A stretch of 63,841 nucleotides of DNA, the filler included, from Cystobasidiomycetes sp. EMM_F5 (taxonomy: Eukaryota), in NCBI GenBank assembly GCA_051047955.1. It is 3 parts of 3 records of this genome, joined end to end, with 100 filler letters (N's around TTAATTAATTAA, not from the genome) between each part and the next. Parts side by side here need not be neighbours in the genome. Positions count along the whole stretch, not along the records: positions 29,646 to 57,644 come from JBPGPT010000069.1; 2 more parts are not named here. The stretch is one strand, 5' to 3'. Below, one piece after another: positions 1 through 63,841 of the stretch (positions are counted from its first letter, which is position 1; every line of letters begins with the position of its first letter). The notes under the pieces are model-generated. The model was not told the origin of the DNA and ran no database searches. It was given only the letters and a program-made list of their open reading frames with translations. Both the position numbers and the translations under genes were made by a program.

Positions 1-466
1 TGACCCTCGACGACAGTTTTCACTTGTGTAACCATCGTTCCTCGGTTAAATACGACATATCTCTGGGCGGAGTCTCTTGCTTGACGACTGTCTTGGCGTG
101 CTGTTTGGCTGTTCTGCGTCCGTTCTTCGTTGACATGCTGGGCAGGAATGCGGAGACGACAAGTGAGGCTGGACGGCGAGCTCTGGAGAGGGGACGAGCC
201 GCTGTACCGCTGTGGATGGGAGCAGCGATAGTTCAGAGCGTAGACGAGCTGCGAGATTCGGCAGACTCCGTATCGTACTCTACGGTTTTACAGATGTTGG
301 GTGATTTTGTCCAACGAAAAGCGAGCGAGAACTTCAGTCAACAGCGCTGAGTACGCGGACGGACTGAGTGAGCGGTCAGGATGATGTTCCCAGCGCAGGC
401 ACTCTCAGCGAGTAGTCCCGGCCTGCCTTGTACTGCCTCAGCACTTGTAACTCTAGACAATCGTTG

Positions 467-3400
467 ATGCCAGACGACGGGCTGCCAGACCCGTTCGAGG
501 ACGACGAGCAGCACAGCGGCCGTCAGCTTGGACACGGTCAGCTTCGCAGTGCGGAAATCTCGTCAGCGTCAGCAGTTTCCTCGCCGTCAGTCGCCGTAAA
601 GGACCCATTCGAGCACGACTTGGACGATGAAGATGCCAGGATATCCGCGTCAAGACAGCAGCAGCAGGGACAACGCCGTCACAATGCTATCCTCGAAACT
701 GACGCGTTGCTGCAGAGAGCTGACCGAGTTGGCGGAACCAGGCAAAGCAATGCCGTCGTCGGAGCGGATCCCGCAAACGATGACCACGGCGGCCACACTG
801 ACAGCAGGCTACCGCCCGACTCCATGTACGTGGGTTTCCGGAAGACTCTGTCGAGTCGTTTCCGAGTTTCCGCTCAATCTGACGTTGCTTCGTTTGCCAT
901 ATCCAAGCATGTTCCAACGCAGCCCCTCACCCGCTTCCCCGTATCATTCCACGGCCCAAGTCTACAGCAACCAAGACCTTTGGCCTTCAGAAAAGGCATA
1001 TCCCTTTCCCGGCTCCTTCTCCGCTCTCGAATCTCCTCTAGGGCACGGGCAGGCGGACGCAGACTCATCTGTGAACGGCGACGATGCTGCATACACTGGG
1101 TCTCCTACGTATCATGCTAGTGAACTGCCTGTTGCATCGACAAGCAGAGTTGTCACCCACTCCCAGCCCCTGCAATCACAACCCTGGTGGGTGCGCGAAA
1201 GTAGACGCAATGCCAGTCCGGCCGCCCTCAAGGCCAGTATACCCCGGTACTCTACTGCGAGCTCCTCTGTCAATATAGCGTCGGCAAGTAACGACGCAGA
1301 TGTTGACAGGCAACGCCCTCAGCGGGAAGGTGCGGCCGACGCATTCGCTTCCAATTACCACACCGCCGTCGACGTTGCTACCGATGTCTTTCAGGCGGCC
1401 AGTGATAGACTAGGCATGCGAAGGGCACCCATTCGGTTGAAAACCACTCTGTCGGCTCGAGAGAAGGCACTATGGACGTGGACTAACGTAGTGAATGTCG
1501 ATACATTCCTACAAGAGGTGAGAATGTCAAAGCGATGTCCATTGATGATTCAAGTCTTACTCTATCGACCACCGAAATATAACCCTGTCAATAGGTATAC
1601 ACCTACTATGCTCGCAAAGGTTTCTGGTCGATCGCTGTGTCTAGCGTGGTAGACCTGCTGTGAGGACGAACAGACAATGTCCGAGCAAAGAGCACAAGTC
1701 TGACACAGCTACCACGTCAGTACGGTCGGGTTCGTGATAGTCTTTTCGTCCTTTCTTCTCGGATGCATCGACTACTCTGTCATCCGCTCCAGCCATAAAC
1801 TCTCCGAGGTCACAGTACCGAAGTGCATGTCGCGGTGAGCAGTGTAGATCCCACGAGCACAGATAGAGCCTAACGCAGATGTTTTGTTCAGACTGCACGG
1901 CTCCAGCCTAATCCTCGTGTTAGCGTTTGCAAGCTTTTATTCAGAACGGCTCATCCGCTTCGGAAGCCGATTCAAACGACTATGGGAGATGAGACAGTTT
2001 TACACAGAATTGCTCGAGATTCCCGAAGTGAGTGTCAAAGGGCAGTGGATGGCTAGTGCTCGCAGTCTCGTGATGATGACGCTGATGATCTGAGTTGACA
2101 GGCAGACATTCAGACTGTGTCGTGGCCAGCTATCGTCGAGAAACTGGCCCAACTTCGTGAAGATCATCCTTCAAATTTGCCGAACTCCCTCTACTTAGAT
2201 GCGGCAGGCGAAGAGCACGCTGATATTGGGAGGCTGGACGTTCACGATGTCGCCAATCGAATAATGCGGAAAGAGAATTATCTGATTGCACTCTTCAACA
2301 AAAGCATATTGAATTTGGCTATACCTGCTCCGCAAGGCATAGTTGATTCCAGGATGGCAGCGGCCCTGGCAGCCCTCCTTGGCACTACTTTGACATCTGT
2401 AACGGATGCATCGTCCACAACAGCGCAACTACCAAATCTCACACGCACTCTGGAATGGAACCTCAATCAATGCCTGATGGGCCTGGTCTTTGCAGACGAT
2501 GGGCAAATCAGACCGGACCTGCTGCAAGAGCGCAACAAGTCCGAACTTTGTCTGAAGTATGGCACGGTATTGGGTTAACGTCAACAGAAAAGCTGATATC
2601 TACTTTGCCATTGCCCTTGACAAGATTGCAGCACAGGTTCGTCATGATGGGCTGTCTCAACGCACTACTGGCTCCATTTATCGTGATATATCTCCTCTTC
2701 TATTCATTCTTTCGGTATTTTGAGGTGAGTAGGCCACAAGGTCGGACATCAATCACGCGCCTGAGTTTTGACGCGCTGAGGAATCGACTCGATAGGAATA
2801 CCATAAGAATCCCTCTTCCATCGGTGGTCGCTCGTACACGCAGCTCGCGAGATGGAAATTTCGCGAGTTTAACGAGTTGCCACATACCTTTCAGAACAGA
2901 ATCAACCGGAGCTACCCCCTGGCTGAAGCATATGTCAGCCAATTTCCGAACGACTTTAACACACAGATAGCGAGGTGAGTCTGGATAATATGGCAAAGCT
3001 GTCATTCGACGACGACTGATCAGGGTGTGAATAGATTTGTGGCCTTCATCGCTGGAGCTTTCGCCTCTGTCCTCGTTCTCTTTTCTTTGATCGATCCCGA
3101 CGCTTTCCTGCACTTTGAAATCACACAAGATCGCACGGTACTTTTCTACATTACTGTATTTGGGTCTATTGTGGCTGTTGCTCGTGGCATGGTGCCCGAC
3201 ACGCACAGGGTCGTTGACCCAGCGCAGCTGATGAAAGCAGTCATCGAAGAGACACATTATCTTCCGGCGGAATGGCGAAACCAGCTGCACAGTGCTCGAG
3301 TCCATCGCGAATTTGGGCAATTGTTTACGTTACGTCCAGTCCAGTTCCTCAGAGAGATAGCAAGCGTCATCACGACCCCGCTTGTCTTGTGGATCACGCT

Positions 3401-4260
3401 GCCGCGCTGTGCGCCGGCCATTGTGGATTTCTTCCGAGATTTTACGGTCCATGTGGATGGGTTGGGGTACGTGTGCTCTTTTGCAGTGTTTGACTTTCAT
3501 CGTCACGGCGATGTTCGCGTGAGTGTAGTTCCTTCTTCCTGAAATGCCGACAAAGAATCTCGCAAATGCTGAAGCCGTTTGATTCTCCAGTTCGGCGCAC
3601 CGGTACAAGGGCCGGAGGAGCTCATCTCGGACCAAGGCAAGCTGGAAAAGTCGGTGTTGAACTTCAAGGCCGTCAATCCGCACTGGCAGCCTGCAGATCA
3701 GGCTACGTCCTTGTACCTTTCGCGAATGTCGGAGGCGGCGGCTGGAGGACTGGCTGACAGCGTCAACGACGGAGAAGGCCTGCCCGACTCGCTAGTTCCG
3801 AGTACGATTGGAAGAGGAAGGAGGTATCGTGACCCATTGGCATCGCACGACAAGGCTGCATTCACGCAGCTGGATGAGCCATCTGAAAGTCGACGCGGTT
3901 CTTTGACGAGTAGCGGTAGTACGCCGGCGGGTGGAGTATCTCTTGGACCCCAGCAAAAGTCGCAGCATCATCAGTACCATCCGCATCCCACATCGCCTAC
4001 GAGCAGGCACCCAACGGGGAATCGACGGAGCCATGCCAGACCGCTGGGAGGCATGCGTGGTCTCCAGTCGCGGACGATTGCGGAGATTGCGGAGGAGGAT
4101 GAGGCTTCAGTGGGTGATCAGGCTGAAGCTCCGCTGTTTCGTGAGCGTGTCTAGGTCAGTAAGGGCGTTGCGGGGCAGCAGGTCGTTTGCAGCCGGACGA
4201 GCATTCAATAATCAGTACGGGAACCGAGTCGGAATCAATTATGCGGCGAGTAGGAGTCTA
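467..4260 (+). CDS. ATG9: Autophagy protein Atg9 (multi-exon; 3' end approximate)
   Basis: Exon peptides [97 protein letters not shown] and [10 protein letters not shown] are Atg9 hallmarks; GT..AG introns lie between ORF fragments. Confidence 0.95.
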
Positions 4261-4591
4261 GGACTGTTGTTGTAAGCGTGTGCAATCTGACAACTCTCAA
4301 ACTCGTACAAACGTGTCGTTTATTGCGACTTGTCAACGAGACGACCTCTGACGCTGCCAACCAAAATGTATGTCACATCTGATGATTAGAATCTGCATAC
4401 TCGTCCTCAATTACTCGACAACAAGGACGAGCTCAACGCTGGCCATTGCCTAGTCGCCGTCTGCAAAACAAGACGCGCCCGAGCTGGATGACGGGCTATG
4501 GGCAGCAGCAAAGGCGGCCAACGACGACGACGACGACGACGAGAACGACGAGCAGCTCGCTGAGCCCGCAGAGCTGACCGCGGCGCCCACT

Positions 4592-7500
4592 ATGGACCCG
4601 CTTGCCAGCTCGAGCAATATTAACAGCAATAATAACAGCAATAATATCCTCCGCAGCGCCGGGCAACTGGACAACGACACTGAGCCTGCCATGGTGCCCA
4701 CGTCGTCCTCGTCGTCGACAGAGTACATGTCGCTCAGAACCCGGCCAGCTTCGTTTGCGCCGTCGAGCAGGTGGTACCAGCAGTCGAGCGATATCCAGCA
4801 GCCGTACGAGTACGGGGGACTGCTGCTCGACGGCGACAGGAATGCGGGACACGCTCGTCTCGGTTCGCGCCAGGCTGCGTCGCCAGTTGTAGGCGCAGCA
4901 AACGACAGTCCAAAGCCAAACATTGGGCAGTCTGACCATTTATCGCGCCCGGCTCTGGATGTTGCGCTCAACACGACCACTCGTAACTATACTGCACCCT
5001 CAGCATCGCCAAAGAACCGCCAAACAGAGTCGCAGTCGCAGCCGCAGTCGCAGTTTGGCGGCGTCAACGTAGCAACACCAGGTCCTCCTCCGCACAGCAC
5101 GCGAGACGCGTTTGCATCCACGTCAAGTGCAATCAAAGGGAGGAGGGCGAGGTCGGCTGAGCGAGAACGCCCATCCAGCGCATCGTCATCCAACTATACA
5201 TTTCGCCGGAATGGACACACACCCTTCCCTCCCGCCGATGGCGCAGACAGGAGCGGACAGTCGTCACCAATTGCACAAACGTATGCTCAGGCCGATGCCT
5301 CGCGCGGCAGAGATGCTGCCACTTCGGCACTCAATCGAACATATGCCCGCACAGGCCAAACGAACGAATCCAATACATCTCCAGCCGATGGGTCATCCGG
5401 ACGTACTCTTGCAGACGATCGCTCTACGCACGCAATACCGACTATCCGGACGGAAGGTGTCCTCTCTCCGACCAAAAAGCCCCGATCCAATCAGCCTGGC
5501 CAGCTATCGTCACGAAGCAAGCAATCGCAACGGTGCGCGAAATGCTGTCAGCCCATGACGGGACAATTTGTACGCGCCCTCGGCACCGTCTTTCATCTAG
5601 ACTGCTTTCGCTGTCAGGTAAGCAAAGCGTCCTGCAAAGTTGTCCTGTCTGCTGGCTAAGCTTGGCCTGATGGATGCACAGGATTGCAACAAGGTTGTCG
5701 CTGCCAAGTTCTTTCCCATAGAAGGAGCCGAAGGCCGTCAATATCCCTTGTGCGAGACTGACTATTTCCGCCGCCTCAGCCTGATCTGTGCCAAGTGTGG
5801 AGCAGCTTTGAGAGGTTCCTACATTACCGCTCTGGGTATGTCAAATTTTGAACTATGGTGCGTATAGTCTTGGCCTAACTCACGTTGCCATTTCAGACAT
5901 GAAGTTTCACATCGAACACTTTACATGTTCTGTGTGTCCGACTGTCTTTGGTCCTCAGGATTCGTACTATGAGCATAGTGGACAAGTCTATTGTCACTTT
6001 CACTATTCTACCCGCTTTGCAGTCAAGTGTACCGGGTGTAAAACTGCCATTTTGAAACAGTTTGTCGAGATCAACAGGAATAATGTGGACGAACATTGGC
6101 ATCCGGAATGCTACATGATACACAAGGTATCTATGCGAGACACATCGGCTGCGAGGCGCAGGGCTCATTGTATTTTCTTCCTAGTTCTGGAACATCAAGC
6201 TCGTCCCATCGAAAAAGACCCTCGCCAGTGTCCCGCCAGATAATACCGAGGCAGAATTCGCTGGCATAACCGGCAGCTCATCAGCAACCGAAGAGACACC
6301 TGTCCTTTCGCCGGCCGCTAGCACGCCATTGACGCCCGACTTTGCATCTCAAGAGCAGTCTGAGACCGCGCAGACGCTCAAAGATAAGCAAAAACACGTA
6401 GAAGGACAGGTATACCGGATATGGACCGTCTTGAGCACCTTTGAGGAAAGCAGTGCAGCATGCATATCAGAGATGTTACGGCACGTCAGCAACAGCCATT
6501 ATTTGGACGGAGTGAGACTGGCAGACAAATTTATCCTGCACGTGGAGACTTTGTTTTCGTCAATGGATGATCTGAATGTGACTTTTCGTCATCTGGGTGG
6601 AAAAGGTGGGTGCGTATTTCGCGCAATATATCGATTGCTGAGCGTATGACACGCGGGCAGAAATTGTGCACGTGAGGGAAGCGCGCATGCTATGCAAGAA
6701 GATTGTCAATTTCTTCTCGTTGCTTTCTCATACTCACGAGTCTGGGGTGCGAAAAATGGGCATTACTCAGGATCTCCTTTCGCTGGTCACCGGTCTGGCA
6801 CACTACCTCAAAATCCTCATCCGCATTGCCCTGACAGCCGCACTGCGACTGGAGCGAGAGCACGCAAGTCAAGCGGCACTCACACAATTTCTCAACCGCT
6901 TAGACAGATTATGCAAAGATTTGGATTCTCTAAAGTCGCCTCTATCAGCAACAACGGGAACCTCACCCGTCGGCCCCCATACCGATGAAAAGCAGTATGG
7001 CTATCGCAGTCTTGCGAGGCGTAGCGGGACATTCTTAGGTCAAGGGGAGTCGCTTAGCGATCTCTGCGAACGTTGCCGTTTGACAGTCGAAGAGGAGTGC
7101 ATTCGACTGAGCCCTAATCGACGATGGCATCTGGCTTGCTTATGCTGCAGCGTTTGCCAAAGACCTGCTGTGAAGGATGAAGCGTTGGGCGCTGACCCCT
7201 CCGTCGTTCCGTTGCGCGAACTGAGATTCAGTAACGGCCCCGACCCATCGTCCGATCAAGCTTCTACAGGCCGGCAAGAATACGTAGTGTGTGAAAGCTG
7301 CACTGTTGAAGCCGGACTGCAAGATGGCTTCCTGCTTGTGACGCGACTCGAACAATACGCTTTCCTGCTTTGTGTAGCTCTCAACAAGCTATACAGACTT
7401 CTTAAGCAGCGTGGGGTCGTTCCTGCTTCGCCAAGTACGTCCCAGTGTGCCCTTTGAAAGCTTGCATCGCTGATTTGCACTCCTGTTAATGCCTCAGCCG

Positions 7501-9528
7501 CCTTGTCGAATGCTCTGAGCAGCGAGGAAGGGGAACGGTCACTTCACGAAGCGTATCGCAACTCTATGGATATCAAGCGAATGAAGACCGTGAATCTCGA
7601 CCGGAAATTGACAGCGACAGCTAAAGTCGCACAGCGTCTCACTATCGTTGATGGCCCAAGTAGTAAAACGGCAGCCACTATGAGCTCAGAGCTCGGCAAG
7701 CCTGAACCTTCGATCCGGCCCGTCTACCAGCAACCTTCTCCGGTCGCTAGTATGCCCGTGCAAGGGCAACCCGATACCCAGCAGTGGCAGACAGGACACG
7801 AAAGCAACAGCGACTACCTTTCTCGGCCGCCTTCACGTCCATCTGCAACGCGCAGCACAACCGCTGTACGGATAATAGCAGATCATGGGTTATCCGATTC
7901 GCGCAATCAACCAGGAAGTGGCGCTTTTGGCTCAAATACGTCGCTGGCGAACGACGAAGTTGGCATCACGCTGGCAGATCTGCAACATGTTATACAAGCT
8001 GAACAAGCTCGTGCCGAACACCGTTCACTCCCTAGCGCGGGCTCGACTCAGCTTTTGTCCGAACTTTCTGCACTGGAGTATCTGATCGTCAAGCATGCTG
8101 CTGCGATTACTCTAGCGAGCGATCTTTCTCCATTCCGTGAATACGCCGATATGGACGATCTCCTCGACATTATCGACGCAAAAAAGAACAATTTTTGGGG
8201 CAAGCTATTCAAAGGAGGCGGTAAGGACAAAAAGGATATCAAGAAGAAGAGTAAGTCAGAGTATGCCCAGTCTTCACGCCTTCAAATACTCATGAATCGG
8301 TCGCAGCTGGCGTATTTGGCGTGCCTCTTGAAATACTAGTTGAGCGTCACGGAGCAGATTCCATGCTCGGCGCAGGTCCTGGATCTCTGCGCATCCCCGT
8401 TTTCATTGACGACGCTATCACCGCTATGCGTCAAATGGGTAAGCGTTGGGTAATTCTTACCTTTACTCCTTTCACGGAGGCTGACGGCTTGACTTCCTTA
8501 CAGACATGTCCGTTGAAGGCGTATTCCGCAAGAATGGCAACATCAAGCGACTGAGAGAACTTGCGGATGCGATCGATCGAGACCCGGATTCCGTTAATCT
8601 ACAAGATGACAATCCTGTGCAAGTTGCAGCACTGTTGAAAAAGTTCTTGCGAGACCTCCCGGATCCGTTGCTGACATTCAGGCTACAACACTTGTGGTTG
8701 GCGACGCAAAGTAAGTGACATCTCTAGTCAAGGTCCAAATGAATAGCTGATGGCTGCGCCAAAGAAATCGATGATGAAGCAGACCGCCAAAAGGTCATGC
8801 ACCTCGTTTGTTGCCTGATGCCGAAATGTCACCGCGATACTATGGAGGTACTGTTTGTTTTCCTGAGATGGGTGGCATCTTTCGCCCATGTCGATGAGGA
8901 AACGGGCAGCAAGATGGATCTGCAAAACTTGGCCACGGTCATTTGCCCCAACGTATTGTACGCTAAAGGCAAGGACGCGACCAAGGACGAAAGTTTCCTC
9001 GGCATCCGAGCCATCGTCGAGTTGATGGCATGGCAGGATCTGATGTTTACGGTACGCGGCGGCGAATGTCGTGTGCCCCTTCCTGACTGACGTCCAGCGT
9101 TCTAGGTGCCTACGGAGCTTCTTGCTATTCTTGGCGACCAGGAGTTGTTGTCCAACCCGGCCGAGCTGTCGTCAAAGGACATCATACGGAAAGCCGAGCT
9201 ATATCTTCGCGAGCGAAACCAGTATCGGTACCCACCTCACATGGGTGAAGCAGCTCATGGCAATGGTTACCGCGGCGAGGTCAAGCAGGTGAATTGAAGC
9301 AAACCGTTTCGATGAGGTTTTGCATTCTGACTTTGTATTAAATAGACTCATCCCCACTACCATGCGGGGTTTGCGCAACCCCCAACCCAATACTTTCCGA
9401 CAATGCAGCCGGGTTCGCAGGCTCCACCGCTTTTAACAGGCTCCCTCATGCCGGTCAACTCGCCCGCCCTGCCGAGTCCGCATCAGCGCAGCCCGCTGTG
9501 GGCGCCAGGGCCGAGCAACCAACAGTGA
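4592..9528 (+). CDS. LRG1: LIM-domain RhoGAP (Lrg1/Rga1 family), multi-exon; the true start may lie slightly upstream
   Basis: LIM domains (CAKCCQPMTGQFVRALGTVFHLDCFRC; CAKCGAALRGSYITAL; FHIEHFTCSVC) and a RhoGAP domain (VEGVFRKNGNIKRL, LLKKFLRDLPDPLLT, SKMDLQNLATVICPN). Confidence 0.93.
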
Positions 9529-9880
9529 GGCGTGCCGCCCATCCTTGATACTTGCGGCACTCCGTACGCGGCATGCTAGGATTGATCATTGTTCATCACC
9601 ACTACTCTACACGGACACTCCACATTCATCACTCGCATTCCTCGTCGTTTCACCCAGGCAGTCTCTGCATTCTGTTGGCCGTACACGAAGTCATTTTCAG
9701 TCCATCCATCTTGTTGTTTCAAGGCATCTCCGCGCAGCTTGTATTGTAGTGTTATTCGAGGTCACCGCGACCTACGCGCCGTCAAACGCACAGTCTGGGA
9801 AATGCGAGTCCTGCGTCGCGCTGCCTGTTGTTGGGTTTGTCCTCGTTGCTGCCGCCATGTTTAGGTCTACCAGCGCTGCC

Positions 9881-10854
9881 ATGGATCCCAACGATATCGA
9901 CAACGACGAGCTGTTTGCAACGCAGGCTGAGACGCAGCGGGAGCGCGATATTGAAAAGTGAGTCGGTCTTGAACAGCGGGAAAGGTCCAAAGGTCTGGCG
10001 GCTCACGTCTTGGTCTGCTCTGCAATTGTCGATATCGTTCAGGTATTCCGAGGCCGTCTTCTATTCAACGCGGTGCGGGCTGCCACTCAAGCCCAGCTCG
10101 GATGGGTCACTTTGGCTGATGTTTTCATCTTCTCCGGGGACCACAGCTACACGGACGACGTGTACGAGTACAGACACGTTATCCTGCCAAAGCGTGAGGG
10201 CGCTGAGCTGTTTGCAGAGTCTCCGCTGACCTTGTCGCTGATGGCTGCATTCAGCGCTGTCCGTTCCGTGACGCCGCGACTCATACCACACTGACCACAG
10301 CTGACGTGTCTGCGTATCGTCTGTCTGATTCATCGTATCGCGTTGAATGAAACGCAGAGCGCAGTATCTTCCGAAAAGCGGCCTAGGTCTGGCTGCGGAG
10401 AATGAATGGCGGGATTTGGTGCGTGGAAATGCTTTCTTGCCTAGACATGTCGAAGTAAACAAAAGCTGACTGCCGCTCATCCGCGCATTGCAGGGCATCA
10501 GGCAAAGGTACGTCACAAAGCAGGCGCGTCTCAGGAACTGATATAGTATTCAAAACATGACACTGCTCTTGTACACTGTAGCCCTGGGTGGGGTAAATGC
10601 CGCTGTTCACCTACGCGGCGGAGGTTGTGCATGCTGAGACCATCTAACCCTCAGAACACTACGCCGTGCACAAACCAGAGCCCCACATAAGTAAGTAAAT
10701 TTCGGCGTTTTCGACATCTGGCGACCTGGCGCATGAGCTGACAGAAGCATTCCTGCATTCAGTGCTCTTTCGACGTCCAAAGGAGCTAGGCTTGAAGTAT
10801 CCGTCGCAGCACGAGCAGCCGGTTCAAACGCAGGACCAGGAGCGGCAAAAGTAG
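9881..10854 (+). CDS. CKS1: Cyclin-dependent kinase regulatory subunit, split into many very short exons
   Basis: Pieces YSE, YTDDVYEYRHVILPK, ENEWRDL, GIRQ, PGW, HYAVHKPEPH and LFRRPK reconstruct the Cks1/Suc1 consensus; stop TAG at 10852-10854. Confidence 0.9.
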
Positions 10855-11393
10855 TTCGTTCAGGTTGGTGCTGCATCGCATTTGGGCATCACACGCTTAC
10901 ACTACATACCAACAGCACGGTACTGCTACAAATACTCGTGTCATTCAAGTGGTGCTTTGCTTAGCTGCTCGCAGCAACTTTTCTGGGCAGACGATAAAAC
11001 ACGATATCTACCGGTACATGACATCTGCTACTTTGGCATTCGCAGCTTCTTTACCATACTTTCATCACCATTTGCTGTGGTTGCAGGGCAGCACGCATGC
11101 CTCATCTCGTTGTGACAGGCGATAATTTTGAGTCTCCGCAGTTGCCCTTTCGATAGCAATCATTCACCCGACGAGGCCAGTTGTGCGATGAATAAGAGCG
11201 CCATTGCCGTCTCCAGCACAGCGTTGCACTTCTTGTTACTGTCCAGCCTTGCCCGGGAATGCAGACCTTGCCAGACTTGGTTGCAATGTTTCAGCACCAG
11301 ACTGACTGGCAGATGGGCTGACGGCGACGGCGACGGCGACGAGCTGAGACTGATTTGAGGCATTCGAGTCGGCGCTGAAGCAAAGGCATCATC

Positions 11394-14300
11394 ATGGACG
11401 TCGACGCCCAGACTGGTCATGTTGGAGCAGCGTCAAAAGACGAAGAGCTCGAGCTGGCCTCGCTGGCTCGTTTGGAGGCAGTCGCAAACTCGCCCTACAA
11501 TGCTGAGCTCCACCTCGATAATATAGCCCACAGCACGTCCGCCCAGGCCAAGGAAGAAGCCCGCCAGTTTATGGCGTCCGTCCTGCTTTTGCCCGAAGAA
11601 ATATGGATGTCCTGGATTGACGACCGAAAGCAGTCTGTCACTTCTGCGGCGGACGTCGACGGCGCACTGGCAGTCATCGAGCTGTACCAGAGGTCAATGG
11701 CCGACATGCTGTGTAAGTCCGCAGCGAGCAAAGTGGATATTACGACTGCTAATATACGCGCCGATGTAACAATATCCAAAAGCCATAAAGCTGCGCTGCG
11801 ATTACGCAAACTACATCGTCGGCTTGTATTACGGAGCACGAGGTCTACCGCACTCTATCTCAGGCAACGAAGCCGTGGGTACGCAGCAGTCGACAACCTC
11901 GGACGAACAGGCACAAAACGCGTTTGATATCGACTTTGTCCGAGAGCAACTAGCCCTTGCAGTTGATCCTCTGGTTCGAACACATCTCGTTCAAGTCAGT
12001 CATCGGACGTGTTTCAGTGCGCGCGAGAAGCTGCAACCGAATGTTTCGCTGACTCGTGCACCAGGGCCAGCTTGCGTGGAAAATACTGCACGATTTCGAG
12101 GCAGATTGCCTTGCTCGAGGCGGATCGTCCAATGACCAACTTAAGCAGATGCAACAATGCTACTTGCAGCGTCTGGCCGAGCCACACACATCGCTTGCCG
12201 ACACGCACCAGCTGTATAGCACTTTCATTTCAACCCACTTGAGCGATGCATACGAGAGTACAATGGTCGCTGCACAGAAGGTTTATAATGCTTCACAATC
12301 AATTGTCAATCAGCGCGACTCCTACGAGTCTCAGCTCGAGAAATCCGCAAATGCGGTTGACGCCTTCGAAACGTATATTCAATGGGAGCTGGCGGTGAAG
12401 CGACCAGATTTCGCTTTGGTTCGATCTCTATACGAACGTGCGTTGTACATTCATCCCACGTCGCTGTCGATTTGGGAGGGCTATCTCGACTTCATGGTAT
12501 GTGACCCGCTCGCTGTACGAGCGATAGCTCCAGCATGCTAAGGGTCAGCACAGCTTCGGGCTTTTCGAAAAGCTTCATCATTCCTCAATATTGACTCTCT
12601 TACCGGCGATGATATTACCAATCTGTGTTCGCGCGCCGTGAGGGCAATGCCTTCATCCGGCAGCTGTGCAGCTTCGTGCATTCGAGCTTTGGTGGGCGGT
12701 CCTAGTCTCACTACCGCTCGCCACGTCACCACCATTAACTCACCACATACAGGAGTCTATGGGCGACGGAGAGGCTGCAATGGCTTTCAGCCAGGGTAAG
12801 CCAGACGTAGCGATTACCAAATGCAACGGTCCACAGACTTAACCAGATTCTAGCCCAATTCGGACGCTTCGTCGATACAAGCATCACTACTGATTACGAA
12901 GAGGTCGTGCAAGTCGCAACAGCCTATGCAGACATGCTTCGCCATCCTCTAGTCGACGAGACGTACCTATGTGAGCTGACTTCGGCGATGATTGGAAGTA
13001 CAACATCGCAACTTATCCTGCCATACATCACAAGATGCGCCAACGGAAGAGATCGTAAATGCATTGCAAAGCGCCATCGACAGGGTGAATGCTATCTCAC
13101 CAGAGACAGGCGATCCTCAACTTCGCCTTGAGAAGTATCTACTGAGGATGGTCAGTGTGTCCAGTAGACATTTTGTGCCGAAGGTCCGCTAAGCGAGCCT
13201 CCTTAGTATGAACGGTGCGATAGCTACGATGCCGTGAATGCCGCCTTGGCAGCAATGTCACAACGCCATCCCAAATCTGCCGCTGTCCTTATACTCCGAG
13301 CGGATTACTTCGTGTAGGCTGGCATTGATCTCGTTGAGGTGTATGACTGACTAAGGGTCGCTGTTGCCAAAGCAAACAAAATCTGATTGAGGAAGCTCGT
13401 AAGCTCTACAATTTGGCGGGCAAGAAGCGCTTTGATTACCCCGAATATCTATATGATGCGTGGCTCGCCTTCGAGCATAGAGAGGGCTCTTTGAACACGC
13501 TAGAAAAAGCCATGACAACTGTAAAGCACGAAATGACGTTTGTGCGAGCTCGGCGTCAAAAGGTGCGAATAGCGGTCCCATAGAGTAACAGCACTGAACG
13601 CTTGCTGGGTACAGGACATCGAGCGTGCGTGGTTACAAGCTCAAGAAAAAGTACCTACATCGTCAGCAGCAACTACAATCGCAACAGATTTAGGGGCAAC
13701 AGTGGGAGCAGAGGTAGCAGAAGAAGTCTCTGCAATAGATCGTAAGTGATGAGAGAACTGCTTGATAGTAGCTTACCAAGCATACTCTGTGCGAAGCTGG
13801 CACTGCATCAAAGAAGCGGAGAGCAAGCAGTAGGGACGTTGCTACAGAGGAGTCTGAAGCAGTAGAGAAGAAAGCCAAGCTAGGTACATACCGTTAAGAC
13901 GGTGTCCACTCTCATTCTGACTTCCCCTTTAGAGCATCGGGCGATTGCTGAAGGAACTAGCGACGTGAAGCGGTTGGTCAACTTGTATCGATCCGTCAGG
14001 TCAAGAACCATACGCTGACAATCTGTATGCAGAGATCGCGAGAATTCCACTGTATTCATCGGCGGTCTCGCTACTTCTGCGGACGAGGCTGCTATCAGGA
14101 GGATATTTCGAGATGTAAGTGTGGCATTATGCTGCTGTATAGCACATGGGTTATCTTGTTTGTCAGCGAGCTCACCGAGTTTGATGTGCAGTGCGGACCT
14201 ATACGCGAGCTAACGCTGAGATCATTTGGAGATACTGCAGCTGCGACTGTAGAATTCGTGGACAAGGTATGCCTTCTGCCCCAAAATTGCGTGGCACCTG

Positions 14301-15842
14301 AACATCTTGTCTTCAGGATCAGGTTGCTGGAGCTCTGACAAAGGACAAAAAAAGGATTGATGAGCAGGAAATCAAAGTGTATCCAAACTGGAAGTCGATC
14401 TTGTTTGTAACAAACTTCCCGGAAACATTCGATGATGCGCAATTACGAGATCTGTTTCAAGTAGTAAGTTGCGGTAGGACGATAAGATCATGGCTAACTC
14501 CGCCCGTAGCATGGGCAGGTATTTGATACACGGTGGCCAAGCAAGCGGCTCAATACAAGAAGAAGGTTCGCCTACTTGCAGTATACTACTCCTGCAAGTT
14601 TTTTGCTCCATCTCTGAAATATGACCTTTGCTGACTTCATATTTCGTGACTGCAGGAAGCGGCCTTGACGGCTTTGTCGCTGAATGGCCTTGAAATCGAG
14701 CCTGGCTCCGGGCGTCGACTGCAAGTCAAACTTTCGGACCCTTCTCGTAAACAAAATCGCAGCGACTTTGACGCCAAGAAGTGCGAATTGTACATCACCG
14801 GACTTCCGAAACGAATAAAGGATGCTGAAGCTGATCTCCGTAAGATCTTCGCATCGGTGAGTCAGGCTGTCGGCATCAGCAGCACGTCCCCAAGCAGGCG
14901 TCTTATTTGGACAATTCCACAGTTTGGTCCCATCAAAGGCGTCCGCGCACCGAAAGAAAGCGATGGCAATTACAAAGGCTTTGCTTTCGTAGAATTCGAG
15001 GAAGCTGTGAGTATGGCACGCCGCAGACTGTCCATGAGCTGATTTGGCCACAGGACTCTGCCAAGGAGGCATTGTCGATGAACAATACCGAGTACAAAAA
15101 GCGTCGGTTGGCTGTGGTTTTGGCAGACAGTCGAGTGACTCAGAAAGCAAAGTGAGCTTGGTACTTGTTGACATTGTAGAATGAAGGTGCTGATCTTCCG
15201 CAGAACGTCGGATACCGGGCAGAGTAAACAAAGTGACACGCGATCCCGCAGTCTCCGAGTGAAAGGCTTGCCTCTAAATGCACAAGAAGCGATACTGCAG
15301 CAAATTTTCAGCGCGTATGGAGAGGTCGAAGCAGTCCTCATCGATGGCGACCAGGCTACTGTCACTTTCCATGTTGCGTCTGTAAGCCGCTTGGTCATGA
15401 TACGGATGGTGTGATTGCTGATCTCGAGGGTGCGCTGTGGACATTTCAGGATGTTGGAAAGCTATTGTTAGAAGCGCCAAAGGTTCTAATGGGAGAGACG
15501 GAGCTCAGTATCGAAAGCCCGATTCGGAATGGTCCTGGTCAATCTGGCAACGTAGGTGACCGCAATCGGCCAAACGGCGCGCAAGCTGCATTCATGCCTC
15601 GCGTATCGAAACGCGGACGAGGAGCCAGGCTAGGAATAGGCCACAGTCGGACACTACACTCTGGAGGACAGTCAGATGCTGGTGTCGGCATCGGTGCGGC
15701 TGCGACACAAGACAGCATCACATCTACCGTCGATGCGGAAAGGACAGGAGAGCCTGCGGAGGTTATGGGAGCTGCTGCAGGGGTGAAAAGTCAGGATGAC
15801 TTCCGAGACATGCTGCTTAGCAAGAAGCCAGTCGTTCGTTAA
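11394..15842 (+). CDS. PRP24: U4/U6 recycling factor Prp24/SART3-like (HAT repeats plus RRMs), multi-exon
   Basis: HAT-like VRSLYERAL..IWEGYLDF; several RRMs (LYITGLP, KGFAFVEF, LRVKGLP); C-terminal Lsm-interaction motif KSQDDFRDMLL. Confidence 0.88.
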
Positions 15843-16055
15843 GTCATTATCAAGTACGGGAGAGCACGCATGTTCAGCTAGCATATGGTTGTTCGGCTTC
15901 CATTACATGTGTGGCCATGTCTAGATCTTACAACAACAACAGCAAAGCCAGATTACAGCTGATAGATACTGCACTAAACGCAGGAGGGGCTAAAGACCTG
16001 GACGTGAGAAAATGCATGCTATGAATGACCAGCCTGGTGGCCAGTCCAGCTGAGT

Positions 16056-16917
16056 TCATCGATAGTACGGCGCACTGCGAAGATGAGTCAGTGTCGAAGT
16101 AGGCGAGATGGAGCTGTCTATCGCAGATGAGACGTACCGAGCTGCGTCTATACCGTACTCGCTCAAAGCGGCGGCAAGGTCTTCCTGTGTGAGCGTAGTT
16201 CGAGTACGATCCTGCGGAAAGGCGAAAATAATGAGCATGACATCTGACGTCTTACGCGCAATTGAACATCCAACGTACGCGCTGCTTGCTCGTATTGCCA
16301 GCCTGAGCGCTTGCGTTTCCAGCACCTGGAGCTCGGCCAGGACCGTTCGTAGTTCTCGCTCTGGCGTATGCGTATGCGTCGCTCGCAATGTCGCTTACAA
16401 ACTTTTGGGCTGCCAAACCGAGCAAGCGTGTCCTGTGAATGCAGTACTTGTTTGAGCCATTGAGATTATCGTGCTTCTCGCTGCAGATTGTCGCGGCTTA
16501 CACCCGGTCATCAGCGCATTGAAATCCAGCTCGCTCGAGGTAGTACCGCGTCACAGCGTCTGGCAGTACGGGCTCGTAGTCATCCAGCTTGGTCAAAAAG
16601 CCAGCCAGAGTCGCATCGTCTTCGTTGTTTGCACCGTGCTCATCTTCAATATGGCCTGTCTGCGTTTCCGACTCGTCCAGCAGCTCACGACTTTGAGCTG
16701 AGCCTTCGCCTGGCTTTCCAACCGTATATGAATGCGATGTCCCAGCGAGATTTCGCGGCTTGACGTCCTCGCCGTCTGCCAGATCCATCGAGTTCCCGAC
16801 ATTATTTCGAGACGGCGAGCCATACTGCCGCGTCGACGTTGACGGGCCAGCGTGCGGCTGCGCAGATTGCTGAAACAGTAGCGATGGGTCTATCGCGGCC
16901 ATTGATCCGACAGCCAT
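16056..16917 (-). CDS. TAF10: TFIID/SAGA subunit Taf10, multi-exon
   Basis: [41 protein letters not shown] and [15 protein letters not shown] match the Taf10 histone fold. Confidence 0.93.
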
Positions 16918-17322
16918 TGTTGGCGGTGAATGGCCAGAAGGCAAGCCGTCAAATGCAATATACACGGTAAAGATGGGCTAGATCTCCACTATTGCGGAAG
17001 GACCTTTTGGAAATATGACGCCTGGCTGTACACTCTCATTCTACATCACCACCTGAATGAACAACGTCCATCAAGCTGGCAAGATTGGATGACAACTTCC
17101 GGCGCCGCTTGGCTGCCGCAACGCGAGTGGGTCTCATACGTTTGGATGCCTTTGCCCTTGCGAGCATGCTTGGAGTGAATGTGGACTGCGAGTGAAGTCG
17201 CATTCGTTACGAGAAGCACAGTTTTTGGAATAATTGTCAGCATTCGGGTGCGGAGACACTATACATGGTTCGTACCCACCTCAAGATGACCGAAATTCCG
17301 GAGTGAGCTAGCATTATACTCA

Positions 17323-18304
17323 TTAAGAAGGGTCTTGATGACCGTGGTGCCGGAATCTGGGAACGATGCGCATCACATCAGCACTGATGTGCCACGCTGC
17401 CACACAGACGATGTACTCACCATATTCGTCTTGGATGAGTGCATCTCCATCACGAGAGGGCGTCGCTGTCTCCCTGCCGTTGGCGACGGCGTGGTTTTGG
17501 CCACTCAGTGACCTGTCGAATTCCTTTTCGCCATCCATATGCAATAGCATTTCCCGCCAGGATCGCTCCCTCGTGATTCTTCGATTGCGGCTCACTATGC
17601 GTCTGTGTATCATCATGCTCATGTCGATAGGCTGGGGCGAGAGACGTGGGAGGGCTTTGTTGTGCAGAGTCGGAAACAGAAACCCTGGTTTGACGATTGG
17701 CCTGGTGGCGTCTGCTGCACTGCGGCTGGACAATGTCTACGGAGGTATGCGTCAGTTGAGGCCATATAAAAGAGGTGGCAGAGTGTGCAAGCGAGAAGGG
17801 AAGAATTTGCTTGCTCACGTATTCGTGAATGGTGGCTGCCTCGATTTGGGCAGCGCGCGATTCTTGTTGCATGTCGAAGAGTAAGTTTTGCCAGTACGAC
17901 TCGTCTCTAGGCGATAGAGGTGATTGAACTTCTCGGCTACTGGTCAACTGATTGTAAATACCCAGGAGTTGATACTGTTGCTGCAGCATGACCATGGTTG
18001 TTGACGGACTGGTGCAGTATCGATTGCGTTGCATCCTCCACCGAGTCTGAATACGGCGGATATGATATTGATTTGAAGGGCACTGGCGTCCAGCAGAAGA
18101 CGGCGTGCCATCACTCCGAGGCAGTACGGCTCTCTCTGCGGCTCGAAGCAGGTTGCGATACAGGCTCCACTTTGTGGGTACGGTATGCTGAGCGAGTCGG
18201 AAGAACGGGACAGCGAAGCTTCCGGGAGCGATAGGAGAGGGAAGCGATGCTGTGGGAAGGCGTACTGTGCAGTGGCCGAGGCTGAGGGATGCTGTGTGGG
18301 CCAT
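17323..18304 (-). CDS. LYR-motif (Complex1_LYR-like) probable mitochondrial protein, spliced
   Basis: WSLYRNLLRAAE...IRRIQTRWRMQRNRYCTS; second exon GFLFPTLHNKALPRLSPQP..MSMMIHRR. Confidence 0.65.
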
Positions 18305-19158
18305 ATCGATGTTGGTCGACGCTGTCAGTTGGAGGAAGGTGGGGATGTTGAGACACGAGAATGCAAGGGAGGCTGAAGAGAATGGTTAGTAAGTCAGTTG
18401 GGGGGAGAGAAGGTGTCCTGTCCAGCAACACGCAGTGATGCGGACGGGTATTCCTTTTTGCTGTGGATCTGAACGTGGATCGAACGTAGGATCTTGATTA
18501 CAAATTTATAAACCCTAATCTATTACAAATTTCTGTAATGCCTCCTCTTTCGCGCTGACTAATCACGCCTCTCTCCCTCCCTCCTCCCGCCTGTCCGCCA
18601 CTCGCGCTTGACCCATTCCCGTGGCTGGCGACGAGGTGCAAGAAACCTCCCACAACGAGGTGATCGCGTGGAGCTACAGACTCGCGGACAAGTGCGTCGT
18701 ATAGCTGACGCTGTGCTCGTTTCGCTCGTCTTGGTCTGGTCGCCGTAGCGCGTGTTTACGCCGAGCTGTCCTCGTTCAAAGCCGCCCGAGCAGACTCCAA
18801 CTTTTGTCAAAAATCGTCAAAGTCCTCGAGATATCCCTGGGATGAGCTGCTGAGATAAGCAAGGCAGCAGCAGGGCCAGAGCAGCCCAGACGCTGGGAAC
18901 GCAGTCCGGAACACGACAAGCACCTGCGCAGGGAACCACTGCCCCGCTGACCGTCACCTACTCCCCGTCCCGTTTGTCCCGTCGTCGCAGCACTCAGACC
19001 CACAAAACTGTACAGTATGGTCTAGTCTACGCCAGACTGCGCTGAGGGCATCGTACTGACTGGTGTATGTGCGCAGGAGTGGCCCGCTTCATTCCCATCG
19101 CCCTCACTCTGACCGTCTTCTCTTTTGGTCCTGCCCAAACCCTCATGTCCCCCGCGCT

Positions 19159-21733
19159 ATGCCCAAGGTCGTAAGTACAAACAGACTCCCTTCACCACAA
19201 GCTACGCTCACCTCGATCCCTCTGCCCCCAAAGTCATCCCGTTTCCGCACGCGAAAGATCAACTTCAAGACACCCATACCCATACACGTCGGTTCACTCG
19301 AAATCCCATTCGATGATGACCTCGAAGCAGCAATCGCAGCCAGCCTCCCTCCTGTCACAAAACACGTCGCCGACGCAGCTTCTTCTTCACAGCCATATCC
19401 TCCTTCATCGGCACACAACCTACACGCAAACGGTGTACATGCCGGACCCGGCCAACTGGGACTCCCGTCGACAAGCGCCGGCGGAAGAGCCACCCCTGCC
19501 GGTCCGGAAGCCTTTGGTGATGGTATTCGGGTCGAGACCGGGGTCGACAAGGATGAAGAGGGCGAATTGCATCTACAAGCCGTCATTTCGGCTTCGGCTG
19601 CAGCACTGCAGCGAACCTCCAGAGCTCCCGGTAGCGGTGGTGCCTTCATCAAGGCGCCCGTCGCGCACATTCCCACCCCTGATGCAACCGGCCTTGTCGC
19701 CAACTACCAGGATTTCTACAAGCACAATATATACACCGACCCTTCAGCTCACATCCGGTTTGGAGACACTGTCGAGGAAACCATGGGTATCGCGTATACC
19801 ATGGACGAGGAGGACGCGGATTGGCTGGAGAGTCATAATGCCACACTGGCGACATCCAAGAACGGCTCGGGCGATGGGGAAACAACGAAATCACTTGGAA
19901 GCGCTGGGGCACAGCAGTCCCTAGTAGCCAACAATGGGCACTATCCTCCCTTGCAGCCCATCAACGGCTACAAGTCCAGTCAGAATACTTCGCGTGGTCG
20001 CGACAAAGTCCGAGAAACAGACTCCACTCTGCAAGTCAACCCCATTTCGGAAGATGATTTTGAGTTGGTCATGGATCTTTTTGAGCGCGCTACGGATCGT
20101 AAAACTCCCACTTTGCACTTGGTACGCTGATTTGGTCCTCTTCGTATCTTGCGATTCTAATTTCCTGTTGAAACGTGTTGTTACTCTTTCGCAGAATCTA
20201 TCTCGGATACCGAGTCTTGAGGATCTGGAATCCGCCTTTCCAAATTATATTCCGACTAGCCTCCTTCGAGATGTTCGAGACATTGCTAAAGTGCTCTATC
20301 CCTACTGGAAGGAACGTAGGTTGGCTGCTGGCGGTAAAAATATTGTACCGCAGCTAGATGTGAGTAGCGATGGTTGCAGTTGTTCCCATATGCAAATTAT
20401 CAGCTTATCTCACATTCACAGTACGACATCACAAACGAGACGCCGTATGTATGTTTCAGACGGCGCGAAGCAAAAATGGCCCGCAAGACGCGACGCACTG
20501 ATACCCAGACCGTGGAAAGATTGGTTCGTCTAAAATCCGATCTGTCCTCGGCTCAAGATCTCATCGCAAAGATTTTGGAGCGCGAGCAGTGCAAAAAAGA
20601 AGCGTTAGTCACAGACATCAAGATATTCGAGAGTCGCGCTGCGCTTCGTACGCTTAAGCGCCATCTCGGCGAAGCCACCGATGGCGACGAGCGTCTACTA
20701 CTCAACCGAAAGGAGAAGCGCAAACGTGACAGCGTACAACTGTGAGCTATGCTTCCATTGTACTTCTGCACATGGAGGGCTTTACTGACCTATTGCCGCC
20801 AATGTCATGCTCCCTTGCTTCAGCAGTAAGATCGGTCTACCCACTCCACTCCTGCCTGCTACGCATCTCGGTTCCTTGGCGGATCCCTTACCGCCGTACA
20901 AAGATCGATTATCATCGATTTCTCAAAGAATCGAGAAAGACATGCTCCGCAAGCGAGATCAGGAAGTTGGGTGGGAGGATGTGACAGACCTCGCATACAA
21001 TCCGACTCCGCAAGCACCATGCAGTCGCTTCTGGCGCGCAACTGAAATGCTGCCAATGCAGATGTCTGACGGCCGGGCCAGTACTCCTGTCGTTACCTTC
21101 GACCAGATCATGATGCCTTACATACAGAGCTGCGGACCTCGCTTCCGAAAAAGGATCGGTCGTAGTGGTCGGGTTTTGCTGGACCGAATAAATGTCGGAA
21201 CAAATGACATGGTCGCAGACGAGTATGCGCGACGTACTTTCTCCTCAGACAGGTGGCGGTACGACAGCGATGTTGCTTCAGAAATGCCAGCTATCAAACT
21301 TCCCGTCGTCATCGATGACTTCGAGTCCAAGTGGTCTTTAGCACGCATATCGCTCGTCGCAAACAATGAATGGGAGTCACTGACGCCAAATACGCAACAT
21401 CTGGAAGAGGCCATACGATGGACTCTCCGGGAGCCGGATCCTCTCCCGCCCGTGCAGATAATTGGCAAACTTCCGGGCCACCGTCTCGCGCCGGCGGCCA
21501 ACAACGGCACAACGGGAGCCAGTCCCACTGCGTCTGCTGCAGTGATGTCGGCTGGCCGTTCCCAAAGCGTTGCTGCCAATGGGTTGCCAGCTCCACAGTC
21601 ACCTTCTGGAAATGGACAGATGCGACGCAGCAGCGGGACACCGCAGCCATCGACGCAAGCGGTGCCTAATGGAGTCCCCCAACAGCCTGCCATACGACGA
21701 TTAATGTGGGAAAATGGTGCAGCGGCCGCGTAG
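19159..21733 (+). CDS. EPL1: Enhancer of polycomb-like, NuA4 subunit, multi-exon
   Basis: FRTRKINFKTPIPI, TGVDKDEEGELHLQAVIS, YTMDEEDADWL, ISEDDFELVMDLFE, YPYWKERR, PYVCFRRRE and FRKRIGRSGRVLLDR. Confidence 0.95.
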
Positions 21734-22001
21734 TACAGATATGTTGCTTTCGGCGGGCGCGTTTGGCTGTTTTGGTTTAAGTGTTGTGATAACGCTCAAG
21801 CCAGTCATAGCATCATTAGGCTACGTTCAATGCATGCATGTCTGCCACCGCTGTCACTCCTTTGCTGCCCTCGACGTTCTGCCCTCGACGTTCTGCCCTT
21901 GACGTTTGCCCGGTGGTGCATCTCCGCAACCCGAGCATGGCTCGACAGTTGCGGTAGCTAATCTGCTTCGCGAATGTCGTCGCCAGCATCGTCCTGTGAT
22001 T

Positions 22002-22865
22002 ATGCTAGCTGCTGGCTTCGAGGCTAGCCCTATTGGAGCCAAAGAACCGCATTACAGCTGCTTCTTCTATGGTACGGTATTGCGGTCATCTAAAATCACG
22101 GCCACGAGTCTACTAACGCTGTACGGCTGTTTGATTCTCCGCTCTGTCCTTCCAATCTGATGACTTTCTAACAATCTCGCGATATCGATTTCTCGCTGAC
22201 GGTCTGATGATACATCGCCAAAGGGACTCTGATGAATGTAGCCATCCTGAGTCGCGTCATTGGACGTCCCAGCGAGGGACTGGAAACCCGCAAAGGTGTT
22301 CTGCAGGTGCGACTGTATCCTGCGCCTGTTTGATGGGCCTTGTTGGCTAAACTGACTCTTTTCGATCTAGGGTCACGTCAGGCTCCATGTCCAGGACGAA
22401 GACTACCCTGCTGTGGTCGACCGTATCGCAGCCGCAGCCATTGTCGGCAGGGAGCTGGAAGAGGCTGAACATGCTGTCCAGGGGGTAGTCGTGTCGGGAT
22501 TGACGGCAGATGATCTACGGTTTCTAGACCTCTTTGAAGGCGATGTGAGCAGCTTAAGGTTAATGGCGTGTCAGACGGGGCTACTGGTCTGACTCTCTCC
22601 TTGTTTTAACACGCACCAGGAATACGGACGCGTGGCTTTATCTGTTTCGACAACGAGCGACGGCCCTAGCAACCTGACTAGTACCAGTCTCATCTCAGCA
22701 CAGATCTACCTCTGGAAAGCTGATCTGAGCAGGCTCAGTCCACGGATTTGGCACTATGATGACTTTCTTCGCGACAAAGCCCACCTATGGATCGCGGACT
22801 CGCCAGAAAACACCCGGCAAGAGTATGTCGAGCTGGAAGAACTCCGGATGGAGGAGCGCGTGTAG
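22002..22865 (+). CDS. AIG2-like / gamma-glutamylcyclotransferase-fold protein, multi-exon
   Basis: FFYGTLM, ILSRVIG, DYPAVV, VQGVVVSGLTADDLRFLDLFEGDEY and AQIYLW..WHYDDF across GT..AG introns. Confidence 0.85.
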
Positions 22866-23724
22866 TAGAATGACGTTCCGTACCCGCGAAGATGTCCTTA
22901 TCAGCCCCATTCATGCGGGCCTAATCACTACTGTACGTTGAAAGAGCTGTTATTGTACGCATGGCGTATTGAGCCAAGTGCGCACGATTCTACGGCGCTG
23001 CTGCTCCCCTAAGACTCGGGTCTGGACTTTGTTGTTGATAGTCTTTTCACTTTGGCCTGTTAGAATTCGTGGAGATCTTTCGCAATTCTGCCAACAGGAA
23101 CCGAGATGGGAAGAAGCTGCACGACTTGCACGGACGGCATTGGAGCTCGAGCAGATTGCGATATGCTTACGACGGAAGATCACGCGAGAGCTGACTACGA
23201 CAAAGTCATTGGATTTGCCCGCTTTCCCACGTCCAGAAAGCAATGCGAGCTCCGCGCCTTGTCAACTGACTCTGAGACTCTGCACAAGCACGCGCTGACG
23301 TCTGAACAACATGCTAACCACCCTCAGGACTGACCTATACAGCTCTCGCTTTCGCAGGGGCGCTCTAGCTCGGCGACGACCCCTCGCCGGCAGGAGTTGC
23401 GCGTACGTCTAGGCAGGTTTTTTTGCTCTGCTCTGGTCATCTCTGTTGCAATCAGTAGGCAGACGACGAGAGAGCCGGTGCACGGGCATCCAGTCTTCAA
23501 GGTCGTCCTGACCGGCAGGCTGGTTTGATGCGATCCGGGGAGTCATCGAGACTTTACGGTACAAAACCCCTTATCGATTCACCGTACCAGCACTGACAGG
23601 TGACCTTCGAATGCAGTTGTGCAAGTGTGGTTGCTGAGTGCTGCTTCCGGCTCCAGGCGGCGAGTACAAGGGCACTTGGCGACCACGGTGCACATAGTAC
23701 ATCAATCACCCCACTTTCCCGGCT

Positions 23725-26673
23725 ATGGACGAGCTGGACATTGGGCACGATGTTGACTCCCACGCATCTAGGCTGAACACCGAAGGCCTCAGCGTCAGGT
23801 CGATGGCAGACGGCTCGTTTGGCGTATGCGCCAAAATCCAATCTTGGCAGCGCGCCGTTGCTGCAAACACTACATCGTCACTAGAGTCGTGCGCACGCGC
23901 TACGCAAACACTATCTGGTGTCCACGACGCGATAACAACACCGCCGACTACAATTGAAGTGGACAACAGATCTTTGCAAAACTTGATCAATCAGGTCGAA
24001 TTAGGGGAGCAGCAAGGTATGACGCACTTACTGCTCAGCTACGCATCACTGTTGACCGAGGGCCTCTCTGCAAATGAATAGACTGGAACAACGATGATTA
24101 TCCCTCATATCCAATTCCCACTCTCGAACAGCCATGGAACCTTTCAGTCGTAGATCAGGCTATTCCATTTCAGGCGTCGACTTCGTCTCTTAATCAAACA
24201 TGTGCCCAGGACCATGGCATTCGCAGTCCCGTCTGCACTGAACGTGTCAGCCAATCGCTATTCCAATCGCCTGCCAGGAACTCGATGGCTTTGACACGCA
24301 TACCTGCGGAGAGTGCCCTCATCTACCATGCGACAGCCGATGCTGAAGCGAGGCCGATTGACATGACTGCTACGTTTGAAGACACAGTACATCGCATTGC
24401 GGCGACAACCTCGATAACTCAAAAGGTCATTCCAAGCCCGATGCAGCCAGGCTACGCTGGATCAAGCTTCTCTCATACTCGTCAACGTGGAAAGTCGAGT
24501 AATTTGAGGGGCGCACCGGCCGAGCCGACTTCGCCGTCGGATTTTGCAGAAGGTAACGCATATCGCAGCTGGGATGCGTCGCACACTCGCTGGGACAGCA
24601 TGGCTAGCAGTGTTTGGGTAAGGCAACGCTATTGGGAGCTCACACGAGATCTTCTGACGCAGTCGCCTTTTTGCATAAACAGAGTGTTCCTCAAGGCGGA
24701 CTGTACGCTTTTGTAGATCCGCTTGAAATACAAGCGAACTCGCATCGAGCCAACCATTCGGAACTCGAGCCTCCATTACTATGTGAGACCTGATCCAGCC
24801 AGTCTCCTTATATCATCTTGCTCACTGAATCGCTTTGGTTCACACATGTCAGACAACGACTCGCGCCCTGACTATACGCCTACAGCGGAAATATTACTTC
24901 AAGATGCCTCTGGTCCTGATTCGAGTATGATTGTGCCGACTCTGCTTCATTTTCCATTTTGGGGCGCTCAATCGTTGGGAGATGCAGAGACACCGTCCAA
25001 TTATCACCTTTATCCCTTTCCGATTGTGCCGACAGCATCGCTTACTGCAAGCTCTCCCGAAGATATCCATGATATTTCCAGGCGGACAAGCTATGCAACC
25101 GTCACCTCTGCCGTGTCTTCACTCCCAACTGTGGTGACACCCGATCTACCATCAGTCAGTTCCGAAGTGGTTGACTATGCTCCCAGCACGAAACGGCCTC
25201 GTGCAATCATTGATGATTATCACAACTATGATTATTTCTCGGACGCAGAGTACGCTTCGCGGCCCGAGATGGAATCCGTGGCGTTTTACGAATGTGCGAC
25301 GGGAACCACACTGCGAGCCGGATCGGCGCCAAGCATTGTCGCTGCTACAAATCCAGCAGACTGCATACCAACATACGTGGGCCATGATGGCGCAAATCAC
25401 TCGCAGCAGGACGTCAGGGCCTATAAACGGGCCCGATCGAACGAATATTGTCCTACATCGAGTAAGGTGGATTGCATGTCGTGGAATTCGCAGGAAACTT
25501 GTCTCATCCACGAAGCTCCCCATATCGAAAGACTGGGGACTACCGCCGGTACCAAAGGTCTCCGAGAAGCCACGCTGCCGCCAAGCGATTCTAATGACTC
25601 ACTGCTGACTATTCAGCCATCGCGGACGTCATCGCCATTTGAGACAAGAAGCCTGCGCGCTAGAGCTACTTCTCCAGCCATTTCTATCAGGCCCCCGCTT
25701 GATGACGCTGGAGTATTGTTAGACGATGATGATCTAGCATCGTCAGACGGTCTCTATGATGGTGATGCGACAGACCATACCCGGGAGGAGCAGAATAGCG
25801 TTCTAGCAACGGTTACTCAGTGGCAGTCATCAAGGATGCCGCATGACGATGGGTTTGTCCATCATACGTATGCTCTGACGCGCACTATGTCTAGCTCGGC
25901 AGTAACTGGCATCGATAAATTCAATACAGATCCGCCCACGAATGCGCAAAATCGAAGTCTAAACAAGCACATGAGTGCTGTCAGGTCAGGTACAAGCAAA
26001 GACACAATGGTATTCGATTCGGATCCCTTACCATCAGTCATGCTGTCTCTGCCAGGACAGAGCATGTTTGCAATTGCGCCGTCGTTCAGCGAAGTGGATG
26101 CAGACGACATCTTCACATTACCTGCGTCGGCAAACACCCAGCGATCTGCTCCGCCACCTTCTGATTTCGCGGGCGAAAATACGGAAGTGCAACCAAGAAA
26201 ACAGCAGCTCAAGTCAAGCCGCGATATCTATACGCCTCTCTGGGTGCGTGGGTCCGGCCAACATAAAGAAGGCTTTTGCGACTTGTGCACTCCTGGTAAA
26301 TGGCTACAACTCAAGAATAGTGCTTTCTGGTGACCGCCTTTCTTACGGCGCACAGGCTTAATTCGCTAACAATAACATCTACAACAGGTATCACAAACAG
26401 TTCCTACACGGCGTGTCGTCGGTTTCGGGAGCCGGCTTCGTACCGCCGACTCAGCTACGCATTAAAAGCGATGATGGTACCCAAGAAGGCTTGTGTCACC
26501 AGTGCAAACAATGGACAACTTATCGCACTAAGAAGCAGAGTAATAACGGTGACGAATCCGAAAGAACGCCAGCACTCTGGTTTAAGCATGCTCATAAATG
26601 TCACCAATACGGATTTCGGGCACCTGGAGCAGGAAAAGGTCGCGGCAAAGGACGTGCACGAAAGACAGAGTGA
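23725..26673 (+). CDS. Rua1/DUF4451-type Zn-finger transcription regulator with a long low-complexity N-terminus (5' exons uncertain)
   Basis: C-terminal DIYTPLWVRGSGQHKEGFCDLC..WLQLKNSAFWYHKQFLHGVSSVSG..EGLCHQC..WFKHAHKCH. Confidence 0.8.
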
Positions 26674-26969
26674 TGAGTAGGGCTCCTGCCAGAGAAAACT
26701 GCCAAGCCACATGTTTAGCCGAAGAAGTCAATAGCGCCCTCGTGTACCGCAACGATACCGGATTACACACTAGCATAGCCATATTTGACAAACACTTGCT
26801 GAAGCTCGCTCCTCATTACTATCTCGTGTCCTGTTCAAGGACTCCTTGTCTCGGAACTGCCCAAGACTCTTCTCCGGCCAACGAGGCCTCGTCCGTGCTT
26901 GTACTGTGCTAAGCCGCCTGCGCATGCAGCATTGCAGAGTATGCAATGACTGGCCACAGCTTCAAGATG

Positions 26970-28068
26970 TCAGAAGATCGTGTAGCCCCCGTCAACAACC
27001 ACGTCGCTGCCAGTCAAGAAGCCCATGCCACCTTGATAATCCGACAAGAGTAAGGCCACAAAGTTGCCGATCTCTTCTGCAGTAGCAAATCTGTATGTGA
27101 TTCGACTGTAAGAAATGATACTAGCAGATTTGAAGTTACGACAAGACAGCCTGACCTTCCGGCTGGGGTGCGTGTTGCCCATTCTTGCGACCACTGTCGA
27201 GCTTGCGCATCAGGCGGATTTGCTATCATGTCTGTCGAGACGTAGCCCTAAAGGTCGAATCACGCACGTCTTTGAGCAGCCTCTCGCAGAAGTGAACTTT
27301 CCACCCGATTTACAGTGCGCGACTCACCGGCGAGATAGCATTGACCGTGACACCCAAGTCCGCCCACTCCCCAGCAAGACTCTGAGACAGAGCAGCGTCA
27401 GATACGAGTCAAATTAACCGAATGCAAGGTGGTTGTAGCGTGTGCACACCTTGGCCAGCATGGTTACTGCAGCTTTGGAAGCATTGTAGGCCGACTGCTT
27501 CTGTGGCAGCATGGCAACAAGGCCAGAGATGGAGGAGACGAAAAGTATCTGCTTCTTCTCGTTTAGCTTATGCGTGTCGACATTGATGTCGGTCTCTTTC
27601 CAAGACCGGACAAGCTCCCGAGCGGTAAAGAATGGGCCAAATGCGTTTACCTCGAAAACTTTGCGAAAGTCCTCGTCTGTGTTGTCTTCGGCTGCTTTCC
27701 ATAGCGCTACACCAGCGTTGGCAACCGCAATGTCTACGGATTTGCCGAAGCGTTGCTGGATGTCCTGCAAAGCTTTCGCAATGGTGGAGCTTTGTGAAAC
27801 GTCGCAGGCGAATGCGGCTGCACGAATCCCATATTTTGAAGCCAAATTAGCGGCTATATTGTCTGCATTCCGCGAAGTATATGTGATGGCAACATCTGCA
27901 CCGCCTGATTAGTGACAATCGATTCATTCTTTGTCAGCAACTTAGGCATGAAGGGAGTGTTGCTTGAGTCTGACCTCTTGCAACCGCGGTCGCTATTGCT
28001 AGCCCGATACCCCGTCCACCGCCCGTAATCAAGACGAGTTTACCCGTAAAATCCACGGTGATGGTCAT
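26970..28068 (-). CDS. Short-chain dehydrogenase/reductase, NADP-mannitol dehydrogenase-like, multi-exon
   Basis: TGGGRGIG Rossmann motif, ANAG, YNASK catalytic motif, GVTVNAISP and TGSDVVVDGGYTIF. Confidence 0.9.
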
Positions 28069-28196
28069 TATGTGTATGAGTAGATTTCTAAAAAATGAGT
28101 GCTGGTGCTGGATTGTCAGCAAAAAGCAGCGTGGTAAGAAACAGTTCACGACACTGATTGGCTCGCTCAATGGCGGTTCACGGCGGGTAGTTATGG

Positions 28197-28242
28197 ACAC
28201 ATGTGTAACAAGTAACACGTGTGTAACAAGTAACACATGTGT
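28197..28242. repeat. 18-bp tandem repeat (2.5 units) with ACAC(A/G)TGTGT cores upstream of the SDR gene
   Basis: ACACATGTGT aacaagta ACACGTGTGT aacaagta ACACATGTGT. Confidence 0.85.
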
Positions 28243-29545
28243 CGAAGCTGCGCAGTCGGTAGATGTGCACGCCGAATGCGCTGCAACTTGCTTATGCTTA
28301 ACCGCTCGATTATCAACACAGGCTTTGTCCTCCCAGCCCAATCTTGGCTTTGCAAGCTGCGTATACGGTAAGAACTCTGTCAGACTAGGAAACAACAAGG
28401 TCACTGCGCTTGCTATTTGACTGACATTTACCAACATCGGATTATCAAGTCGATGCATAATGACAGTCAGCAGCACAATCAAGTTTCCAGATGTCAATGT
28501 ATAGATGCTGCAGTGATGTGTTCCGACGGACAATTTCACTACCAGTCCAGTTTTGAATTTTTCCTTACTGACACTGTTTCACATGCACCAACAGTTTTTG
28601 CATTGCAAGGTTGGAGCCGTCCAGTCGTTTGTGGTATTGATTGAACCTCTCAGTATCTAGAAACATTATTCAATAGCATTGAGTTCAGCAACGAACAGCT
28701 TACCAATCAAAAATGAGTATGGTAATTCCGGATAATCTAGCAAACCTCACACATCAATGTGCGGCGTTGTCGAAAAGAGTGACGAGAGTCACAAAGTTCT
28801 GACAAAGCATCTAATCTTCAATCTCACTTGAACTCGGGACTATAAAACTTATTTTTTACATCCACTTCGCTTTTTATCAGTCAAGTGGCAAGAATGCGTG
28901 TCGGAGGTTCCACATCAGCTTTGTGGGAGTAGCGAAAAAACACGAGAAGCAGTGTGTTAAAATCAAGATAAAAATCGCAATCTTCTCGCGAAAATTATGA
29001 ATGATAGCTAGAATGTAGTGCCGGCTGGGCCAGCAGTCTTTTCATCCTCCTGCGATGGGGAACAAGCAATGGGTACTGTCGAGCGACATTTTCACCCTTT
29101 CTAGTACTAACGCTTGAGAGTGTTGGCACAAACACGGAAAAACAAAACCTCTCAAGATATATATACCAGAGATTTGCTCTTCAAGAGATGTGGCTGTGTC
29201 CGCGAAATTAGCCAAACGACCATTGTGCCGGTCAATGAAAATAGAAATTAGAACAGGTAATTGGAGGTATCGGCGACGCTGTATTCTGTTTGCAGTTTAG
29301 CGCTGAACAGATCACACTTAGCGTTGTGTAGTATGGGTGATACCTATGGGTGATGAATCTCGTCCGCACAGTCTTCACAATCTATCAGTTGCAACATTAT
29401 GTAAATGTCGAACATATTGAGTGAGAATTGATCTCATCAATCTGAGACCCGCATCAGTACCTGGCGAGGTACTTCTGCATGATGATTATATTGAATGTCG
29501 AGGATGGACTTCATGTAGATTGGTCTAAGTAAGAGCTACAAGTAC

Positions 29546-29645
29546 NNNNNNNNNNNNNNNNNNNNNNNNNNNNNNNNNNNNNNNNNNNNTTAATTAATTA
29601 ANNNNNNNNNNNNNNNNNNNNNNNNNNNNNNNNNNNNNNNNNNNN
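29546..29645. other. Assembly gap with artificial six-frame-stop linker
   Basis: 100 nt of N with central TTAATTAATTAA. Confidence 0.99.
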
Positions 29646-32600
29646 AGAGACGGCCGGCTTGACCCTTTGCAAGTGATCGAGTTTTTGGTGTGCGTGACAC
29701 AAGACATGGCGGTTTGCAATGTAACTTACTTCATAAGCGGCCTGACCAAAACAATGATGGCGTAGATAATGTGGCTAGCGCAATCGTCACTAAAATGGAC
29801 GTTGTATCGTACGAGACCAGTTGCGCTCAGACATTTGCTGTAGCCGGTGGTACTCGAGATCTTGCCATTCCATATGAGAATCGTCCTAAGGACAGCTGCA
29901 TTGGGGTTGCGAATAGTCTCCGAAGCAATCTCTCCTCCCCTTTGAGGCGGACCGTGTGCGAAATGGCGATAATACCTCAAGAGTGCTTCCAATTTCCAGA
30001 CGCTATGAAGAGCTGTCGCCGCTGCAATGGTAGAGACAGATAGATCTGAAGCACGGTAGCTGGGCAACAGGAATCGATCGATGAGACGCTGATCTCCGAA
30101 TATCTTGCGGATGAGCAGGCTCTGTAACTCCTTGATGCCGAGGTTGGCATCATTGGAGAGGAAGTTGGCCCCGCGATGGGAATGAACAGGAGTATCATGT
30201 ATACTGGACAATGGCGGCAGAAGATTAAATATTTCAGACAGCTCCAGGCCCAGACAAGCCTCTTCTAAAAGCTGTAGCATGTCATTCCTGATAGTACCAG
30301 TGAGGGTTGCAGCAGTCGTTGTCCACGAATAATGACTACCACTCCACGTGAATTGGTGTGGCATGTCTATCCACAGTAATCGAGGGACTGGTGTGCTCGC
30401 CATTACAGATTGCAATACGAGACCTGCTAGCGAACTGAGGTGGTCAAAAATGGTCGGGCGACCTATTGTGATAAAGTATTTTGCTTCCAACATTATGCCG
30501 TCGTGCACGCTCTGTAGGTTGTCGACGTCGGCACGTTTGACCCCCGCATGATATGCTAACAAGCGAGTGATGTACCTGGTTGCTGCAATTAGACTGGATA
30601 GACCGCGAGGATGTGCGAGAACGGCACTGTCTTGAAGATACTGTGGGTCGCCGACCACTGTATTGGAATAGCCCGATGTGATGAATCGAGAGGCACGTCT
30701 GACGGGCCGCGCCGATATCATCGACAGAGCCAAAAATGCGACGAGTGGGTGACGAATACCATACCCTACGGTGAGATGCGTCTTCTTCGGCAGCAGTACC
30801 GCCGCAAGCAAGTCTATAATAGCAGATTGAATTGGAGTGAGGCGACGGTGGAGGTAGCTGTGTTGGGAGGCGGCGTCATAGCTGGCTGGCGCTTCGACAA
30901 TATCCAGGACAGCTTCGATGAGAGAAGCGTCCCCTGGTACCGCTTGCATCATTAGATCGCGAGCGGCTAGTCGAACGATGTTGCCTGCCAAAGTACTGTC
31001 GCTATCTCGCTCGATTGCCTCCTCAGGTCTCAACACTGCTCCAGCATCATCGTCGTCGGCAGTATCATCTACCCCTTCCCCAGATCCATCCTGATCTTCG
31101 TCGTCATCCTCTGCATCGTCTATCATAGGCTCCGACAGGGTAGCGTCCAGCGTTGGTAGAAGAGGAACGGCTACTTGTGTACTGGAAGAAACTAGCGTAC
31201 TTGTGGCGTATGAACCAGCTGAGCGACGAGGACGTGAAATGGGATCTTTGCGCTGTGTACCGTGTAGCATAGACTGCGGTAAAGACTGTACCTCTCCTGA
31301 ATTTCCGTCCATTTGCAAAGGGGCGGTATGCTCGGTCTGAGCCGATGAGAGGCTAAGAAAGAGGTCGAGGAGGGCAGAACATGCGTGCCGAGCATCGTCG
31401 CTTAGCGTTATGCCGAGGCCATCGACAACTGCTGGCGTCCAATTGGTCTGGCAATGAGCCGTCGAAAACAGGTCGTCGCGCATAGAAACGGAAGAGTAGT
31501 CACGAACTGAGCTCAAGGAGCCCTTACGTCAGTCCCTGGCACGTTCTGGAACATTCAAGAACATTACGTCATCATAGAATGTTCTGGAACCCGGTGGAAC
31601 CTTGTGGAACATTCTGGAACTTTTGCCACATAGAAGCTTCTGGAAAGTTCCAGGCTGCACAGCCACCGCCACCTACCTGTAATATAAAAGATTACTCTTC
31701 TGTTGTATCTCTCCTTTCCTTTCTTCAGTTCAGATCTTGCCTAGTCAACCCCTAGTGGTGGTCTAGTTCAGTAATACATCCCTCTTCCTCTTTATACCCC
31801 AGCCTGGTAGTCGCCTGTCGCCTACTCAGCTCCTCCTTCTATTCCACCTTCCGACAAGAGTTCTGCGAAGCCGAGTGGACGCGAAGATGCCATAGGAGTA
31901 TTCGTGTAGCGACGTCGGCGTAGCGGTGAGCAGTACTGGTCTCTTGCAAGCGACGGAAATTCCGCACAGATTGCGATGCAGCCTCCAAGCTGTAAATTGA
32001 CAGATGTCAGCGGTATGTTGCACCCTGCAGATTAAGAGGGTCCTTACCCCGTCATGGTGTCGGTACGATCAGCCATTAACAGCTTGCGGTCGTGTATGTC
32101 GGCCTTGGCAGCTTGTTCCATCAAAAGCATGAACAGCCCTCGGACCTCCTTTCTGAGGACAAACTCTGCAGACCTCGTGTCGGTGAGAGACAGAGGATCT
32201 GGCATAGTAAGGTTCCTCACTAGTCCAGGGAATTTAGCAACAGCTACGTTCCAGCCCAGTACATTCCAGACCGGATTTTCCACGTGTGCTGCTACGCCGC
32301 CAGACGAGGCCATCCTGGCTTCGAGTCCACGCTGTTGACGCATAACAGCATCGATAAGAGTGAGAGGAGCTAATGGCGGACGCTCGACCACAAATCCAAG
32401 CGTAGGATCGTGTACATTTGTGGGGTTTGGTGCGAGTATCCTGCGAGCGATATGCAAACGGCTGATATCCAGAGTAGCTCCACGAGATGCATAGTCCGTT
32501 ACCGCTCGATGAAAGGCCGAAAGGATCCATCTGTCAACTTCAATGTGCTTGGGCTTACCGGCCACCCACATCGTTTGATAAACGGGTGTGGAGAGGCCTG

Positions 32601-33823
32601 GTCCCAACCCGTTCTCATTGTCGTTACGACGCTGGTTACATTGTCCCTTGCCGCAGCCAGAGCGCTTGTACGAGTCGCGATTGGCATATACCGCCTTGCA
32701 GATTTCGCAGGACCATCCGTCAAACGACAAAGATGCGCCTTCCAGCGGCTGAGTTGGTGCTATGCGCGCATCGAATACAGAGGAGTCGGCAGCGGCATGA
32801 TAGGAATCTTCGGGCCCTGTCGACTGTGTGCGATGAGAGCACAGCAGTCCACAAGCGATATCGGATCGAGGGTGGGCAGGGACGTCGGGTTCAGAAGCAG
32901 AGCAGTCGGAGCAGAGTTTGAAGCGAGCGATGTAGGCGTCCACGACGGATTCAATAATGCTACTGCTCTTGTGCGTGTCGCTGTGGTGAGTGCGTATGAC
33001 ATGTGTCGCGGCTGAGCGTCCTACGAGGAGTCGGCGGCAGTCGCGGTGCGAGCATATGAAAACGCCTCCGTAGGATAAATGGAGGTATAGGCCGCACCCT
33101 ACTAGATCTGCAGGGAAGCGAAGTAGAGATTGGTCTGGATCTACAGCTACGGGCATGGTAACTAATCCCGCCGCATCAGGTATCCAGTTTGCAGCCGGCA
33201 AGGGTGGAGCAGCCGCAGCAGCCTGAGAGCTGACGATGAGAGTCAGACTTTCGTCGGCATTCGCGGAACTAGCTCCTTCTCTATGCGCTGGAGAGGCATT
33301 CGCGGATTGTGAGTCGTGTTGATGCAAATTCCACGGTGGTAACGGTGGCAGGCTGGCTGAGGAGATGGCAGGCGCTGATGACGGACGAGTAGGTCCAGAT
33401 AGCTGTGCTATAGTCGGCAATGCAGTAGTGTTTAATGCGGAACTGGTGTCTGGACTGACGTCGATGAGAGACGCAGGGGCCAGACGCCGCTTGTGTGAAT
33501 CGGGAACGTCATCACTGTTAAAGGATGTATCGGCCTAGTTGACTTTAATATCGCCGTTCTAAGACTCACCCAGTCCCGTAGGGTGTACACCCGTTTGCGA
33601 TCCATTCTTGCTCGGTGGCAATAGGGCCAGGTATTGAGAAAGTACCAGCGGGAGCGCACGAATGTGCACGCCTTGCAGCTCTCTTGCCTTTAAAGACCCT
33701 ATCACAAAGAGGGCATGTGTAGTGCTCGCGCGAGGCCGGCATAAAGACTTGGTACTGGAGGGCGTCCCATCCTATCATAAAGCCGTACACGCCGTCCGCG
33801 GTAGAATGGGTACCAGCAGACAT
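29646..33823 (-). pseudogene. Large spliced gene: Zn-finger/OrsD(DUF3505)-like N-terminus plus the region found upstream of fungal telomere-linked RecQ helicases, with a tyrosine-recombinase-like motif; disrupted by an LTR and running into the gap
   Basis: ATG 33823 (CPLCDRVF..HSC) splices in frame (GG|GTGAGT..AACAG|T) to ORF 32044-33420 (ICSHRDC..HVIRTHH; CEIC..RDSYKR), then intron 32047-31991, exon FRRLQETSTAHRY, LTR, and ORF 29726-31516 with HFAHGPPQRGGEIASETIRN..RTILIWNG..TGYSK..LVRP; intron donor GTAAGT at 29729. Confidence 0.7.
31527..31856 (+). mobile_element. Solo-LTR-like insertion
   Basis: Ends (C)GTCAG...CCGACA; nGAAn arrays, TATAAAAG at 31683 and a pyrimidine-rich tract; sits between two exon pieces of the host gene; no TSD found. 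Confidence 0.65.
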
Positions 33824-34445
33824 AATAAAGGAACGAAAGAGGGCGGCGGTTGCGAGTTTGCATATAGAGAAACTGTTTGTGTTGTCCAGTAGAGGTGAGC
33901 AAAAGTGGGGGATGGTGGCGTGGGGATAATACAGAGGCAACATCAACAAGCAACAACAAGCTGGGACTTAGTCACTTCGCATGTGCACTGCATTGTACTA
34001 CTCTACAGTAGCAGCTGATCTCGCTACAAAGCAAACATTACAAACAGGACGTACACCGTGCGCACTGCGGTTGCAAACGAGTGACTAACTCGAGGCGCTG
34101 ACGCCTTTCGGAAGCGGCTACGGGAGTCTTGGGGTAATTCATGAAAGGCGCTGCATTCCGGAGCGTGTCAGCGTACCAGATAGAAAGAAAAAAATGGTGG
34201 CTGGAGAGCATCTTACTAAGAGCGCAGGAGGGTGCAACAAAGGCGAAGTTAATGGATGGGTAGGCGACTAGAAAACGACCATTCACTAGCGGCGCCGATG
34301 AGAGGCGCACGCATAAGTAGAACTCGTGGCCTATGTGGAATGTGTAGCACCGTGTATGTAATCTCAAACGATGTGTAACAGAAAAAGCGAGAGTGCCGGT
34401 CAAAAGCAGAGCGAGGAGCAACACCGGCTGTCAAATGCATACACG

Positions 34446-36041
34446 TCAAGCCAACTCCTTGAACCTTTGAATGGCAGCATTGCGCAACAGGTCGAAACGG
34501 CTCCAGCTGAGAATGGAAGCAGTCCGCTCAGCTTCGGAGAGGGTCGTTGCGTTGAGGGCCGCAGTCAGACTAGCGAGGTCCGATACCGCGGCCATTTTGA
34601 AGCATTTTGTGGGCTCCGCGTCGTAAAAGGCCATGTACCACTTATGCTGCGGAGTTGGGCGTTTCGCCTCATTGAAAGCCGCTGTGAGCTAGGGTGTTTT
34701 ATCAGACGCCGTGATTATGGATGGACAGCCTACGACGTACTTTCATCGGTCCAGCGAGATACAATGCGTTGTCTTGGAGAGTCATAACGCTCGGGTAGCC
34801 AGCTACGTGAACCCAGCCTTTACAGTTGTCGGAATCTACGAATGCGATGTTGTGTTGAGTTCCGTTTGGGCCGACATGGTGCTTGCTCCCAGCATGATTG
34901 TACTTGACTACTGAAAAGAATGACGAGGGCAGGCTCAGCCCAGCCTGCTGTGCACAGAACAGAGTGTGCTGAGTCTGAAGGTGAATTTCGGGTCAGGTGG
35001 CATCTGCACGAAGGCAAACGAGGTGAACCTACAACGATACGTGGATCGCCATTGACGCCGTAGTACAGGGGCAGATTGTTAAGCAACTCCTCTCCAAGCT
35101 TCTCCGCCTGGATTTGCAGGTCGGTGAGAGACCTTACAAAGCCGGGCAGATCCCCTGAACTCTTGCTGAGTTTCCATTCGCTGTTGCTGATGACAGCGTC
35201 CATATCGCTGCACATGCGCACGGCAATGCCGATATCGGCCAAATCTGTATTCCATTCGTCGCCCTGCTTGCAAGGGTCCCAGAATAAGGGCCTAACCGAC
35301 TCGTATGTTGCCCTACGGGTGTCGAAACCGCCCGCGCTGATTCGAGTTGGCGACGCGCTTGCCAGTAGACGAAGAATATGACCCGCCTGTACTAGATTCT
35401 AAAGATCCAGACGAAGCGATTGAGAGAGCACGCTTGTGGAGGGGCGTAGCATCGATGAGAGACGTACCACCCTGCACTTGCGCTTGGAGATGAGTAGTTG
35501 GTGAGGAGGAAGGACCACGGGCAGGAAGGACGGTAGAGTTGGATACCGGAACGGGATTCTCGCCCGTCATCGGGCTAGAAACAGCCAGCAGAGATGCCGG
35601 GGGGCTAGGACCGCTGTAGGAGAATGCAGATATGTTAGCGCAATGTAGCAAGCTGTACTATCAAACCTACTCTGCGACGCGAAACGGCGAGGTCGCTTCT
35701 GCCAGGGCAATGAGGCGATCCTGCTCAATTTCGTTGGGGTCGGGACTGGACGTGAACGGCCAGCCCGAGTGAGGATCCAGGCCTAAAAGCGTGTAGATAT
35801 CTCCGCCTGGCGGATACTGTCCCTCTCGGAGCCATGCTGGCGCTTTCATCGCGATAAATGCCTGGCAAGGGAAGGCGCGCGGCCTTTTAATGCCGTTGGA
35901 AAAAATGGGACTGGAGTGCTGGCGAGAGGGATGGAGGCTCAGGCCATCGCGCTGGAGTGGATGCAAGTGGCCAGGGCTGCAAGGCAGACGGAACGGAGGT
36001 GGAGAGGGGCGCAATGATAGATTATGGATTTCGATGCTCAC
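34446..36041 (-). CDS. Probable spliced hypothetical protein (island cargo); structure uncertain
   Basis: Chain of co-oriented ORFs (35667-36041, 35313-35651, 34820-35242, 34446-34634) ending at GT-like donors; no recognisable domain. Confidence 0.4.
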
Positions 36042-36846
36042 AATAGCCTGTATATAAGTAATACAATGGTACTACTGTCCAATCCTATCTCCTTTGCGTA
36101 GTCCAGCTTAGGCCTGTAGTTTATGAATCTGCGCAACCCTCACACCAAATCCAGGAGCACCCGTATGCAAAGCTGGGGCGGCGAGTCAGCCGTACAGGGC
36201 CATGTCGATGAGAGACATGGCACACTGCCGTTGCTATTGTTGACATGATAGGCTGCGCCTGAGTGGGGGAGGGCAGAAGCACAATCGATCAGCTACGATT
36301 GTCTAGACGTAAATATAACGCGATTTACATGTGCTACTTCACCGTGTGAAGATCCTGTGTAGATGTAGCAGAGCCTAGCATGTGCATCGAGACCGTATTT
36401 ACACGCATGACTTTACACAGAGAACAGGCTAGTAGGACCACTAGCAGACGAGTATCCGTAAAACTACCGAAAGTACGCCAACTCTAGCGTGGACAGACTA
36501 ATGCAGACCTCTGATTTCACTGAACGTCGGTACATTTACTACAGGCTCGGGATGTTTACGCAAAAGGAGAGACTAACCGTGAAAACGAGGAGATTGTATG
36601 ATTGGAAGTCTGCAGGGGCGAGCACAAGCGATGTCAGAGCCTCTTGCCTTGCAGAGGGTTGACGTATTCAAAATACTTACGGAAAGATTTGAAAGCTGAG
36701 CGAGGAGACAATGCGGCGAGCAGAGACGATGAGAGTCTCATGCCAAAGGCGCCATCGGGGAAACAGAAACGGTGTGGGGATTCTCGCTGCTGCATGTAGA
36801 ATGCCGAAGCCAGCAGAGTGGTAGCGAGCAGGACGGGCACGTACGC

Positions 36847-39800
36847 TCAAAGTGGGACAAGGCCAGTCTTGGAATACGGAGAAACACTGACTGTCGGCCA
36901 TTGAGGAATGAGATTGCCAGAGTAGTCTGCAGTGTGGCGATGTCGCTGGTCGACGTCGTTGCGGCTGAGCCTGAGTGGAGCACGAACAGCCGGTGTTGAC
37001 CGTGTAAGCAGTGCGCGCTCCTCGACGCCCTCTCTCAGAGGAATGACGTAGTGTTTGCCGCCATCGCTGGAGATGTGCTGGATGTTACAGTCTGCTACGA
37101 CGACATCGGCCTCTTCGGCGTTGTACCCGAGTTCGCTAATGATTTCCGAAAGGTAGGGGAACCCTGGTGACACTCTCATGTCCCGAATGATTCCCTCGGG
37201 CATGGGTCGCACTGTTGATGCGGTCGACGCCGACGATGCAGAGGTCGATGAGAGACCTACTGCAGCCGATAGCGGTTGCCAGCCTACGGTGTGTGTGCGG
37301 GGAGCCGGAGAGGTACTGGATGGGCCCTTTGACATATACGCCGCCATTCCGAAAGGATCGTCTTCGTCATCGTCGTCGTCGTTGTCGTCGTTGTAAGTGG
37401 ATTCAAAAGTCTCCCGCTTCCTCTGCCTGCTCTTTTTGCCCCGCCTACGTCGCTGCGATTGAGCGGGCATCTCATTCACCGGCGGCTGGGCCGGAGCTGC
37501 CTCTGCGAGTCTGAATTAGCCAGAGGTATCGCCATGCTAACGGACGACATGCTCACCATTCGTTGAACTACCGAACAACTGGCCGTAAGCTACCCTGCGA
37601 CGGTTGACTTCTGCGTCGGTATGGCGGGGTCTGGCGATGCTGCGAATCAACCAAAACAAAGCCCGTCGGCCTTCCTGATCAAGAATAGGTGCACTGTCCA
37701 AGCCGGGAACCATTAAATACAGTCGTTCGATGCAGCAACTGTACATGCAGCCTTGGAATTTGGCGATATAGCCTGGGTCTTGCAGATATGGAGCTCCGAC
37801 GTGCCGACCGACGCTGAAGGAATTGACGAGCCATAGCTCTTTGAGATTGTGCAATTCTTCGACGAGGCAGAACCAAGAGAGACACGGCATGTCTTCCACG
37901 ACCAGTTTTGTGATGGTTTCGAAGGCAGGGATATACCAATGGCGTACAAAGTCCGTCCGGAACAGACCGACAGGGTCGTAGTAAGGACCTCCAACGAGAA
38001 CCAAGCTTGTAATACCGCGACACGAGGAGAGAAAGTCGAATAGCATCCACTCGTACACATAAGGGACGACGCTGTCCTCGAGGCGGGAGCAAGAGTGCTG
38101 TACGCGAAAATCCAGTGACAGACTGTGGAGGAGAACATACGCGCGAGATTTTGTCGAAGGATAGTCGGAAATGTAATGCCTCCATTGGGTATCAAACTGC
38201 TGCGGCGTACCTACGATGCCCGGCATGTTGTATCGCTCGCCAAAATCCCGGATGTATGCTTTGGGGTATAATGGCCCCGTCTCGCCTTTTCCGTCGTTGT
38301 ATAGCCGAAGGACAGACAGCAGAGACTCAAAGGCATCGATGGAGCGGATTTTGAGCGAGATACCTTCGGAAACAGACCCTCTCCATTGCAGATTCCAAGC
38401 ATTTGGCCGCTTGATAGCATGCAATGCTGCCAAGATGTTCCAGCTTCCCAAAGATATTGCCAACAGCGAGCTGGAGCGAGCTTCCCACGTCGACAGAGTG
38501 TCGCTGACTGTAGTGCCGCGCCAGACAAGAGTTGAGCGCTCAAGAGCGGCTCCGTAATTGGAAGCTGCGTCGTCTGGGTGAGAGGCTACGCCGTAAGTGA
38601 GCAGAGCTTCTGATGGGAACGGGAATCCTAGGTGCAACAAATCGTCCAACACGAGCCTAAGCCCATGATCTTCGACGACGTTGTCTATATGTACTCCGGC
38701 ATAATGCGGCGTCTCGTGCGATTTTGGATATCGGTTATGCAGATTGAAGAAGATGGCCTCGCGTATCTGCACGAATTTTGGCAATGGATTCAAGAAACGT
38801 AGGCTATCCCAGTCGGATTTGAGGGTGCTCGTTGGATATTGCGATGGCGACGCCTCAGGGGCTGCGGAGAATGCAGTGGGTCCAATGCGTGACTGTACGA
38901 GTGTGAGTGCGGCAGCGGCAGCTCGAGATGACGGCTTTGATGGAATGATGTCGACATCTACGGCCGGTTTTCCAGCAGTGCTGCCTGAATTGAGAGCTAC
39001 TTTGGCGGAGGCTCCTGGTGTCGATGAGAGACATTGTTCACCTGCCGGTTCGCTGACGGTCGAAGGGATGCGGGACACAACAGGAGAGTCGACGGGCTCC
39101 TCGAGTGACAATGTCGATGAGAGACATATGTCTAACCCGCGAGCCAAATCAGCGGAGCCCGTCGATGAGAGACGACTTGCCGATATGGAAACTGTCGGTA
39201 GTGTCTCGCACTCGACGACATGTTGTACTGTAGCGACGGCCTGTCGGGACGCATTAGATTAGTGAAAAGCTGGTTGCCAATAGTAACGATAACGGACCGC
39301 CTGTTTGCCGACGGGCAGTTTCAACGTTGGAGAATGTATAACCGAGCTGGCCGGTGTGGGCAAAGTATTGCTTGAGCTGCTGCTGCTTTGAGAGGTGGAC
39401 CTATCTATGGCGACCGATGAGGGGAAACTGTGATAGCAAAGCTCATCAGCTACTAGAATTGCGAAAGTGTACTAAAGCACGTACTAATCCTCGGGACTAC
39501 ATTCATGGAAAGTATCATGCGACGCGTTGCTGGGAGAAGGCGGCAGACGCAGTCCAGATTTGTCGGCTGTAGAAGGCAAGGGGGTGAGAAATCTAGACAG
39601 GCCGAGCGCGTCTATGTCTTGCTGGGATAAAAGGGCGGGCCAGAGGATTGCGGGCTCGCCCATTCCCGGAAAGTCTGATGGGAGTGGCCGAGCAGCTCCA
39701 GGGCGTGTTTTGATCCATGCTATGAGACCGAGTCGCAGGCAAGCACTAGCTGCTGCTCTAGCAGCGGCGTCCCTCGTACGGAAAACATCGCCGGGGTAAG

Positions 39801-40952
39801 CGCCCACTTCGAAGACGTCGCCCAGAGGTCCACGGACTTGCAGGACTGGCCAGTAGGCGTTGACTTTTCCTTGCGTAGCGGCAGACGATTCTACTTGATG
39901 CAGCCGTTTTTGACCACGGATTGTCGCTGGTTGAGCCGGCTGCTGGGTAACGGACGGAGTCCACTGCTGAAACGCAGAGTAGTACAAGTGTGCCCCTTCA
40001 CTATCATAAGCAAGGGATACATGACCCGCAACGACGTGATAGCGAAAGTCAAAGTCGGGCATAAGTTTTGAGAGGAGGAGCATAACGAAGGGAGCGTTGC
40101 AGTACCCGGGGATGACATCGTCGATGAGGGACGGTTGCCATGTAGGAGATGTGCAAGTGAATGGTTCCTCCCTAAACCGTGTCACCATTCTTTGCTCTGC
40201 CTCGCTGTAGACCATCTTGTCGCAATCGCGTCCCACAGCTGATTGTCGGCACAAATAGCCGCCCATGTTGCGGCGTTCTTTCCGGGATATAGGCGCCATT
40301 CGCCTGCCGGGCCGAATTCTATGATAATGCACGGACACGGCTGACCTTCAACGTCCTCTGACATGCTCGTGGATATGTATCGGCGGAAATCGAGCGGGCA
40401 CAATCTCTTGTATCGATCCTCACACAGGTTCCTTGGGGGCGTAAGGTCTGATAATCCTACTATGAGACTGCTGACTAGGCGCCTGAAGGTAGCCTTTACG
40501 GCCTCTTTCGTTCCTGCGCCTGTCGACATCGCGATGCGGTCCCAGCCATCGGCATTGGAGACGCCTGCGAATGTGTGGAATGACACGCTGGGAGACGCGA
40601 GATAGGTTGGCATACCGGTGGAAGTGGTGTGCCGCAGGACGACCAGAGACGTCTCCACACAGACATTTTCCTCTTCAGGGAGCGAATCCTGTACCGTTTC
40701 CTGCAAATCGGCCAAAAGAGTGGAAGGCGAGGGATCGACGTCGTTGGGCGGCGCTGACGCATGGTAGATTGCAGTGCGTTGGCCAGTCGCCTGGGATTGT
40801 ATCATATGCATGACTTCACTTGTAGCGGTTCGGCCCAAAGACCCCTTTTCGAAGACATGGGTCCACAACTCAATTGCATCTTGGCCAGTCAGAAGGGCAC
40901 CGTCTACATAGACATCTATGCTATTGGCTGCCAGCTCCTTGATTTCTGCCAT
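36847..40952 (-). pseudogene. Unknown large protein, copy A (dsRBD-like + LRR/RNI-like + conserved C-terminal block); frameshifted near 40215
   Basis: ORFs 40182-40952, 39484-40338, 37537-39147 and 36847-37479 are joined by in-frame introns 39484-39428, 39297-39241 and 37556-37503; collinear with copy B. Confidence 0.75.
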
Positions 40953-41369
40953 TCTCAGAGACGAGCGGAGAACGCGTGGTGACTTCGATGAGAGAAGTGC
41001 ACTGAGCGGTTAGGGGGTAGTGCGGCCTGTTCAACTTCGATGGGAGAAGTGTGATACAGGTGTGCAGAGGGCGGGGTGGGATGTTTGAGCTGGATTGTTC
41101 GAATCTTGAGTGGCGTGCTGTAAAGACGGGTCGAGATTAGCGGATGTAAGAACAAATGGAATGGGAGAGCGTCGTCGATGGGAATCGGATGGTGGAGAGT
41201 AGTGGATCACTGGCTACTACTCGCCGTCAGTCCTGCTACGGTGACTCCCGAAATAAATCGAGTGCAAGGCTGAGGGGGGACATGACGAACACGACAGAGT
41301 AACGAGCGACAGCAGATGCAGACACAGTCACAGCACTGTCGATGAGAGACAGTGCTGTGCTATGCCTAA

Positions 41370-41370
<1 letters not shown>

Positions 41371-41410
<40 letters not shown>
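41371..41410. repeat. (CTG)13 microsatellite
   Basis: Read directly; the paralogous position 48387-48401 has about 5 units. Confidence 0.95.
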
Positions 41411-42779
41411 GCCTGGCCTGCCTTTGCCTGGACGGTGAGTTTGTTTACTCACCTGGCGGGACGGAGGGAAGGGGAGGGAGGGCGAGTTTGGTATCGATAT
41501 GATGCTGCTGACGGTGGTATCGTAATGCTATAGCTGCTGCTGATGGTTGTCGTCGGTCGTCGCTTGCAGGCGGTCGAGTGAATTGGTGGTTGAAAGAGAG
41601 AGAGGGGCAGGGAAGGGGCTGGTAACTGATGACCGCGTACCGGCGACAGAACGACAGAGAGCATGGATATGATTCAAGGGCAGCAGTCAGTAATCACCAC
41701 GAATGCTAGTCAGCTGCTGCTACGCGTCTCTCATTGACGCTGGCTGCAGTTGGCAGCGTCGAGCTCGAGAAGGCGGTGAGTGTGGAGAGGAGGCACGGCG
41801 AGTGTGAGGAGCGTGTGGGACTAAACTACTACGTGTCAGTGTCAGTCCTGATCCCTGCTCTACATCTTCTGCCAGCTCGGCCTGGACGGTATAATCGCTC
41901 TTCTCCATTGTGGCACTCTGCAAGCGACCAAGGCTCCCGGACGACATGTGATGCATTGTACTGACTAGAGAGCTAATGCTATATGCTACAACGAAGAAAC
42001 TGAGCTCCCTCCCGCAATTTCCCGTACTGCCGAATCTGGCAGGTGGGGCTACCCCTGAGCAGATTTTACGCGTCTGAAGGAGCGGAGACGCGTAAACTCC
42101 ACTGCTAATACTCACTCTTGGGTGGAGCTGCTCTGCACCCCACCTGTGACTTTCTATCGCTACTTGCTGCTGCTTCGTGCCGGACGTGTAGCAAAAGCCC
42201 GTACGACGGCGTGGAGCGGGCAAGGAATGGCGGATAATGAGCGTAGGCTGCAGTGTGCTGTCCGCAGGTGTACTGTCTCTCATCGACAGAGTAGCCGGCT
42301 CGCGAGGAGCTGGTATGTTCGGCTGGACATTGGGTGCGGTTGCGGACAGGGTTCACAATCGTAGCGAATGCCAGCAATGTTGTAGCAAGACCAGAGGAGA
42401 GCCCAATCGCCTAGTAATGCCAAGCAAAATTGGATTCATTGGCCTACAACACTGACATCCGTGCTAAAAGCGAGCTACACTGACAGAGACTGGTGAACCG
42501 AATTTAATGACAGAACTACTGAACAGAGACTTTCCTGCGAGTACAATGGCAAAACGCTACGAACGGATACTGTGAAGCTGAAGCTGCTGACAGTGTTACT
42601 CGTGTATGCCGGAATGCGGAGACGATGAGAGTCTCACGCACTAAGCCGGCTGAGGGGAAGGCGGAGAAATAGAAGCTGGACCATAAGAGCGAATTAGAGG
42701 GATCGGGCTATCTAAGCTGCCTACGTAACTCTACTCACTATGGGAGGATGCTGACGTAACAGCAAGAGAGGGGCAGCAT

Positions 42780-45700
42780 CTAGATCCAGCCGTCGTCTTC
42801 GGTATTGTACGGTGGTGGCTGATTGATATTGTTGTAATTAGTTTGTCCCCAAGTCGACGTGCTGTGATGCTGAGTATTGTAGCCATGAGAGGCAGTCGGA
42901 GGGTACATAGTGCGAGCAGACTGCTGATGGCGATGACTGGATCCATGTTGACGGTTGTCGGAGTAGCTGTGGTAGCTGCCTGGATTGTGATGATAGTTTC
43001 CGCTGCCATTGTTCCCGTAGTAGCTCCCAAACTGTCCGGCTGCATGTTGAGGAGGAGCTTCATTGAAGTGGGCAGACGTATACGGGGAAGATGCATAGCC
43101 ATTATACGACGACGAAGGGTGGCCTGAGTGGGACGTAGACGACTGCAGAGCGTAAGACTGAGGGCGTGGCTGAGCAGTGGTATGCCACGAGTCTTTGAAG
43201 AGGTTTGGCGCATTACTCGGACGACTGGCAGGGTATGAGCTACGGCCATTGGATCGGCGATTCGAATTGTTGGCTTGACTGATTCTAAAGGCCTCTTCAA
43301 CTGACACGTAGGGCGACACGTCCCTTTCGGGATGTTGGGGTATCGCTTCAGCATCCGTAGGGGCGAACCTGGAGTCGCTTTGGTGCTGAATGTCTACGTC
43401 TAAGCGAGTCATAAGTTTTGCGTCCGACTGCACTTCGCCCAAAGGACGAGTGTAAAGAGCCCTCTCCAGTACTCCTGGCCGTATGCTGGAATGAACGTAA
43501 AAGTCTGCATCGGATGGCGAAATGTACTGAATGTCGCAGTCAGCTACGTTGACGTCGAAAGCCTCGCCAGGAGAAGACAATTCCTCGATGAGCGCTGCGA
43601 TATGATTGAAGCCGGCCGATATACGGACGCGACGCAGGACATGAGGACCTATCTTGGGTATCACAATAACCGGGGTCGATGAGAGACCCACTGGCATGTT
43701 GCTATTCCCTGCAAACGACTTCTTGGACGGGCGGTAAAAGTCGGCATCCAATTCGCTGTCCGATGAAGTATCGTCGTCTGTGCCCTGTCTCTTCTGTGCA
43801 ACCTTCTTGCGCTTTGAAGCCGCTTTCGACGGCGCAGGACCAGTTACAGCATTGCCTAGGCCATCGGTGAGACCGACAGGCTGTCTTCAACTGACACGTA
43901 GGGCGACACGTCCCTTTCGGGATGTTGGGGTATCGCTTCAGCATCCGTAGGGGCGAACCTGGAGTCGCTTTGGTGCTGAATGTCTACGTCTAAGCGAGTC
44001 ATAAGTTTTGCGTCCGACTGCACTTCGCCCAAAGGACGAGTGTAAAGAGCCCTCTCCAGTACTCCTGGCCGTATGCTGGAATGAACGTAAAAGTCTGCAT
44101 CGGATGGCGAAATGTACTGAATGTCGCAGTCAGCTACGTTGACGTCGAAAGCCTCGCCAGGAGAAGACAATTCCTCGATGAGCGCTGCGATATGATTGAA
44201 GCCGGCCGATATACGGACGCGACGCAGGACATGAGGACCTATCTTGGGTATCACAATAACCGGGGTCGATGAGAGACCCACTGGCATGTTGCTATTCCCT
44301 GCAAACGACTTCTTGGACGGGCGGTAAAAGTCGGCATCCAATTCGCTGTCCGATGAAGTATCGTCGTCTGTGCCCTGTCTCTTCTGTGCAACCTTCTTGC
44401 GCTTTGAAGCCGCTTTCGACGGCGCAGGACCAGTTACAGCATTGCCTAGGCCATCGGTGAGACCGACAGGCTGTCCAGGCTGAGTAACAGGGCGGTCGAA
44501 GAGTGGGCCATATGCTGCTCTGCGCCGGCGTACTTCAGCCGCCCCGTGACGTTGAAAGCCTATGCTCCTGAATAACCAGTAGAGCATCGCTCGCGCATTG
44601 TCGTCCATCGACCAAGCGTTGTCGAGACCGGATACTTCAAGTCGCAGCGACTCTATTCGACAATATTCGAGACGCCCTGCTGCCTTGGGAACGAAACCAG
44701 GGTCAGGTAAGCTGACAGCGCCTACGCTACGACCTGTCGAGAAGCAGTTGATTAAGGTAAGGCGCGTGATGTTTTGCGTTAGATTCAAGAGACAGTGCCA
44801 GGTTTGATAAGGCATGTCTCTTATGGACAGGGTGGTGAGGGTTTCCTTGCAGCCGATATGCCATGCGTAGACGAAATCTTCTCGAAAAAGGGCGACGGGA
44901 TTGTAGAAGGGACCGCCGACAAGATGTAGCGATTGCAAGCCGACTACGCACGACAAGAAGTCGAAGAGCATATGCTCGCTTACGTATGGAATTGTGACTT
45001 TATCCAGTGCCGAGCGTTGATGCTGAATGCGGAAATCTATGGCCAATTTGTGCAGTAGCACATAGGCTCGCCCTGCTTTAACGTAGCCCCCGCTGATGAA
45101 CTTCCACCACTCGTCACGAAATTGCTTTGGAGTTCCCCATATGCCCATCATTTGAACTTGGCTGCCGTAATCTTGGAGGTAAGCTTTGGGGAAGAGTGGA
45201 CCCGTCTCTCCTTTGCGGTCATGGTATAAACGTAGGACTGCCAGCAAGGACTCGAGTGCGTCGATGGACCGCAGCTTCAGAGCAATGCCTGTGTCTGCTG
45301 AACCGCTCCACTGAATATTAAACGCGTTTACGCGGCGGATGGAATGTAGAGCGGCCAGGATGGACCAATTGCCCAAAGAGATTTTGTCCAAAGCGGCTGT
45401 CCTTACTCCCCACGTTTCTAGCGTCTCCTTTGTCTGACTACCTGTCCATACGAGTGTCTGTCTGGCGGAAACAGCACCGTAGTTGCGGGCTGCATCGCTC
45501 GGTGGAGATTCCTCGCCGTAAGTGATGAGCGTTTCGCGAGGAAAGGGAAAAGGTAGTGTGAGCCGCTCATCGAGTGTAGCTCGCAGCGCTATGTTGTTGA
45601 TTACATCGTCGATGTGCACGTTTCCGACATCTAGTACTTCGTCTTTGCGGGGATAACGGTTGTGCATCGAATGGAAGATGGCGCTACGTGCGTCGATGAA

Positions 45701-47967
45701 TGTGGGGAACTTTACGAGCGGACTGAGGAGCTCCCAGTCGGATTGGATAGTGCTCGTAATCCCGGAGGGGTCGAACGGCAAGGGAGGGGGAGCGAGTAGA
45801 ATCCTAGACGCAGCAGAGATAGCTGTACTGGATGCAGTTGCCGCTCTTGCTGCTAGGTCGACTGGGACGTGCCCGGTGAGCTTCATGCCAGGCTTCCACT
45901 TGATTCTCCCCGACTTTGAAGCTACTGAGGCCGATGCTACTGATGTCGATGAGAGACATTCTTCGCTAGCCGGTTCACTGACAGTGGATGAGACGCAAGG
46001 GATCGAGACAGTATCATCTAGTCGCGGAGAAGGCTTGCTTGGTGATGGCAATGTCGGTAACGTGCTCGTTTCCTGTTCAAGTACATCGCCAGCTACTAAT
46101 GTCGATGAGAGACATGTTTCGCTGGGTAGTGCTGTCACTGCAGCTGCCACTGATGTCGATGAGAGACACTTTTCGCTTGCTGCGGTGATAGGAGGAGACT
46201 CTGGACGAGTAGCGGTTTGGTGCTGCGGGAAGCCAAAGTCAGCGTAGGCGGTATGAACGAATTTGGGTAAAACGCACAACTACTGCCACAGCCGGTGAAT
46301 AGGATGCCTCGCTGCCGCTCCAGTCGAGCTCTTCCGTGTCCACGTCCATGCTATGGGCAACTGACATAACTGGTGCTCTGAAAAGAACAAAACGAGTCAG
46401 TGGATTGGAAAAAGCGGTGCATCATGGCTTACTTTACTGCATTCTGTGCAGGTGGTGACTGGGGCGTGGGCGGTTCGTCTATATCCATTGATGAATCTAA
46501 TTGTGGGCCGGCTGCCAAAGACTGGGCGGGCTCAGCCGCAAAACTCTCGCTGAGCGGCGTCAGAGGCGAACTAGGCGTAGGAGGAAAGGGAGCCGATTGA
46601 ACAGAGGGGGGTGTGTATGGCACTAGAAAGTCTGCTAGTCCCAATGCGCTAATCTCAGCTTCGGTGGCAGCTGCTGGCCAGCGGTTAAGCGGCGGTCCTG
46701 TACCCGGGAAATCGACGGGGATGGAATGGGCAGTGCTTTGTAGTCTCCTGACCCAGCCTACTAGTCCGAGTCTCACGGCGGCGTTCGCAATCGCCCTTGA
46801 TGCGAGTTCACGTGTTCGAAACACTTCATTCGGACCAGCTGCAACCACTAAGCAGTCTCCCAAGGGACCGATGATCTCGAGGAGGGGCCAGTATGCGTTG
46901 ACCAAACCGGAGGTATGCTGTGAAGCGGCATTCTGGTACGCTCGATGAGCGGCACGGCCCGTATTTGCTGTGGTAGATGTAAACGTGGACGGAGTCCATG
47001 ATTCGTATGGAGCCAAGCGTGCTTCGTGCGGATCAACTGTTTGGTCGATGTAATAGTAGCCGGCGACAACGTGGTAGCTGAATTGAACGTCGGGCATGAG
47101 TTTTGAGAGGAGGAGAATAATGAAGGCTGCGTTGCAGTACCCGGGGATAACATCGTCGGTGAGAGACGGTTCCCATGCGGGGCTTGTCCAATTAGCGGGT
47201 GCACTCCTAAACTCTGCGACGATTCTCTCTTCTGCTCCGGTTGGTGAGTAAAGGTGGTTCGCTATAGCCCAGTAATCGTCCTGCTGAAGCGCGTTGGTCC
47301 ATGCTGCCGCATCGTGTCCCGGTACGATTCGAAGATGTGGTGGGTCGGGGCCTACAATCATGCAGATTGAGCCTTCCGTCAGGAATAAGTGGGTACGTGG
47401 GTCCAGCGGCACGACACGCTTGAAGCGATCTGTTACTTGATTTCTTGAAACAGAGGTAGGTGGAGGCTGTACGCCGAACATCTGTCCGAGACCTCTCAAC
47501 GTGGCCTTGATTTGCTGTTTCGTATGCACGCCGGGCGTCATAGCAATGCGATCCCAGCCTTGATCGTTGGCTGTCACGCTGTTGTAAGTGTGATATGCGA
47601 CGCTGGGTGTGGTGAGAAAAGTGCGAACACCGCTAGCGGGTGTCAGATGCACTGTCAGCTGACCTATCGTAATCTCGCGGCGTTGCTGCCTATGTTCATC
47701 GGCTTCGAGGCTGGACCGGATGTATTCCAGCTTGGTCAACGCTCGAGTAGGTGCGGAGACGGGATGGGGAGTGCTGTGAAAGAACTGCAGCCTTGAATCG
47801 GCCTGTTGCATAGTGAAAAGGTCTGTGATCTGAGCTCGGACATGTGCTGATATGCCTTGGCCGTCGAAAGCGGAATCCCACAGCTCGGCTGCATCTTGGC
47901 CAGTCAGAAGGGCACCGTCTACATAGACGTCTGTGCGACTGGCTACTAGCTCCTTGATTTCTGCCAT
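42780..47967 (-). CDS. Unknown large protein, copy B (same architecture plus a Y/N/Q/G/S/H-rich tail); frame broken by a 590-bp tandem duplication
   Basis: ORF 46429-47967 joins ORF 43856-46279 through in-frame introns 46432-46378 and 46277-46223; tail in ORF 42780-43751; shares MAEIKEL..DVYVDGALLTGQDA, DDVIPGYCNA..LLLSKLMPD and MLFDFLS with copy A. Confidence 0.75.
43294..44475. repeat. Apparently perfect 590-bp direct tandem duplication (43294-43885 and 43884-44475)
   Basis: Identical text at offset 590, identical ORF translations (43491/44081, 43679/44269) and a 2-bp TC microhomology at the junction. Confidence 0.97.
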
Positions 47968-50628
47968 TCTCAGAGACGAGCGGAGAACGCGCAGTGACTT
48001 CGATGAGGGAAGTGCACTGAGCGTGTAGGAAGGGGTGCAGCCTGTTCAACTTCGATGAGAGAAGTGTGAAGCAGGTGTGAGGGAGAGGAAGGGAGCGAAT
48101 GGCTGGACTGGCTCCGTCGTGCTGGAGTGGCGTGCTGTAAGACGGGTCGAGATTAGCGGATGTAAGAACGAATGGACTGGGAGGGCATCGTCGATGGGAA
48201 TTGGATGGTGGAGAGTAGTGGATCACTGGCTACTACTCGCCGTCACTCCTGCTACGGTGACTGCCGAGGTAGAGCGATTCCAAGGCTGACGGCGAACGCG
48301 GCGGAGGTGACGGACGGGCGAGCGGCAGCAGATACAGACACAGTTACAGCACTGTCGATGAGAGACAGTGCTATACTATGCCTGAGCTGCTGCTGCTGCT
48401 GCCGCTGCCCTGTCTGCGCTCATCATCTGAGAAGGGCGGGTTTGTTTACTCACCTGGCGGGACGGGAGCAAATGGAGGGAGGGCGAGTTTGGTATCGATA
48501 TGATGCTGCTGACGGTGGTATCGTAATGCTGGAGCTGCTGCTGGTGGTTGTCGTCGGTCGGCGCTTGCTGGGGGTCGAGTTGGTTGGAGTTTGAGGGAGA
48601 GGGGCGGGGAAGGGGCTGGCAGCTGGCGACTGCGTACCGGCGACGGAAGGACAGAGGGCATGGATATGATTCAAGGGCAGCAGTCAGTCATCACCACGAA
48701 TGCTAGTCAGCTGCTGCTGTGCGTCTCTCATCGACGCTGGCGGGGGCTGATGGAGTTGGGTGGGCGGGCGAGTGGAACACTGAGCAGGTCAAGGGAGGAG
48801 AGCAGCGGACGAGGGTGAATCTGGTACACGTTAATCAGTGCTTGGACGTGGCTGATCAGCTGTATCTGGACTGCGGGGCTGCCGGTGGTGGTCGCGGCTC
48901 AGCATCCCAATGGACGTATGCAGGGAGCACAGAGCAGGCTGAGCGGCAATTGGCAATGTGGTACTGACTATACTGATGCTACTGACTATCACTGAGTACA
49001 CTGTTCCCTCTCCCGTCTCCTCCCGACCTGCCGAATTTGGAAACGGCCGTACTACCCCTGAACGAGTTTCGACGCGAGTTACGATGCGGAGACGCGTAAC
49101 TTGGGTGTGATTAGCCTCACCGTGATGTGCACTGAGAGTATATGGTGTTGCAGGAGGTTTGAGCACTGTTTGACGGGTGTATATCTGACTGGCTATGACA
49201 AACAGAGCTGGGCGAGCCTACAACGGATATCTGAAGCCGTAACTGAAGCTATAGGCTGGTTGCAAGCGTGGTATGATGCTGCCGTGTGTGTGACCTGTCT
49301 CAGCTGGATGTCTGTCTCTCATCGACAGCTCCGAGCGGGATGGCGGGGCTAAACAGATGTGAGCGCCTATGGGGGTGAGAGGATGGGTAGAGAATGGCGC
49401 TGTGAGTGCCGAGGTGATGCTACTGCCTGTCTGATGTGACTGGTCGCTGATTTACGTGGAAACGGTGATGTTTGCGGCGATGAGGACTGTGACGGCTAGG
49501 CTAGCGTGGGACTGGAGCGTAAGCGGACGTAATAGATGAAAGTGCACTGTCGTTGTGCATAGTATGCATGCGTGTCGGGAAGCTGTCTGATGTCGTGTCG
49601 ATATCTGTCACTGTAGCTTGAAGTGGCTAGCTGGGTTGTCTGACGACTACAACATGGGAATACTATGAGACAACGGCGGACCTACTACAGTATGGTACTC
49701 TCTGTAATGCTGCTGCGGCCACTCCTGTCCTGGTCATGCCTCTCATCGGCAGCAGTGGGGGGTTGCATGAATGACTTGCCATGCGGGCCTGCACGGAAAA
49801 GCGACGGTAGTCTCGAGTAGGGGAGGGAGGACAGTGTATGCAGGCAGACTGCATCGTGGGAGATGGTTAAGCTACTGTCCGAGCTGGAATTGTCTCTCAT
49901 CGACAAACTGTGCTCGGCTGTACAGTAGTTTGGCTGGGGGGCTGGTGGTCTGGGTGAGCGAGCTATTTGCGCAGACTGACACTGATGCTGAGGATTGGGT
50001 ATACAACAGACAATTGCTACATCGTCGTGCTATACTCTATTGCGCTGCCTGGAGTCTTGCACTGTGTTATGGTCTCGTCTCGTTGGGGCTGTTTTGATTC
50101 TACTGGAACAGGGTAGAATGTCTCGAATCGCTGTCAGGTTGGAATACTAGCATATACTACCTACACACACTGCTCTCATCGCTGCTGCTGCTGTGTCTCT
50201 CATCGACACTCAGTGCTGTTGGTGGTTCTATGGCGTGCCTGGGTGGCAAACGTCGAAGGGCAACAGCGCCGTCAATAAACATCTTGGAGAGCTGGGAATT
50301 GCACTGAGTGGCTAGATACAACGTCTGAGGGTACTGTCTTTGCCTGCTTCGCTATATCGGTGCTGGTTGCTGTGCTGTTGGAGGTCCGAGCTCCTCAGTG
50401 AGGAAAAAGGACCGAAGTTGTTATCTCTGGCTACAGGAGTGCTGGAGATTTGCTGTTTGGTATGGAGATTCTTTGACAGTGCATGGCGATGCTCCGAGAC
50501 TTATACGCTCTTCCGGCTGCTGGGTTTTCTGCAATGCAGACTTGAAGTTTTCTCCCCATGTTTGCCACCAATTTTTGGACTTTGCCACCGGAATGGGGGC
50601 CCATTCCTGGCAGTATATAAGTAGGTTC

Positions 50629-51688
50629 CAGAGTGTCCGTAACTCACGCACGAGACACTCTGGAGGCGGGAGGTTCTGTGTACTGGATGTCAGCGCCCTT
50701 CAAGTCGTCTGCGATGGGCCAGCACCTGCGATATCCAACTTTTCTGTCATTGTCATGCAACTTGGGGAGGTCGGTGCGTTGGACCTGGTTGACGACGAAG
50801 CTCTGCGACTGCAATGCTGATGCTGCTGCTATACACAGATATCATTGTTTCTTGACTGTCTTTCTGATTGTAGGTGCTGAGCTTGTTATGATGTCTGGCT
50901 GGCCCGTCTGCCTGACGAGAGTGGACTGACTTTGAATGACAGAGCTAGTCTTTTCGGAAGTGGTTGCTCGCTACTTTGCTGCGGTTCTCAATATATATGA
51001 TGGATCTCTCTCCGTGTTCTGGCTCTTTATCTCCGCCTTCCCCTGCTTGCGATTCCGTCTATGCTTTTCGTGCGGTCCAGTCTATTATGACGATAAGCAT
51101 TGCTGATAACGCTCCATGCTGTCTACAGCCTTGCTACATTCACTCTATCGCTGGCTTCTCCCATCTACCTTCTTTTGAGATGACTGCGACTATTACTTCG
51201 GTTCGAGAGCTATGACACGGATCAGGAGACGGTAGAAGGACATGGAGGATGGGCCTAGACGTGTGATTTGAAGTAAAGAGTTGATATTGGTGCGCCCTGA
51301 TGATGACTACATGGTCTGCCTCGCTGGGTGTAACTCACGCACATCCAGCGAGTGCATGATCTGGCTTTGCCGTCATCAACAATGAGCTAAACTGCGGACT
51401 CCCGACCTGTGATTACAGATTCGAAGCAAGGACACACGGCATCGACGAATGTACGGCTACCCGACTACTGTCTTGAATACGGTTGTCGACGCTTTGCTTA
51501 TTCTCCACAACGACCTCGGCTGCTACTACATCAGTTCAATCATCGACACTGTGTGCGAATCTATCACATCAACACACTCTCCTCTCCATCGTCTGTGCAA
51601 CTCACGCGCATAGACTCGTAAGTCGTATACACTAGTAACTCACGCACTAGGTGTACGCAGGGCTACACGTAATTCACGCACGTGTAGC
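50629..51688 (+). repeat. Stem-loop family 2: five hairpins with 9-nt loop AA(C/T)TCACGC and unrelated 8-13 bp stems
   Basis: 50629-50663, 51320-51352, 51591-51615, 51624-51657 and 51662-51688. Confidence 0.9.
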
Positions 51689-52439
51689 TGGCGGAGGATG
51701 CTGATGGTCTTTGATATACGGATAGCCAAACTATGGGTCGCGTCTCTGCTTCTCCACCTTTGGTTGCTGTGTTTGGTACAGCTGTGGTGGTGACTTGCGG
51801 GGCATTCTGGGAGGCAATACTACGGGTTTACAACGTTGGCTTAAGACTGTACACTGGACACCTGCTCTGCTTGATTGGCTATGCTACACAGTATTGCTCT
51901 GCCTCTATGCTGGTGGCGGAATACAGCGACTTGACTTGACTTCATCGGATGGCTACGAAACTTGGTATACATATAGTTCACTTCTCTTACATTGCTATGA
52001 ACATGCCCGGATGACTGGAAACATCTCTGCCTGGATGCTGTTGGTGGTATTATGTTCGTGCCTGGCTGTGCCTGGCTGTGCCTGGTGGCGACAGCGGCGT
52101 ACAATAACTCTGTCAATATACATCGTCGGCAGCTATAAGTCTGCACTGAGATTCTTCATAACATTTGAAGCAACTTTGTCTATTCAGTTTTCTTATATCG
52201 CTTCTGGTTTGGCTGCAATTGAGACTTTTAGCTCCTGAGTGAGAAAATTGGGCGAATCGCTGTAGCTCAGTCAGTATTAACGCTGGAGATCTATAAGTCT
52301 CGCCTGAGATTGTTCTGCTATGCTACAATCATGCTTGCTTGTCTGTTTGTCTTTAGCGGCTCTAGTTTTTGTGCAAATGAGACTTGAAGTTTTTCAGTAA
52401 CGATCAGGCACAGCGCCCATAAGTTCTCACTTTCTACAT

Positions 52440-55400
52440 TATATGAGTAGGGGTAGCCTTTCCAGTGTACGAAGTAGTCTAGTCGTCCGTGATTGAGTCG
52501 AGAGTCAAGTGTCTTTTCGACGATGTACTTGGGTGTGCCGTTCTCGACGATGGGATCGGGAGGGGGAACGACCATGCGTTGCGGATGTACATTAGAGACA
52601 TACTTCTCGAGAAGGGACACATGGAAGGTAGGGTGAATGCGCATAGTACCGGGAAGGAGGAGGCGGTAAGCTGAGGAACCAATCTTCTTATCGATTTCGA
52701 ATGGTCCTAACTTCTTAGCATCGAGTTTGGAGGAAGGACGAGAGGTGGAGATGTTTCGACGAAGGAGCCAGACTTTATCGCCAGGTTTCCAATTGGGAGC
52801 GGGGAGGCGACGTTTGTTGGCCCATAGACAGTGTTGAGAGTGAGCATGAGCGATAGATTCTTGCGCGAACTCGTGAGCTTTGTTAATTCGTACAAGTCGC
52901 TTCTCAATATCGGGAACAGAACAATCATCAGCAGTAAGCGATAGTCTAGGATGATACCCATGGTTGGCATAGAAAGGGGACATGCCTATAGTCGAATGAT
53001 GTGTAGAGTTGTAGGCAAATTCGGCTATAGGGAGGAGGTCGACCCAATCATCTTGCAGGTAATCACAAAAGAGGCGAAGGTGTAGCTCGACTGATTGATT
53101 AGTGCGTTCCGTCTGTCCATCGGTCTGAGGATGAAAAGCGGTAGAGAGAGCAGGCTTGACTTTGAGCATGGTGATGAACTCGGTCCACCATTCGGATGCG
53201 AAGGTGGTTCCACGATCAGAGACTATATCATTTGGCAGACCATGTAGCTTCCAGATATTGTTAAGGTACTGACGGGCAAGATCGCGAGAAGTATCGGTAG
53301 CTTTGGTTGGAATGTAGTGTGCCATCTTAGTTAGTCTATCAACGACGATCAAGATGCTATTGTATCCTTGGCATCGAGGCAGGTCGGTAATATGATCCAT
53401 GGAAAGGGAGAGCCAAGGTCCTTTGGGGATGGGAAGAGGCTGAAGCAAACCATAAGGGCGATGATGAGCGGCCTTACTTCGCTGACAAGGGTCACAGGAG
53501 TTTATGTAGTCATTGATGAAAGCTCTCATGTTCGGCCAATAGTAGTTGCGGCGAATGATCTCAAGAGTCTTTGCTTGACCGGGGTGTCCTGTCTCCATTG
53601 AGTCATGAGCTAGCTGGAGGATGCTGACGCGTATAGTCTCGTAGTTCGGAACATAGATTAGGCCACGAGATAGGAGGATACCGTCATTGCTAAGTGTCCA
53701 GGCTGGATCAATGGAGTCCCGATTGGCTTCAGGATCTTGGAGTACGGCGAGGATGTCATCGAGGGCAGGATCACGTTGCTGGAATAGTTTGATATCGGGT
53801 AACAGACGTGATACGGAAGAGTGCAATGTGACTGCCGAGATTTCGAGAGGACGAAGTAGCTGCAGTGGTTCGGTTTCGCTAGCTTTTCCCCCCGCTGCAA
53901 AATCGGGACGACGAGATAAGGCATCAGGTTTACCGGACTGATCACCCGGACGATACTTGATAGTATACTTGTGGTGATTGATGATCTCTGATCAACGAGC
54001 TTGACGACGAGTGAGAGTCTTCGACGTCTGGAAGTATTGAAGAGCTTGGTGGTCGGTCAATATGGTGAACGGTAGTGATAAGCCTTCGAGATAGTGTCGC
54101 CAGATCTTTACAGATTCGACAATTGCAAGGAGTTCTTTATCGTGTATTTCATAATTTCGCTCGGCGGGGTTCATTTTACGAGACATGAATGCAACCGGAC
54201 GCAAGACAGTGCCGTGATACTGAGATAATATACCGGAGATTGCGTAGTCGGATGCGTCTGTCTCAATGAGGGAGGGTAGGGCGGGATCATAGTGCGAGAT
54301 GACTTGACCCAAGCTGAAAGATTCCTTTATCGAATTGAAAGCAGAGCGAGCAGGCATGTCGAATTCGAACTTGACTTCTTTGCGCAGAAGACGAGTCATA
54401 GGAGCGATGATGCGAGAGTAACCCTTAATGAACCGGCGGTAAAAGTTTGCGAAGCCAAGGAATTGTTGTAGCTCGCGTACTTTAGTAGGTTCGGGCCAGG
54501 ACATTACAGAGTTAACCTTATCTTGACACATGGATACACCTTCGGGAGTGATGATGAAACCGAGGAACTCAACAGTAGTGACGTTGAAGACACACTTGTG
54601 ATTTGCAGCATACAAGTTGTTGTCAATCAAACGCTGGAGTACCTGGCGGACGTGAAGGGTATGTTGCTCAGGAGTGTCGGAGAAGATAAGGAGATCATCG
54701 AGGTAGATGAGAACGCAAACGTCGAGCAAGTCTCTGAACTTGTCGTTCATGAAATGTTGGAAGACTGCAGGAGCATTTGTGAGACCGAAAGGTATTACAA
54801 GGCATTCGAAGTGACCGTAACGAGTGCGAAATGCTGTTTTCCATTCGTCACCTTCCTTAACGCGGATGAGGTTGTAAGCTCCACGTAAGTCAAGCTTGGT
54901 GAAGATGCGAGCAGATCGTAGGCGGTCGAGAGCTTCGGGGATGAGCGGTAGAGGATATCGGTTCTTTATTGTAATATTGTTAAGAGCACGATAGTCTACG
55001 CAGAGCCTCAGCTCGCCGGACTTCTTCTTGACGAAGAGGATAGGAGCGCCGGCGGGAGACTGCGAAGCACGAATGAAGCCTTTAGACAGATTCTCATCGA
55101 GCCAAGTTGACAAGGCTTGAAGCTCGATTGCGGATAAGGAATAAAGTGGACCGTAAGGAGGTTGCTTGCCAGGCTCGAGATCGATAGATAGATCATATGG
55201 TCGATGAGGTGGCAGCACATCCGCTTTAGCCTTTGAAAATGCTGAGAGGAGGTCATGATACTCAGACGGAATGACAGCGCGCAGCGTATCAACGAAGTCT
55301 GGAGGGTCAGTCATATCATCAGGGAATGGAGCTGCCCTAAGCTCATCCGAGGAGATAGCGCTGAGCTCGAGAGACTTCTCCGAGTACATGAGAGTTCCGA

Positions 55401-56016
55401 CAGTAGAACTCGACAACGATGCAATAGCGTTGAGCTGAGATGAGTCGACCCACGCGATATCAAGAACAGGAGGAGGCGCGGTCGAAGGCACGAATGGGAG
55501 GGCCTTCACCGGCAGAGAACTAGAATCGCGGAAGGTGACAATTCGCTTTCGCCAATCGATATCAGGGTTGACTGTGCGAAGCCAAGGCATTCCGAGAACA
55601 AGGGGATATGCTCCAAGTTTTGCGACATCGAGATTGAACGTTTGCGATGACGATCCCACTTGAGCAGAGACTGAGCAAGAATGTGTGACGGCACCGGAAG
55701 CTATGGGTCGGCCATCAATCACAAAGAGAGGAACAGGTTCAGGTTTCGCGATAAGCATGAGTTGATGCTGCTTCACGAAGTCGGCATCCAAGAAGTCTGA
55801 CGTTGCACCGCTGTCAACGAGTGCAAGAGTAGACAGGGTAACAGACGATGAATCAGATAGTCGATGATGGAGAGAGACTGGAACGACTATAGGATTTTCT
55901 GGAGACGAGGAGACTGAGGTTGCCGAGATCGTGGCCGCGCTGATTGAAGAGTTACGAGGCGCCACGTTGATGGAGTGCGGAGCTAGACGCGAAGGCTCAG
56001 GACTCAGGCGTTTAAC
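52440..56016 (-). pseudogene. pol: Pol (PR-RT-RH-IN-partial chromodomain) in the -1 frame relative to gag; in-frame TGA at 53992-53994
   Basis: [60 protein letters not shown] (AHDS..GH..CDPC), IVSDRG, TDGQTER, GPF and YFVHWKGYP. Confidence 0.95.
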
Positions 56017-56948
56017 GGAGCGGGAGCATCAACAGGAGCGGTGAGCACTGCCTGCAGACGGTGGCCTCGATTCTTTTTAGCGGGACAATGGACTGCGATG
56101 TGACCTTCACCACCACAATAAGCGCACAGGTTGTTATCACGACGGCGCTTCTTCTCAGCATCGGTCAATGGCTTGAATTTGCGAGAGGCGGCAGAGTCAA
56201 GATCCATTGGGGTATCGCGAGAGGTAGAAGTAGTAGTGGTAGTGGAGGTGACGGAGGTCTGAGCCTGGGTACGAGGAGCAGATCGCGCTTGGGCATTACC
56301 GTGATTGGCGGGGCGATGGGATTTGCCTTCCTGCTGACGTTCGAAGAGTCTGTTGTCGATACGGATGCAGAGCTCTTGGAAGTCCTTGAAATCGGCAGGT
56401 TCATCGGTGACGTGAGACAGGATGTCTTTGACTGAGTCCTTCAAGCCATCGTAGAAGTATGTACGGAGGGCAGCGTCATCCCATGTAAGATACTGGCGTA
56501 TATTCTCAAATTCGGTACGATAGGCAGCAGCGGAGTTTGTCTGACGAAGAGATTTAAGCTTGCGTGCCATAGTACGTTCATGATCTGCATCGCCAAGATT
56601 ACGGATGAGTGCGGCTTGAAAAGCATCCCAGTCGCGACAGATAGGATCGTTCTTGTTGAGGAGAGGTTCGAGCCAAGCGAAAGCCTTGCCGCGAAGATAC
56701 GTTGCAGCGAAGAGCACTTTCATTTGGTCGTCAACGAAGAGATGAGGGTTGCCGAGGATGAACAGTCTGCACTGAGTGAGAAAAGACTGGCATCCGTTGC
56801 GGTCTTTGCCATCATACTCAGCCGGTTTGTTGAGCAAGCGGCCGAAGTGAGCAGAGACGGCGATGGGTTCGGCGGCGACGGCGGCGGCAGCGGCGAGTGC
56901 GGCGGCTGCAGCTGCGTCAAGGTTGTCTGGGATATGGGGCGTAGACAT
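56004..56948 (-). CDS. gag: Gag with CCHC zinc knuckle
   Basis: [34 protein letters not shown] and [14 protein letters not shown]. Confidence 0.95.
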
Positions 56949-57180
56949 GGTTGAGCAGGAGCGAGTGTCGAGTCTTAATCTAGTTGTCGCGTACGCAAAA
57001 CGGCGGAGGCAGAATTGGCGGACGAGGGCTGGGATTCGGACGAGGGGGTATTCGCTGGTGCTCAAGAGTGCAAGGGCTGGAAAGCTAGAGACTGGGGGGC
57101 TGTATTGCGCAGATGAATATTGTTTGTGAATCAGATTAAGACTAGAGAACAAGAAGGACTATGAATCTTACAACGCCTTT

Positions 57181-57610
57181 TGTAATTCCATCGGCTAAGG
57201 GAACTACGCGAGGGGCTTGCTAGTCTAGGGGCGGAACCAATCACTCAAGGGGCTGCGGGATTTTAAGTGAAGGCTTGGTTGATAGGGGTGATTAGACTGT
57301 CGCTCGAAGGGGCTGAGGGGTATCGAGGTGTCCGAGTAAAAGGCAGCGACTAGTAGGGGCGCGGCAGACTAGTGCTGGTGGGTTGAGTTGTATTCGCTCG
57401 TGGTGTATTATATTGTATTGTAGGGGTTGTATTCGCTCGTGGTGGGTGCACCTCAGTGAAGAGGTTCACACCCGAAAAGGAAAAAAGGAAAGGCACGAAG
57501 ACGCGCGGCGCCGCCCAAAAGTTCAGTGATCGAACTTTTGGGAGGTTTTGGGCAAGGTTTCGGGCAATGAAGTCATGGTGGGCGTGACACTAGGGCTGCT
57601 GGGCGTGACA
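57181..57610 (-). repeat. Candidate LTR of the Gypsy element
   Basis: Minus strand starts TGTCACGCCC (57610) and ends GAATTACA (57181); contains a 19-bp direct repeat (57387/57426) and an 11-bp inverted repeat (57514-57542); no second copy to confirm the ends. Confidence 0.5.
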
Positions 57611-57644
57611 GTACCCCCGGGTTCAAACCCGAACTCCGAGAGGG

Positions 57645-57744
57645 NNNNNNNNNNNNNNNNNNNNNNNNNNNNNNNNNNNNNNNNNNNNTTAATTAATTAA
57701 NNNNNNNNNNNNNNNNNNNNNNNNNNNNNNNNNNNNNNNNNNNN
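57645..57744. other. Assembly gap with artificial linker
   Basis: 100 nt of N with central TTAATTAATTAA. Confidence 0.99.
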
Positions 57745-57910
57745 AATTGCCAGCTAAGCAACACCAACAGCAGAAGAGGTCCCTCACTCTCACAAAGATT
57801 TCGACACTACATGGAGGTCTTGGCTCGTAGCATCGACGAAGCCGGCGGAACTCTATCATCCCATGCGATTGCGCTCAGTACCCTGACTTTGCGACCACAC
57901 TCATTCCGCA

Positions 57911-59172
57911 TCATTGTGGTTTGAAAGCTGCTGTCTTACCGCCTGTCGTCTCCACATCCCGCATGATGGCTCCAACCGCATCAGTCTCTTTCTGTTCGCT
58001 CCACTGATATCTGGGTCCCTCTGCAATGCGGTCAGAACAGCACGCTTAGCTGTACATCCGAATGGCAATCTGTTCATGCTCACCAAAGACATCCGTCACC
58101 CGCCCGTATGTTATTCCTCCCATTCGCGAAATGGGTAACAGCCTCTGCGGTTCTATAGCGTTCGTGGGTCCAAAAAGGTCTTTTCGCGCGTGAAACCTGC
58201 GTACTCGGCCGACGACATACGTCGCAGTCATTTGTGTCTTCTCGTCATCTGAGTAAATCTGTGCATACTTCGTCAGCACAAATTGCTGCATCATCACAGC
58301 ATGCATGTCAGGCTTTAGACTTACGTCATGAAATGTTTCTTTCCAAATGGAAGAAATGTCTTGTCAGCATTTCCGGTAGTGTGCAGCACGGCTCAACGCA
58401 CCCAAAGTACACTCCATACAGAACGCGCTTTCTCCCACTCTCGGCGGTTTGACGACATCGCTTGGCACGGGACTCAACCCTGTCAAATCCCACTCGCTTA
58501 TGTCGTTTGGAGCATTGATTGCAGCGAAACTGGAAAGGCGTCAACTCTAGAATACGCATCTCGTGATGCTAGACTGACTTCGACGCTTCCGCGAAGGGCT
58601 CGGAGATCATGTTGATGACGAATTCCTTTGTAGCCTTGATGTTTGTCAAGGTATCCTTGTGATTGCCCTCACCGTTGACAATAGGCTTTGTCGCTGAGAA
58701 ATGAACCATGACCTATATAATGTTTAGCACAAAATCTGCCACTTAACAACTCTGCTCACCATAGGCGGTCGATAGCCCATGGGCGCAAAATACGAGAACG
58801 GCGCTAAGTTGCAGTTACCCGTAGCTGAGATTGTAGAAACGAAGGCTATGGGTCTTGGAGTTATTCCTCCAATCATCAGCTTGTATATCTGAAGTTTTTC
58901 TTCGACGTCGTCAGGATTTATGTGACGAAAGTTGTTTTGCGATCCTTCCAAAGTGGCCCCTTCGACGAATGCCTGATAGCCCGGCAGATCTGTTCTGCCA
59001 TCTGCGTAGGGACTGCTTCAGCAAACCTTATGCATCAAAGAATACTTCTGCACGAACTCAAGCCCTGTCCAGGTTTCCAAGACGGATCCGGTTGTTTTGA
59101 CACGACGAAGCGTCCGGCTTCCAGATCAGGTCGCCGTGCTTGCACAACATCGAATGGTTCATATTTCGACAT
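57911..59172 (-). CDS. Flavin reductase-like FMN-binding split-barrel protein, multi-exon
   Basis: PDPSWKPGQG, YKLMIGGITPRPIAFVST..NLAPFSYF, KDTLTNIKATKEFVINMISE, KPPRVGES and LLPISRMGGITYGR. Confidence 0.9.
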
Positions 59173-59635
59173 GACAAGAAACGAGATTGGATACCTTGTA
59201 GTGACTGCAGGCAGGACGTTGGCGACAAGTTTAGGATATCCACTTCGAGTCGTAATCTGGCGGCAATATGCAAGTAGCCGCTACGGCAGCGAGTTCGCCG
59301 GCCGAACCGGTCACGCCCTTCCGAAAGCTGGCGTCGAGTAACCGTAGCGCATCGTCTACAGCAGTTACTGCAGGCTTTCACGATACAATACAGCAACCAT
59401 GGAATACTCTTATATCGTAAGGGAGTACGGAAAAGCAGAAACCGAGCTGCCTGCATCATGCGAAACATACACGAATGGCAGTCACGATCTGTTGCTGTAT
59501 GCTACTCAGCAAACCGCAGAAACGCCGGATGGGAACTTCCCAGACAATGATTCACGAAGATACAGATTGCTAAAGTGAGCCAAAACTGGGCCATCCGCCT
59601 ACGCAAGCCGACAGCGAATTACTAGTACCACATCC

Positions 59636-60502
59636 ATGCCGGATCAACCCGCTAGCGTTCTTGTCGGAGTTGCGTTGACTCCTCCCGAAGACATTGAGAA
59701 CGACTTCAACCGATGGTACAGCGAGGAACACATACGACTCTTATCTAGAGTACCAGGCTGGTTGCGAAGCCGGAGATTCGAATTACTGGAAGGGCGCGGA
59801 CCTAAATACCTAGCTTTGCACGAATACGCACGAATCAATGGGTTGACGCGCTCTTCGGAATTTCAGGCAGCTACAACAACTGAGTGGACCAAGCGCAGTA
59901 TTAGTGCTTGTAAGCAAAACGGCTCGCTAGGCTACGAAAGGCACGAGTGGTACAGGGAAACTTGGGATGCTAGTCGCACCAAACTCATCAAGGTCGTCTC
60001 TCAGCCCGATGGCAGTGCGACTGTCGTTGAAGAAGACGTGCAGATTGAGACGACTGGGTGGATTGGCAGCAAATCGACACGGTCAGCTTGCATCTATCCA
60101 TTTAATTTGCAGCAGCTTATTGCCTTTACATAGATATCCTGCGAAAGCCATGACATTTCGTAAGATCACCGAAGAACATGCCGCAGCGCGTGAGTCTTGA
60201 CGATATGCACTGCCGATGCCGTGTCTTACGGGCATCTCCACGTCGACAGTGAAATCGTATGCGCCAATAGCAGCCCCTGAAGTATTTGGTATTTTCAACA
60301 TGCGTAGGTCTAACTGACGATGTCGTGCCCTCATAAGGTTCAGATAAATGTTGAGGCACCTACAAGAATTTGGACATCCGGGGGTCTTAATTGTATTGCG
60401 ATGCCGGGAGACTTGGTTGTTTACGAGGATACAACAGGCACTGGGCACGCCATTGAAGCCTTTTCTGGCGATGACCGAACGTTAGTAGTCGTCAAGTTGT
60501 GA
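59636..60502 (+). CDS. EthD-like dimeric alpha/beta-barrel protein with a probable C-terminal cupin-like region
   Basis: FNRWYSEEHIRLLSRVPGWLRSRRF..KYLALHEY; last exon PGDLVVYEDTTGTGH. Confidence 0.7.
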
Positions 60503-60562
60503 TTCCACGGAATGGTATCGTAAACGACTTGACATAGCGCAGTCAAAGTGCTAGAATGAAGT

Positions 60563-61629
60563 CTAAGTATACGAGTAGAAACCTCTGCCAGATTTTCGTC
60601 CCAGATATCCTCTATCTATGTACGATTGTAGCAGTTGCCGTGGCTCTTCAGGTAGACCCGATCGTTCATGAGCGTAATGACATTCAATGTCCATTACTGT
60701 ATCGAGACCGACGTTGTCCATCCTGTCGAAGCTGTTAAAGAAATCCTTCTCGCAAACCACTGGTATACTTACATCTGGAACGGACCAAGCGGGGTGCGTA
60801 AACGCGTCCTGAATAGATCATCTAGATCTTCTGGGGTAGATGCGCCTTGAGCTACGGAGTACAGTGCTTCGCGCTTGATTGCTGCCCAAACGCGATTGCT
60901 GCTTGGACGATAAGCCTCAAACGCCTGATTATGTTGACTTGAGAGACTCACTAGATGAAGCCAGAACTCTCTTTCAATACCTTGAATGGCTTAAATCCAT
61001 GCAACCTGGTGGTTTCCACCATGAAGTCAACGATAGCCGGATCGGTGTGACCGCACGTCATTATCTCGCAGGGAATGCTGTGTTATATGTCTCGCCTCAG
61101 CGAGCGCAGGATAATTTCGACTTTGATAGGCGTACTGATCAGGTGGCATGAATGCATGTATGTTGAGCACTAGCAGCTATCTTAGCCATGTCTGGGTATC
61201 TCGCTCAATGCACTCACCTCGTTCCTTTCGAGATACTTTTGCTATCATTTCGGAGCTCTTGTAGCTGCTGGAATTGGTCGCCAGAATAGCATCGCTGTCG
61301 GCAATGTCGTCGAGTTGCCCAAAGACGTCTATCTTCAGACTCAACCGTTCCGGAATAGCTTCGATAATTAGCCATGCTCCAGGTACTGCATCGCGCATTT
61401 TGTCAAACAGTTTGAGCTGGCCGTGCTGGCATTCAGGCTGTTGCACCTCCTTTGCATGCTCATCAAAGTACTCCTTTGCTTGAAGTCGCACAGCTTCGAT
61501 GGAGTCACACAGGTGGATAGTCGCACCGCGGCTTGCCCACATTATCGCCAAACGTCGCCCAAGGACTCCTCCGCCAATTATTGCAATCGGATCTTTCCGC
61601 CATTGACTTCGCGGCTCCCAGGCTGCCAT
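60563..61629 (-). CDS. 3-hydroxyacyl-CoA dehydrogenase family protein, multi-exon
   Basis: IIGGGVLGRR, IIEAIPERLSLK, LATNSSS, NRVWAAIKRE, GPFQMMD.VGLD and LGRKSGRGFY. Confidence 0.92.
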
Positions 61630-61878
61630 GATGTTCAGACTCGACCAAAGATGATAGATGATGCTGGACAATGCTCTGACAGGATATACAGTGTTCACCT
61701 TTCTCTCCTTCATTCTGTTGCTCGGCAATCTCGGCAACAACAACGGTAATATGGCCAATGGCAAGTCGACAGCCCAGAAAGCCGCATGCCGCGTTGTATG
61801 CAGCCGTCTGGCTGTGTAAAGAGCGAGCGTCATTCTGCATCGTAACGACAGCATAGTCTGCCTGTCATCTCAGTCATC

Positions 61879-63249
61879 ATGGCGCACCCGAAATTCAGCG
61901 ATCTACCTCTCGATACAAGTCATCCGGACCATTCCGCGTGGTTCGCCTTTGGTAAAGAGGACGAACTGGGAACGCTTAACCATCTGACACAAGAGGTTGT
62001 CCGCGAGGCTGCAAAGGAGATACGGCTTGGCTTGCGTGTCTCGCTCAAGTATGGATTTGTGCCGGCAAAAGCTGAAGTAGCTAGCTCCCACTGATGTTTC
62101 CAAAGTCTCCCACTAGACCAGCCAAAATATCCCTACCTTAATAGATGCGCGTACGAGCAGAAGATCATCAACAAGGCGCCTCGCATCATCAACGATGATG
62201 TCGTGACATTCAATACGCAGGTGTGTTTTTGCTATCGGGGTGATTTGCAGATCGACTTCAAGGGCCCTGCTGACGCTCCTTACGGGTATCTTGCTTATAT
62301 TGCGGCATTCCAGCAAGGTAGCCAGTGGGATTCCTTCAGACACTTCGCATATCAGAAAGAAGGCAAATTCTACAACAACGTCGGCCTTGATGCAATCATC
62401 GGCGAAAACGCTTCCACGCGCAATGGTATCCAAGGTGTGTCATCTTTGTCTTGGTAGCAGACGCAACCCTAATCGCTCTCCTTCTATAGCCGTGGCAGAG
62501 GCAGGCATAGCTGGCCGGGGCGTTCTGCTGGACTTTTACGAATATGCACAGGTCAAAAGCCTAGACTACGAGCCGTGGAGCCAGTGCGTGTGAATGAAGA
62601 CAATGTCCAAATTGATACTCATGAGGTTATAAAGATACGGTATTACACTTGACGAGCTGGAACAAGTTCGCAAACACCACAATGTCGAGTATAAAGCGGG
62701 TGACATCATTTTCATCCGCACTGGTCACATTAAACGCTACCAAGAAGCATCCGACGAACAGCGCAAGGCAAGCGCAGTAGTGCCACACAAGTGGTCTGGC
62801 GTTAAGCAAAGTAAAGATGTTCTTGCCTGGATTTGGGATAACAAATTCGTAAGGAATGCCTAAGCGTCAGGACAACGACACTAAAATGCAGATAACTACA
62901 GGCTGCTGTTGCCGGCGATTCTCCAGGTAGGAGTTTCGAGGCCAAATATGAAGGCTGCGACCTATAGAAGCTGAATACGGCCGCACCAGCATGGGAAGTG
63001 ACCCCGCATATGGCGAGCTTCAATCTTCATCCCTTCATATTATCTGGTCTAGGCTGTCCGATAGGTTCGTTCGCGCAGACAGTATCCGACTGAGTGCTGA
63101 TGATTGGCACTGTAGGAGAGCTTTTTGATCTGGAGGCTTTGGCGCAAGTCTGCAAGGAGCAGAAGCGATATACATTCTTCCTCACGAGTGCCCCACTGAA
63201 CATTCCTGGCGGCGTTGCTAGTCCTCCCAACGCCCTGGCGCTGTTTTAA
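61879..63249 (+). CDS. Putative cyclase / kynurenine-formamidase-like metal hydrolase, multi-exon
   Basis: DELGTLNHLT, FNTQ.SQWDSFRH, GIAGRGVLLD, GDIIFIRTG, AAVAGD, GELFDLEALA and PLNIPGGVASPPNALA. Confidence 0.92.
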
Positions 63250-63841
63250 GTCTCGAAAATCTACGGAAGCCCTCCGACGAGTTGCGAAGGCGTTACTCGA
63301 TGTCCTCCGCTGATTGTAGATGGACAAATTTCTGTGTCCGGCCACCGTATGCTACCATTCGGCCAACACCTTCAACGGGCTGCTGACACTCCCGACAGAA
63401 AGTCGGTACAGTAAGCATTGCGAATTCATCCGCCAAAGCTGTTGCGACCGTTGCCTTACGAGTGCTTCTGTTACAAAGTAGCGGGCCCTTCTCCGCATTT
63501 GTGTGATATACGTCCGACATTTGTTTGCACGATTGGCAGAAGGATCTGTTCGATTTTTCTCGTTGATTTGGATGAGAAGTGAAATGTATTCAGCTTCTAC
63601 TTGCCCGTTGCTTTTTGCGATAACCAATCCTAAAGTCTAAGGCAGCCAAGTCCAAAGCAGCCATCATTTGGCATCACTACAATGACGACAAGTATGCAGT
63701 ACTGTGCGAAGCATCAGATGAGTATCCGGCATTTACAGAACAAGTCCGCCGGGATGTGACGAGCTGGAGAGGCGTCGACAAGAGGTGTCGACAACGTCAA
63801 GCTCAAGGCAGTAGCCGGGGAGGGGGATTGGCAGGTGTAAG

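Follow-up and report, generated by a model that had tools for sequence, protein, structure and literature searches.

A family of covarying hairpins with a nearly invariant loop in a gene island of Cystobasidiomycetes sp. EMM_F5

The bacterial REP/BIME elements are dispersed small hairpins whose head is conserved and whose stems covary, the bacterial USS/DUS are motifs of 9-12 nt that accumulate in place within genes, in all frames and mostly in weakly constrained segments, and the RPE of Rickettsia are palindromic mobile elements found in frame inside coding genes, whose reading frame they leave open. Dispersed packaging-signal stem-loops have been described in ssRNA viruses and in the pregenomic RNA of HBV; as portrayed in the accounts cited, many such stem-loops are strewn over the genome, coding sequence included, they combine variable stems with a common loop motif and one protein reader, and their benefit grows with copy number (PMC6281560, PMC5699041, PMC7612645). 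Among fungal mRNAs, DSR motifs in fission-yeast meiotic transcripts are read by Mmi1 (PMC3352096), and a CNYUCNYU element of cell-wall mRNAs is read by Ssd1 (PMC8934651; preprint 10.64898/2026.08.03.741543).

The hairpins considered here belong to Cystobasidiomycetes sp. EMM_F5 (GCA_051047955.1) and were analysed in a window of 63,841 nt, i.e. the whole stretch of DNA under study, in which contigs are chained by N44-TTAATTAATTAA-N44 linkers at 29546-29645 and 57645-57744. The island is a separate contig of 27,999 nt (~28 kb), with a hairpin-bearing gene island of ~20 kb; therefore, its adjacency to the housekeeping blocks named in a preliminary description is not real, the contigs being merely joined through the linkers. 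On its left side the island contig is cut off; on its right it continues into a Gypsy element. The 9-mer CGATGAGAG occurs in 30 exact copies in the window against 0.96 expected (the dinucleotide-shuffled control that had been proposed gave a maximum of 4 in 100 shuffles), all confined to 30916-50205 and distributed as 23 on the plus and 7 on the minus strand. Seven further sites, in which the 9-mer differs by a single transition and the stem has 3 bp or more, are found at 32181, 35122, 40122, 41038, 41728 (minus), 47157 and 48001. The covariance model likewise suggested beforehand, applied with filters off to the whole window, returned 36 matches of 20.9-31.4 bits, all within 30908-50213; the top match elsewhere reached 15.3 bits (3486-3510, minus) and the maximum over 52318-57158, where the Gypsy element was checked, was at most 10.5 bits, in agreement with the earlier remark that neither the housekeeping blocks nor the Gypsy element carry hairpins. 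The family is real and has a sharp boundary; within the window it is restricted to the island contig, at a density of ~1 hairpin per about 520 bp and with a near-identical 13-mer core. All 36 sites first listed exist, their coordinates referring to the start of the hairpin, which precedes the 9-mer by 4-11 nt, and they include 29 of the 30 exact copies, the absent one being at 50173 (minus; stem of 1 bp, 14.1 bits). Rfam gave no match for the family, and in the literature such a sequence label was found described for no fungus.

The element measures 17 nt and is made of exactly 5 base pairs and the nearly invariant 7-nt loop GATGAGA. Beside the 9-mer, at least 4 Watson-Crick pairs are present at 22 of the 30 exact sites (exactly 4 at 19), 3 pairs at six and 1 pair at two; the usual stem is taken as 5 bp because the fixed C-G adds to the 4 pairs, and the longest stem, at 41340, reaches 12 bp. 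Counted from the loop, the first pair is C-G, the second and third are predominantly G-C and T-A, and the fourth and fifth show free covariation; a sixth and a seventh pair form in only 8-9 of 35 sequences. Base pairing is established by covariation, as the preliminary description had anticipated from compensatory differences among stems: the covariation score is 0.544 against 0.144 for shuffled sequences and was reached in 0 of 500 shuffles, sliding of the partner column makes the paired cells drop from 75% to 33-47%, columns 6-20 are Watson-Crick in 35/35 sequences (CG 14, UA 14, GC 4, AU 3) and columns 8-18 are complementary in 35/35. Wobble is absent from the three inner variable pairs, where all cells but 2 are Watson-Crick, the outer pair has 6 mismatches besides 5 wobble pairs, and G.U pairs are favoured on neither strand. 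The loop is surrounded by GTC...GAC in 27 of 35 distinct copies, and its variants (7 of 37 copies) are all transitions.

As the inner half-sites GTC and GAC are palindromic and mostly fixed, they would also suit an interrupted palindrome, GTC-N7-GAC, bound as double-stranded DNA by a dimeric protein. We regard this reading, together with that of a repeated peptide motif discussed below, as highly improbable: independent half-sites predict C.A and T.G combinations, whereas columns 6-20 and 8-18 are complementary throughout, and the four pair types found at columns 6-20 contradict the half-site reading. The folding energy of typical copies as DNA (5-bp stem, 7-nt loop) is merely -1.8 to -3.2 kcal/mol, which makes the cruciform unlikely among the forms originally proposed for recognition (ssDNA, cruciform or RNA); the preference for RNA over ssDNA is of an inferential kind and is discussed below.

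The hairpins are set in exons in all three frames, in UTR-like stretches and in non-coding DNA. In what follows, the strand given for each is the one carrying CGATGAGAG, its complement reading C-UCUCAUC-G, and the plus strand is meant unless otherwise stated. Six hairpins lie within the coding sequences of P0024 and P0003, two annotated genes on the minus strand (29729-33605) that together match a single homologous protein, P0010. Those of P0003 are at 30912-30928 (read SLIE; 29.2 bits) and 31339-31355 (read LSS; stem 3+1 bp, 21.6 bits), and those of P0024 at 32177-32193 (core variant CGGTGAGAG, read SLTD; 21.3 bits), 32827-32843 (read SHR, in the third frame; 22.8 bits), 33230-33246 (25.8 bits) and 33458-33474 (read SLID; 27.6 bits). 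The alignment of P0024 with P0010, a distant homologue (32% identical), is ungapped through the hairpin at 32181, which therefore arose in place, without insertion, evidence of this kind coming from this one site and through this one homologue. The C-terminal half of P0003 corresponds to a domain that, in homologues, has an OrsD zinc finger on one side and a DEAD/Helicase_C helicase on the other; this helicase would be encoded past the contig end. Among the ORFs of at least 90 aa, the 35 scanned of 68 listed gave no Pfam domain, and no candidate reader protein for the hairpin was found among the island ORFs. As small hairpins within protein-coding genes whose frame stays open, these copies resemble the Rickettsia RPE. 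Unlike RPE insertions, the length of which is a multiple of three, the element has 17 nt, has no TSD around it and, at the one testable site, replaces homologous residues without indels.

Four hairpins follow at 34292-34308 (stem GCGCC, among fragmentary minus-strand ORFs; 29.4 bits), 35118-35134 (core variant CGGTGAGAG; 20.9 bits), 35449-35465 (imperfect stem, with one A.C and one G.T; 23.8 bits) and 36202-36218 (stem reaching 8 bp; 29.3 bits). Gene A (annotated P0022; 36850-40952, minus strand, 1276 aa in 5 exons) has one hairpin ~110 nt past its stop, in a 3'-UTR-like position (36723-36739; 27.6 bits), and five in its exons, each with a counterpart in gene B, its old paralogue (43859-47967): 37242-37258 (exon 5, 27.2 bits; copy at 44263, outer pair changed from A-T to G-C), 39018-39034 (exon 4, read CLSST; 45943, 16/17 identical), 39111-39127 (exon 4, read CLSST, 31.4 bits; 46099, 17/17), 39159-39175 (exon 4; 46153, 13/17, C-G having become T-A, a compensatory change) and 40118-40134 (exon 2, core variant CGATGAGGG, read SLID; 47153, 15/17). 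Upstream of gene A are 40982-40998, ~34 nt before the start codon (40952) in a 5'-UTR-like position (paralogue 47997), and 41034-41050 (core variant CGATGGGAG; paralogue 48049). On the side of gene B, 42619-42635 (26.2 bits) is directly downstream of the minus-strand ORF 42783-43886, within which 43673-43689 is read GLSST (29.5 bits); an identical hairpin at 44263-44279, in the 807-aa ORF of gene B, is part of a perfect 592-bp tandem duplication. The gene B ORF further contains 45943-45959, 46099-46115 (31.0 bits) and 46153-46169, all read CLSST, and the gene B ORF 46432-48045 contains 47153-47169 (core variant CGGTGAGAG, read SLTD), while 47997-48013 (core variant CGATGAGGG) is immediately upstream of the gene B Met and 48049-48065 also lies upstream of the gene. 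A repeated peptide motif could be seen in CLSST, which several copies encode in tandem protein repeats, but the peptide readings differ among the three frames (LSS, SLI[DE], SHR) and the hairpin occurs in non-coding DNA as well.

The proteins of genes A and B are 40-52% identical, with a third-codon identity of 0.25-0.44 against 0.26 expected by chance. Their hairpin 17-mers are identical at 92 of 101 nt, compared with 1796 of 3457 outside; third-codon identity is 31/35 in hairpins and 405/1151 outside (Fisher p 1.7e-10) and, at synonymous third positions, 26/29 and 225/522, respectively (p 8e-7). Two paralogue pairs, 37246/44267 and 39163/46157, differ by compensatory double changes, and the non-coding 42273-42289 and 49312-49328 are 17/17 identical, being the sole alignable stretch between unalignable flanks. 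These comparisons show purifying selection at the nucleotide level, atop coding constraint. The initial proposal of a selected structure-plus-loop signal is upheld by the covariation and by a hairpin conservation that, in old paralogues, is far above that of saturated synonymous sites.

An artefact of assembly or library preparation, e.g. adapter-derived sequence in a short-read assembly, is exceedingly improbable. The transposase end adapter presumably shares a 6-8-nt stretch with the 3' half of the hairpin, which counts for such an origin, as does the fact that, according to the genome note, a tagmentation library was sequenced by Illumina and assembled with SPAdes. However, coverage is 142x, the copies lie inside a 28-kb contig, flanked on either side by unique sequence, long ORFs stay open through them, and they differ in transitions as well as in compensatory changes of the stem between diverged paralogues, the stem variation being beyond the reach of any adapter.

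A mutational drive, in which short-patch conversion or template switching would rewrite the 13-mer and a local inverted repeat without any function of their own, like bacterial uptake sequences, is quite unlikely. It would account for the GTC...GAC common to most distinct copies, for the origin of at least one copy without length change, for the location of copies mostly within low-complexity, weakly constrained protein segments, for an outer pair with wobble and A.C mismatches about equally often and for loop variants limited to transitions. Yet the conserved patch spans 15-17 nt, with flanks that diverge immediately, and is shorter than usual conversion tracts; stems change in a compensatory manner between paralogues; scores jump from 20.9 to 15.3 bits without a continuum of decayed copies; the flanks favour folding more than composition predicts; and a hairpin-recognising machine would be needed anyway. 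The family is similar to USS in that a motif builds up in situ within genes, whatever the frame, and to REP in being a dispersed family of small hairpins with covarying stems; however, bacterial USS need no hairpin and spread through uptake bias, and bacterial REPs lie outside genes and are linked to a RAYT transposase. Machinery of the REP/RAYT or uptake type was not found in the island, and none is known from fungi.

The orientation of the hairpins bears on the molecule that is read. The three annotated genes carry 11 hairpins in their exons, and in 11 of 11 cases the gene is antisense to the CGATGAGAG strand, its sense strand carrying the loop UCUCAUC (full form 5'-RYGUC-UCUCAUC-GACRY-3'). 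Orientation flips from 41340 (plus) to 41728 (minus) and from 48356 (plus) to 48725 (minus), reversing across a conserved non-coding block (copy A 41350-41760, copy B 48366-48757, with no strand assigned) that is interrupted by stops in every frame, shows the highest conservation between the two copies (blastn 84% over 40863-41744) and may be a bidirectional promoter and leader region. At the edges of the block are 41329-41359, with the longest stem (12 bp including C-G; paralogue 48352), and 48352-48368 (9 bp including C-G). The flipped hairpins, all on the minus strand, are 41724-41740 (core variant CAATGAGAG, non-coding; paralogue 48721), 42273-42289 (17/17 identical to its paralogue 49312), 48721-48737 (non-coding; 31.0 bits), 49312-49328, 49736-49752 (stem 3+1 bp; 24.0 bits), 49890-49906 (25.4 bits) and the last of the family, 50193-50209 (27.3 bits); 50169-50185, on the same strand, is a weak or decayed copy with an exact 9-mer and a broken stem (14.1 bits). 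The flipped blocks, assumed to be transcribed, keep a G-rich plus strand, in contrast to the genes, whose sense strand is C-rich; this speaks against a reading as RNA. With native flanks (+/-50 nt), the pyrimidine-loop strand attains a mean stem probability of 0.90, which falls to 0.58 once the flanks are shuffled (p 2.6e-8), and the purine-loop strand one of 0.76, falling to 0.52 (p 0.001); the strands differ (p 0.005), although the preference is modest because both beat their own shuffles.

A hairpin that belongs to a mobile or autonomously replicating element and is read as ssDNA, upon unwinding, by a helicase, nuclease, recombinase or primase, possibly serving priming, nicking, recombination or packaging, is rather unlikely. 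It is consistent with the strictly Watson-Crick stem, with no G.U excess on either strand, with a family limited to one contig that also bears a gene whose homologues end in DEAD/Helicase_C, with the internal duplication of an island that abuts the Gypsy element, and with a density and a near-identical core that suit selection on a whole replicon rather than on a single gene. Against it stand the two orientation flips inside the island, at the promoter-like block, the weak folding of typical copies as DNA, and the residence of hairpins in old paralogous, host-like genes with introns. No confirmation was obtained for the large mobile element suggested in the preliminary description: the 35 scanned of 68 listed ORFs of at least 90 aa revealed neither a transposase or Rep domain nor one of a recombinase or capsid, the hairpins are not flanked by a TSD, and no terminal repeats (TIR) were found. 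Viral packaging signals, as presented in the sources given above, share with the island hairpins their number and dispersal through coding sequence, variable stems with a common loop and a benefit growing with copies; they are, however, degenerate, in contrast to the nearly identical copies of the island, where neither a capsid gene nor any other viral gene was found; its genes have predicted introns, and orientation flips would be absent from a single packaged strand.

The reading that we favour, tentatively and at somewhat less than even chances, is that of a multi-copy RNA hairpin, read by a protein, which tags the transcripts of the island. RNA is preferred over ssDNA inasmuch as orientation tracks the annotated genes and flips at the promoter-like block, and flanks favour gene-sense folding; we infer that RNA is the molecule read and the pyrimidine-loop strand its functional form, that a protein serves as reader and that a fate is conferred on the island transcripts. 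Wobble-poor stems fit DNA, or a need for both strands, equally well, and ~10 hairpins per 4.8-kb transcript, in coding sequence, far exceed what known host regulatory hairpins need. The sense strand C-UCUCAUC matches the Ssd1 element, as described in the reports named above, at 7/8 positions, and that element too is often found in several copies per mRNA; however, it requires U at the last position, where the hairpin has C, Ssd1 reads the first C by its Watson-Crick edge, whereas that of the hairpin is base-paired, and the sites bound by Ssd1 are single-stranded, with most of them in 5' UTRs. Chance may account for the resemblance, at a rough estimate of a few per cent.

DSR motifs, in the account cited at the outset, also are short cis-motif clusters embedded in transcripts, coding regions included, act strand-specifically and mark a gene set for a shared RNA fate. 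The DSR is an unstructured hexanucleotide serving a dispersed regulon; the island element, in contrast, has 17 nt and is structured, and its gene set is one physical island. As an RNA tag, the hairpin would act in multiple copies on every island transcript, carried by exons in any frame, leaders, trailers and divergent upstream non-coding transcripts, so that one protein-read hairpin would impose a shared post-transcriptional fate on them. The preferred fate would be selective recognition for repression, elimination or sequestration, like that set by clustered DSR motifs on fission-yeast meiotic mRNAs.

The island contig carries a genuine, sharply delimited hairpin family, which is under selection. 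Its core, i.e. the 9-mer CGATGAGAG (a C, the loop GATGAGA and a G; single positions refer to its start), was compared with dinucleotide shuffles, as the preliminary description had proposed: the window contains 30 copies where 0.96 are expected (largest shuffled value 4). All 30, 23 on the plus strand and 7 on the minus strand, lie within 30916-50205. The bare 7-mer loop is found 42 times in the window (14.2 expected), and the 12 occurrences without the closing C and G show a chance-like scatter, 10 of them falling outside 30916-50205. When one mismatch is allowed, seven extra copies are gained whose stems have 3 bp or more; each differs by a transition, and each lies inside the same interval: CGGTGAGAG at 32181, 35122 and 47157, CGATGAGGG at 40122 and 48001, CGATGGGAG at 41038 and, on the minus strand, CAATGAGAG at 41728. 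Nine one-mismatch matches fall in the Gypsy element or in contigs other than that of the island, just one of them with a 3-bp stem (3494), and 13 further ones in the island contig have stems of 0-2 bp. The one-mismatch variant CGATGAGCG is present in four copies without a flanking stem (43586, 44176, 45564 on the minus strand, and 46943), two of which are the same sequence within a tandem duplication; these may be due to chance or to a coding motif, and were left out of the hairpin count.

The boundary is equally sharp with a covariance model of 25 positions built from the site alignment, which was used to scan the whole window with filters off. It returns 36 matches of 20.9-31.4 bits, all at 30908-50213, followed by scores of 15.3 bits (3486-3510, minus strand), 14.1 bits (a weak copy at 50165-50188) and then at most 10.5 bits; over the whole window the scores show no tail of half-decayed copies. 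The match at 3486-3510, the sole hairpin-like one off the island contig (E 0.02; loop GATGAAA, stem of 3 bp plus C-G), is probably a chance occurrence. All 36 sites named in the preliminary description exist in the 9-mer census and one-mismatch scan, the weak copy at 50173 (minus strand) being added to them, and its statement that the Gypsy element is free of hairpins agrees with the model. The window strings separate contigs together by means of linkers N44-TTAATTAATTAA-N44 (29546-29645 and 57645-57744) with stop codons in all six frames, so that gene neighbourhoods across the linkers are not real; the hairpins are confined to the middle contig (29646-57644). The isolate's genome derives from DNA only, through an Illumina tagmentation library and a SPAdes assembly at 142x coverage (PMC12697161). 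That the family itself is an artefact is scarcely credible.

The alignment comprises 36 sites (only 43677 of the identical pair 43677/44267 being taken in) and gives the consensus RYGTC-GATGAGA-GACRY. Counted over the 35 distinct rows and outward from the loop, pair 1 is C-G in 35/35, pair 2 is paired in 35/35 (UA 27, AU 3, CG 3, GC 2), pair 3 in 33/35 (GC 27, UA 6), pair 4 in 35/35 (CG 14, UA 14, GC 4, AU 3) and pair 5 in 29/35, while pairs 6 and 7 are paired in only 8/35 and 9/35; a 7-nt loop thus sits on a stem of exactly 5 bp. The compensatory covariation claimed earlier is borne out, the observed score being 0.544 vs 0.144 in shuffled alignments, with none of 500 shuffles reaching it, and sliding the 3′ partner by 1-3 columns lowers the paired cells from 75% to 33-47%. 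The same covariation led to the rejection of a palindromic double-stranded DNA site of a dimeric factor. The half-sites of such a site would vary independently, whereas the two freely varying pairs are complementary in 35/35 and 35/35, so that a protein on two independent duplex half-sites is excluded. Likewise, a peptide motif is ruled out because the hairpin is read in three frames, as LSS, SLI(D/E/T) and SHR. Taken as one reading, a duplex-DNA site or peptide motif is very improbable.

The hairpins are spread through genes and the DNA between them. Eleven lie in exons of three annotated genes, all on the minus strand: P0003 (31510-29729), P0024 (33605-31842) and P0022, here gene A (40952-36850, five exons). 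Gene B, an old paralogue of gene A, has more of them in its long ORFs (46432-48045 and 43859-46279); the stretch 33550-36850 has no paralogy to the rest of the island. In all exonic and gene B ORF hairpins the CGATGAGAG strand is antisense, so that the mRNA would carry C-UCUCAUC-G. Other copies stand shortly upstream of start codons (40986, 41038 and 41340; 48001, 48053 and 48356) or shortly downstream of stops (36727 and 42623), and yet others are in non-coding DNA. The 3′ part of gene B also contains a perfect (100%) 592-bp tandem duplication (43294-43885/43884-44475), from which a second copy of one hairpin and the overlap of ORFs 42783-43886 and 43859-46279 result, and which may be a very recent event or a short-read assembly artefact. 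At 42783-43300 (minus strand), the ORF ends in a long Q/S/N/H/Y-rich low-complexity tail, prion-like in composition, which gene A lacks.

The two paralogues allow conservation of the hairpins to be measured against their coding background. Genes A and B share 40-52% protein identity, and their third codon positions are 25-44% identical where chance gives 26%, i.e. synonymous sites are close to saturation. Inside hairpin 17-mers, 92/101 nucleotides are identical vs 1796/3457 outside; for third codon positions the figures are 31/35 vs 405/1151 (Fisher p 1.7e-10) and, when only identical-residue codons are considered, 26/29 vs 225/522 (Fisher p 8e-7). The five hairpin windows have 13, 17, 16, 15 and 16 identical positions of 17 (background mean 8.8), and just 124 of 3073 other 17-nt windows reach 15. 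The sites having been picked on gene A alone, gene B offers an unbiased check. Stem pairs have changed on both sides at 37246/44267 (A-T to G-C) and at 39163/46157 (C-G to T-A), and in a non-coding block of flipped orientation, 42273-42289 matches 49312-49328 at every one of its 17 nt, beyond which the flanks no longer align. All 10 sites common to A and B are present in both copies; the loop, compared by eye, carries a transition in one copy at 5/9 shared sites, and does tolerate change.

Hairpin orientation switches between 41340 (plus) and 41728 (minus) and, in the paralogous region, between 48356 (plus) and 48725 (minus). Each switch spans a non-coding block (41350-41760/48366-48757) with stops in every frame. 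No other stretch is as well conserved when the two 7-kb copies are compared (blastn 84% over 40863-41744, vs approximately 52% nucleotide identity in the protein-coding flanks). The block, in which a (GCT)n run and G-rich tracts occur and which has no Rfam match, may be a shared bidirectional promoter with leader, as we infer, or an unannotated RNA. The plus-strand GC skew is strongly positive over 32000-57000 (up to 0.27 at 48-50 kb); it persists where the hairpins are flipped and reaches into the Gypsy element. Island genes have a C-rich sense strand.

As to the nucleic acid that is read, isolated 21-mers are predicted to fold as the expected hairpin, with -3.2 to -5.8 kcal/mol for typical copies as RNA (a GC-rich copy has -9.1 on one strand and -10.2 on the other) and -1.8 to -3.2 kcal/mol as DNA. 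DNA hairpins being this weak, extrusion of a cruciform from duplex DNA, one of the substrates suggested at the outset, is implausible. When folded as RNA in the native context of ±50 nt, the pyrimidine-loop (gene-sense) strand has a mean stem probability of 0.90, vs 0.58 with shuffled flanks (Wilcoxon p 2.6e-8), and the purine-loop strand 0.76 vs 0.52 (Wilcoxon p 0.001); the strands differ (p 0.005), and of the eight sites at which the purine-loop strand folds poorly, six fold well on the pyrimidine-loop strand. Taken with the orientation pattern, these predictions moderately favour RNA on the gene-sense strand, against which counts the lack of enrichment of wobble pairs on either strand; G.U and A.C counts do not discriminate between the two. 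The reading given most weight, tentatively, is that of a multi-copy, protein-read RNA label on the transcripts of the island. A signal read on single-stranded DNA of a mobile or replicating element is unlikely.

How the copies arose can be approached through homologues and reading frames. A target-site duplication is not seen, a 2-nt direct repeat occurring at 1/36 hairpins (2.2 expected) and none of 3-5 nt. At hairpin 32181, P0024 reads PDPLSLTDTRS and P0010, a 32%-identical homologue, PNPVALKDTSS, in an alignment that is ungapped for 20 residues on either side, so that this hairpin, at one site and against one homologue, was written into existing codons rather than inserted. In any case, an insertion of 17 nt would disrupt the coding frames, which are intact: the 600-, 496- and 807-aa ORFs read through 2, 4 and 4 copies, respectively. 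With neither target-site duplication nor insertion gap at 32181, the footprint of a MITE, raised beforehand as a refuting match, or of another DNA transposon was rejected. The presence of the same 13-17 nt at some 20 independent sites is possible by per-copy selection, by conversion or template-switch drive, or by both; that the hairpins are the product of mutational drive with no function of their own is less likely still than a single-stranded DNA signal.

The island proteins offer few leads. An exhaustive protein search with the 600-aa ORF gave 19 matches, and for P0003 distant relatives were found for the C-terminal half alone; in these, the matching domain is flanked by an OrsD zinc finger on one side and by a DEAD/Helicase_C helicase on the other, and one homologue is named DNA 3′-5′ helicase. 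Since the 542-aa P0010 covers both P0024 and P0003, these are probably one gene, split by annotation, the helicase end of which probably lies beyond the contig edge. This gene is reminiscent of the telomere-linked RecQ helicase genes of fungi; the window contains no telomere repeat array. Of the 68 island ORFs of at least 90 aa, 35 were scanned with Pfam and none gave a domain, and word-index searches with the 807-aa ORF, the 496-aa ORF and residues 331-557 of P0024 returned the window's own proteins alone. For P0022, the ESM Atlas gave weak F-box/LRR leads (0.82-0.84, under the lead threshold of 0.9), and AlphaFold models of two conserved parts of genes A and B were unusable (mean pLDDT 39.5 and 36.2). 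The contig ends in a Ty3/Gypsy element (52318-57158, minus strand) with gag, protease, RT, RNase H, integrase and chromodomain in near-continuous ORFs, which has no LTR pair within the contig and no hairpin copy.

Among known systems, the family is most like arrays of protein-read stem-loops, such as the dispersed packaging signals described for ssRNA viruses and HBV (PMC6281560, PMC5699041, PMC7612645), with which it shares multiple dispersed stem-loops and a common loop motif. A viral packaging array as such was rejected: the island has no capsid or polymerase domain apart from the separate, hairpin-free Gypsy element, and hairpin orientation switches twice, unlike what one packaged strand would require. 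A second likeness of this kind is offered by clustered DSR motifs, described as marking fission-yeast meiotic mRNAs for elimination (PMC3352096). The 8-mer consensus of the Ssd1 element, CNYUCNYU (with C1, U4, C5 and U8), is matched by the sense strand CUCUCAUC at 7/8 positions; however, position 8 is C where U8 is described as a base-specific latch (preprint 10.64898/2026.08.03.741543), and the first C is paired in the hairpin, unlike in the Ssd1 element as presented (PMC8934651 and the same preprint). An Ssd1 site of cell-wall mRNA 5′ UTRs was rejected, most copies being coding and in genes without cell-wall annotation, and the resemblance is a lead only.

REP/RAYT palindromic repeats are extragenic, unlike the exonic hairpins; as for their HUH/Y1 transposase, Pfam gave no domain in the 35 ORFs of the island that were scanned. 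Fungal A-to-I editing prefers U before the edited A, and the sole A of the sense loop is preceded by C; the geometry of 5 bp plus 7 nt fits the anticodon-arm loops of this editing, whose mRNA sites are described as lying mostly in hairpin loops (PMC7306014). Judged by consensus sequence, the element is one U short of a hammerhead core, tRNA anticodon-arm or T-arm mimicry has the right geometry and the wrong loop, and K-turn or C/D box, Ire1 7-nt splice loops, sarcin-ricin loop, Helitron 3′ hairpin and integron attC were rejected on inspection. Rfam gave no match at E up to 1 on either strand of 29646-57644, a null which takes in hammerhead and other small ribozymes, IRE, histone stem-loop and SECIS. 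A two-copy DNA pattern retrieved 56 loci in metagenome contigs and three in viral contigs, which are unrelated, being tandem repeats of the ordinary sort that have identical flanks and lack covarying stems. As a literature text string, the 9-mer appears in primer, shRNA or guide contexts among the matches listed. Searches by string and concept found no such fungal element described, nor does the isolate's genome announcement mention one (PMC12697161); within these sources and Rfam, the first impression that this is not a described fungal element stands.

Beyond the RNA label as such, the hairpin could be an address label by which a gene island marks itself in a eukaryotic nucleus, a system of a kind not known before; this proposal is doubtful at present. 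A dedicated reader would recognize the fixed heptaloop on its 5-bp stem and tell island transcripts, or unwound DNA, from all other host sequence; the labelled island would be selfish, possibly subtelomeric or mobile, and the label would multiply in place within genes, each copy raising transmission, silencing escape or packaging. Bacterial uptake sequences or viral packaging-signal arrays would then have a structured equivalent in the nucleus. What probability the several readings leave belongs to an explanation not yet thought of. If the finding holds, synonymous sites in the hairpin-bearing genes are not neutral, and this would be a rare structured signal of the eukaryotic nucleus, dense through protein-coding exons in every reading frame, kept despite saturated synonymous divergence and confined to one gene island, and discovery of its reader could show how a fungus, or a selfish element within it, labels transcripts or DNA as one set.

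Follow-up and report, generated by a model that had tools for sequence, protein, structure and literature searches.

In a basidiomycete yeast, an island of orphan genes about 19-20 kb long holds 35 copies of a single small hairpin, with the consensus nnGTC-TCTCATC-GACnn, that is, a 5-bp stem and a 7-nt loop (Table 1). Because its pairing stem crosses coding and non-coding DNA and is intact between ancient gene copies, we conclude that this hairpin is a real, so far undescribed nucleic-acid signal. The window, by which we mean the whole 63,841-nt stretch of DNA analysed, consists of three contigs separated by linkers (N44-TTAATTAATTAA-N44), and the hairpins occur only in the middle one, a fungal contig with introns and a Ty3/gypsy element. 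On this short contig the island adjoins a retrotransposon. No Pfam family was matched in gene1, gene2, the mid-region ORFs or either of the two paralogs, and a structure model of one island-protein domain was unusable (pLDDT 34.5).

Extent of the hairpin family

All 35 hairpins lie within 30,905-50,216 and none was found in the window's other 44 kb; the preliminary description had rightly recognised the family but followed it only to 46,168. The core 9-mer CTCTCATCG, invariant or nearly so across the 35 copies, was counted 30 times in the window, where 100 dinucleotide shuffles predict 0.84 and never yield more than 4; every occurrence lies between 30,916 and 50,205. Exact TCTCATC 7-mers number 42 (12 on the plus and 30 on the minus strand), 28 of which have four or more uninterrupted Watson-Crick pairs on their flanks; each of these 28 is inside 30,917-50,198. 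A scan tolerating a single mismatch in the loop and requiring four or more stem pairs returned 36 sites, namely 35 in 30,917-50,198 and a stray at 3,495. Hairpins that combine a 7-nt loop with five or more stem pairs number 82 per strand; TCTCATC is the loop of 22 of them, and no second loop recurs.

A covariance model gave 35 matches of 20-35 bits; it was trained on 34 copies, which therefore match by construction, and the 35th match is the copy in the 592-bp duplicate. The next-best matches were a decayed copy at 35,442-35,472 (14.1 bits) and the site 3,483-3,513 (13.4 bits), and the same search found the family absent from the two other contigs (35.6 kb) and from the adjacent retrotransposon. 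That absence, the fungal host and the need for a fold instead of a linear word speak against the likeness to uptake sequences proposed earlier. No Rfam family matched the hairpin at E up to 1.

Table 1. Genes, hairpin copies and related features of the island.
Feature	Position	Strand	Description
gene1 (P0002, 596 aa)	29729..31516	-	orphan hypothetical protein; without Pfam family
hairpin	30905..30935	-	GCTTC/GAAGC, loop TCTCATC; gene1 CDS (ASLIEA); 32.5 bits
hairpin	31332..31362	-	TAGCC/GGCTC (4 bp); gene1 CDS (LSLSSAQ); 22.5 bits
gene2 (P0004, 557 aa, 3 exons)	31842..33605	-	orphan protein, Cys/His-rich
hairpin	32170..32200	-	CTGTC/GACAC (4 bp), loop TCTCACC; gene2 CDS (LSLTDT); 20.4 bits
hairpin	32820..32850	-	TGTGC/GCACA, 5' bulge + lower helix; gene2 CDS (LCSHRT)
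hairpin	33223..33253	-	CTGAC/GTCAG; gene2 CDS (LTLIVS)
hairpin	33451..33481	-	GCGTC/GACGT (outer G.T); gene2 CDS (ASLIDV)
hairpin	34285..34315	-	GCGCC/GGCGC, bulge + lower helix; putative-exon ORF 34038-34430 (RLSSA)
hairpin	35111..35141	-	AGGTC/GACCT, loop TCTCACC, bulge + lower helix; putative-exon ORF 34820-35398 (RSLTDL)
decayed copy	35442..35472	-	CTCTCATCG core intact, stem broken; 14.1 bits, E 0.13
hairpin	36195..36225	-	8-bp stem (CCATGTC/GACATGG); no long ORF at site
hairpin	36716..36746	-	GAGAC/GTCTC, bulge + lower helix; 3' of paralog A coding region; counterpart 42612-42642
paralog A, large orphan gene	36847..40967	-	about 43-48% aa identity to B; frame change near 40,200
hairpin	37235..37265	-	AGGTC/GACCT, bulge + 5-bp lower helix; paralog A (VGLSSTS); 35.1 bits
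hairpin	39011..39041	-	ATGTC/GACAC; paralog A linker (QCLSSTP)
hairpin	39104..39134	-	ATGTC/GACAT, bulge + lower helix; paralog A linker (ICLSSTL)
hairpin	39152..39182	-	TCGTC/GACGG (outer T.G); paralog A linker (SRLSSTG)
hairpin	40111..40141	-	CCGTC/GACGA, loop CCTCATC, bulge + 6-bp lower helix; paralog A conserved domain (PSLIDD)
leader/upstream block	40863..41744	-	84% identical to 47878-48741; 4 hairpins per copy
hairpin	40975..41005	-	ACTTC/GAAGT, bulge + lower helix; leader, upstream of paralog A MAEIKEL start
hairpin	41027..41057	-	ACTTC/GAAGT, loop TCCCATC; paralog A leader
hairpin	41329..41359	-	12-bp stem; paralog A upstream conserved block, inside putative leader intron
inverted copy	41717..41747	+	GCGTC/GACGC, loop TCTCATT, bulge + lower helix; conserved upstream block edge, paralog A
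inverted copy	42266..42296	+	CTGTC/GACAG; non-coding, upstream of paralog A; counterpart 49305-49335
hairpin	42612..42642	-	GAGAC/GTCTC, bulge + 6-bp lower helix; about 150 nt 3' of paralog B (P0001) stop
paralog B (P0001, 1688 aa)	42780..47967	-	exons about 47967-46432, 46379-46278, 46222-43895, 43883-42783
hairpin	43666..43696	-	GGGTC/GACCC; paralog B CDS (VGLSSTP)
hairpin	44256..44286	-	identical to 43666-43696; inside 592-bp perfect tandem duplication
hairpin	45936..45966	-	ATGTC/GACAT; paralog B linker (ECLSSTS)
hairpin	46092..46122	-	ATGTC/GACAT; paralog B linker (TCLSSTL)
hairpin	46146..46176	-	GTGTC/GACAT (outer G.T); paralog B linker (KCLSSTS)
hairpin	47146..47176	-	CCGTC/GACGA, loop TCTCACC; paralog B conserved domain (PSLTDD)
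hairpin	47990..48020	-	ACTTC/GAAGT, loop CCTCATC, bulge + lower helix; 5' leader, 23 nt upstream of P0001 ATG
hairpin	48042..48072	-	ACTTC/GAAGT, bulge + lower helix; paralog B 5' leader
hairpin	48345..48375	-	9-bp stem; paralog B upstream conserved block
inverted copy	48714..48744	+	GCGTC/GACGC, bulge + 6-bp lower helix; conserved upstream block edge, paralog B
inverted copy	49305..49335	+	CTGTC/GACAG; non-coding, upstream of paralog B
inverted copy	49729..49759	+	ATGCC/GGCAG (4 bp); non-coding; 20 bits
inverted copy	49883..49913	+	TTGTC/GACAA; non-coding
inverted copy	50186..50216	+	GTGTC/GACAC; non-coding; broken core copy 24 nt upstream (50173-50181)

Selection acts on the structure of the stem

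The five stem pairs are formed in 96.4% of 165 cells, compared with 66.9% in shuffles (0 of 500 shuffles as high) and with 20.6-45.5% in slid registers, and stem cells changed on both sides number 47 against 11.3 in shuffles. Since pairing and double-sided changes far exceed those in shuffles, selection acts on structure and not on sequence. The pair closing the loop is an invariant C-G, the rest of the 5-bp helix is nearly free in sequence, and the inner four pairs are Watson-Crick in 136 of 136 cells, without any G.U. A second helix of at least 3 pairs follows a 1-nt 5' bulge in 14 of 34 copies (about 40%), as opposed to 4, 2, 1 and 3 of 34 in four other registers; this lower helix measures 3-6 bp, and the bulged base, never a G, is C or U in 6 copies each and A in the other 2. 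A nine-pair model is 81.7% paired compared to 56.1% in shuffles, and the mean stem probability predicted in 147-nt windows is 0.75 in the native context compared to 0.56 with shuffled flanks (p = 0.0016).

The reverse complement of the motif contains CGATGAG, the core of PAC, a fungal motif to which Dot6/Tod6 bind. A transcription-factor site in double-stranded DNA would agree with the (nearly) invariant 9-mer core of the 35 copies and with their clustering upstream of both paralogs in both orientations. However, a duplex-binding factor cannot account for complementary, sequence-free outer pairs, for the 47 double-sided changes or for a bulged lower helix, and the 17 copies deep within coding sequence and the 28:0 orientation bias inside transcription units likewise make such a site highly improbable.

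Co-orientation with genes and independence of the reading frame

Twenty-eight copies are on the minus strand and seven on the plus strand (41729, 42278, 48726, 49317, 49741, 49895 and 50198). All 28 minus-strand copies, located in 5' leaders, all three reading frames and a 3' region, are co-oriented with five minus-strand genes, giving 28:0 within transcription units. Non-coding DNA upstream of the two paralogous genes holds the seven inverted copies; there is no coding signal around them on either strand, and the two duplicated units switch orientation at the same point. Seventeen copies fall in coding sequence, where the reverse orientation would be stop-free in two of three frames; they are read as SLI/SLT/TLI (6), SHR (1) or LSS (10). 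The overprinting on minus-strand coding sequence claimed in the preliminary description holds for these 17 and not for the copies in leaders, beyond a stop codon on its 3' side or in the non-coding upstream regions. Its peptides were all correct, namely SLIE (30917), SLID (33463), TLIV (33235), SLTD (32182), CSHR (32832) and the G/C/R-LSST series (37247, 39023-39164, 43678 and 45948-46158), as was the copy that it placed in a conserved domain (SLIDD at 40123, SLTDD at 47158), the stem of which, CCGTC/GACGA, forms 4 bp and a C.A mismatch, with one loop deviation in each paralog.

Every one of the 11 hairpin-encoded LSS tripeptides is written CTC-TCA-TCG, for which local codon usage predicts 0.007, and six combinations other than this one encode the seven LSS tripeptides that lie outside hairpins. 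Frame independence had been taken to mean a nucleic-acid constraint; the use of three frames, leaders, a 3' region and non-coding copies, together with the fixed LSS codons, bears this out. A protein-level repeat, in which the peptides CLSST and SLID would themselves be the conserved thing, draws on the wider context E-x-CLSST-x-VA common to three linker copies in each paralog. Because this context is repeated, the linker copies are partly internal duplicates; the hairpin triplets reported from the linkers of both paralogs are located there, but part of their number has this origin. Leaders, non-coding copies and three frames all in use contradict a peptide repeat, and the fixed codons (0.007 expected per LSS) and the 30 core matches where 0.84 were expected refute both it and chance, leaving them a next to nil probability.

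Hairpins are kept between ancient paralogs

Synonymous constraint and compensatory change, the check suggested for homologs in the preliminary description, were assessed on the paralogs, not on orthologs, and the outcome agrees with its claim. Four-fold sites are identical between the paralogs in 18 of 69 cases (0.27 expected by composition), which is the random level and indicates synonymous saturation; the leader/upstream block is 84% identical despite the saturated coding parts. Paralog B, which starts at an ATG at 47967, also contains a perfect tandem duplication of 592 bp with an identical hairpin copy (44256-44286). All 11 hairpin positions are common to both paralogs, with an identity of 175/187 (94%) compared to about 51% in flanks, or 110/119 once the 84%-identical block's four pairs are excluded. 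Stems differ by compensatory changes from A-U to G-C (37247/43678) and from C-G to U-A (39164/46158). Since the hairpins are kept with such changes despite saturated synonymous sites, the constraint is on the nucleic acid and not on the protein, and since 94% identity against saturated flanks requires it, the hairpins are under long-term purifying selection.

Selfish micro-insertions without host function would be small palindromes or templated 12-nt insertions (the loop plus an inverted copy of 5 nt of the target) that spread in frame. Small elements have spread within genes and genomes as Rickettsia palindromic elements and mitochondrial GC clusters, and palindromic elements inside protein-coding genes, which would be a precedent, have reportedly been described (PMC1779305, PMC2996958). 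Most copies lie in low-complexity linkers, and the loop and inverted copy (7 + 5 nt) add up to 12 nt, a length divisible by three that would explain in-frame tolerance, although this is arithmetic only. Such an origin is nevertheless very improbable: the 11 of 11 common positions imply zero gain or loss since the ancient duplication, none of the copies stands opposite a gap in the other paralog in the alignments examined, an identity of 94% between saturated flanks calls for purifying selection, the bulge and lower helix are built of unrelated flanking sequence, and compensatory substitutions are present.

RNA or single-stranded DNA as the form that is read

Given the fold, covariation, purifying selection and co-orientation with genes, we tentatively favour, at somewhat less than even confidence, multivalent sense-strand RNA stem-loops bound by a putative protein, comparable to Smaug elements in ORFs or to IREs. 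The hairpin would be a structured cis-signal read as a single strand, most likely RNA, with a fixed loop UCUCAUC on a nearly free 5-bp helix. Each predicted transcript of the lineage-specific island (at least 5 orphan genes, whose transcription, strand and splicing are all predictions) would carry 2 to about 10 copies across leader, ORF and 3' region. Together these might form a multivalent platform for one dedicated, putative hairpin-binding protein setting a shared mRNA fate, be it translation, decay, silencing, localisation or co-assembly, and the fixed peptides SLID, LSST and SHR would be by-products tolerated by the proteins mainly in linkers. No candidate for the binding protein was found by Pfam among the scanned island proteins. 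As the seven inverted copies lie in DNA without coding signal, RNA reading requires a putative plus-strand transcript there.

The longest-stem copy of each paralog is probably in a leader intron, to judge from GTGAGT...CTAAT...TTACAG. This probable location, the inverted copies and the lack of inner-stem G.U count against RNA reading. Counts of G.U and A.C (19 versus 13, p = 0.38) favour neither strand, and the comparison of predicted folding probabilities between strands is confounded by the C-rich minus strand.

The main rival, which we consider unlikely though by no means negligible, is a single-stranded-DNA signal, in which hairpins on the non-template or exposed strand would be read by a DNA enzyme, for instance a recombinase, a deaminase or an HUH-type nuclease. 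The island would then be marked as a unit, perhaps a mobile or once mobile one, with the upstream inverted copies as end signals of opposite polarity. A signal that fills a contiguous island of about 19 kb with none in the neighbouring 44 kb would suit this, as would both orientations in non-coding DNA with the flip at the same place in both duplicated units, the strictly Watson-Crick inner stem (136/136) and orphan genes beside a retrotransposon on a short contig. Predicted DNA folds are stable for lower-helix copies (-3 to -13.6 kcal/mol), whereas bare 5-bp DNA hairpins are predicted to be marginal (-2.3 kcal/mol). However, a Pfam scan found recombinase, Rep/HUH and transposase domains in no island ORF, terminal repeats or duplicated ends were not found, and a DNA reader needs no strict gene co-orientation unless transcription-coupled. 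The 11 of 11 positions fixed since a duplication old enough for synonymous saturation argue for steady function and not mobility.

Comparison with known systems

IREs combine a lower helix, a single unpaired 5' base (a bulged C), a 5-bp upper helix and a small apical loop of 6 nt (CAGUGN), in one or several copies in a 5' leader or 3' region. The island hairpins share the lower helix, 5' bulge, 5-bp upper helix, small loop and leader and 3' copies, but their loop has 7 nt, the bulge is C, U or A and occurs only in 14 of 34 copies, and copies lie inside ORFs. The Mmi1 DSR of fission-yeast meiotic mRNAs is a linear hexamer, and the METTL16 hairpins of MAT2A, which contain UACAGAGAA, occur only in its 3' UTR. 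Both are short signals in multiple copies per transcript, partly over coding sequence, with a single-protein reader, as would be the case here; in contrast, the island element is folded, has the loop UCUCAUC and is also found in leaders and ORFs.

Smaug recognition elements have a CNGGN(0-3) loop on a non-specific stem and lie mostly in ORFs, eight of them in that of Hsp83; one RNA-binding protein reads the copies and sets mRNA fate (PMC4053848). The island hairpins resemble these Smaug/Vts1 elements in a specific loop on a free stem and many copies per mRNA, mostly in ORFs. They differ in the loop UCUCAUC, fixed at 7 nt, in the invariant C-G closing pair, in their concentration in one gene island and in the inverted copies in non-coding DNA.

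Packaging signals of single-stranded RNA viruses (MS2, STNV, parechovirus, HBV pgRNA) are reportedly stem-loops dispersed over coding RNA (PMC6281560, PMC5699041). They share with the hairpins a common loop motif, variable stems and many copies over coding RNA, and a packaging-like role, as had been proposed, is possible. The viral signals are degenerate, whereas the hairpins are nearly exact, and unlike viruses the island has intron-bearing genes in a cellular genome and no recognisable capsid or polymerase gene.

The Ssd1 CNYU element of fungal 5' UTRs is given as CNYUCNYU, with a base-specific U 'latch' at the last position and the first C read on its Watson-Crick edge (bioRxiv 10.64898/2026.08.03.741543). 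The island signal is likewise fungal and pyrimidine-rich, CUCUCAUC fits 5 of 6 specified positions and each paralog leader has two copies; however, 34 of the 35 copies have C at the last position, the first C takes part in a base pair and the copies are mostly in ORFs.

A hairpin family in an island of orphan genes

An orphan-gene island of a basidiomycete yeast is overprinted with a real and strongly selected family of hairpins, each consisting of a 5-bp stem closed by the 7-nt loop TCTCATC (35 copies, 28 on the minus strand and 7 on the plus strand). The minus-strand consensus is nnGTC-TCTCATC-GACnn. The core CTCTCATCG occurs 30 times compared to 0.84 expected, and all occurrences fall inside 30,916-50,205. 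Exact loop 7-mers number 42 in the window; at least four flanking Watson-Crick pairs accompany 28 of them, all in the island (28/28), and 35 of the 36 sites recovered with one loop mismatch permitted are also located there. Hairpins combining a 7-nt loop with a stem of 5 bp or more number 82 per strand in the window; TCTCATC is the loop of 22 of them, and every other loop is represented once. A covariance model trained on 34 copies, which match it by construction, returned 35 hits at 20-35 bits that are set apart from everything else in the window, the best score outside the island being 13.4 bits. The copies reach a density of about 1 per 550 bp across 19.3 kb, and none was found in the remaining 7.4 kb of the middle contig beyond 50.2 kb, retrotransposon included.

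The joints bearing TTAATTAATTAA are six-frame-stop linkers between three separate contigs (1-29545, 29646-57644 and 57745-63841), and adjacency across 29546-29645 and 57645-57744 is meaningless. All copies of the family lie within the middle contig, 27,999 nt long, which is fungal on the basis of its short GT...AG introns with CTRAY-like branch sites, seen by direct reading, and of a Ty3/gypsy element for which no pair of LTRs was found inside the contig. The island comprises at least five minus-strand genes, including paralogs A and B, two copies of a large orphan gene.

Features of the window. Coordinates count along the whole stretch.
Feature	Position	Strand	Remarks
N44-TTAATTAATTAA-N44 linkers	29546-29645; 57645-57744		TTAATTAATTAA between each pair of N runs
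N runs	29546-29589; 29602-29645; 57645-57688; 57701-57744
gene1	29729-31516	minus	protein P0002
gene2	three exons in 31842-33605	minus	protein P0004
One or more putative genes	34.0-36.6 kb	minus	
Decayed hairpin copy	35,442-35,472		covariance model, 14.1 bits
Paralog A	36.8-41.0 kb	minus
Paralog B	42780-47967	minus	protein P0001, 1688 aa; exons mapped
Inverted hairpin copies (n = 7)	41729, 42278, 48726, 49317, 49741, 49895, 50198	plus	upstream of each paralog
Complete Ty3/gypsy chromovirus	52318-57152	minus	gag, protease-RT-RNase H, integrase with chromodomain; no hairpin copy

The family is apparently undescribed so far. Narrow word searches for the loop sequence, which cover text outside supplements, found no description of the motif in print; only primers, siRNAs and miRNAs were among the matches listed for TCTCATC with hairpin or for UCUCAUC, and no literature was found on mRNA stem-loops with an RNA-binding protein in Pucciniomycotina.

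Stem positions covary around a fixed loop

The 5-bp helix is found in every copy, and the loop positions are 90-100% fixed. All copies close the loop with the same C-G pair. T-A and G-C predominate at the two pairs that follow, where covarying alternatives also occur (TTC/GAA, n = 6; GAC/GTC, n = 3; GCC/GGC, n = 3; TGC/GCA, n = 1), and the two outermost pairs vary freely in sequence while retaining complementarity. Across 33 distinct 21-nt rows, 96.4% of 165 stem cells are paired compared to 66.9% with shuffled partners (0 of 500 shuffles as high), and slid registers pair just 20.6-45.5% of cells. Changes on both sides of the stem affect 47 cells versus 11.3 in shuffles, and the inner four pairs show no departure from Watson-Crick pairing in 136 cells.

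The preliminary description was right that the motif is a hairpin but overlooked a second, lower helix of 3-6 pairs, which lies beyond a 1-nt 5′ bulge in 14 of 34 copies; four other registers give a comparable helix in 4, 2, 1 and 3 of the 34. The bulged base is C in 6 copies, T in 6, A in 2 and G in none. The architecture is thus a lower helix, a 5′ bulge, a 5-bp upper helix and a 7-nt loop, and the corresponding nine-pair model pairs 81.7% of cells compared to 56.1% in shuffles. Predicted energies of 31-37-nt segments range from -3.8 to -21.8 kcal/mol as RNA and from -2.3 to -13.6 kcal/mol as DNA. The fold is predicted to be more probable with native than with shuffled flanks (0.75 versus 0.56, p = 0.0016), an effect owed mostly to the lower helices.

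In the iron-responsive element (IRE), a 5-bp upper helix stands over an unpaired 5′ C and carries a 6-nt CAGUGN apical loop. The family differs from it in its 7-nt TCTCATC loop; the 5-bp helix is general in the family, and a 5′ bulge with a lower helix is seen in the 14 copies with their mixture of C, T and A. No Rfam family, IRE models included, matched 29646-52300 at E up to 1.

The hairpins outlast synonymous saturation between old paralogs

The claim that the constraint bears on the nucleic acid and not on the protein is borne out by the occurrence of the hairpins in three frames and at non-coding positions, by codon choice and by comparison of the paralogs. Seventeen copies can be placed in coding sequence, where they read SLI, SLT or TLI in six, SHR in one and LSS in ten. 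The segments examined contain 18 LSS tripeptides. Hairpins encode 11 of these (one in a leader ORF extension), in each case as CTC-TCA-TCG, a combination predicted by local codon usage at 0.28 × 0.14 × 0.18 = 0.007; the seven others use six different codon combinations.

Old paralogs can take the place of missing orthologs for testing functional structure. At the protein level, identity between paralogs A and B is 43-54%. In 420 codons aligned without gaps, the first, second and third codon positions are identical at 0.60, 0.69 and 0.37, and 18 of 69 four-fold sites in identical residues are identical, compared to 0.27 expected by composition. These values mark the duplication as old, with both copies under protein selection for most of the time since it occurred. 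Compensation and synonymous-site constraint at the stems had been suggested as a check, and the paralogs supplied it: although four-fold sites are saturated, all 11 hairpin positions are common to A and B, and the 17-nt hairpins are identical at 175 of 187 positions versus about 51% in 60-nt flanks. Two stems carry compensatory changes, an outer A-U to G-C at 37247/43678 and a fourth pair C-G to U-A at 39164/46158, and the lower helices at 36728 and 42624 are made of differing sequence. No hairpin has been gained or lost in the homologous part of A and B since the duplication. The family is neither a protein repeat nor a chance pattern.

Four of the 11 hairpin pairs lie within a leader/upstream block (40863-41744 versus 47878-48741) that is 84% identical over about 880-885 bp, while the coding parts are synonymously saturated. 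This block is probably a gene-conversion tract, or else a strongly constrained non-coding unit, and for that reason the four pairs are not independent; the other seven are identical at 110 of 119 positions. The block also holds the putative leader intron and a CAG-repeat tract, which is longer in copy A.

Stable positions, differing stems and evident purifying selection show that the family is not a currently active in-frame selfish insertion. In-frame palindromic elements of the RPE type, whose copies are alike from end to end and vary in presence between homologs, were rejected in particular, as stems differ between copies and 11 of 11 positions are common to the ancient paralogs.

Orientation and placement suggest a possible RNA signal, with single-stranded DNA as the main rival

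All 28 minus-strand copies are in the sense direction of the island genes. The unit of paralog B carries about 10 copies. In each paralog, two copies precede the start codon by 23-105 nt, one lies further upstream within what looks like a leader intron from its splice-like signals, and one lies about 150 nt past the stop codon. Around the inverted copies, the plus strand is without coding signal and the minus strand has a weak one. The order of about 10 minus-strand copies followed by at least two plus-strand copies is the same in both duplicated units, indicating that orientation follows the gene unit and not the direction of replication.

Whereas the fold, selection and orientation are observed, action at the RNA level, a protein reader and an outcome are inferences. 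The element is quite possibly an RNA stem-loop recognised by a protein, the reading that we prefer but hold tentatively. This reading is suggested by the strict co-orientation of the copies with every island gene, by their presence in leaders, ORFs and the 3′ region of the same transcripts, by the combination of a bulge, a 5-bp upper helix and a small fixed loop, which is typical of protein-binding hairpins, and by the several to about 10 copies per transcript, which suggest multivalent binding. The main rival, a reader acting on single-stranded DNA, seems rather unlikely to us; it draws support from the island-like distribution, from the inverted copies in non-coding DNA and from an inner stem entirely without G.U pairs. 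Counts of G.U versus A.C, which bear on the strand that folds, do not differ significantly (19 versus 13). Predicted folding in context is higher for minus-strand than for plus-strand RNA (0.80 versus 0.63, p = 0.008), but the gap keeps its direction with shuffled flanks and thus reflects the C-rich composition, with which it is confounded.

An RNA stem-loop of this kind would be an unusually clean natural example of a structural code laid over a protein code, with 35 near-exact copies in three frames outlasting synonymous saturation at a measurable cost to the protein (fixed tetrapeptides). It would also provide a new protein-RNA recognition pair from a class of fungi that has hardly been studied, and supply a natural hairpin ready for use as a tag. 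Recognition as DNA would instead suggest that fungi harbour a hairpin-reading DNA enzyme or element yet to be described. Under either reading a direct pull-down is feasible, given how sharp the signal is.

A more elaborate and, in our judgement, improbable version of the RNA reading is that the hairpin serves as a private 'address code' of this lineage-specific island. A 5-bp stem with a 7-nt loop is the classic geometry of loop-loop kissing. Each island transcript would present several UCUCAUC loops, and the inverted upstream copies, if co-transcribed with the genes, would present exactly complementary GAUGAGA loops; such co-transcription is allowed by the minus-strand C-rich skew, which persists there. 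Kissing loops would then tie the island RNAs together, and an island-encoded protein would gather them. By direct reading, the C-terminus of the large orphan protein has basic patches and a Q/N/G/Y-rich tail. Such a code, if it exists, would be a cellular counterpart of the dispersed packaging signals of viruses or what is left of a virus-like element that went unrecognised.

Comparison with known elements

The likeness to uptake sequences proposed in the preliminary description does not hold. DUS and USS are linear words spread genome-wide in a competent bacterium, whereas the present signal belongs to a fungus, depends on a fold and has no copy in the 35.6 kb that make up the other two contigs. 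Mimicry of a tRNA anticodon or T arm, with which the family shares a 5-bp stem and 7-nt loop, was also rejected: anticodon loops combine U at position 2 with a purine at 6, and T loops have UUCRA, while in the hairpin loop all 35 copies have C at position 2, and position 6 holds T (32 copies) or C (3 copies). ARAGORN detected zero tRNAs over 29646-57644. The reverse strand of every exact copy holds CGATGAG, the core of the PAC (Dot6-Tod6) promoter site, which is read as duplex; 17 copies are, however, in coding sequence, and a duplex transcription-factor site would leave unexplained the flanks that are free in sequence, complementary and covarying. Ire1 sites, the hammerhead core, box C/D and the She2 zipcode were dismissed on loop sequence alone.

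The family resembles the Smaug/Vts1 element in its non-specific stem and in its repeated presence on one mRNA, frequently within the ORF, but its TCTCATC loop is without the G of CNGGN(0-3). A precedent for this layout is given in PMC4053848, where the Hsp83 ORF holds eight Smaug elements and ORFs hold most SREs. The fungal Ssd1 element, as described in bioRxiv 10.64898/2026.08.03.741543, is single-stranded with the consensus CNYUCNYU, its last U being base-specific and its first C being read on the Watson-Crick edge. Relative to that consensus, CUCUCAUC of the hairpin agrees at five of six specified positions but ends in C and not U in 34 of 35 copies, and G pairs with its first C in every one of the 35. 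The layout also resembles that of dispersed viral packaging signals, in which many stem-loops share a loop motif on variable stems along one RNA, as reported for ssRNA viruses (PMC6281560 and PMC5699041). Packaging would further call for a cognate coat protein and a packaged genome; Pfam found no capsid or polymerase family in the island ORFs, and the adjacent Ty3/gypsy element is free of hairpin copies.

Searches for related proteins and hairpins

Apart from the proteins of the window itself, nothing was recovered by word-indexed searches, limited by length range, with gene1, gene2 and the Y domain (central in the large gene), or by running HMMER with the X domain against the full set of 1.84 billion representatives. 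Nothing credible emerged from Pfam at E up to 10 on the island ORFs, and a PDB sequence search with gene1 gave low-complexity hits alone (E 0.36 or worse). The AlphaFold model of the X domain, built from a 3-row alignment, was unusable (pLDDT 34.5). The ESM Atlas gave leads only, with gene1 resembling unnamed fungal clusters (0.96, recognition below the reliable level) and the Y domain resembling LRR/F-box-like proteins weakly (0.84-0.89). The island proteins give no hint of the hairpin reader.

Pattern scans for two neighbouring copies recovered 16 loci from metagenome contigs and a single one from viral contigs, collections in which fungal DNA is too sparse for the outcome to argue against the occurrence of the family elsewhere. 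None of these 17 loci is a true hairpin cluster: the second core has mostly 0-2 stem pairs and, by a rough estimate, 17 is a chance number for 21 fixed bases. One locus is an AT-rich 18-nt tandem repeat on an unrelated AT-rich metagenome contig (L017:2004-2046), in which three tandem units contain the same 13-mer GTCTCTCATCGAC, and which we judged to be a chance repeat outside the hairpin family.

Other features of the island

GC skew is positive at every 2-kb step of 30000-50000 (0.05-0.27; minus strand C-rich), with a maximum at 48-50 kb, a stretch of inverted hairpins in which coding signal was not seen. Just upstream of the start of gene1 at 31516, the minus strand of 31527-31650 contains a dense alternating GAA/TTC array with 2-nt spacing (for example, GAActTTCcaGAAgcTTC and TTCttGAAtgTTCcaGAA), which resembles four heat-shock elements, together with two TGACGTAA motifs; gene1 may be stress-induced. 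The coding sequence of paralog B contains a perfect 592-bp tandem duplication (43294-43885 = 43884-44475) that is carried into the annotated 1688-aa protein and could be either very recent or an artefact of assembly. At about 40200-40215, paralog A switches frame where paralog B is continuous (AIATR... / ...EAEQRMV), reflecting a frameshift, an error in sequencing or a short intron that went unrecognised; despite this switch, the hairpins of paralog A are all intact.

Follow-up and report, generated by a model that had tools for sequence, protein, structure and literature searches.

A probable chromosome-end-type locus of the telomere-linked-helicase family, with a recombinase-like domain and strand-specific hairpins, in Cystobasidiomycetes sp. 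EMM_F5

Introduction

In the parts of the published descriptions drawn on here, fungal telomere-linked-helicase (TLH) genes have an ordered architecture, in which C2H2 motifs precede a TLH domain of about 250 amino acids, itself followed by a RecQ helicase (10.1101/2024.02.27.582403); within the same compass, the TLH domain is given as one of unknown function. Likewise, the account of Fusarium subtelomeres reports, in the sections used here, multi-copy genes that combine OrsD/DUF3505 with DEAD and Helicase_C (10.1101/2023.02.05.527183). TLH copies are frequently truncated or carry stop codons, with their 3′ end facing the telomere, as stated in part of a further study (PMC1635262).

The window analysed here is a stretch of 63,841 nucleotides of Cystobasidiomycetes sp. 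EMM_F5 (assembly GCA_051047955.1), made of three parts joined end to end, the middle one (JBPGPT010000069.1) being the subject of this article (Table 1). A preliminary description had proposed that some 23 kb of it formed a giant mobile element built around a TLH-like or tyrosine-recombinase-like gene. We consider it rather probable that contig 29646-57644 is a chromosome-end-type TLH locus, with a recombinase-like domain, decaying orphan genes and strand-specific hairpin signals, a mobile element being undemonstrated. As in the portions of the subtelomere literature cited above, the gene lies at an assembly break, beside a retrotransposon and lineage-specific genes.

Table 1. Features of the locus and of its borders (positions in the window; a dot stands for no strand)
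Feature	Position	Strand	Remarks
Artificial contig joint, N44-TTAATTAATTAA-N44	29546..29645	.	six-frame stops
TLH-family main ORF	29729..31528 (29726-31528 with stop)	-	600 codons stop to stop
Conserved core, HFAHGPPQRGGEIA to YSK	29834..29965	-	Arg and Lys invariant in 18/18 sequences
Hairpin territory	30910..50211	.	36 copies of a 17-nt hairpin; covariance model
Heat-shock-element triplet cluster, 6 x GAAnnTTCnnGAA	31544..31650	.	every copy in the window
Small conserved exon	~31848-31989	-	3′ of the predicted intron
Predicted 58-nt intron, GTAAGG .. CTGAC .. ACAG	31990..32047	-	splice predicted from sequence
Upstream ORF of TLH-family gene	32047..33534 (32044-33534 with stop)	-	Cys/His motifs
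Tandem block 1	36728..42623	-	C1, D1 and upstream non-coding DNA
Orphan gene C1	36847-39258	-	in-frame stop near 37516-37539
Orphan gene D1	39484-41009	-	frameshift near 40200-40215
Conserved ~800 bp upstream of D1	40916..41713	.	matches 47931-48710 upstream of D2
(GCT)13.7 repeat	41370-41410		inside the ~800-bp segment
Tandem block 2	42624..49330	-	C2, D2 and upstream non-coding DNA
Orphan gene C2	42780-46279	-	
Exact 590-bp tandem duplication inside C2	43294..44473	.	two copies, 100% over 300 nt reported
Orphan gene D2	46429-48045	-	ATG 47967
Ty3/gypsy retrotransposon	52318..57158	-	gag, protease, RT, RNase H, integrase, chromodomain
Ty3 integrase ORF	52318-53991		part of the retrotransposon
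Second joint, identical to the first	57645-57744		artificial

The TLH-family gene and its relatives

What lies at the left end appears to be the front of a fungal TLH-family gene, an assignment that its relatives support. HMMER, run exhaustively over 1.84 billion representatives, returned 19 matches at E<=1e-3, one being the window's own protein. Among the 18 relatives, DEAD was present in six and Helicase_C in four, both downstream of the matched region, while OrsD lay upstream of it in six; P0007 displays the order OrsD (250-344), match (620-902) and DEAD (1155-1307). In the PDB, the helicase parts of the relatives match RecQ5, RecQ4 and BLM. It is because, in these distant relatives, an OrsD zinc finger precedes the region and a RecQ-type helicase follows it that the TLH-like reading already put forward is supported: the succession Cys/His (OrsD/C2H2), TLH domain and RecQ of TLH genes is the one found in the relatives of the window ORF. 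Unlike TLH genes, the window shows neither helicase nor telomere repeat, and OrsD is not called there by Pfam. As no second TLH copy is visible in it either, telomere linkage and multi-copy status are here inferred. Multi-copy genes break assemblies, and this is most likely why the contig ends before the rest of the TLH domain and the helicase.

The main ORF, whose first ATG is at 31483, begins with an acidic low-complexity part and continues with the start of the TLH domain (~29732-30628). Both elements of the conserved segment noted earlier are found in it, on the minus strand, HFAHGPPQRGGEIA at 29924-29965 and YSK at 29834-29842, which provide the candidate Arg I (29939-29941) and the candidate catalytic Lys (29834-29836). 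The preliminary description had this motif borne by a zinc-finger gene; the Cys/His motifs do exist, with none in the motif-bearing ORF, for they are located in the upstream ORF (FICSHRDC..H....HH at 32983-33060 and WSCEIC..C....C at 32638-32715). These two ORFs are probably a single gene. P0008 is collinear with the upstream ORF, the small exon and the main ORF (the E-values of that comparison come from tiny local databases), its residues 22-189 being homologous to the C-terminal third of the upstream ORF and its residues 204-232 aligning with the small-exon peptide RNFRRLQETSTAHRYADVATRILLWHLRV; searched against the whole library, it reaches E 1.9e-6 (HMMER). The upstream ORF has no Pfam match, OrsD included, and direct comparison with the OrsD profile gives a weak match (P 0.02).

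The gene had also been thought to run into a gap. The main ORF stops instead at TAA 29726-29728, embedded in a consensus GTAAGT, 80 nt short of the contig end, and what lies beyond is an artificial joint between separate contigs, so that 29646 is a contig end and neighbourhood with 1-29545 is unproven. As this TAA replaces a Tyr of P0002, the closest relative, with which it aligns, the window copy may be a pseudogene; a premature stop of this kind would be in keeping with many TLH copies, again as described in part of that study (PMC1635262). The heat-shock-element triplets are over-represented (GAAnnTTCnnGAA: six found for 0.43 expected, a number reached in 0/100 shuffles) and are accompanied by two copies of TGACGTAA, at 31524-31531 and 31564-31571; the cluster would be located in an intron or an internal promoter, just upstream of the ATG.

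A recombinase-like signature in the TLH domain

The invariant residues of the TLH domain appear to match, in order and spacing, those of the superfamily that comprises tyrosine recombinases and type IB topoisomerases. In an alignment of 18 sequences, where the counts cover those reaching each position, they form a series R..K..R..H-x8-Y, with Arg I and Lys in 18/18, Arg II in 13/15 (the other two being gaps), His in 13/13 and Tyr in 13/13; the His-to-Tyr spacing is 9 in 12/13. The same order is found in Cre, lambda Int, XerD and the fungal Cryptons as well as in type IB topoisomerases. In contrast with tyrosine recombinases, the His of H-x-x-R is at -3 in none of the TLH sequences showing Arg II, which leaves the set R-K-R-H-Y, the pentad of vaccinia topoisomerase IB. 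Part of one source describes the recombinase pentad plus Tyr (PMC4381057), and an abstract listing names Arg-223 of the vaccinia enzyme. Further differences are the distance from Arg I to Lys, 34-36 against 28 in Cre (R173 to K201), and the fusion to a helicase in relatives. By analogy, these relatives, which join a superfamily-2 helicase and a tyrosine-nucleophile-type signature in one protein, may be likened to Helitron Rep/Hel, reverse gyrase and RecQ-Top3, systems that use other catalytic folds (HUH or type IA).

When 14 TLH catalytic parts were compared with 15 recombinases, hhalign gave a score of 21.7 (P 0.016, reached by 1/60 block-shuffled decoys), pairing R-R, R-R, H-H and Y-Y collinearly over 168 columns; with 16 recombinases the score was 23.1 (P 0.0093, 0/60 decoys). 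The whole domain gave P 0.11, Cre alone P 0.61, and XerD alone P 0.37 in a non-corresponding alignment. At E<=10, no recombinase family of Pfam was retrieved for any of the 18 family members, and no recombinase among PDB sequences. The protein-language-model neighbours of P0009 and P0003 are Phage_integrase, NDC10_II and Integrase_2; their scores, 0.84-0.85, fall below the 0.9 mark, at values frequently attained by shuffled proteins, so that this link to phage-integrase clusters may be taken as a lead only. The profile link is borderline, and by standard measures the kinship suggested by these sequences is not significant. The tyrosine-recombinase likeness advanced in the preliminary description is thus retained for the invariant series and its collinear profile path, not for the H-x-x-R His or for database matches; its "first catalytic motifs" are present in the window gene as the first Arg and the Lys, the catalytic positions visible in that copy.

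These borderline figures, together with an alignment of 18 sequences only, would suit a coincidence, in which case the TLH domain would have no kinship with recombinases and topoisomerases and would serve a RecQ helicase as a non-catalytic module for DNA binding or regulation. We hold this to be unlikely, if deserving of real weight: among sequences 18-25% identical, the strictly invariant residues are the five catalytic positions, in order; XerD has the same His-to-Tyr spacing of 9, in LLGHSDLSTTQIYTH; the hhalign path crosses the whole catalytic domain; and P0009 and P0003, only 22% identical in the aligned domain, share their neighbour families.

A family of conserved hairpins

The hairpin code noted earlier proved to be real. 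Each hairpin has a variable 5-bp stem, a closing C:G pair and a loop GATGAGA, and the territory spans 19.3 kb, TLH gene included. The 13-mer GTCGATGAGAGAC, with at most one mismatch, occurs 24 times for 0.12 expected. Perfect stems of at least 4 bp flank 28 of the 42 GATGAGA of the window, all within 30917-50198; tolerating one loop mismatch raises the count there to 35, plus one outside (3495), whereas 100 Markov simulations of the contig averaged 0.4 and never exceeded 3. All 36 covariance-model matches of at least 18 bits lie in the territory, the next best (16.2 bits) being at 3488. All 33 distinct sequences keep stem pairs 4-18, 5-17 and 6-16, which show 4, 2 and 4 types of pair respectively, and 27/33 keep pair 3-19; the two outer pairs of the alignment occur no more often than by chance (9/33 and 8/33). 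Of 500 shuffles, 0 reached the covariation score of 0.55, and RNAalifold predicts the same stem. Rfam gave no match, neither hairpin 13-mer was found in the text of the papers searched, and the TLH descriptions, in the parts used here, make no mention of a conserved-hairpin array.

Nine orthologous hairpins are kept between the tandem blocks, which are only 55% identical, with a compensatory stem change (AGGTC/GACCT vs GGGTC/GACCC), and hairpins are also retained in broken gene copies. The 20 hairpins within long minus-strand ORFs all point the same way and are spread over the three frames (12, 7 and 1); another 13 lie outside long ORFs. Up to 48357 it is the plus strand that carries GATGAGA, the copies at 41729 and 42278 being exceptions; between 48726 and 50198 it is the minus strand. 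Integron attC sites, the single-strand origins of rolling-circle plasmids and viral packaging signals are known cases of dispersed hairpins in which the loop is conserved and the stem varies. The analogy would extend to the conserved closing pair, the covarying stems and the strand-specific orientation; it stops at the fixed geometry (5 bp and 7 nt) and at the 36 nuclear fungal copies, within ORFs and intergenic DNA alike.

We propose that the hairpins would be strand-specific signals, recognised single-stranded, most likely acting on sense transcripts or on the non-template strand during transcription, less likely on helicase-unwound DNA. Their orientation follows the apparent transcription units, so that the sense strand would read C-UCUCAUC-G; this transcription reading requires rightward transcripts, hypothetical at this stage, and the weakness of typical stems also speaks against it. 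Alternatively, the hairpins might be single-stranded sites at the DNA level that unwinding by the TLH helicase or by replication would extrude and that the TLH zinc finger or strand-transferase would bind or cut, which would make them a local equivalent of polar recombination signals. Their block-wise flips of orientation, their restriction to the DNA around the TLH gene, their persistence where ORFs are broken and their weak stems (typically -3.4 to -5.4 kcal/mol), which would require a protein, all speak for such sites. We nevertheless see the DNA-level reading as improbable: the orientation flips just right of the conserved ~800-bp segment and flips back some 0.9 kb further, between 42278 and 42624, which suits the ends of transcription units better than replication forks. 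The fifth pair, with three G:T and three A:C mismatches, favours neither strand.

Orphan genes and the limits of the locus

The DNA to the right of the TLH gene is best read as an old tandem duplication, since diverged, that holds two lineage-specific orphan families and of which one copy is decaying: C1 and D1 are both broken relative to block 2. The ~800-bp segment upstream of the D genes is 82-89% identical between blocks. The duplication inside C2 shifts the frame (590 = 3x196+2); it arose very recently, unless it is an artefact of assembly. The lack of housekeeping genes noted earlier was borne out, none of the 11 ORFs of 29.6-52.3 kb, nor of 13 in a separate run, being above the Pfam cut-off (PBP1_TM, at 21.3 bits, was under its own of 27.8). 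The former right limit, 52440, falls within the Ty3 integrase ORF, and the hairpins stop before it, at 50211; the Ty3/gypsy element has no LTR pair anywhere in the contig.

Starships are giant cargo-carrying fungal transposons defined by a DUF3435 "captain", and a long stretch free of housekeeping genes beside a recombinase-like gene resembles them and other such giant elements; unlike Starships, this one has no DUF3435 match, termini or target duplication. An element mobilised by a TLH-like recombinase-helicase, with the hairpins as folded single-stranded recombination sites, would account for their confinement (neither the Ty3 element nor the third contig has any, and the 29.5 kb of the first contig have a single weak site), for an enzyme that bears a recombinase-like signature and, in relatives, a fused helicase, for ORFs without known domain, and for the GAGAC-stem hairpin that opens both blocks (36728 and 42624). 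It is very doubtful all the same, for, the internal tandem blocks aside, we found no terminal repeats, whether inverted or direct, no duplicated target sites around the stretch and no tRNA gene in the stretch searched, what bounds it is a contig end on one side and a retrotransposon on the other, its composition and codon use resemble those of the host (GC 0.542 vs 0.525, CpG observed/expected 0.98 vs 1.03), the hairpins occur inside ORFs and intergenic DNA and not at gene or cassette borders, and the "cargo" is partly broken. It is simpler to read the locus as one of subtelomere type, with a TLH gene and decaying orphan genes.

A possible role at chromosome ends

We can now picture how a TLH locus of this type might operate. 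Since the heat-shock-element cluster precedes the ATG at 31483, the gene would be switched on by stress. Read leftwards, it would comprise an OrsD-like N-terminal part with Cys/His motifs, the small conserved exon, a linker rich in acidic residues and then the start of the TLH domain. The zinc finger would place the protein on DNA, the RecQ motor would perform the unwinding, and the TLH domain would cut and rejoin one strand via a 3′-phosphotyrosine link. The net outcome would be a fusion of helicase and strand-transferase that may serve recombination at chromosome ends.

A telomere-linked helicase family gene at a contig end

Two open reading frames, a main ORF and, upstream of it, an ORF with Cys/His motifs, are both read leftwards towards the contig end at position 29646 (see the table). 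An exhaustive HMMER search returned 19 proteins at E<=1e-3, the window's own protein among them and 18 others, and residues about 300-599 of the main ORF match 17 relatives. Upstream of the matched stretch, OrsD is found in six of the 18 relatives (at E<=10, in 7/18 members of A2, our 18-sequence TLH alignment), and downstream of it come DEAD (6/18) and Helicase_C (4/18). In the relative P0007 the match covers 620-902 and DEAD starts at 1155; in P0014 the match covers 76-366 and DEAD starts at 646. Searched against the PDB, the relatives' helicase parts find RecQ5, RecQ4 and BLM. That fungal chromosome ends carry TLH genes has been recognised since the 1990s. The relevant part of one account gives telomere-linked helicases N-terminal C2H2 motifs, then a 'TLH domain' of roughly 250 residues, then a RecQ helicase (10.1101/2024.02.27.582403). 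Our relatives share the published order (OrsD, conserved domain, RecQ-type helicase), and we infer, from its position relative to the helicase, that the matched region is this 'TLH domain'. Judged by its sequence, the gene of the window is a TLH-family gene and the locus a TLH-type locus of a known kind, as the preliminary description had proposed in calling it TLH-like. Where other accounts touch on such loci, they tell of Fusarium subtelomeres, hard-to-assemble regions with 20-24 copies of genes combining OrsD/DUF3505, DEAD and Helicase_C (10.1101/2023.02.05.527183), of Ustilago maydis, in which UTASa adjoins the telomere with the OrsD-bearing UTASb upstream (PMC10532341), and of Magnaporthe oryzae, in which TLH copies have their 3' end toward the telomere, many of them being cut short or interrupted by stops (PMC1635262).

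The two ORFs are probably a single gene, because the relative P0008 aligns collinearly across both, in three pieces: the C-terminal third of the Cys/His ORF, a small exon standing behind a putative 58-nt GTAAGG..ACAG intron, and the main ORF. The motif HFAHGPPQRGGEIA and the YSK that had been pointed out are both present, inside the main ORF. It had also been said that the gene runs into a gap; in fact the main ORF stops at a TAA (29726-29728) 80 nt short of the contig end, within a perfect GTAAGT, and the 'gap' is an artificial joint. Indeed, the window's joints, at 29546-29645 and 57645-57744, consist of an identical spacer, N44-TTAATTAATTAA-N44, in which TTAATTAATTAA is palindromic and has stops in all six frames. 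Since the Ns flank an artificial spacer and are not sequencing gaps, the window strings together three separate contigs; the candidate region therefore begins at a contig end and not at a gap inside a scaffold, and adjacency in the genome of 1-29545 and the bases from 29646 onward is not established. The closest relative, P0002, has a Tyr in the place of the TAA, and weak similarity goes on beyond the stop, which may thus be an intron start or a nonsense mutation.

There is no helicase anywhere in the window, the contig stopping at 29646 ahead of where a helicase would follow. Pfam calls no OrsD in the window ORFs, and a profile of six OrsD regions matched residues 262-290 of the Cys/His ORF at only P 0.02. 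A protein profile search with A2 gave P0003 as its sole match, and a search for longer homologous proteins found none.

The 64-kb window has six GAAnnTTCnnGAA heat-shock-element triplets, every one of them within 107 bp (31544-31650; 0.43 expected), just upstream of the ATG at 31483, and two TGACGTAA sites (31524-31531 and 31564-31571) adjoin them. This cluster looks like a stress-inducible promoter or enhancer within the TLH-family gene.

Features of the region and conserved residues of the TLH domain
Feature	Position	Strand	Basis or conservation
Main ORF	29726-31528	-	
Motif HFAHGPPQRGGEIA	29924-29965	-	
YSK	29834-29842	-	
Cys/His ORF	32044-33534	-	
Cys/His motifs of upstream ORF	32983-33060 and 32638-32715	-	sequence reading
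Ty3/gypsy element	52318-57158	-	gag, protease, RT, RNase H, integrase, chromodomain (Pfam)
G-x-P-x-R-G-x-E Arg (Arg I)	29939-29941	-	18/18
Asn, TLH domain			18/18
Second Arg, TLH domain			18/18
Y-x-K Lys (candidate catalytic)	29834-29836	-	18/18
[WYF]-R-[HQ] Arg (Arg II)	beyond window copy's end		13/15, other 2 gaps
His, TLH domain	beyond contig end for window copy		13/13
Tyr, candidate nucleophile, nine residues past His	beyond contig end for window copy		13/13; spacing 9 in 12/13

A strand-transferase-like signature in the TLH domain

The active site of tyrosine recombinases, in the part of the literature that bears on it, is a pentad of Arg, Lys, His, Arg and His/Trp plus a Tyr (PMC4381057). 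The conserved residues of the TLH domain follow this order, as counted in the 18-sequence alignment, whose distant members are 18-25% identical; Arg II, His and Tyr are present in the relatives only, the window copy ending before these positions. The spacing from His to Tyr in the TLH relatives equals that of XerD. The domain differs from tyrosine recombinases in the strict sense in that the His of H-x-x-R is never seen at -3 in the TLH sequences that show Arg II, which have N, S, K, R or V there. This absence reduces the TLH set to R-K-R-H-Y, the pentad of type IB topoisomerases.

For profile comparison with hhalign, the TLH side was made of 14 of the 18 sequences, those covering the catalytic part, and the recombinase side of 15 proteins, namely lambda Int, Cre and the full set of 13 E. 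coli K-12 proteins that match PF00589. The alignment paired R with R twice, H with H and Y with Y over 168 columns (score 21.7, P 0.016), a score reached by one of 60 block-shuffled decoys; with one added recombinase from a metagenome locus the score was 23.1 (P 0.0093), reached by none of the 60. The TLH Arg is paired here with recombinase Arg I, and the equivalence of the Lys is positional. Over the whole domain P was 0.11; against Cre alone it was 0.61, though the path pairs Cre R173 and K201, and against XerD alone it was 0.37, along a non-corresponding path. Language-model look-ups for two relatives, 22% identical in the aligned domain, led in both cases to the Phage_integrase, NDC10_II and Integrase_2 clusters, with scores (0.84-0.85) that are a lead only by the method's own standard. 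No recombinase was found for the TLH relatives among PDB sequences at E<=10, nor any recombinase family of Pfam at E<=10 in the 18 TLH members.

The suggestion that the gene is tyrosine-recombinase-like thus gains real but not decisive support from its TLH relatives: they bring the invariant R, K, R, H and Y, while the similarity falls short of being decisive and no recombinase is matched at E<=10 in Pfam or among PDB sequences. We think it likely that the TLH domain is a true domain of the recombinase or topoisomerase IB type. No link between TLH genes and tyrosine recombinases was found in the literature searched, where the strand-transferase signature appears to be undescribed.

A strand-specific array of covarying hairpins

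The heptamer GATGAGA occurs 42 times in the window; 28 copies are flanked by perfect stems of at least 4 bp (exactly 5 bp in 19 of them), and all 28 lie within 30917-50198. With one loop mismatch allowed, the hairpin stretch holds 35 copies, against 0.4 expected, and one further copy lies elsewhere, so that the hairpin code announced beforehand is borne out by a clustering far above expectation. Covariation was judged on an alignment of 34 sites, which excludes the second copy in a 590-bp duplicate, the site at 35447 and the one in the first contig. The closing C:G is invariant across the aligned sites; the next three pairs are intact in each of the 33 distinct sequences and show 4, 2 and 4 pair types, and the fifth is intact in 27/33, while the two positions outside it pair no more often than chance would have it (9/33 and 8/33). 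Pairs 4 to 7 had entered into the rule by which sites were selected; the fifth pair and the two beyond it had not. RNAalifold predicts the same five pairs, and the stems are perfect, unbulged 5-bp helices. A covariance model gave 36 hits of at least 18 bits in the window, all within 30910-50211, the next best reaching 16.2 bits; on 30 control loci (284 kb, chosen for holding the core and taken from the metagenome stretches described next) it gave a single hit of at least 18 bits, in a locus picked for holding the 13-mer.

In metagenomes, at least 121 stretches hold two CGATGAGAG at a distance of 35-62 nt, and among the matches listed (120 metagenome loci) three had a single stemmed copy and none a cluster. 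A viral scan for two 13-mers gave one locus only, where a 51-nt tandem repeat in coding sequence forms stems of 3 bp. Rfam held no match for the hairpin at E<=1, and neither hairpin 13-mer was found in the literature searched; we could match the features of the array to no described element, and it appears to be undescribed in that literature. It is notable for its exact geometry, its covarying stems, its strand consistency and its persistence through 45% divergence and gene decay.

As to placement, 20 of 35 hairpins lie inside long minus-strand ORFs, always with GATGAGA on the plus strand, and their core is read in three frames (12, 7 and 1 copies); 13 others stand outside long ORFs. The core is therefore a nucleic-acid signal and not a peptide repeat. 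Seven hairpins are reversed, in two groups (41729-42278 and 48726-50198), each just past the right end of an 800-bp segment that precedes the D genes, one of two orphan families described below. Orientation returns to plus between 42278 and 42624, adjoining the 3' end of gene C2. Because this return fits the limits of transcription units, we favour, tentatively, a signal carried by sense transcripts or by the non-template strand, the rightward transcripts being hypothetical. Sites on helicase-unwound DNA seem rather unlikely, as the same flip of orientation fits transcription-unit limits better than replication forks. The typical stems are weak (-3.4 to -5.4 kcal/mol), which implies a protein partner.

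Integron attC sites are imperfect hairpins at cassette borders. The hairpins of the window, perfect 5-bp helices of which 20 of 35 lie within long ORFs, differ from them on both counts, and with ORF copies in three frames and no bulges in the stems, the idea of folded single-stranded sites of the integron type is not supported. A repeated peptide motif (LSST) is ruled out by the frames and by the copies outside long ORFs, a palindromic double-stranded protein site by variant stems that change on both sides together, and several known motifs (Ire1 splice loop, CNGNNGN; hammerhead core; box C/D K-turn; tRNA mimicry, by anticodon or T arm) do not fit the loop.

Orphan genes in an old tandem duplication

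What had been seen as 'cargo' consists of two orphan families in an old tandem duplication, C1 and D1 in block 1 and C2 and D2 in block 2; a word-based search among 5.8 billion proteins matched family C with itself only, and no third copy of the orphan genes was found. The blocks are 55% identical overall (their coding parts about 45-55%), and they nevertheless keep nine orthologous hairpins, some with compensatory stem changes; in block 1 the hairpins are intact despite the broken genes C1 and D1. Compared with block 2, both block 1 genes (36847-41009) are disrupted, C1 by an in-frame stop near 37516-37539 and D1 by a frameshift near 40200-40215. Within C2, 43294-43883 and 43884-44473 form an exact 590-bp tandem duplication that shifts its frame; it either arose very recently or is an artefact of assembly.

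Each D gene is preceded by 800 bp of non-coding DNA (40916-41713 and 47931-48710). This segment is 82-89% identical between blocks, far above the coding parts, which points to gene conversion or to strong constraint (e.g. a promoter, an origin or a non-coding RNA). It is at the right edge of this segment that hairpin orientation flips. On the plus strand, open frames of 185 codons (38705-39262) and 196 codons (45657-46247) face the N-terminal parts of C1 and C2, with the hairpin core read as a repeated V-D-E-R-H; these frames are probably a by-product of the hairpins.

Is the stretch a giant mobile element?

Two limits had been drawn for a giant element, 29646 and 52440, the second of which runs into the Ty3/gypsy element. 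The latter (52318-57644) has intact-looking gag and pol ORFs and a chromodomain; a partner for the 486 nt that separate gag from the contig end was sought downstream of pol and none was found. With no LTR pair visible, the contig probably breaks inside the element. Before it, 48700-52300 runs for about 3.6 kb without any long ORF, with five reversed hairpins in its first 1.5 kb and a GC skew strongly positive throughout (0.27 at 48-50 kb); a rightward transcript that lacks annotation, or else decayed sequence, may lie here.

From 29.6 to 52.3 kb, every ORF scanned stays below the Pfam cut-offs, in keeping with the earlier remark that the stretch has no housekeeping genes. Gene content in the first contig is ordinary (EPL1, LIM-domain ORFs, a weak Rua1_C match), and a similarity comparison found no sequence shared between the second contig and the two others. 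The end of the first contig is AT-rich, with a GC of 0.42 in the bin 28001-30000, which also takes in the joint and about 350 bases of the second contig, against about 0.52-0.55 elsewhere. No telomere (TTAGGG) repeats and no tRNA genes occur in the window.

A giant cargo-carrying mobile element is, in this setting, very improbable. The confinement of the hairpins to a stretch that includes the TLH gene is the sole feature that points to a unit. Against it, apart from the internal tandem blocks the stretch shows neither inverted nor direct terminal repeats, and it has no target-site duplication and no tRNA gene as target; it is bounded by a contig end and a retrotransposon; its composition and codon use resemble the host's, which speaks against a foreign origin; and the 'cargo' is partly broken, in one copy of each orphan family, C2 being disrupted by its duplicate. 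Termini and target duplication of a Starship-like or new giant element were sought in the window and none was found. The giant-element idea is thus unsupported.

A broader view, to which we give little more credence, would see TLH genes as a whole as an unrecognised class of selfish chromosome-end elements, combining in one protein a zinc finger, a strand-transferase like tyrosine recombinases or type IB topoisomerases, and a RecQ helicase. It would have expanded in this lineage to at least 19 kb, its own DNA or transcripts marked by the strand-specific 17-nt hairpin, read single-stranded by its own protein, and TLH and hairpins would be a eukaryotic counterpart of hairpin-guided recombination.

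Implications for TLH proteins

The conserved middle domain of TLH genes has, in the literature consulted, no known function. If it were a strand-transferase acting through phosphotyrosine and joined to a RecQ motor, TLH proteins would be able to cut and reseal DNA on their own. Telomere rescue by recombination and the spreading of subtelomeric DNA would then have a direct mechanism, one open to testing, and it would have to be asked anew whether TLH units are mobile.

Follow-up and report, generated by a model that had tools for sequence, protein, structure and literature searches.

The window analysed here, a stretch of 63,841 nucleotides, consists of three concatenated contigs, and the joins at 29546-29645 and 57645-57744 are artificial linkers, each with TTAATTAATTAA between two runs of 44 N. 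The analysis concerns one genome, that of a cystobasidiomycete yeast, and 28 kb of it. Since the hairpin island described below has a contig of its own, the DNA of the window beyond 29646-57644 is not the genomic neighbourhood of the island. A Ty3/Gypsy element adjoins the island, and the island contig is short and bounded by repeats. The locus is nuclear-type DNA with a retrotransposon adjacent. The genes and units of the island are as follows.

29646..57644 (27,999 bp), no strand: contig bearing the hairpin island, flanked by linkers on both sides
31516..29726, minus strand: orphan ORF P596 of 596 aa, with hairpins at 30917 and 31344
33420..32044, minus strand: orphan ORF P458 of 458 aa, with hairpins at 32182, 32832 and 33235
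36728..42310, minus strand: tandem unit A (3′ hairpin at 36728, ORFs, 5′ block and upstream DNA)
37479..36847, minus strand: unit A ORF of 210 aa
39147..37537, minus strand: unit A ORF of 536 aa
40952..39484, minus strand: unit A ORFs of 284 and 256 aa, a frameshifted copy of the 512-aa gene
42600..49350, minus strand: tandem unit B (3′ hairpin at 42624, ORFs, 5′ block and upstream DNA)
43751..42780, minus strand: unit B ORF of 323 aa
46279..43856, minus strand: unit B ORF of 807 aa
47967..46429, minus strand: unit B ORF of 512 aa

No Pfam, PDB or database relatives were found for the island proteins, and no candidate hairpin-reader protein was found. Unit B contains an exact tandem duplication of 591-592 bp (43294-43885 = 43884-44475), and in the deposited annotation unit B is a single 1688-aa protein. 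Units A and B are collinear paralogues. Their genes show a dS of 1.8-2.6, a third-position identity of 37-39% and a dN/dS of about 0.2-0.4, and the transition/transversion ratio of 0.55-0.64 points to ordinary saturation.

It was found that about 37 copies of one hairpin with a 5-bp stem and a 7-nt loop (hereafter family 1), all within 30917-50204, mark every minus-strand orphan gene of one 19-kb block and nothing else in the window. The window contains 42 exact GATGAGA motifs; shuffled sequences have 14.2 ± 3.1, and 0 of 100 shuffles came to 42. The GATGAGA loop is present in 22 of the 38 perfect 5-bp/7-nt hairpins inside the island versus 0 of 44 outside. A relaxed scan of the window gave 41 sites, 37 of them in 30917-50198; the remaining four are weak, chance-like sites in the first contig, none of which (0/4) has the C-G closing pair together with a full stem.

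The element is 19-21 nt in length, and its consensus in the GATGAGA sense is Y R N N G/T T/N C [GATGAGA] G A/N C/A N N R Y. The helix has exactly five base pairs with an invariant closing C-G and a free outer stem sequence, and a purine-purine mismatch beneath the stem terminates it. In the 36 non-redundant copies (the exact duplicate at 44268 was left out), stem pairs 1 to 4 are Watson-Crick in 36, 36, 34 and 36 copies, and pair 5 is Watson-Crick in 25, G-T in five and A-C in three. Pairs 2 to 5 thus vary in sequence yet mostly remain Watson-Crick (36, 34, 36 and 25 of 36), while pair 6 is Watson-Crick in only 6/36 and purine-purine in 22/36. The same counts bear out an earlier note on this DNA in that G-T wobbles occur in both senses. 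A 9-nt core is invariant and the adjoining GTC/GAC is largely fixed; stem variety is narrow, mostly NNgtc. The loop plus one stem arm makes 12 nt, or four codons, and the TCTCATC sense is stop-free in all frames. In the N-terminal part of the 807-aa ORF, a 31-nt module holding a hairpin is locally repeated three times (45948, 46104 and 46158).

The hairpin scan divided the island into the same orientation blocks, with exactly the same coordinates, as the earlier note had given.

30912..41359, plus strand: hairpin block 1, 19 copies (30917-41341), spanning ORFs P596 and P458, a run of short ORFs, and the unit A ORFs and 5′ leader
41360..41723, no strand: flip segment A, within the conserved non-coding block 40863-41744, containing a (CTG)n run, a minus-strand pyrimidine-rich tract and two GGTATCG motifs
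41724..42289, minus strand: flipped block A, two hairpins, at 41729 (degenerate loop TCTCATT) and 42278
42619..48372, plus strand: hairpin block 2, 10 copies (42624-48357, the exact duplicate 44268 included), spanning the unit B 3′ region, ORFs and 5′ leader
48373..48720, no strand: flip segment B, paralogous to flip segment A
48721..50209, minus strand: flipped block B, six hairpins, at 48726, 49317, 49741, 49895, 50174 and 50198, with which the hairpin-bearing region ends

Polarity is plus in 29/29 copies downstream of the conserved blocks and minus in 8/8 copies upstream, so that 37/37 obey. The idea that the motif is polarised relative to the flip segments was upheld, and minus-strand mRNAs would bear UCUCAUC loops from the leader through the ORFs to the 3′ region. 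Since 11 of the 29 plus copies are not in ORFs and those inside ORFs use all three reading frames, a coding filter cannot account for the polarity bias. The purine-purine flank turns with the loop: it is present in 16/28 plus copies (p = 0.0016) and 6/8 flipped copies (p = 0.0018), or in 11/19 and 5/6 when paralogues are collapsed. Together with the G-A/A-G loop ends, this flank would, on structural grounds, stabilise the GAUGAGA sense, which is antisense to the genes.

Base composition does not turn with the hairpins. GC skew is positive (+0.09 to +0.35) throughout both flipped blocks and unchanged at the flips, and (CTG)n remains on the plus strand. The 3-mer strand asymmetry correlates with that of the adjoining unflipped DNA (r = 0.85 and 0.67 for flipped block B, 0.35 and 0.50 for flipped block A) and negatively with plus-strand genes. 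No plus-strand coding potential was found in the flipped blocks. Since these blocks keep a minus-sense composition and lack plus-strand coding, a divergent transcript, if any, would be non-coding; their composition gives no sign of such a transcript.

The flips fall in strongly constrained non-coding DNA of the units.

40863..41744, no strand: conserved 5′ block of unit A (paralogue 47878-48741 in unit B), comprising about 30 first codons and about 790 bp upstream
41118..41452 in unit A and 48135-48453 in unit B, minus strand: putative 5′-leader intron, from consensus only

The unit A block stops exactly at the first flipped hairpin. Identity between 40863-41744 and 47878-48741 is 84% by blastn (885 columns) and 83-85% in a MAFFT alignment. 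The start codons lie at 40952 (unit A) and 47967 (unit B), with the flip segments upstream of both. Across the flip segments identity is similar in all six reading frames, so that none stands out as conserved, and plus-strand coding scores there are negative. The alignment and these frame tests agree with the claim that the flips lie in paralogous, non-coding and strongly constrained segments upstream of large genes. The differences between the block copies (78 transitions, 47 transversions) are clustered like phylogenetic footprints, with an index of dispersion of 3.0-3.2 (reached in 0/5000 permutations). On the gene strand, the block has a pyrimidine-rich tract. At the 5′ end of the putative leader intron stands CAG|GTGAGT, and at the 3′ end ACAG preceded by a CTAAT branch-like site; both ends fall in fully conserved stretches. 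Clustered conservation, the pyrimidine tract and the conserved splice-donor/branch/acceptor set are promoter-like traits, and the conserved block may act as a promoter.

The earlier note spoke of a flip at the same point in each duplicated unit. The shared position holds, but two separate events do not: judging from the collinear paralogy and the dS of 1.8-2.6, both flips go back to a single ancestral flip, which an ancient tandem duplication copied along with a unit of about 6 kb, namely the gene and at least 1.35 kb upstream.

All ten hairpin positions compared are common to both paralogous units. In four hairpins at homologous coding positions, 63/68 bases are identical (p = 9e-12), as are 21/23 third codon positions (p = 1.5e-7). 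Hairpins 42278 and 49317, a flipped pair, form a 16-nt identical island amid diverged DNA, and the internal flipped pair (41729 and 42278) has retained its stems beside unit A's own conserved block, in line with a function per unit. One of the differences among the four coding hairpins is a compensatory change from A-T to G-C between the stems of hairpins 37247 and 43678, and in a second compensatory change pair 12 of the long leader hairpin went from C-G to T-A between the unit copies. The native context also favours folding. For 25 native perfect hairpins in contexts of ±60 nt, the mean fold probability is 0.82 as plus-strand RNA and 0.91 as minus-strand RNA, against 0.52 and 0.56 for identical 17-mers at 300 random island positions (p = 1e-5 and 2e-7), and the family reaches 0.87 versus 0.49 for energy-matched chance hairpins. 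Fold probabilities of family 1 are alike in both senses. The two-sequence consensus fold gave -233 kcal/mol for the plus strand versus -174 kcal/mol, which says little about the strand because a G/U-rich strand yields that advantage anyway. As judged from these comparisons, purifying selection is maintaining the hairpin. Conserved against a saturated synonymous background, compensated and favoured in folding, the hairpins would be a selected single-strand element.

The hairpin looks like a new strand-specific signal linked to the direction of transcription. The reading tentatively preferred, at a little under an even chance, is that the hairpin acts at the RNA level and is read by a protein, with its polarity set around the conserved promoter/leader block of each unit. 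The hairpin would act in single-stranded form, with RNA as the substrate read co- or post-transcriptionally, and a putative reader protein would recognise the loop together with the stem geometry. Polarity would be fixed per transcription unit: the UCUCAUC loop lies on the mRNA-sense strand from the promoter/leader block downstream, and the element is inverted over 0.6-1.5 kb upstream of the conserved block. This block may be a bidirectional start region, so that outgoing transcripts in either direction would bear UCUCAUC hairpins, while transcripts heading toward the block (antisense through the genes, or upstream read-through) would bear the purine-rich GAUGAGA hairpin. If true, the signal would separate "own, outward" from "inward" transcripts for stability, export, translation or termination.

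A single sense transcript could instead carry both loop types, GAUGAGA in its leader and UCUCAUC in the gene body, from a minus-strand start upstream of 50.2 kb or by read-through from the unit or retrotransposon above. In its favour, the flipped blocks have a minus-sense gene composition (GC skew; 3-mer r = 0.85, 0.67) without plus-strand coding potential, and several flipped copies fold better as minus-strand RNA (0.99 vs 0.05 for 49317). The fully complementary 7-nt loops, a match that grows to 17 nt wherever the stems agree too, could pair by loop-loop kissing or over long range, in one RNA or between RNAs, serving folding, dimerisation, packaging or a read-through block. A ctgtc/gacag stem is common to the leader hairpins 41341/48357 and the flipped hairpins 42278/49317, and the 17-nt complementarity is conserved in both units. 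However, stem diversity is small (mostly NNgtc), so that chance stem matches are expected, and the pyrimidine tract and splice-donor layout suggest that transcription starts within the conserved block, with the flipped copies lying upstream. A single transcript is doubtful, though it deserves some weight. A single-strand signal in DNA, for replication, transcription, recombination or transposition, with the flip as an origin, terminus or element end, is unlikely. Polar DNA motifs show strict strand polarity with a switch point, as does family 1, and a native context that favours folding of either strand fits DNA as well as RNA. Against this, minus blocks of 0.6 and 1.5 kb alternate with plus blocks of 6-10 kb, and replication-fork direction cannot switch on such scales. 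The pattern recurs per gene unit with the internal copy still constrained, GC skew is constant across the flips, no terminal repeats were found in a search for them, and the island shows no detectable Rep/HUH protein, transposase, recombinase or polymerase. The "replication/processing origin" of the earlier note is thus disfavoured by the short minus blocks, by the internal block still constrained beside unit A's own candidate promoter, and by the failure to find any Rep, HUH or other replication protein.

The same 17-21-nt element in unrelated genes and in all three reading frames might also be a selfish miniature palindromic insert, like Rickettsia palindromic elements or fungal mitochondrial hairpin elements, which spread through genes and spacers, was tolerated in frame and is now functionless. 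A loop and arm of four codons, a stop-free TCTCATC sense and the local tripling of the 31-nt module suit this idea. Nevertheless, it appears quite unlikely: the paralogous units show no presence/absence difference at the ten positions compared, the copies are undecayed despite saturated neutral sites, their stems are preserved by compensatory changes in a context tuned for folding, and the 37/37 polarity includes 11 plus and 8 flipped non-coding copies, which is beyond a coding filter. Duplex DNA sites for a protein recognising CGATGAGAG, such as a chromatin, silencing or centromere-type factor, with their orientation arranged around the promoter, would account for the invariant 9-nt core with its largely fixed GTC/GAC and for the island's place next to a Ty3/Gypsy element, on a short contig bounded by repeats. 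But outer stem pairs vary yet remain complementary with covariation, the purine-purine mismatch stops the helix at exactly 5 bp, and the flanks are selected for hairpin folding; since none of these matters for duplex recognition, such sites are distinctly improbable. Finally, simple local inversions of 0.6-1.5 kb turning ordinary plus-oriented hairpins, which the earlier note named among the things that would speak against its reading, would explain the orientation change itself only. GC skew stays at +0.09 to +0.35 throughout the flipped blocks, the 3-mer asymmetry is positive with the neighbours and negative with plus-strand genes, (CTG)n is still on the plus strand, inverted-repeat breakpoints were not found, and the arrangement is older than a duplication now saturated at synonymous sites. 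Local inversion is scarcely credible, and since composition does not turn with them, the hairpins are neither relics nor products of it.

Several known systems resemble the RNA-level, protein-read hairpin preferred here. Direction-defining asymmetries of promoters include the mammalian U1 site versus the poly(A) signal, the Nrd1-Nab3 sites of budding yeast and the multi-copy Mmi1 DSR hexamers of fission yeast. Like family 1, these are short RNA-level motifs in many copies that decide transcript fate, and their strand bias switches at the promoter or the motif marks a gene set. Those motifs are linear, 4-7 nt long and statistically enriched, and they differ between the two sides of the promoter, whereas family 1 is a structured 19-nt hairpin of all-or-none polarity (37/37), mirror-symmetric around the candidate promoter. 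Selfish palindromic mini-inserts are known as Rickettsia palindromic elements and as double-hairpin and GC-cluster elements of fungal mitochondria. They share with family 1 a small palindromic unit with variable stems, located in frame in ORFs and in intergenic DNA. Unlike them, family 1 is positionally conserved between ancient paralogues, under purifying selection and strictly polar, its copies are only 17-21 nt, and no presence/absence variation was seen between the units.

In the parts of PMC6281560 and PMC5699041 drawn on here, the packaging signals of ssRNA viruses are multiple degenerate, dispersed stem-loops sharing a loop motif, which, as in family 1, are spread along one strand for kilobases, in coding and non-coding sequence alike. 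In contrast to that description (PMC6281560, PMC5699041), neither a capsid or replicase gene nor any other viral gene was detected at the family 1 locus, which is nuclear-type DNA with the element inverted in the upstream blocks, and the genes are two diverged paralogous units rather than one genome-length RNA. A precedent for the logic of the preferred reading is given by Smaug recognition elements (SREs), which, as described in the portion of PMC4053848 used here, are loops on non-specific stems, mostly ORF-internal, eight of them in Hsp83. Their loop is CNGG(N0-4) instead of GAUGAGA/UCUCAUC, and family 1 differs from that account (PMC4053848) in a stem fixed at 5 bp, a fixed closing pair, a purine-purine mismatch beneath, confinement to one gene block, inversion upstream of a candidate promoter and a reader that is only putative. 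The likeness of the Smaug/Vts1 SRE, within the same portion of PMC4053848, is a short stem-loop in which the loop motif is fixed and the stem sequence non-specific, in many copies per target mRNA, mostly ORF-internal, in sense orientation and read by one RNA-binding protein.

The heptamer GATGAGA occurs at 42 sites in the window, against 14.2 ± 3.1 in shuffled sequences, and is three times over-represented. The excess is confined to positions 30917-50204 (the island), where every site is part of a hairpin whose stem has 5 bp and whose loop has 7 nt. Perfect hairpins of this type with this loop number 22/38 in the island and 0/44 elsewhere in the window. A relaxed scan, allowing at most one loop mismatch and requiring at least four of the five stem pairs, returned 41 sites, of which 37 are in the island; the other four, on the first contig, are weak and chance-like. 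Apart from these four, the scan found no copies on the other two contigs, and it found none in the Ty3/Gypsy element to the right of the island.

The anatomy was analyzed in 36 non-redundant copies, the exact duplicate at 44268 being dropped. The closing pair is C-G in all 36. Pairs 2, 3, and 4 vary in sequence and are Watson-Crick in 36/36, 34/36, and 36/36 copies; pair 4 is T-A in 15, C-G in 14, G-C in four, and A-T in three. Pair 5 is Watson-Crick in 25/36, with G-T in five and A-C in three copies, a balance that agrees with the earlier note, which had reported wobbles on both strands and left the folding strand undecided. Pair 6 is purine-purine in 22/36 copies and Watson-Crick in just six. 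This purine-purine flank is present in 16/28 copies with GATGAGA on the plus strand (plus copies; p = 0.0016 against local composition) and in 6/8 copies with GATGAGA on the minus strand (flipped copies; p = 0.0018), or in 11/19 and 5/6, respectively, when paralogous copies are collapsed. Since the flank turns together with the loop, it belongs to the element. The loop is GATGAGA/TCTCATC in 29/36 copies, and each of the other seven is one transition away. The hairpin, which has an orientation, measures 19-21 nt and reads Y R N N g t C GATGAGA G a c N N R Y. When the loop is read in the purine-rich sense, its terminal bases (G-A...G-A) might pair as two sheared G-A pairs capped by a UGA triloop, with the purine-purine flank possibly stacked below the stem. 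Within 45940-46175, in the N-terminal low-complexity part of an 807-aa ORF (peptide ..E.CLSSTSVA..), three copies of a 31-nt hairpin-bearing module are present. Thus, hairpins can multiply when a larger module that contains them is duplicated locally.

Identical artificial linkers (44 N, TTAATTAATTAA, 44 N) were found at 29546-29645 and 57645-57744. Thus, the window consists of three contigs in a row, and the sequences beyond the linkers are not genomic neighbors of the island, which lies on the middle contig (29646-57644, 27,999 bp). According to the genome announcement (PMC12697161), the genome was assembled with SPAdes from Illumina reads alone, giving 18.6 Mb in 253 contigs at a mean depth of 142x; the annotation is ab initio, with DNA reads only and no RNA sequencing reported, and no genome of a relative in the same family is public. 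The data analyzed here come from 28 kb of this one genome, and each paralogue comparison consists of two sequences. The only recognizable genes on the island contig are those of the Ty3/Gypsy element, which contain none of the GATGAGA-loop hairpins.

Recognizable genes in the right part of the island contig
57152..56004, minus strand, Ty3/Gypsy gag
55965..52318, minus strand, Ty3/Gypsy protease-RT-RNase H-integrase-chromodomain

Long terminal repeats of the Gypsy element and terminal repeats of the island were sought, and none were found. Between the GATGAGA-loop region and the integrase end of the Gypsy element, a second hairpin family lies on the plus strand at 50627-51688. It has a 9-nt loop, AAYTCACGC, with five exact occurrences within 1.04 kb and variable stems of 7-11 bp, two of which contain plus-strand G-T wobbles.

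Hairpins with the AAYTCACGC loop
50641, plus strand
51332, plus strand
51599, plus strand
51637, plus strand
51671, plus strand

At the other end of the island, the DNA directly upstream of a 596-aa ORF (region 31526-31700) has clustered GAAnnTTC repeats resembling heat-shock elements (31540-31653), along with two TGACGTAA-type sites. The same stretch has a TATAAAAG box at 31684 with a pyrimidine-rich tract after it; this box has the plus-strand direction, antisense to a 458-aa ORF.

The minus strand carries every long ORF of the island. Self-comparison revealed two collinear tandem units, A and B.

Tandem paralogous units of the island
about 36.7-42.3 kb, minus strand, unit A, ORFs of 210 and 536 aa, and a frameshifted copy of one gene as ORFs of 284+256 aa
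about 42.6-49.35 kb, minus strand, unit B, ORFs of 323, 807, and 512 aa

Unit B is a single 1688-aa protein in the deposited annotation. In unit A, the copy of the 512-aa gene (39484-40952, minus strand) has a frameshift that produces the overlapping 256-aa and 284-aa ORFs; both halves have dN/dS < 1 against unit B. The paralogues share 34-52% protein identity, with dS of 1.8-2.6, dN/dS of about 0.2-0.4, and third-position identity of 37-39%. Thus, the genes are real, and enough time has passed since the duplication to saturate neutral sites. The transition/transversion ratio of 0.55-0.64 rules out RIP-like hypermutation as the source of the divergence. Unit B also contains an exact tandem duplication of 591-592 bp (43294-44475, 100% identity), which copies one hairpin (43678 = 44268) together with the C-terminal domain and may be either a real recent event or an effect of short-read assembly.

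The island proteins are orphans. No homologues of the 512-aa protein were found, nor any match in the ESM Atlas, and searches with the 596-aa (29726-31516) and 458-aa proteins returned only the proteins themselves. When a profile built from the 807/536-aa pair was run against 1.84 billion representatives, it found three proteins, all of them gene models of the same locus. Pfam gave no family at E ≤ 0.01 for the 17 island ORFs and only noise at E ≤ 5, with one sub-threshold low-complexity hit, and a PDB sequence search with the island proteins gave nothing useful. The core of the 807-aa protein matched fungal F-box-like hypothetical proteins in the ESM Atlas (score 0.91, 119 shared features), which is below the level typical of true relatives and is only a weak lead. 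AlphaFold2 on the 512-aa protein with its paralogue gave an unusable model (mean pLDDT 34.5). The C-terminal tail of the unit B protein (42780-43300, minus strand) is a long low-complexity region rich in Tyr, Ser, Gly, Asn, His, and Gln and ending in ..EDDGWI. Such a composition is common among RNA-granule proteins.

I compared the hairpins between the units. Every unit A hairpin compared (n = 10) has a homologously placed partner in unit B.

Hairpin pairs, unit A and unit B
36728 and 42624
37247 and 43678
39023 and 45948
39116 and 46104
40123 and 47158
40987 and 48002
41039 and 48054
41341 and 48357
41729 and 48726
42278 and 49317

In the four pairs covered by protein-guided coding alignments, 63/68 hairpin bases are identical against a background of 55% (p = 9e-12), and third codon positions are identical at 21/23 against 38% (p = 1.5e-7). 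Two compensatory changes were found: at 37247/43678, one unit has A-T and the other G-C as the fifth pair, and in the long leader hairpin, pair 12 reads C-G in unit A but T-A in unit B. The ORFs stay open through the element in three frames (peptides ..LSS.., ..SLI.., and ..SHR..), and the use of three reading frames places the constraint on the nucleic acid rather than on the peptide. In windows of ±60 nt, the 25 native perfect hairpins have a mean fold probability of 0.82 as plus-strand RNA and 0.91 as minus-strand RNA. The same 17-mers moved to 300 random island positions reach only 0.52 and 0.56 (p = 1e-5 and 2e-7), and energy-matched chance hairpins of the window reach 0.49 against 0.87 for the family. 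Together, the conservation and folding results argue for a function in single-stranded form. As to which strand folds, the fold probabilities are similar in both senses; the two-sequence consensus fold is -233 kcal/mol for the plus strand and -174 kcal/mol for the minus strand, an excess that a G/U-rich strand gives anyway.

The orientation blocks are exactly those described in the earlier note: plus at 30917-41341, minus at 41729 and 42278, plus at 42624-48357, and minus at 48726-50198. All 37 copies obey this rule. The GATGAGA sense carries TGA in one frame, so that some orientation bias might come from coding. Such a filter is ruled out as the source of the polarity, since 11/29 plus copies and all eight flipped copies are outside ORFs and are equally polar; the other 18 plus copies are inside the minus-strand ORFs. 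The same note had remarked that the polarity flips at the same point in each duplicated unit. Two flips do lie there, but they are not independent: because the unit duplication is collinear and ancient, they represent one ancestral flip copied along with the unit. Local inversion, which the earlier note had named as a refutation of its reading, would have turned the surrounding DNA as well, and I regard it as barely conceivable. The background features do not flip with the motif: the GC skew is positive across both flipped blocks (+0.09 to +0.35), (CTG)n remains on the plus strand, and self-comparison found no inverted-repeat breakpoints. The 3-mer asymmetry of flipped block B (48721-50209) correlates with that of unflipped leader DNA and gene bodies at r = 0.85 and 0.67, and that of flipped block A (41724-42289) at 0.35 and 0.50; against the plus-strand genes of the first contig, the values are -0.40 and -0.11.

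What lies at the flips? About 880 bp, from codon 30 upstream, are 83-85% identical between the units (40863-41744 in unit A, 47878-48741 in unit B); the coding DNA next to them has 44-55% nucleotide identity. The high homology ends exactly at the first flipped hairpin. Farther upstream, the DNA is diverged but alignable to about 42310/49349, with small conserved islands including the flipped hairpin 42278/49317. Another hairpin is common to both units in this diverged DNA (42065-42096/49077-49101, 7-11 bp around GGAGACGCGTAA). Within the conserved block, the differences are clustered (index of dispersion 3.0-3.2; 0/5000 permutations as high), and 20-nt windows with 9-13 differences adjoin windows with none. 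The clustering indicates footprint-like constraint rather than one recent conversion tract. Recent gene conversion is unlikely as the sole cause, given saturated windows beside identical ones; mosaic conversion is possible.

Features of the conserved block in gene-strand order, upstream to downstream (splice signals by consensus only)
minus strand, first flipped hairpin
about 41625-41590, minus strand, pyrimidine-rich tract
minus strand, GGTATCG motif, twice repeated
41453|41452 (unit B 48453), minus strand, perfect match to a CAG|GTGAGT donor
minus strand, (CAG)n run
minus strand, leader hairpin, 12 bp in unit A and 9 bp in unit B
ending at 41118 (unit B 48135), minus strand, CTAAT branch-like site and ACAG
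minus strand, two further hairpins, 35 and about 87 nt before the ATG

By its consensus motifs, the block reads like a putative start region followed by a spliced leader; sense transcripts would then begin after the last flipped hairpin and before the first unflipped one. The putative leader intron contains a further hairpin common to both units (41197-41222/48213-48238) with a 7-bp stem and a 12-nt loop. Coding is not apparent here: the frame of an apparent upstream ORF is not conserved between the units, a six-frame comparison of the flip segments (41360-41723 and 48373-48720) found all frames about equally similar, and no coding potential was found on the plus strand of the flipped blocks. 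As expected for a bidirectional promoter, a conserved non-coding block of regulatory type is present between two polarity domains.

I tentatively favor, at somewhat less than even confidence, a promoter-centered hairpin signal at the RNA level, whose polarity is set around the presumed start region of each unit. The hairpin would be a transcript-borne signal, and a protein reader would measure the loop sequence and the 5-bp stem. Yeast promoters commonly fire in both directions. If the start region does so, every outward transcript would carry UCUCAUC hairpins, and inward transcripts, namely antisense through the genes, read-through of unit B into A, and read-through of Gypsy into B, would carry the complementary purine-rich GAUGAGA hairpin. 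The main rival, which I consider unlikely, is that one sense RNA spans both polarity domains and that the complementary loops pair. The unchanged strand composition of the flipped blocks suits such a transcript, but the start-like features are positioned unfavorably for it.

Less probable again is a single-stranded role at the DNA level. The earlier note had offered bidirectional promoters or replication/processing origins; promoter-centered polarity is plausible, the repetition of the flip is explained by duplication, and an origin is unlikely, with minus blocks of 0.6 and 1.5 kb alternating with plus blocks of 6-10 kb. The internal flipped pair next to the conserved block of unit A has persisted since the duplication. 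Pfam detected no initiator, transposase, or recombinase in the island, and rolling-circle replication is not indicated, there being no Rep/HUH or initiator gene and 37 copies rather than one or two. That the hairpins are selfish inserts without function ranks slightly lower. Selfish palindromic inserts occur in frame within unrelated genes, and the island hairpins resemble the Rickettsia palindromic elements (RPE), DHE, and GC clusters in their in-frame presence inside unrelated ORFs. Unlike them, however, they are positionally conserved, under selection, and strictly polar; 10/10 positions are common to units A and B, so that there is no presence/absence difference, and neutral decay is not seen. 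A duplex binding site is very improbable, as the hairpin conservation and the fold-favoring context argue against it and against a decaying relic.

The hairpin is a conserved, structured, and strictly polar element within the coding sequence of orphan fungal genes. Structured cis-signals under measurable purifying selection are rarely seen in eukaryotic coding sequence; inside these hairpins, third codon positions have stayed fixed in genes that are otherwise saturated with change. Orphan and seemingly featureless fungal genes can thus share a strong regulatory grammar that is invisible to protein-based annotation. The all-or-none polarity, mirrored round a conserved putative promoter block, would make a clean and small study system (a culturable yeast with two paralogous units and a single 19-nt element) in which to ask how cells sense where a transcript comes from or which way it runs, and how loop and stem length are read by a protein. 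As a speculation that I think rather unlikely in its full form, the island might use a transcription-direction code of a previously unknown kind in a fungus. A 19-nt structured RNA tag mirrored round each promoter would be read by a dedicated protein, possibly island-encoded; outward transcripts would be accepted, and antisense or read-through transcripts with the purine-rich hairpin would be terminated or destroyed, shielding a retrotransposon-flanked tandem block from interference and RNA silencing. Beside the idea of an island-encoded reader, it may be mentioned that the large unit B protein has a Tyr/Ser/Gly/Asn-rich low-complexity tail. If the element acts at the DNA level or is selfish instead, it would be the first known miniature palindromic element of such a kind in a fungal nuclear genome; I know of no other.

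Known structured elements were compared with the hairpin. Rfam gave no matches at E ≤ 1 for 29646-57644, and there are no tRNA genes in the window. By the usual consensus sequences, a tRNA anticodon arm is rejected because the loop has no U33 and R37 in either sense, an Ire1 cleavage loop because C at -3 and G at -1 are missing, and box C/D or K-turn, hammerhead core, and SECIS because their motifs are incompatible with a 7-nt loop. A two-hairpin pattern searched against public DNA found three metagenome loci and one viral locus, one contig being in both sets; these are tandem coding or AT-rich repeats with a palindromic 13-mer in two to three copies, have no variable-stem family, and are not relatives. 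Literature searches found only unrelated small-RNA papers for the loop motif and nothing relevant or comparable on hairpin motifs in this fungal group. The dispersed packaging signals of single-stranded RNA viruses (PMC6281560, PMC5699041) are likewise many hairpins sharing one loop, but no capsid, replicase, or other viral gene was detected on the island contig. The nearest known system in logic is the Smaug/Vts1 recognition element, which has a fixed loop, a non-specific stem, and many copies mostly within ORFs (PMC4053848). The island hairpin has no CNGG(N0-4) loop in either sense of GATGAGA/TCTCATC and thus is not a member of that family, which a SAM-domain protein binds. The likeness lies in stems that are variable yet paired and in multiple sense-orientation copies within ORFs.

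Follow-up and report, generated by a model that had tools for sequence, protein, structure and literature searches.

Conserved-loop hairpins in a fungal orphan-gene contig as candidate single-strand recognition elements

The window analysed here, i.e. the whole stretch of 63,841 bases, consists of three contigs with N-TTAATTAATTAA-N linkers between them. What the original prediction treated as an island is the whole of a separate 28-kb fungal nuclear contig (29646-57644) situated between two N linkers. Its orphan genes contain introns and, like all genes recognised in it, lie on the minus strand; an HSE array is present in the island as well. The two annotated introns near hairpins have the donors GTAAGC and GTGCGT and the branch point CTGAC. 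The supposed right end of the island is in fact a Ty3/gypsy element plus the contig join, and the recombinase-like protein with which the hairpins had been linked is the integrase (rve) of this element, the sole protein of that kind; the link can be dropped in any case. The substrates of Ty3 integrase are double-stranded LTR ends. No other transposase domain was found in the contig.

Homology searches with the products of geneB' and geneA returned self-matches only, a protein atlas search with the island proteins yielded no usable match, the best matches of two island ORFs in a PDB sequence search all had E > 0.3, and the PHROGs search matched the integrase alone. A Pfam scan of 33 ORFs of the contig recognised an RNA-binding domain in none of the island proteins, nor did it reveal any Rep, HUH, helicase, RepHel, transposase or tyrosine-recombinase domain. 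Predicted structures for ORF2 and for geneA with its two paralogous pieces reached mean pLDDT values of 34.0 and 34.5 and were unusable. GC content by codon position did not separate coding from non-coding sequence for the ORFs in 48-52 kb, a tandem-repeat finder reported only short unrelated arrays in 48000-52400, and a scan for promoters and terminators of the bacterial type is uninformative for eukaryotic sequence. The features relevant for the following are:

30912-48375, minus strand: 28 family-1 hairpins in minus orientation, consensus NN-GTC-TCTCATC-GAC-NN
48721-50209, plus strand: family-1 hairpins in plus orientation, counted as six, at 48721, 49312, 49740, 49890 and 50193, plus the paralogous pair 41724/42273 further left; loop TCTCATC
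50614-50621, plus strand: TATATAAG box (TATA), 4 nt 5' of hp1, candidate plus-strand promoter for a transcript with hp2-hp5
50626-50665, plus strand: family-2 hairpin hp1, 15 pairs, one bulged A in the 3' arm, loop AACTCACGC at 50641-50649
51317-51356, plus strand: family-2 hairpin hp2, 12 contiguous pairs (51320-51352, one internal G-T) and three more past a bulge, loop AACTCACGC at 51332-51340
51591-51615, plus strand: family-2 hairpin hp3, 8 pairs, one internal G-T, loop AACTCACGC
51624-51657, plus strand: family-2 hairpin hp4, 12 pairs, bulged A in the 5' arm, one G-T, loop AACTCACGC
51661-51689, plus strand: family-2 hairpin hp5, 10 pairs, terminal G-T, loop AATTCACGC
52318-57152, minus strand: Ty3/gypsy chromovirus with gag, protease-RT-RNase H and integrase-chromodomain (Pfam domains), free of family-1 and family-2 hairpins

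The five family-2 hairpins with a shared 9-nt loop are real and their sequences are as originally quoted; the extent of hp1 had to be corrected to 50626-50665 and that of hp2 had to be extended, with bulges, to 51317-51356. The loop AAYTCACGC has five matches in the 63,841 bases (50641, 51332, 51599, 51637 and 51671; range 50641-51679), all of them on the plus strand as had been claimed, compared with a chance expectation of 1.33, and five or more matches occurred in 1 of 100 shuffles. With G-T pairs counted and no more than a single 1-base bulge tolerated, the loops of hp1 to hp5 are closed by 15, 15, 8, 12 and 10 pairs, respectively. By this count only 159 of 63,455 plus-strand positions (0.25%) reach at least 8 pairs as 9-nt loops, and 15 pairs are attained at just two positions, hp1 and hp2. 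The columns that are invariant around the loop are G, AA, TCACGC and C; the closing pair is T-A except in hp3, where it is C-G. A search allowing up to three loop mismatches and stems of at least four pairs found no further copies in the window, such that family 2 is a single locus there, and neither a paralogous nor an orthologous copy was found.

The stems are free to vary, as the original prediction had it, while pairing is retained: in alignment A2 both sides have changed in 9 of 12 pairs (reached in 4 of 500 shuffles), and the covariation score is 0.608 versus 0.228, with 0 of 500 shuffles as high. Bulges in hp1 and hp4 push some cells of A2 out of register, and the signal holds despite this. 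RNA folding gave -24.7 kcal/mol for hp1 (z -3.97) and -25.9 kcal/mol for hp2 (z -4.87). The triple array hp3-hp5 (51585-51695) folds with -40.0 kcal/mol on the plus strand (z -3.0; equalled in 1 of 200 shuffles), whereas the minus strand reaches -38.2 kcal/mol (z -1.6; equalled in 12 of 200 shuffles) and loses hp3. In agreement with an earlier claim, all family-2 wobbles are G-T on the plus strand, three of them internal and one at the terminal pair in hp5. Across both families the five internal wobbles are likewise all G-T on the strand that carries the CTCAY loop (51332, 51599, 51637 after the bulge, and family-1 copies 35454 and 48357); the one counter-example is a weak A-C in the paralogous family-1 pair 40123/47158. 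A strand call from five wobble pairs has a p of about 0.03-0.06 only, and G-T pairs form in ssDNA too. Taken together, the fold energies and the wobbles suggest that the plus strand is the likelier folding strand of family 2.

Family 1 comprises 34 hairpins with a 5-bp stem and the loop YCTCAYC, confined to 30.9-50.2 kb, and has the CTCAY core in common with family 2, as had been noticed before. YCTCAYC sites with at least four flanking pairs make up 34 of 49 inside 29646-52300 versus 0 of 25 outside. Among the 34 copies 22 distinct stems occur; pair 4 is Watson-Crick in all of them with four pair types, two to three closing pairs beside the loop are conserved, and pair 6 is formed in 7 copies versus about 13 expected, stem length thus being held near 5 bp. 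The individual stems are weak (-1.7 to -7.9 kcal/mol). In 28 of 34 copies the orientation is that of the minus-strand genes, and these copies occupy 5' leaders, a linker between domains, a 3' UTR and, in three frames, coding sequence; family 1 also occurs in intergenic DNA, and clusters in both orientations are found upstream of geneA and geneA'. Since the copies in coding sequence use three frames (CLSST, SLI/SLT and CSHRT), a peptide motif cannot explain family 1, and the CLSST repeat is ruled out as its cause. Within a duplication of about 7 kb the hairpins stand out as conserved against diverged flanks; between the 12-bp copies at 41329 and 48345 there is one compensatory change, from C-G to T-A, and one change from C-G to T-G on the loop strand. 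The reading frame is preserved at copies in coding sequence, and the paralogs are devoid of indels of hairpin size. An assembly or adapter artefact was rejected because conserved paralogous genes contain hairpins in frame.

Upstream of geneA the orientation of family 1 flips to plus, and these copies (48721-50209) immediately precede family 2, with which they share the strand. The last one spans 50193-50209 and the first family-2 copy starts at 50626, in line with the earlier remark that one family begins where the other stops. Together they form a single same-strand series at 48.7-51.7 kb with no convincing ORF, and no minus-strand ORF with a Pfam match is present in 50.2-52.3 kb. The GC skew of the contig is strong, one-sided and still positive across 48-50 kb; composition therefore gives no sign of a switch of the transcribed strand there. 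TATAWAWR has seven matches in the window, four of them in the island contig and all of these on the plus strand. The TATA box at 50614 is preceded by two copies of TTTGCCACC and by the palindrome GGAATGG-GGGC-CCATTCC, and given its closeness to hp1, transcription starting about 30 nt further on would leave hp1 out of the RNA.

Searches for relatives gave the following picture. Rfam returned no match for the whole window at gathering thresholds and, with E up to 10, four sub-threshold chance matches in 50000-52400 (E 0.33-9.2), none of them on the hairpins. A two-copy family-2 pattern was found at at least 121 loci in metagenome_contigs and at least 112 loci in viral_contigs; among the matches listed none had a family-2 apex, many were an unrelated palindromic repeat, and 233 of these loci contained 725 motif sites of which 13 had at least five flanking pairs, which is chance level. 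The corresponding family-1 pattern had no match in genome_contigs and one viral locus (L234) that is an unrelated 51-nt tandem repeat. In titles and abstract openings of the literature on the loop sequence and on conserved-loop or palindromic hairpins in fungal and basidiomycete genomes, such hairpins are undescribed. A search for terminal inverted repeats, one-sided because the contig lacks its left end, detected none; it yielded 10 inverted pairs at long range, all either family-1 cores or 20-40-nt stretches matching at 73-90%. No direct repeat of LTR type links 57153-57644 to 29646-52317 at word size 7, and none is present among repeats of at least 40 nt. The proposals of a terminal or subterminal recognition array and of an origin are unsupported, because terminal repeats, an LTR, a Rep or transposase gene, an Rfam match and a relative elsewhere were not found, nor is there a second end copy in the window.

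Several known element classes did not fit. An iron-responsive element (IRE) is defined by a 6-nt loop, CAGUGN, at its apex and, five pairs further down, an unpaired C; here a 9-nt loop AAYTCACGC is present in 5/5 copies, and A bulges occur in 2/5 copies only and at differing depths. HUH Rep origins present an NANTATTAC-like nonanucleotide loop beside a gene for a Rep protein that combines HUH and helicase domains; the loop length of nine fits, the sequence is unlike NANTATTAC, and no Rep or helicase domain is encoded in the 33 ORFs. Integron attC sites have conserved stem bases (R''/R' with GTT), a variable centre and an integron integrase nearby, which is the opposite of the pattern found here with invariant loop and closing pairs, free outer stem and eukaryotic context. 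The terminal region of an LTR retrotransposon did not fit as no direct repeat was detected at both element ends, and a DNA transposon with terminal inverted repeats as neither such repeats nor a transposase beyond the Ty3 integrase were detected in a contig whose left end is missing. ARAGORN predicted no tRNA or tmRNA gene in the window, and without a cloverleaf a tRNA or tRNA-like element is discarded. Mimicry of tRNA anticodon arms or T-arms and Ire1 sites do not fit the loop consensus, and the introns use CTGAC, which excludes the branch point as the identity of the hairpins.

Protein-recognised conserved-loop RNA hairpins, a functional class and not one of homology, are marked by conserved loop and closing pairs, compensatory stem changes, a consistent strand and a cognate binding protein; the first three of these features are present here. 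We tentatively put forward, with somewhat less than an even chance of being right, that the hairpins are single-strand, probably RNA, protein-recognition elements displaying CUCAY. Each element would combine a conserved apex (G-Y-AAYUCACGC-R-C in family 2, GUC-UCUCAUC-GAC in family 1) with a lower stem free to vary as long as pairing is kept, and both families would present the CUCAY (UCAY) core on whichever strand is sense for local transcription. Family 2 would then be a second specificity class of island-specific recognition hairpins, residing in a putative non-coding plus-strand transcript divergent from geneA. The TATA box at 50614 may precede the start of such a transcript, in which hp2-hp5 would form an array. 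Folded as RNA rather than as ssDNA, the hairpins would offer multivalent docking to a nucleic-acid-binding protein that is specific for the loop, perhaps with a regulatory outcome. The structured non-coding RNA considered in the original prediction would come close to this proposal.

The arrangement invites comparison with established systems, of which the IREs of the transferrin receptor and the dispersed packaging signals of RNA viruses offer the nearest analogies for such docking sites. The transferrin-receptor 3' UTR contains an array of five IREs that is read by protein as RNA. Like this array, family 2 consists of several same-orientation hairpins within about 1 kb of non-coding sequence, with a conserved apical loop, unrelated stems and tolerance for single-base bulges. 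Unlike IREs, its loop has 9 nt (AAYUCACGC) instead of the 6 nt CAGUGN, a fixed C bulge is absent, a companion family resides in coding sequence and the transcript would be a putative one. Nova-type KH domains bind UCAY/YCAY, which was selected in vitro in the form of hairpin-loop motifs, while the in vivo sites are unstructured clusters. UCAY is central in both families (UCAU/UCAC in family 1, UCAC in family 2); conservation here extends beyond the tetranucleotide to a 13-nt apex, and no KH protein is linked to the island. The IRE-IRP system and YCAY clusters are named in passages of PMC4693282 and PMC2014790, respectively.

Dispersed packaging signals are described for ssRNA viruses and for hepatitis B virus (HBV) pregenomic RNA in parts of PMC7612645, PMC5699041 and PMC6281560. 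As far as these parts go, the resemblance consists in many degenerate one-strand stem-loops in coding and non-coding sequence with a short shared loop motif (RGAG in HBV) and free stems. The difference is that the carrier here is nuclear fungal DNA with spliceosomal introns, that two loop classes occupy separate blocks and that a capsid partner was not identified. A far-reaching version of the preferred proposal, which we regard as unlikely, would be a lineage-specific RNA address code: two CUCAY-loop classes would tag every transcript of the orphan-gene island, the 5-bp/7-nt class even within coding sequence in all three frames and the long-stem/9-nt class arrayed on a divergent non-coding RNA, and a dedicated protein would sort, package, silence or co-regulate these RNAs as a set. 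If true, cells would here have an equivalent of the dispersed packaging signals of viruses. Were the hairpins indeed read by protein, they would constitute a compact natural structure-plus-loop code extending over a whole eukaryotic gene cluster, coding sequence included; the 13-nt apex in its two classes would offer a direct handle for fishing the reader protein, and it could be tested how fungal orphan gene islands are co-regulated or separated from the remaining transcriptome.

Restriction to one island, unrelated stems and the tandem packing of hp3-hp5 are also what might be expected of a neutral by-product or of selfish mini-palindromes, generated by a lineage-specific mutational or insertional process that builds inverted repeats around the motif, for instance template switching at a CTCAY site or a tiny mobile hairpin, and lacking a function of their own. 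We consider this origin doubtful: coding copies stay in frame and paralogs lack indels of hairpin size, hairpins outlast their flanks between duplicated copies with one compensatory change, the stem is kept near 5 bp (pair 6 in 7/34 versus about 13 expected), and two to three loop-adjacent closing pairs are conserved.

The array could alternatively contain ssDNA signals, i.e. nicking, termination or origin hairpins of a rolling-circle (Helitron-like) element, with family 2 as a 3' subterminal signal on the plus strand. A 9-nt loop on stems that differ between copies is the format of HUH Rep origins, three hairpins fall within 100 nt, the GC skew of the contig is strong and one-sided, and G-T pairs are compatible with ssDNA. 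Helitrons end 3' with a hairpin, 10-12 nt, CTRR and a host T, start with TC at the 5' end and encode RepHel in autonomous copies. Downstream of hp5 follow 12 nt, then CTGA and then T, which fits this rule; the match is compatible with chance, at roughly 2-3% per hairpin for CTRR plus T by our own estimate, and a 5' end may lie beyond 29646, where the contig is cut. Rep, RepHel, helicase, HUH and transposase domains are absent from the 33 ORFs, and no end is duplicated in the window. Moreover, the loop consensus is unrelated to NANTATTAC, five tandem copies contrast with one per replicon, and 28 of 34 copies of the related family 1 lie on the opposite strand, many of them inside conserved coding sequence. 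We therefore judge such an element rather improbable. Should the array mark its end nonetheless, this would represent a new terminal architecture for fungal Helitron-like elements.

A TATA box upstream and a TGG-starting 12-mer directly 3' of hp5 bear the possibility that 50.56-51.69 kb is the remnant U3-R-U5 leader of a plus-strand LTR retroelement, in which the hairpins would be packaging or dimerisation structures of R/U5 and TGGCGGAGGATG after hp5 the primer-binding site. The neighbouring Ty3 element likewise has a 15-bp hairpin of its own in its 5' region (57510-57546), the loop of which, GAUCACU, includes UCAC. Neither a second LTR copy nor likeness to the Ty3 5' region was found, however, and the downstream plus strand is without gag or pol. 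A U3 of less than 100 nt with an R-U5 of about 1 kb is atypical by general knowledge, the supposed LTR end has no CA dinucleotide, and family 1 is left unexplained. A leader of this kind is quite improbable.

On the minus strand the family-2 loop reads GTGAGT in four of the five copies and GTGAAT in the fifth. The splice-donor consensus noted earlier is thus correct as sequence for the majority (GCGTGAGTT in 4/5), GTGAGT is a likely donor elsewhere on that strand (41447 and 48448), and the recognised genes of the contig are all minus. Five GUGAGU/GUGAAU loops downstream of Ty3 pol might accordingly act as U1 snRNP decoys or spliceosome-stalling signals. A spliceosomal 5' splice site would consist of a GTRNGT donor followed by a branch point and YAG that restore a reading frame. 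However, the only base of the loop that varies coincides with donor position +5 (G to A), and the annotated introns use GTAAGC and GTGCGT with the branch point CTGAC. On this strand every wobble becomes a C-A mismatch, the array folds less well with hp3 dropped, a donor would not account for the invariant GC and TT on its flanks, and family 1, which shares the core, reads GAUGAGA and lacks GU. A minus-strand role is thus very improbable.

Finally, dsDNA sites for a dimeric transcription factor, suggested by the clusters upstream of geneA and geneA' in both orientations and by the resemblance of family-1 GTC-N7-GAC to two inverted half-sites, are extremely unlikely and largely refuted by covariation, as arms vary yet stay complementary (family-1 pair 4 in 34/34, family 2 in 9/12 pairs), family-2 arms share no common sequence and many copies lie deep in coding sequence.

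All five hairpins with the 9-nt loop AAYTCACGC (family 2) that were quoted in the original prediction are present in the sequence, and their observation is solid. They reside on the middle contig (29646-57644, here termed the island) as follows, the pairs closing each loop having been counted with G-T pairs and one single-base bulge permitted:

50626-50665, plus strand: hairpin 1, 15 pairs
51317-51356, plus strand: hairpin 2, 15 pairs
51591-51615, plus strand: hairpin 3, 8 pairs
51624-51657, plus strand: hairpin 4, 12 pairs
51661-51689, plus strand: hairpin 5, 10 pairs

The loop motif matches five times in the 63,841-base window, always on the plus strand (50641-51679), with 1.33 matches expected by chance and at least five obtained in one of 100 shuffles. 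Closure of a 9-nt loop by at least eight pairs occurs at 159 of 63,455 positions (0.25%), closure by 15 pairs exclusively at hairpins 1 and 2, which fold as RNA with -24.7 kcal/mol (z -4.0) and -25.9 kcal/mol (z -4.9), respectively. For hairpins 3-5 (the triple array, 51585-51695) the plus strand yields -40.0 kcal/mol, a value equalled by 1 of 200 shuffles, and the minus strand -38.2 kcal/mol, equalled by 12 of 200, with hairpin 3 not retained. In a five-row alignment both sides are altered in 9 of 12 stem pairs (matched by 4 of 500 shuffles) and the covariation score is 0.608 versus 0.228, as high as in none of 500 shuffles, a result that stands despite the out-of-register cells caused by the bulges of hairpins 1 and 4. 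Conservation extends past the loop: the second pair from it is invariantly G-C, and four copies have T-A and one has C-G as the closing pair. The window contains no further copy at up to three loop mismatches and stems of at least four pairs.

Two 100-base linkers (29546-29645 and 57645-57744; 44 N, TTAATTAATTAA, 44 N) divide the window into three contigs, and since these were joined artificially, adjacency across the linkers is no evidence of linkage. The DNA is eukaryotic and resembles that of a basidiomycete fungus: Enhancer-of-polycomb, LIM, a Rua1-like C-terminus and 3-hydroxyacyl-CoA dehydrogenase are encoded on the outer two contigs, and on the middle contig the rightmost 5 kb are a retroelement:

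52318-57152, minus strand: Ty3/gypsy chromovirus with gag, protease-RT-RNase H and integrase-SH3-chromodomain

The minus-strand genes in the remainder of the island have no relative in Pfam, PHROG or PDB and retrieved only themselves from two very large protein collections. These orphans are genuine genes. Duplication of a ~7-kb unit has left the reading frame intact at 35-50% protein identity, and a database gene model, 1688 residues long, connects two of the orphan genes, geneA and geneB (duplicated copies geneA' and geneB'), via two introns of ~52-55 nt with ordinary fungal signals. At the DNA level, this tandem duplication of a two-part gene (36800-41800 versus 43800-48800) reaches 77-89% identity in its best blocks. 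It also contains a 590-bp tandem repeat (43294-43593 versus 43884-44183) whose 300-nt core is 100% identical; this repeat, spanned in the database model by an implausible 11-nt intron, may be an assembly artefact or have duplicated recently.

Family 2 belongs to a more extensive hairpin system. In a blind scan, TCTCATC was by far the commonest hairpin loop of the window (25 hairpins; the next loops occur 3-5 times each), and the smaller hairpins of this kind constitute family 1, with the consensus NN-GTC-TCTCATC-GAC-NN.

Family 1 in numbers
YCTCAYC sites with at least four flanking pairs, inside 29646-52300: 34 of 49
The same, outside 29646-52300: 0 of 25
Pair 1: C-G in 34 of 34
Pair 4: Watson-Crick in 34 of 34, four pair types
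Pair 5: paired in 27 of 34
Pair 6: paired in 7 of 34, ~13 expected
Distinct 5-bp stems: 22
Plus-oriented copies upstream of geneA': 41724, 42273
Plus-oriented copies upstream of geneA: 48721, 49312, 49740, 49890, 50193

The copies are distributed over 5' leaders, the linker joining the large gene's two halves, a 3' UTR and coding sequence. Since the coding copies use three different frames (CLSST, SLI/SLT, CSHRT), family 1 is not explicable as a peptide repeat. Comparison of the two duplicates shows the hairpins as conserved patches within diverged sequence. The two 12-bp versions, one ahead of geneA and one ahead of geneA', are set apart by one compensatory C-G to T-A exchange and one C-G to T-G exchange on the loop strand. 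The orientation equals that of the minus-strand genes in 28 of 34 cases, six copies being counted as plus. As originally noted, family 2 starts where family 1 stops, and both share a CTCAY core. The distance from the last plus copy of family 1 is 420 bases, and the strand is the same.

All five internal wobble pairs of the two families are G-T on the strand carrying the CTCAY loop; the single counter-case is a weak A-C in a paralogous pair, where the stem may be just 4 bp. The resulting strand assignment (p ~0.03-0.06) fits both the folding energies and the way family 1 is oriented with the genes.

Several other origins of the hairpins have to be weighed. Palindromes arising neutrally or selfishly are an unlikely explanation, weakened by hairpin conservation between paralogs, frame-preserving positions, controlled stem length and conserved closing pairs. 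Slightly less probable still is a rolling-circle signal in single-stranded DNA, as suggested by the 9-nt loop and the succession of 12 nt, CTGA and T after hairpin 5: a Rep or helicase gene is absent among the 33 reading frames scanned, and family 1 lies mostly on the opposite strand and in genes. The contig is without its left end. The defining features of Rep origins, LTR ends and TIR transposons, as well as those of IREs and attC sites, were looked for and not found; the proposal of an element terminus or origin is thus unsupported, and the suggested link to the island recombinase should be dropped. We consider it improbable that the family-2 stretch is a remnant retroelement leader, as there is neither a second LTR nor gag-pol on the plus strand. 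Display of splice donors on the minus strand by family 2 is, if anything, more doubtful, being at odds with the wobble pairs, with family 1 and with hairpin 5, where donor position +5 is changed from G to A. A factor site in double-stranded DNA is contradicted by the covariation and has hardly any likelihood.

Because the stems are free yet kept by pairing, a double-strand protein site is all but ruled out, and the 5-bp stems with 7-nt loops of family 1 (-1.7 to -7.9 kcal/mol) are too weak for cruciforms; what folds is hence a single strand, either RNA or ssDNA. There is no convincing open reading frame on either strand at 48.6-52.3 kb, and a TATATAAG box, with a duplicated TTTGCCACC and a palindrome in front of it, lies 4 nt ahead of hairpin 1. 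This box is among just seven matches of the pattern TATAWAWR in the window, the four in the middle contig all being on the plus strand. From the missing reading frame and the box with its upstream elements we infer a putative non-coding plus-strand transcript bearing at least hairpins 2-5. Our preferred, albeit tentative, reading is that the hairpins are recognized by protein: the conserved apex, i.e. the loop and two to three closing pairs, would be read, and the lower stem would need pairing only. Family 1 would represent a short class dispersed over the island mRNAs and family 2 a class with long stems, forming an array on the divergent non-coding RNA; five same-sense hairpins in 1.06 kb, including three within 100 nt, suggest multivalent binding.

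IRE arrays are among the nearest working analogues of the proposed recognition hairpins, and the UCAY core of both families recalls KH-domain targets; no homology is claimed in either case. Dispersed packaging signals of RNA viruses, in which many stem-loops have the loop motif alone in common, are a further such analogue, again with no claim of homology (PMC7612645, PMC5699041, PMC6281560). Judged by sequence, this is a well-defined two-class system with a putative function, confined to a single locus, one fungal orphan-gene island. We rate the kind as known, namely protein-recognized hairpins with conserved loops, of which the island system would be a new form.

Pattern scans of metagenome, viral and prokaryotic genome collections, which hold little fungal DNA and thus yield a weak negative, gave no relative among the matches listed. 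Among these, 13 of 725 AAYTCACGC sites in 233 loci have at least five flanking pairs, which equals chance level. The only family-1 doublet match is an unrelated tandem repeat. Most non-random matches among those listed derive from an unrelated repeat family, in which the motif and its reverse complement form a perfect palindrome (GCGTGAGTT-AACTCACGC) repeated in many contigs of few metagenomes (L043, L072, L101, L103). A literature search of titles and abstract listings found no published description of the island hairpins.

In the Ty3/gypsy element (52318-57644) the gag, pol and integrase reading frames look intact. No 3' LTR was detected in the contig, nor any LTR-type repeat tying the 5' region to sequence left of 52318; either the element lacks its 3' end or the 492 bases that precede gag do not represent an LTR. 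Its 5' region contains a 15-bp minus-strand hairpin (57510-57546) with the 7-nt loop GAUCACU, which includes UCAC; a possible primer-binding site that begins with TGG follows ~290 nt downstream of the hairpin, at ~57236. A perfect 7-bp hairpin, GGTGAGT-TTGTTT-ACTCACC, is kept in both duplicates upstream of geneA and geneA' (41434-41453 and 48435-48454) and has a GTGAGT donor-like site on the minus strand. GC skew on the plus strand is positive throughout the middle contig, retroelement included (0.08-0.27 at 32000-58000), its sign not changing at the family-1 orientation flip, and T is in excess at 50-52 kb. Inverted GAA/TTC repeats resembling heat-shock elements (TTCTGGAACATTCAAGAAC and the like) form a dense array at 31540-31690 between two minus-strand orphan reading frames, with TATAAAAG coming next on the plus strand. 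This suggests either a heat-inducible promoter that points antisense to ORF 32044-33420 or, for ORF 29726-31516, a heat promoter lacking a TATA box.
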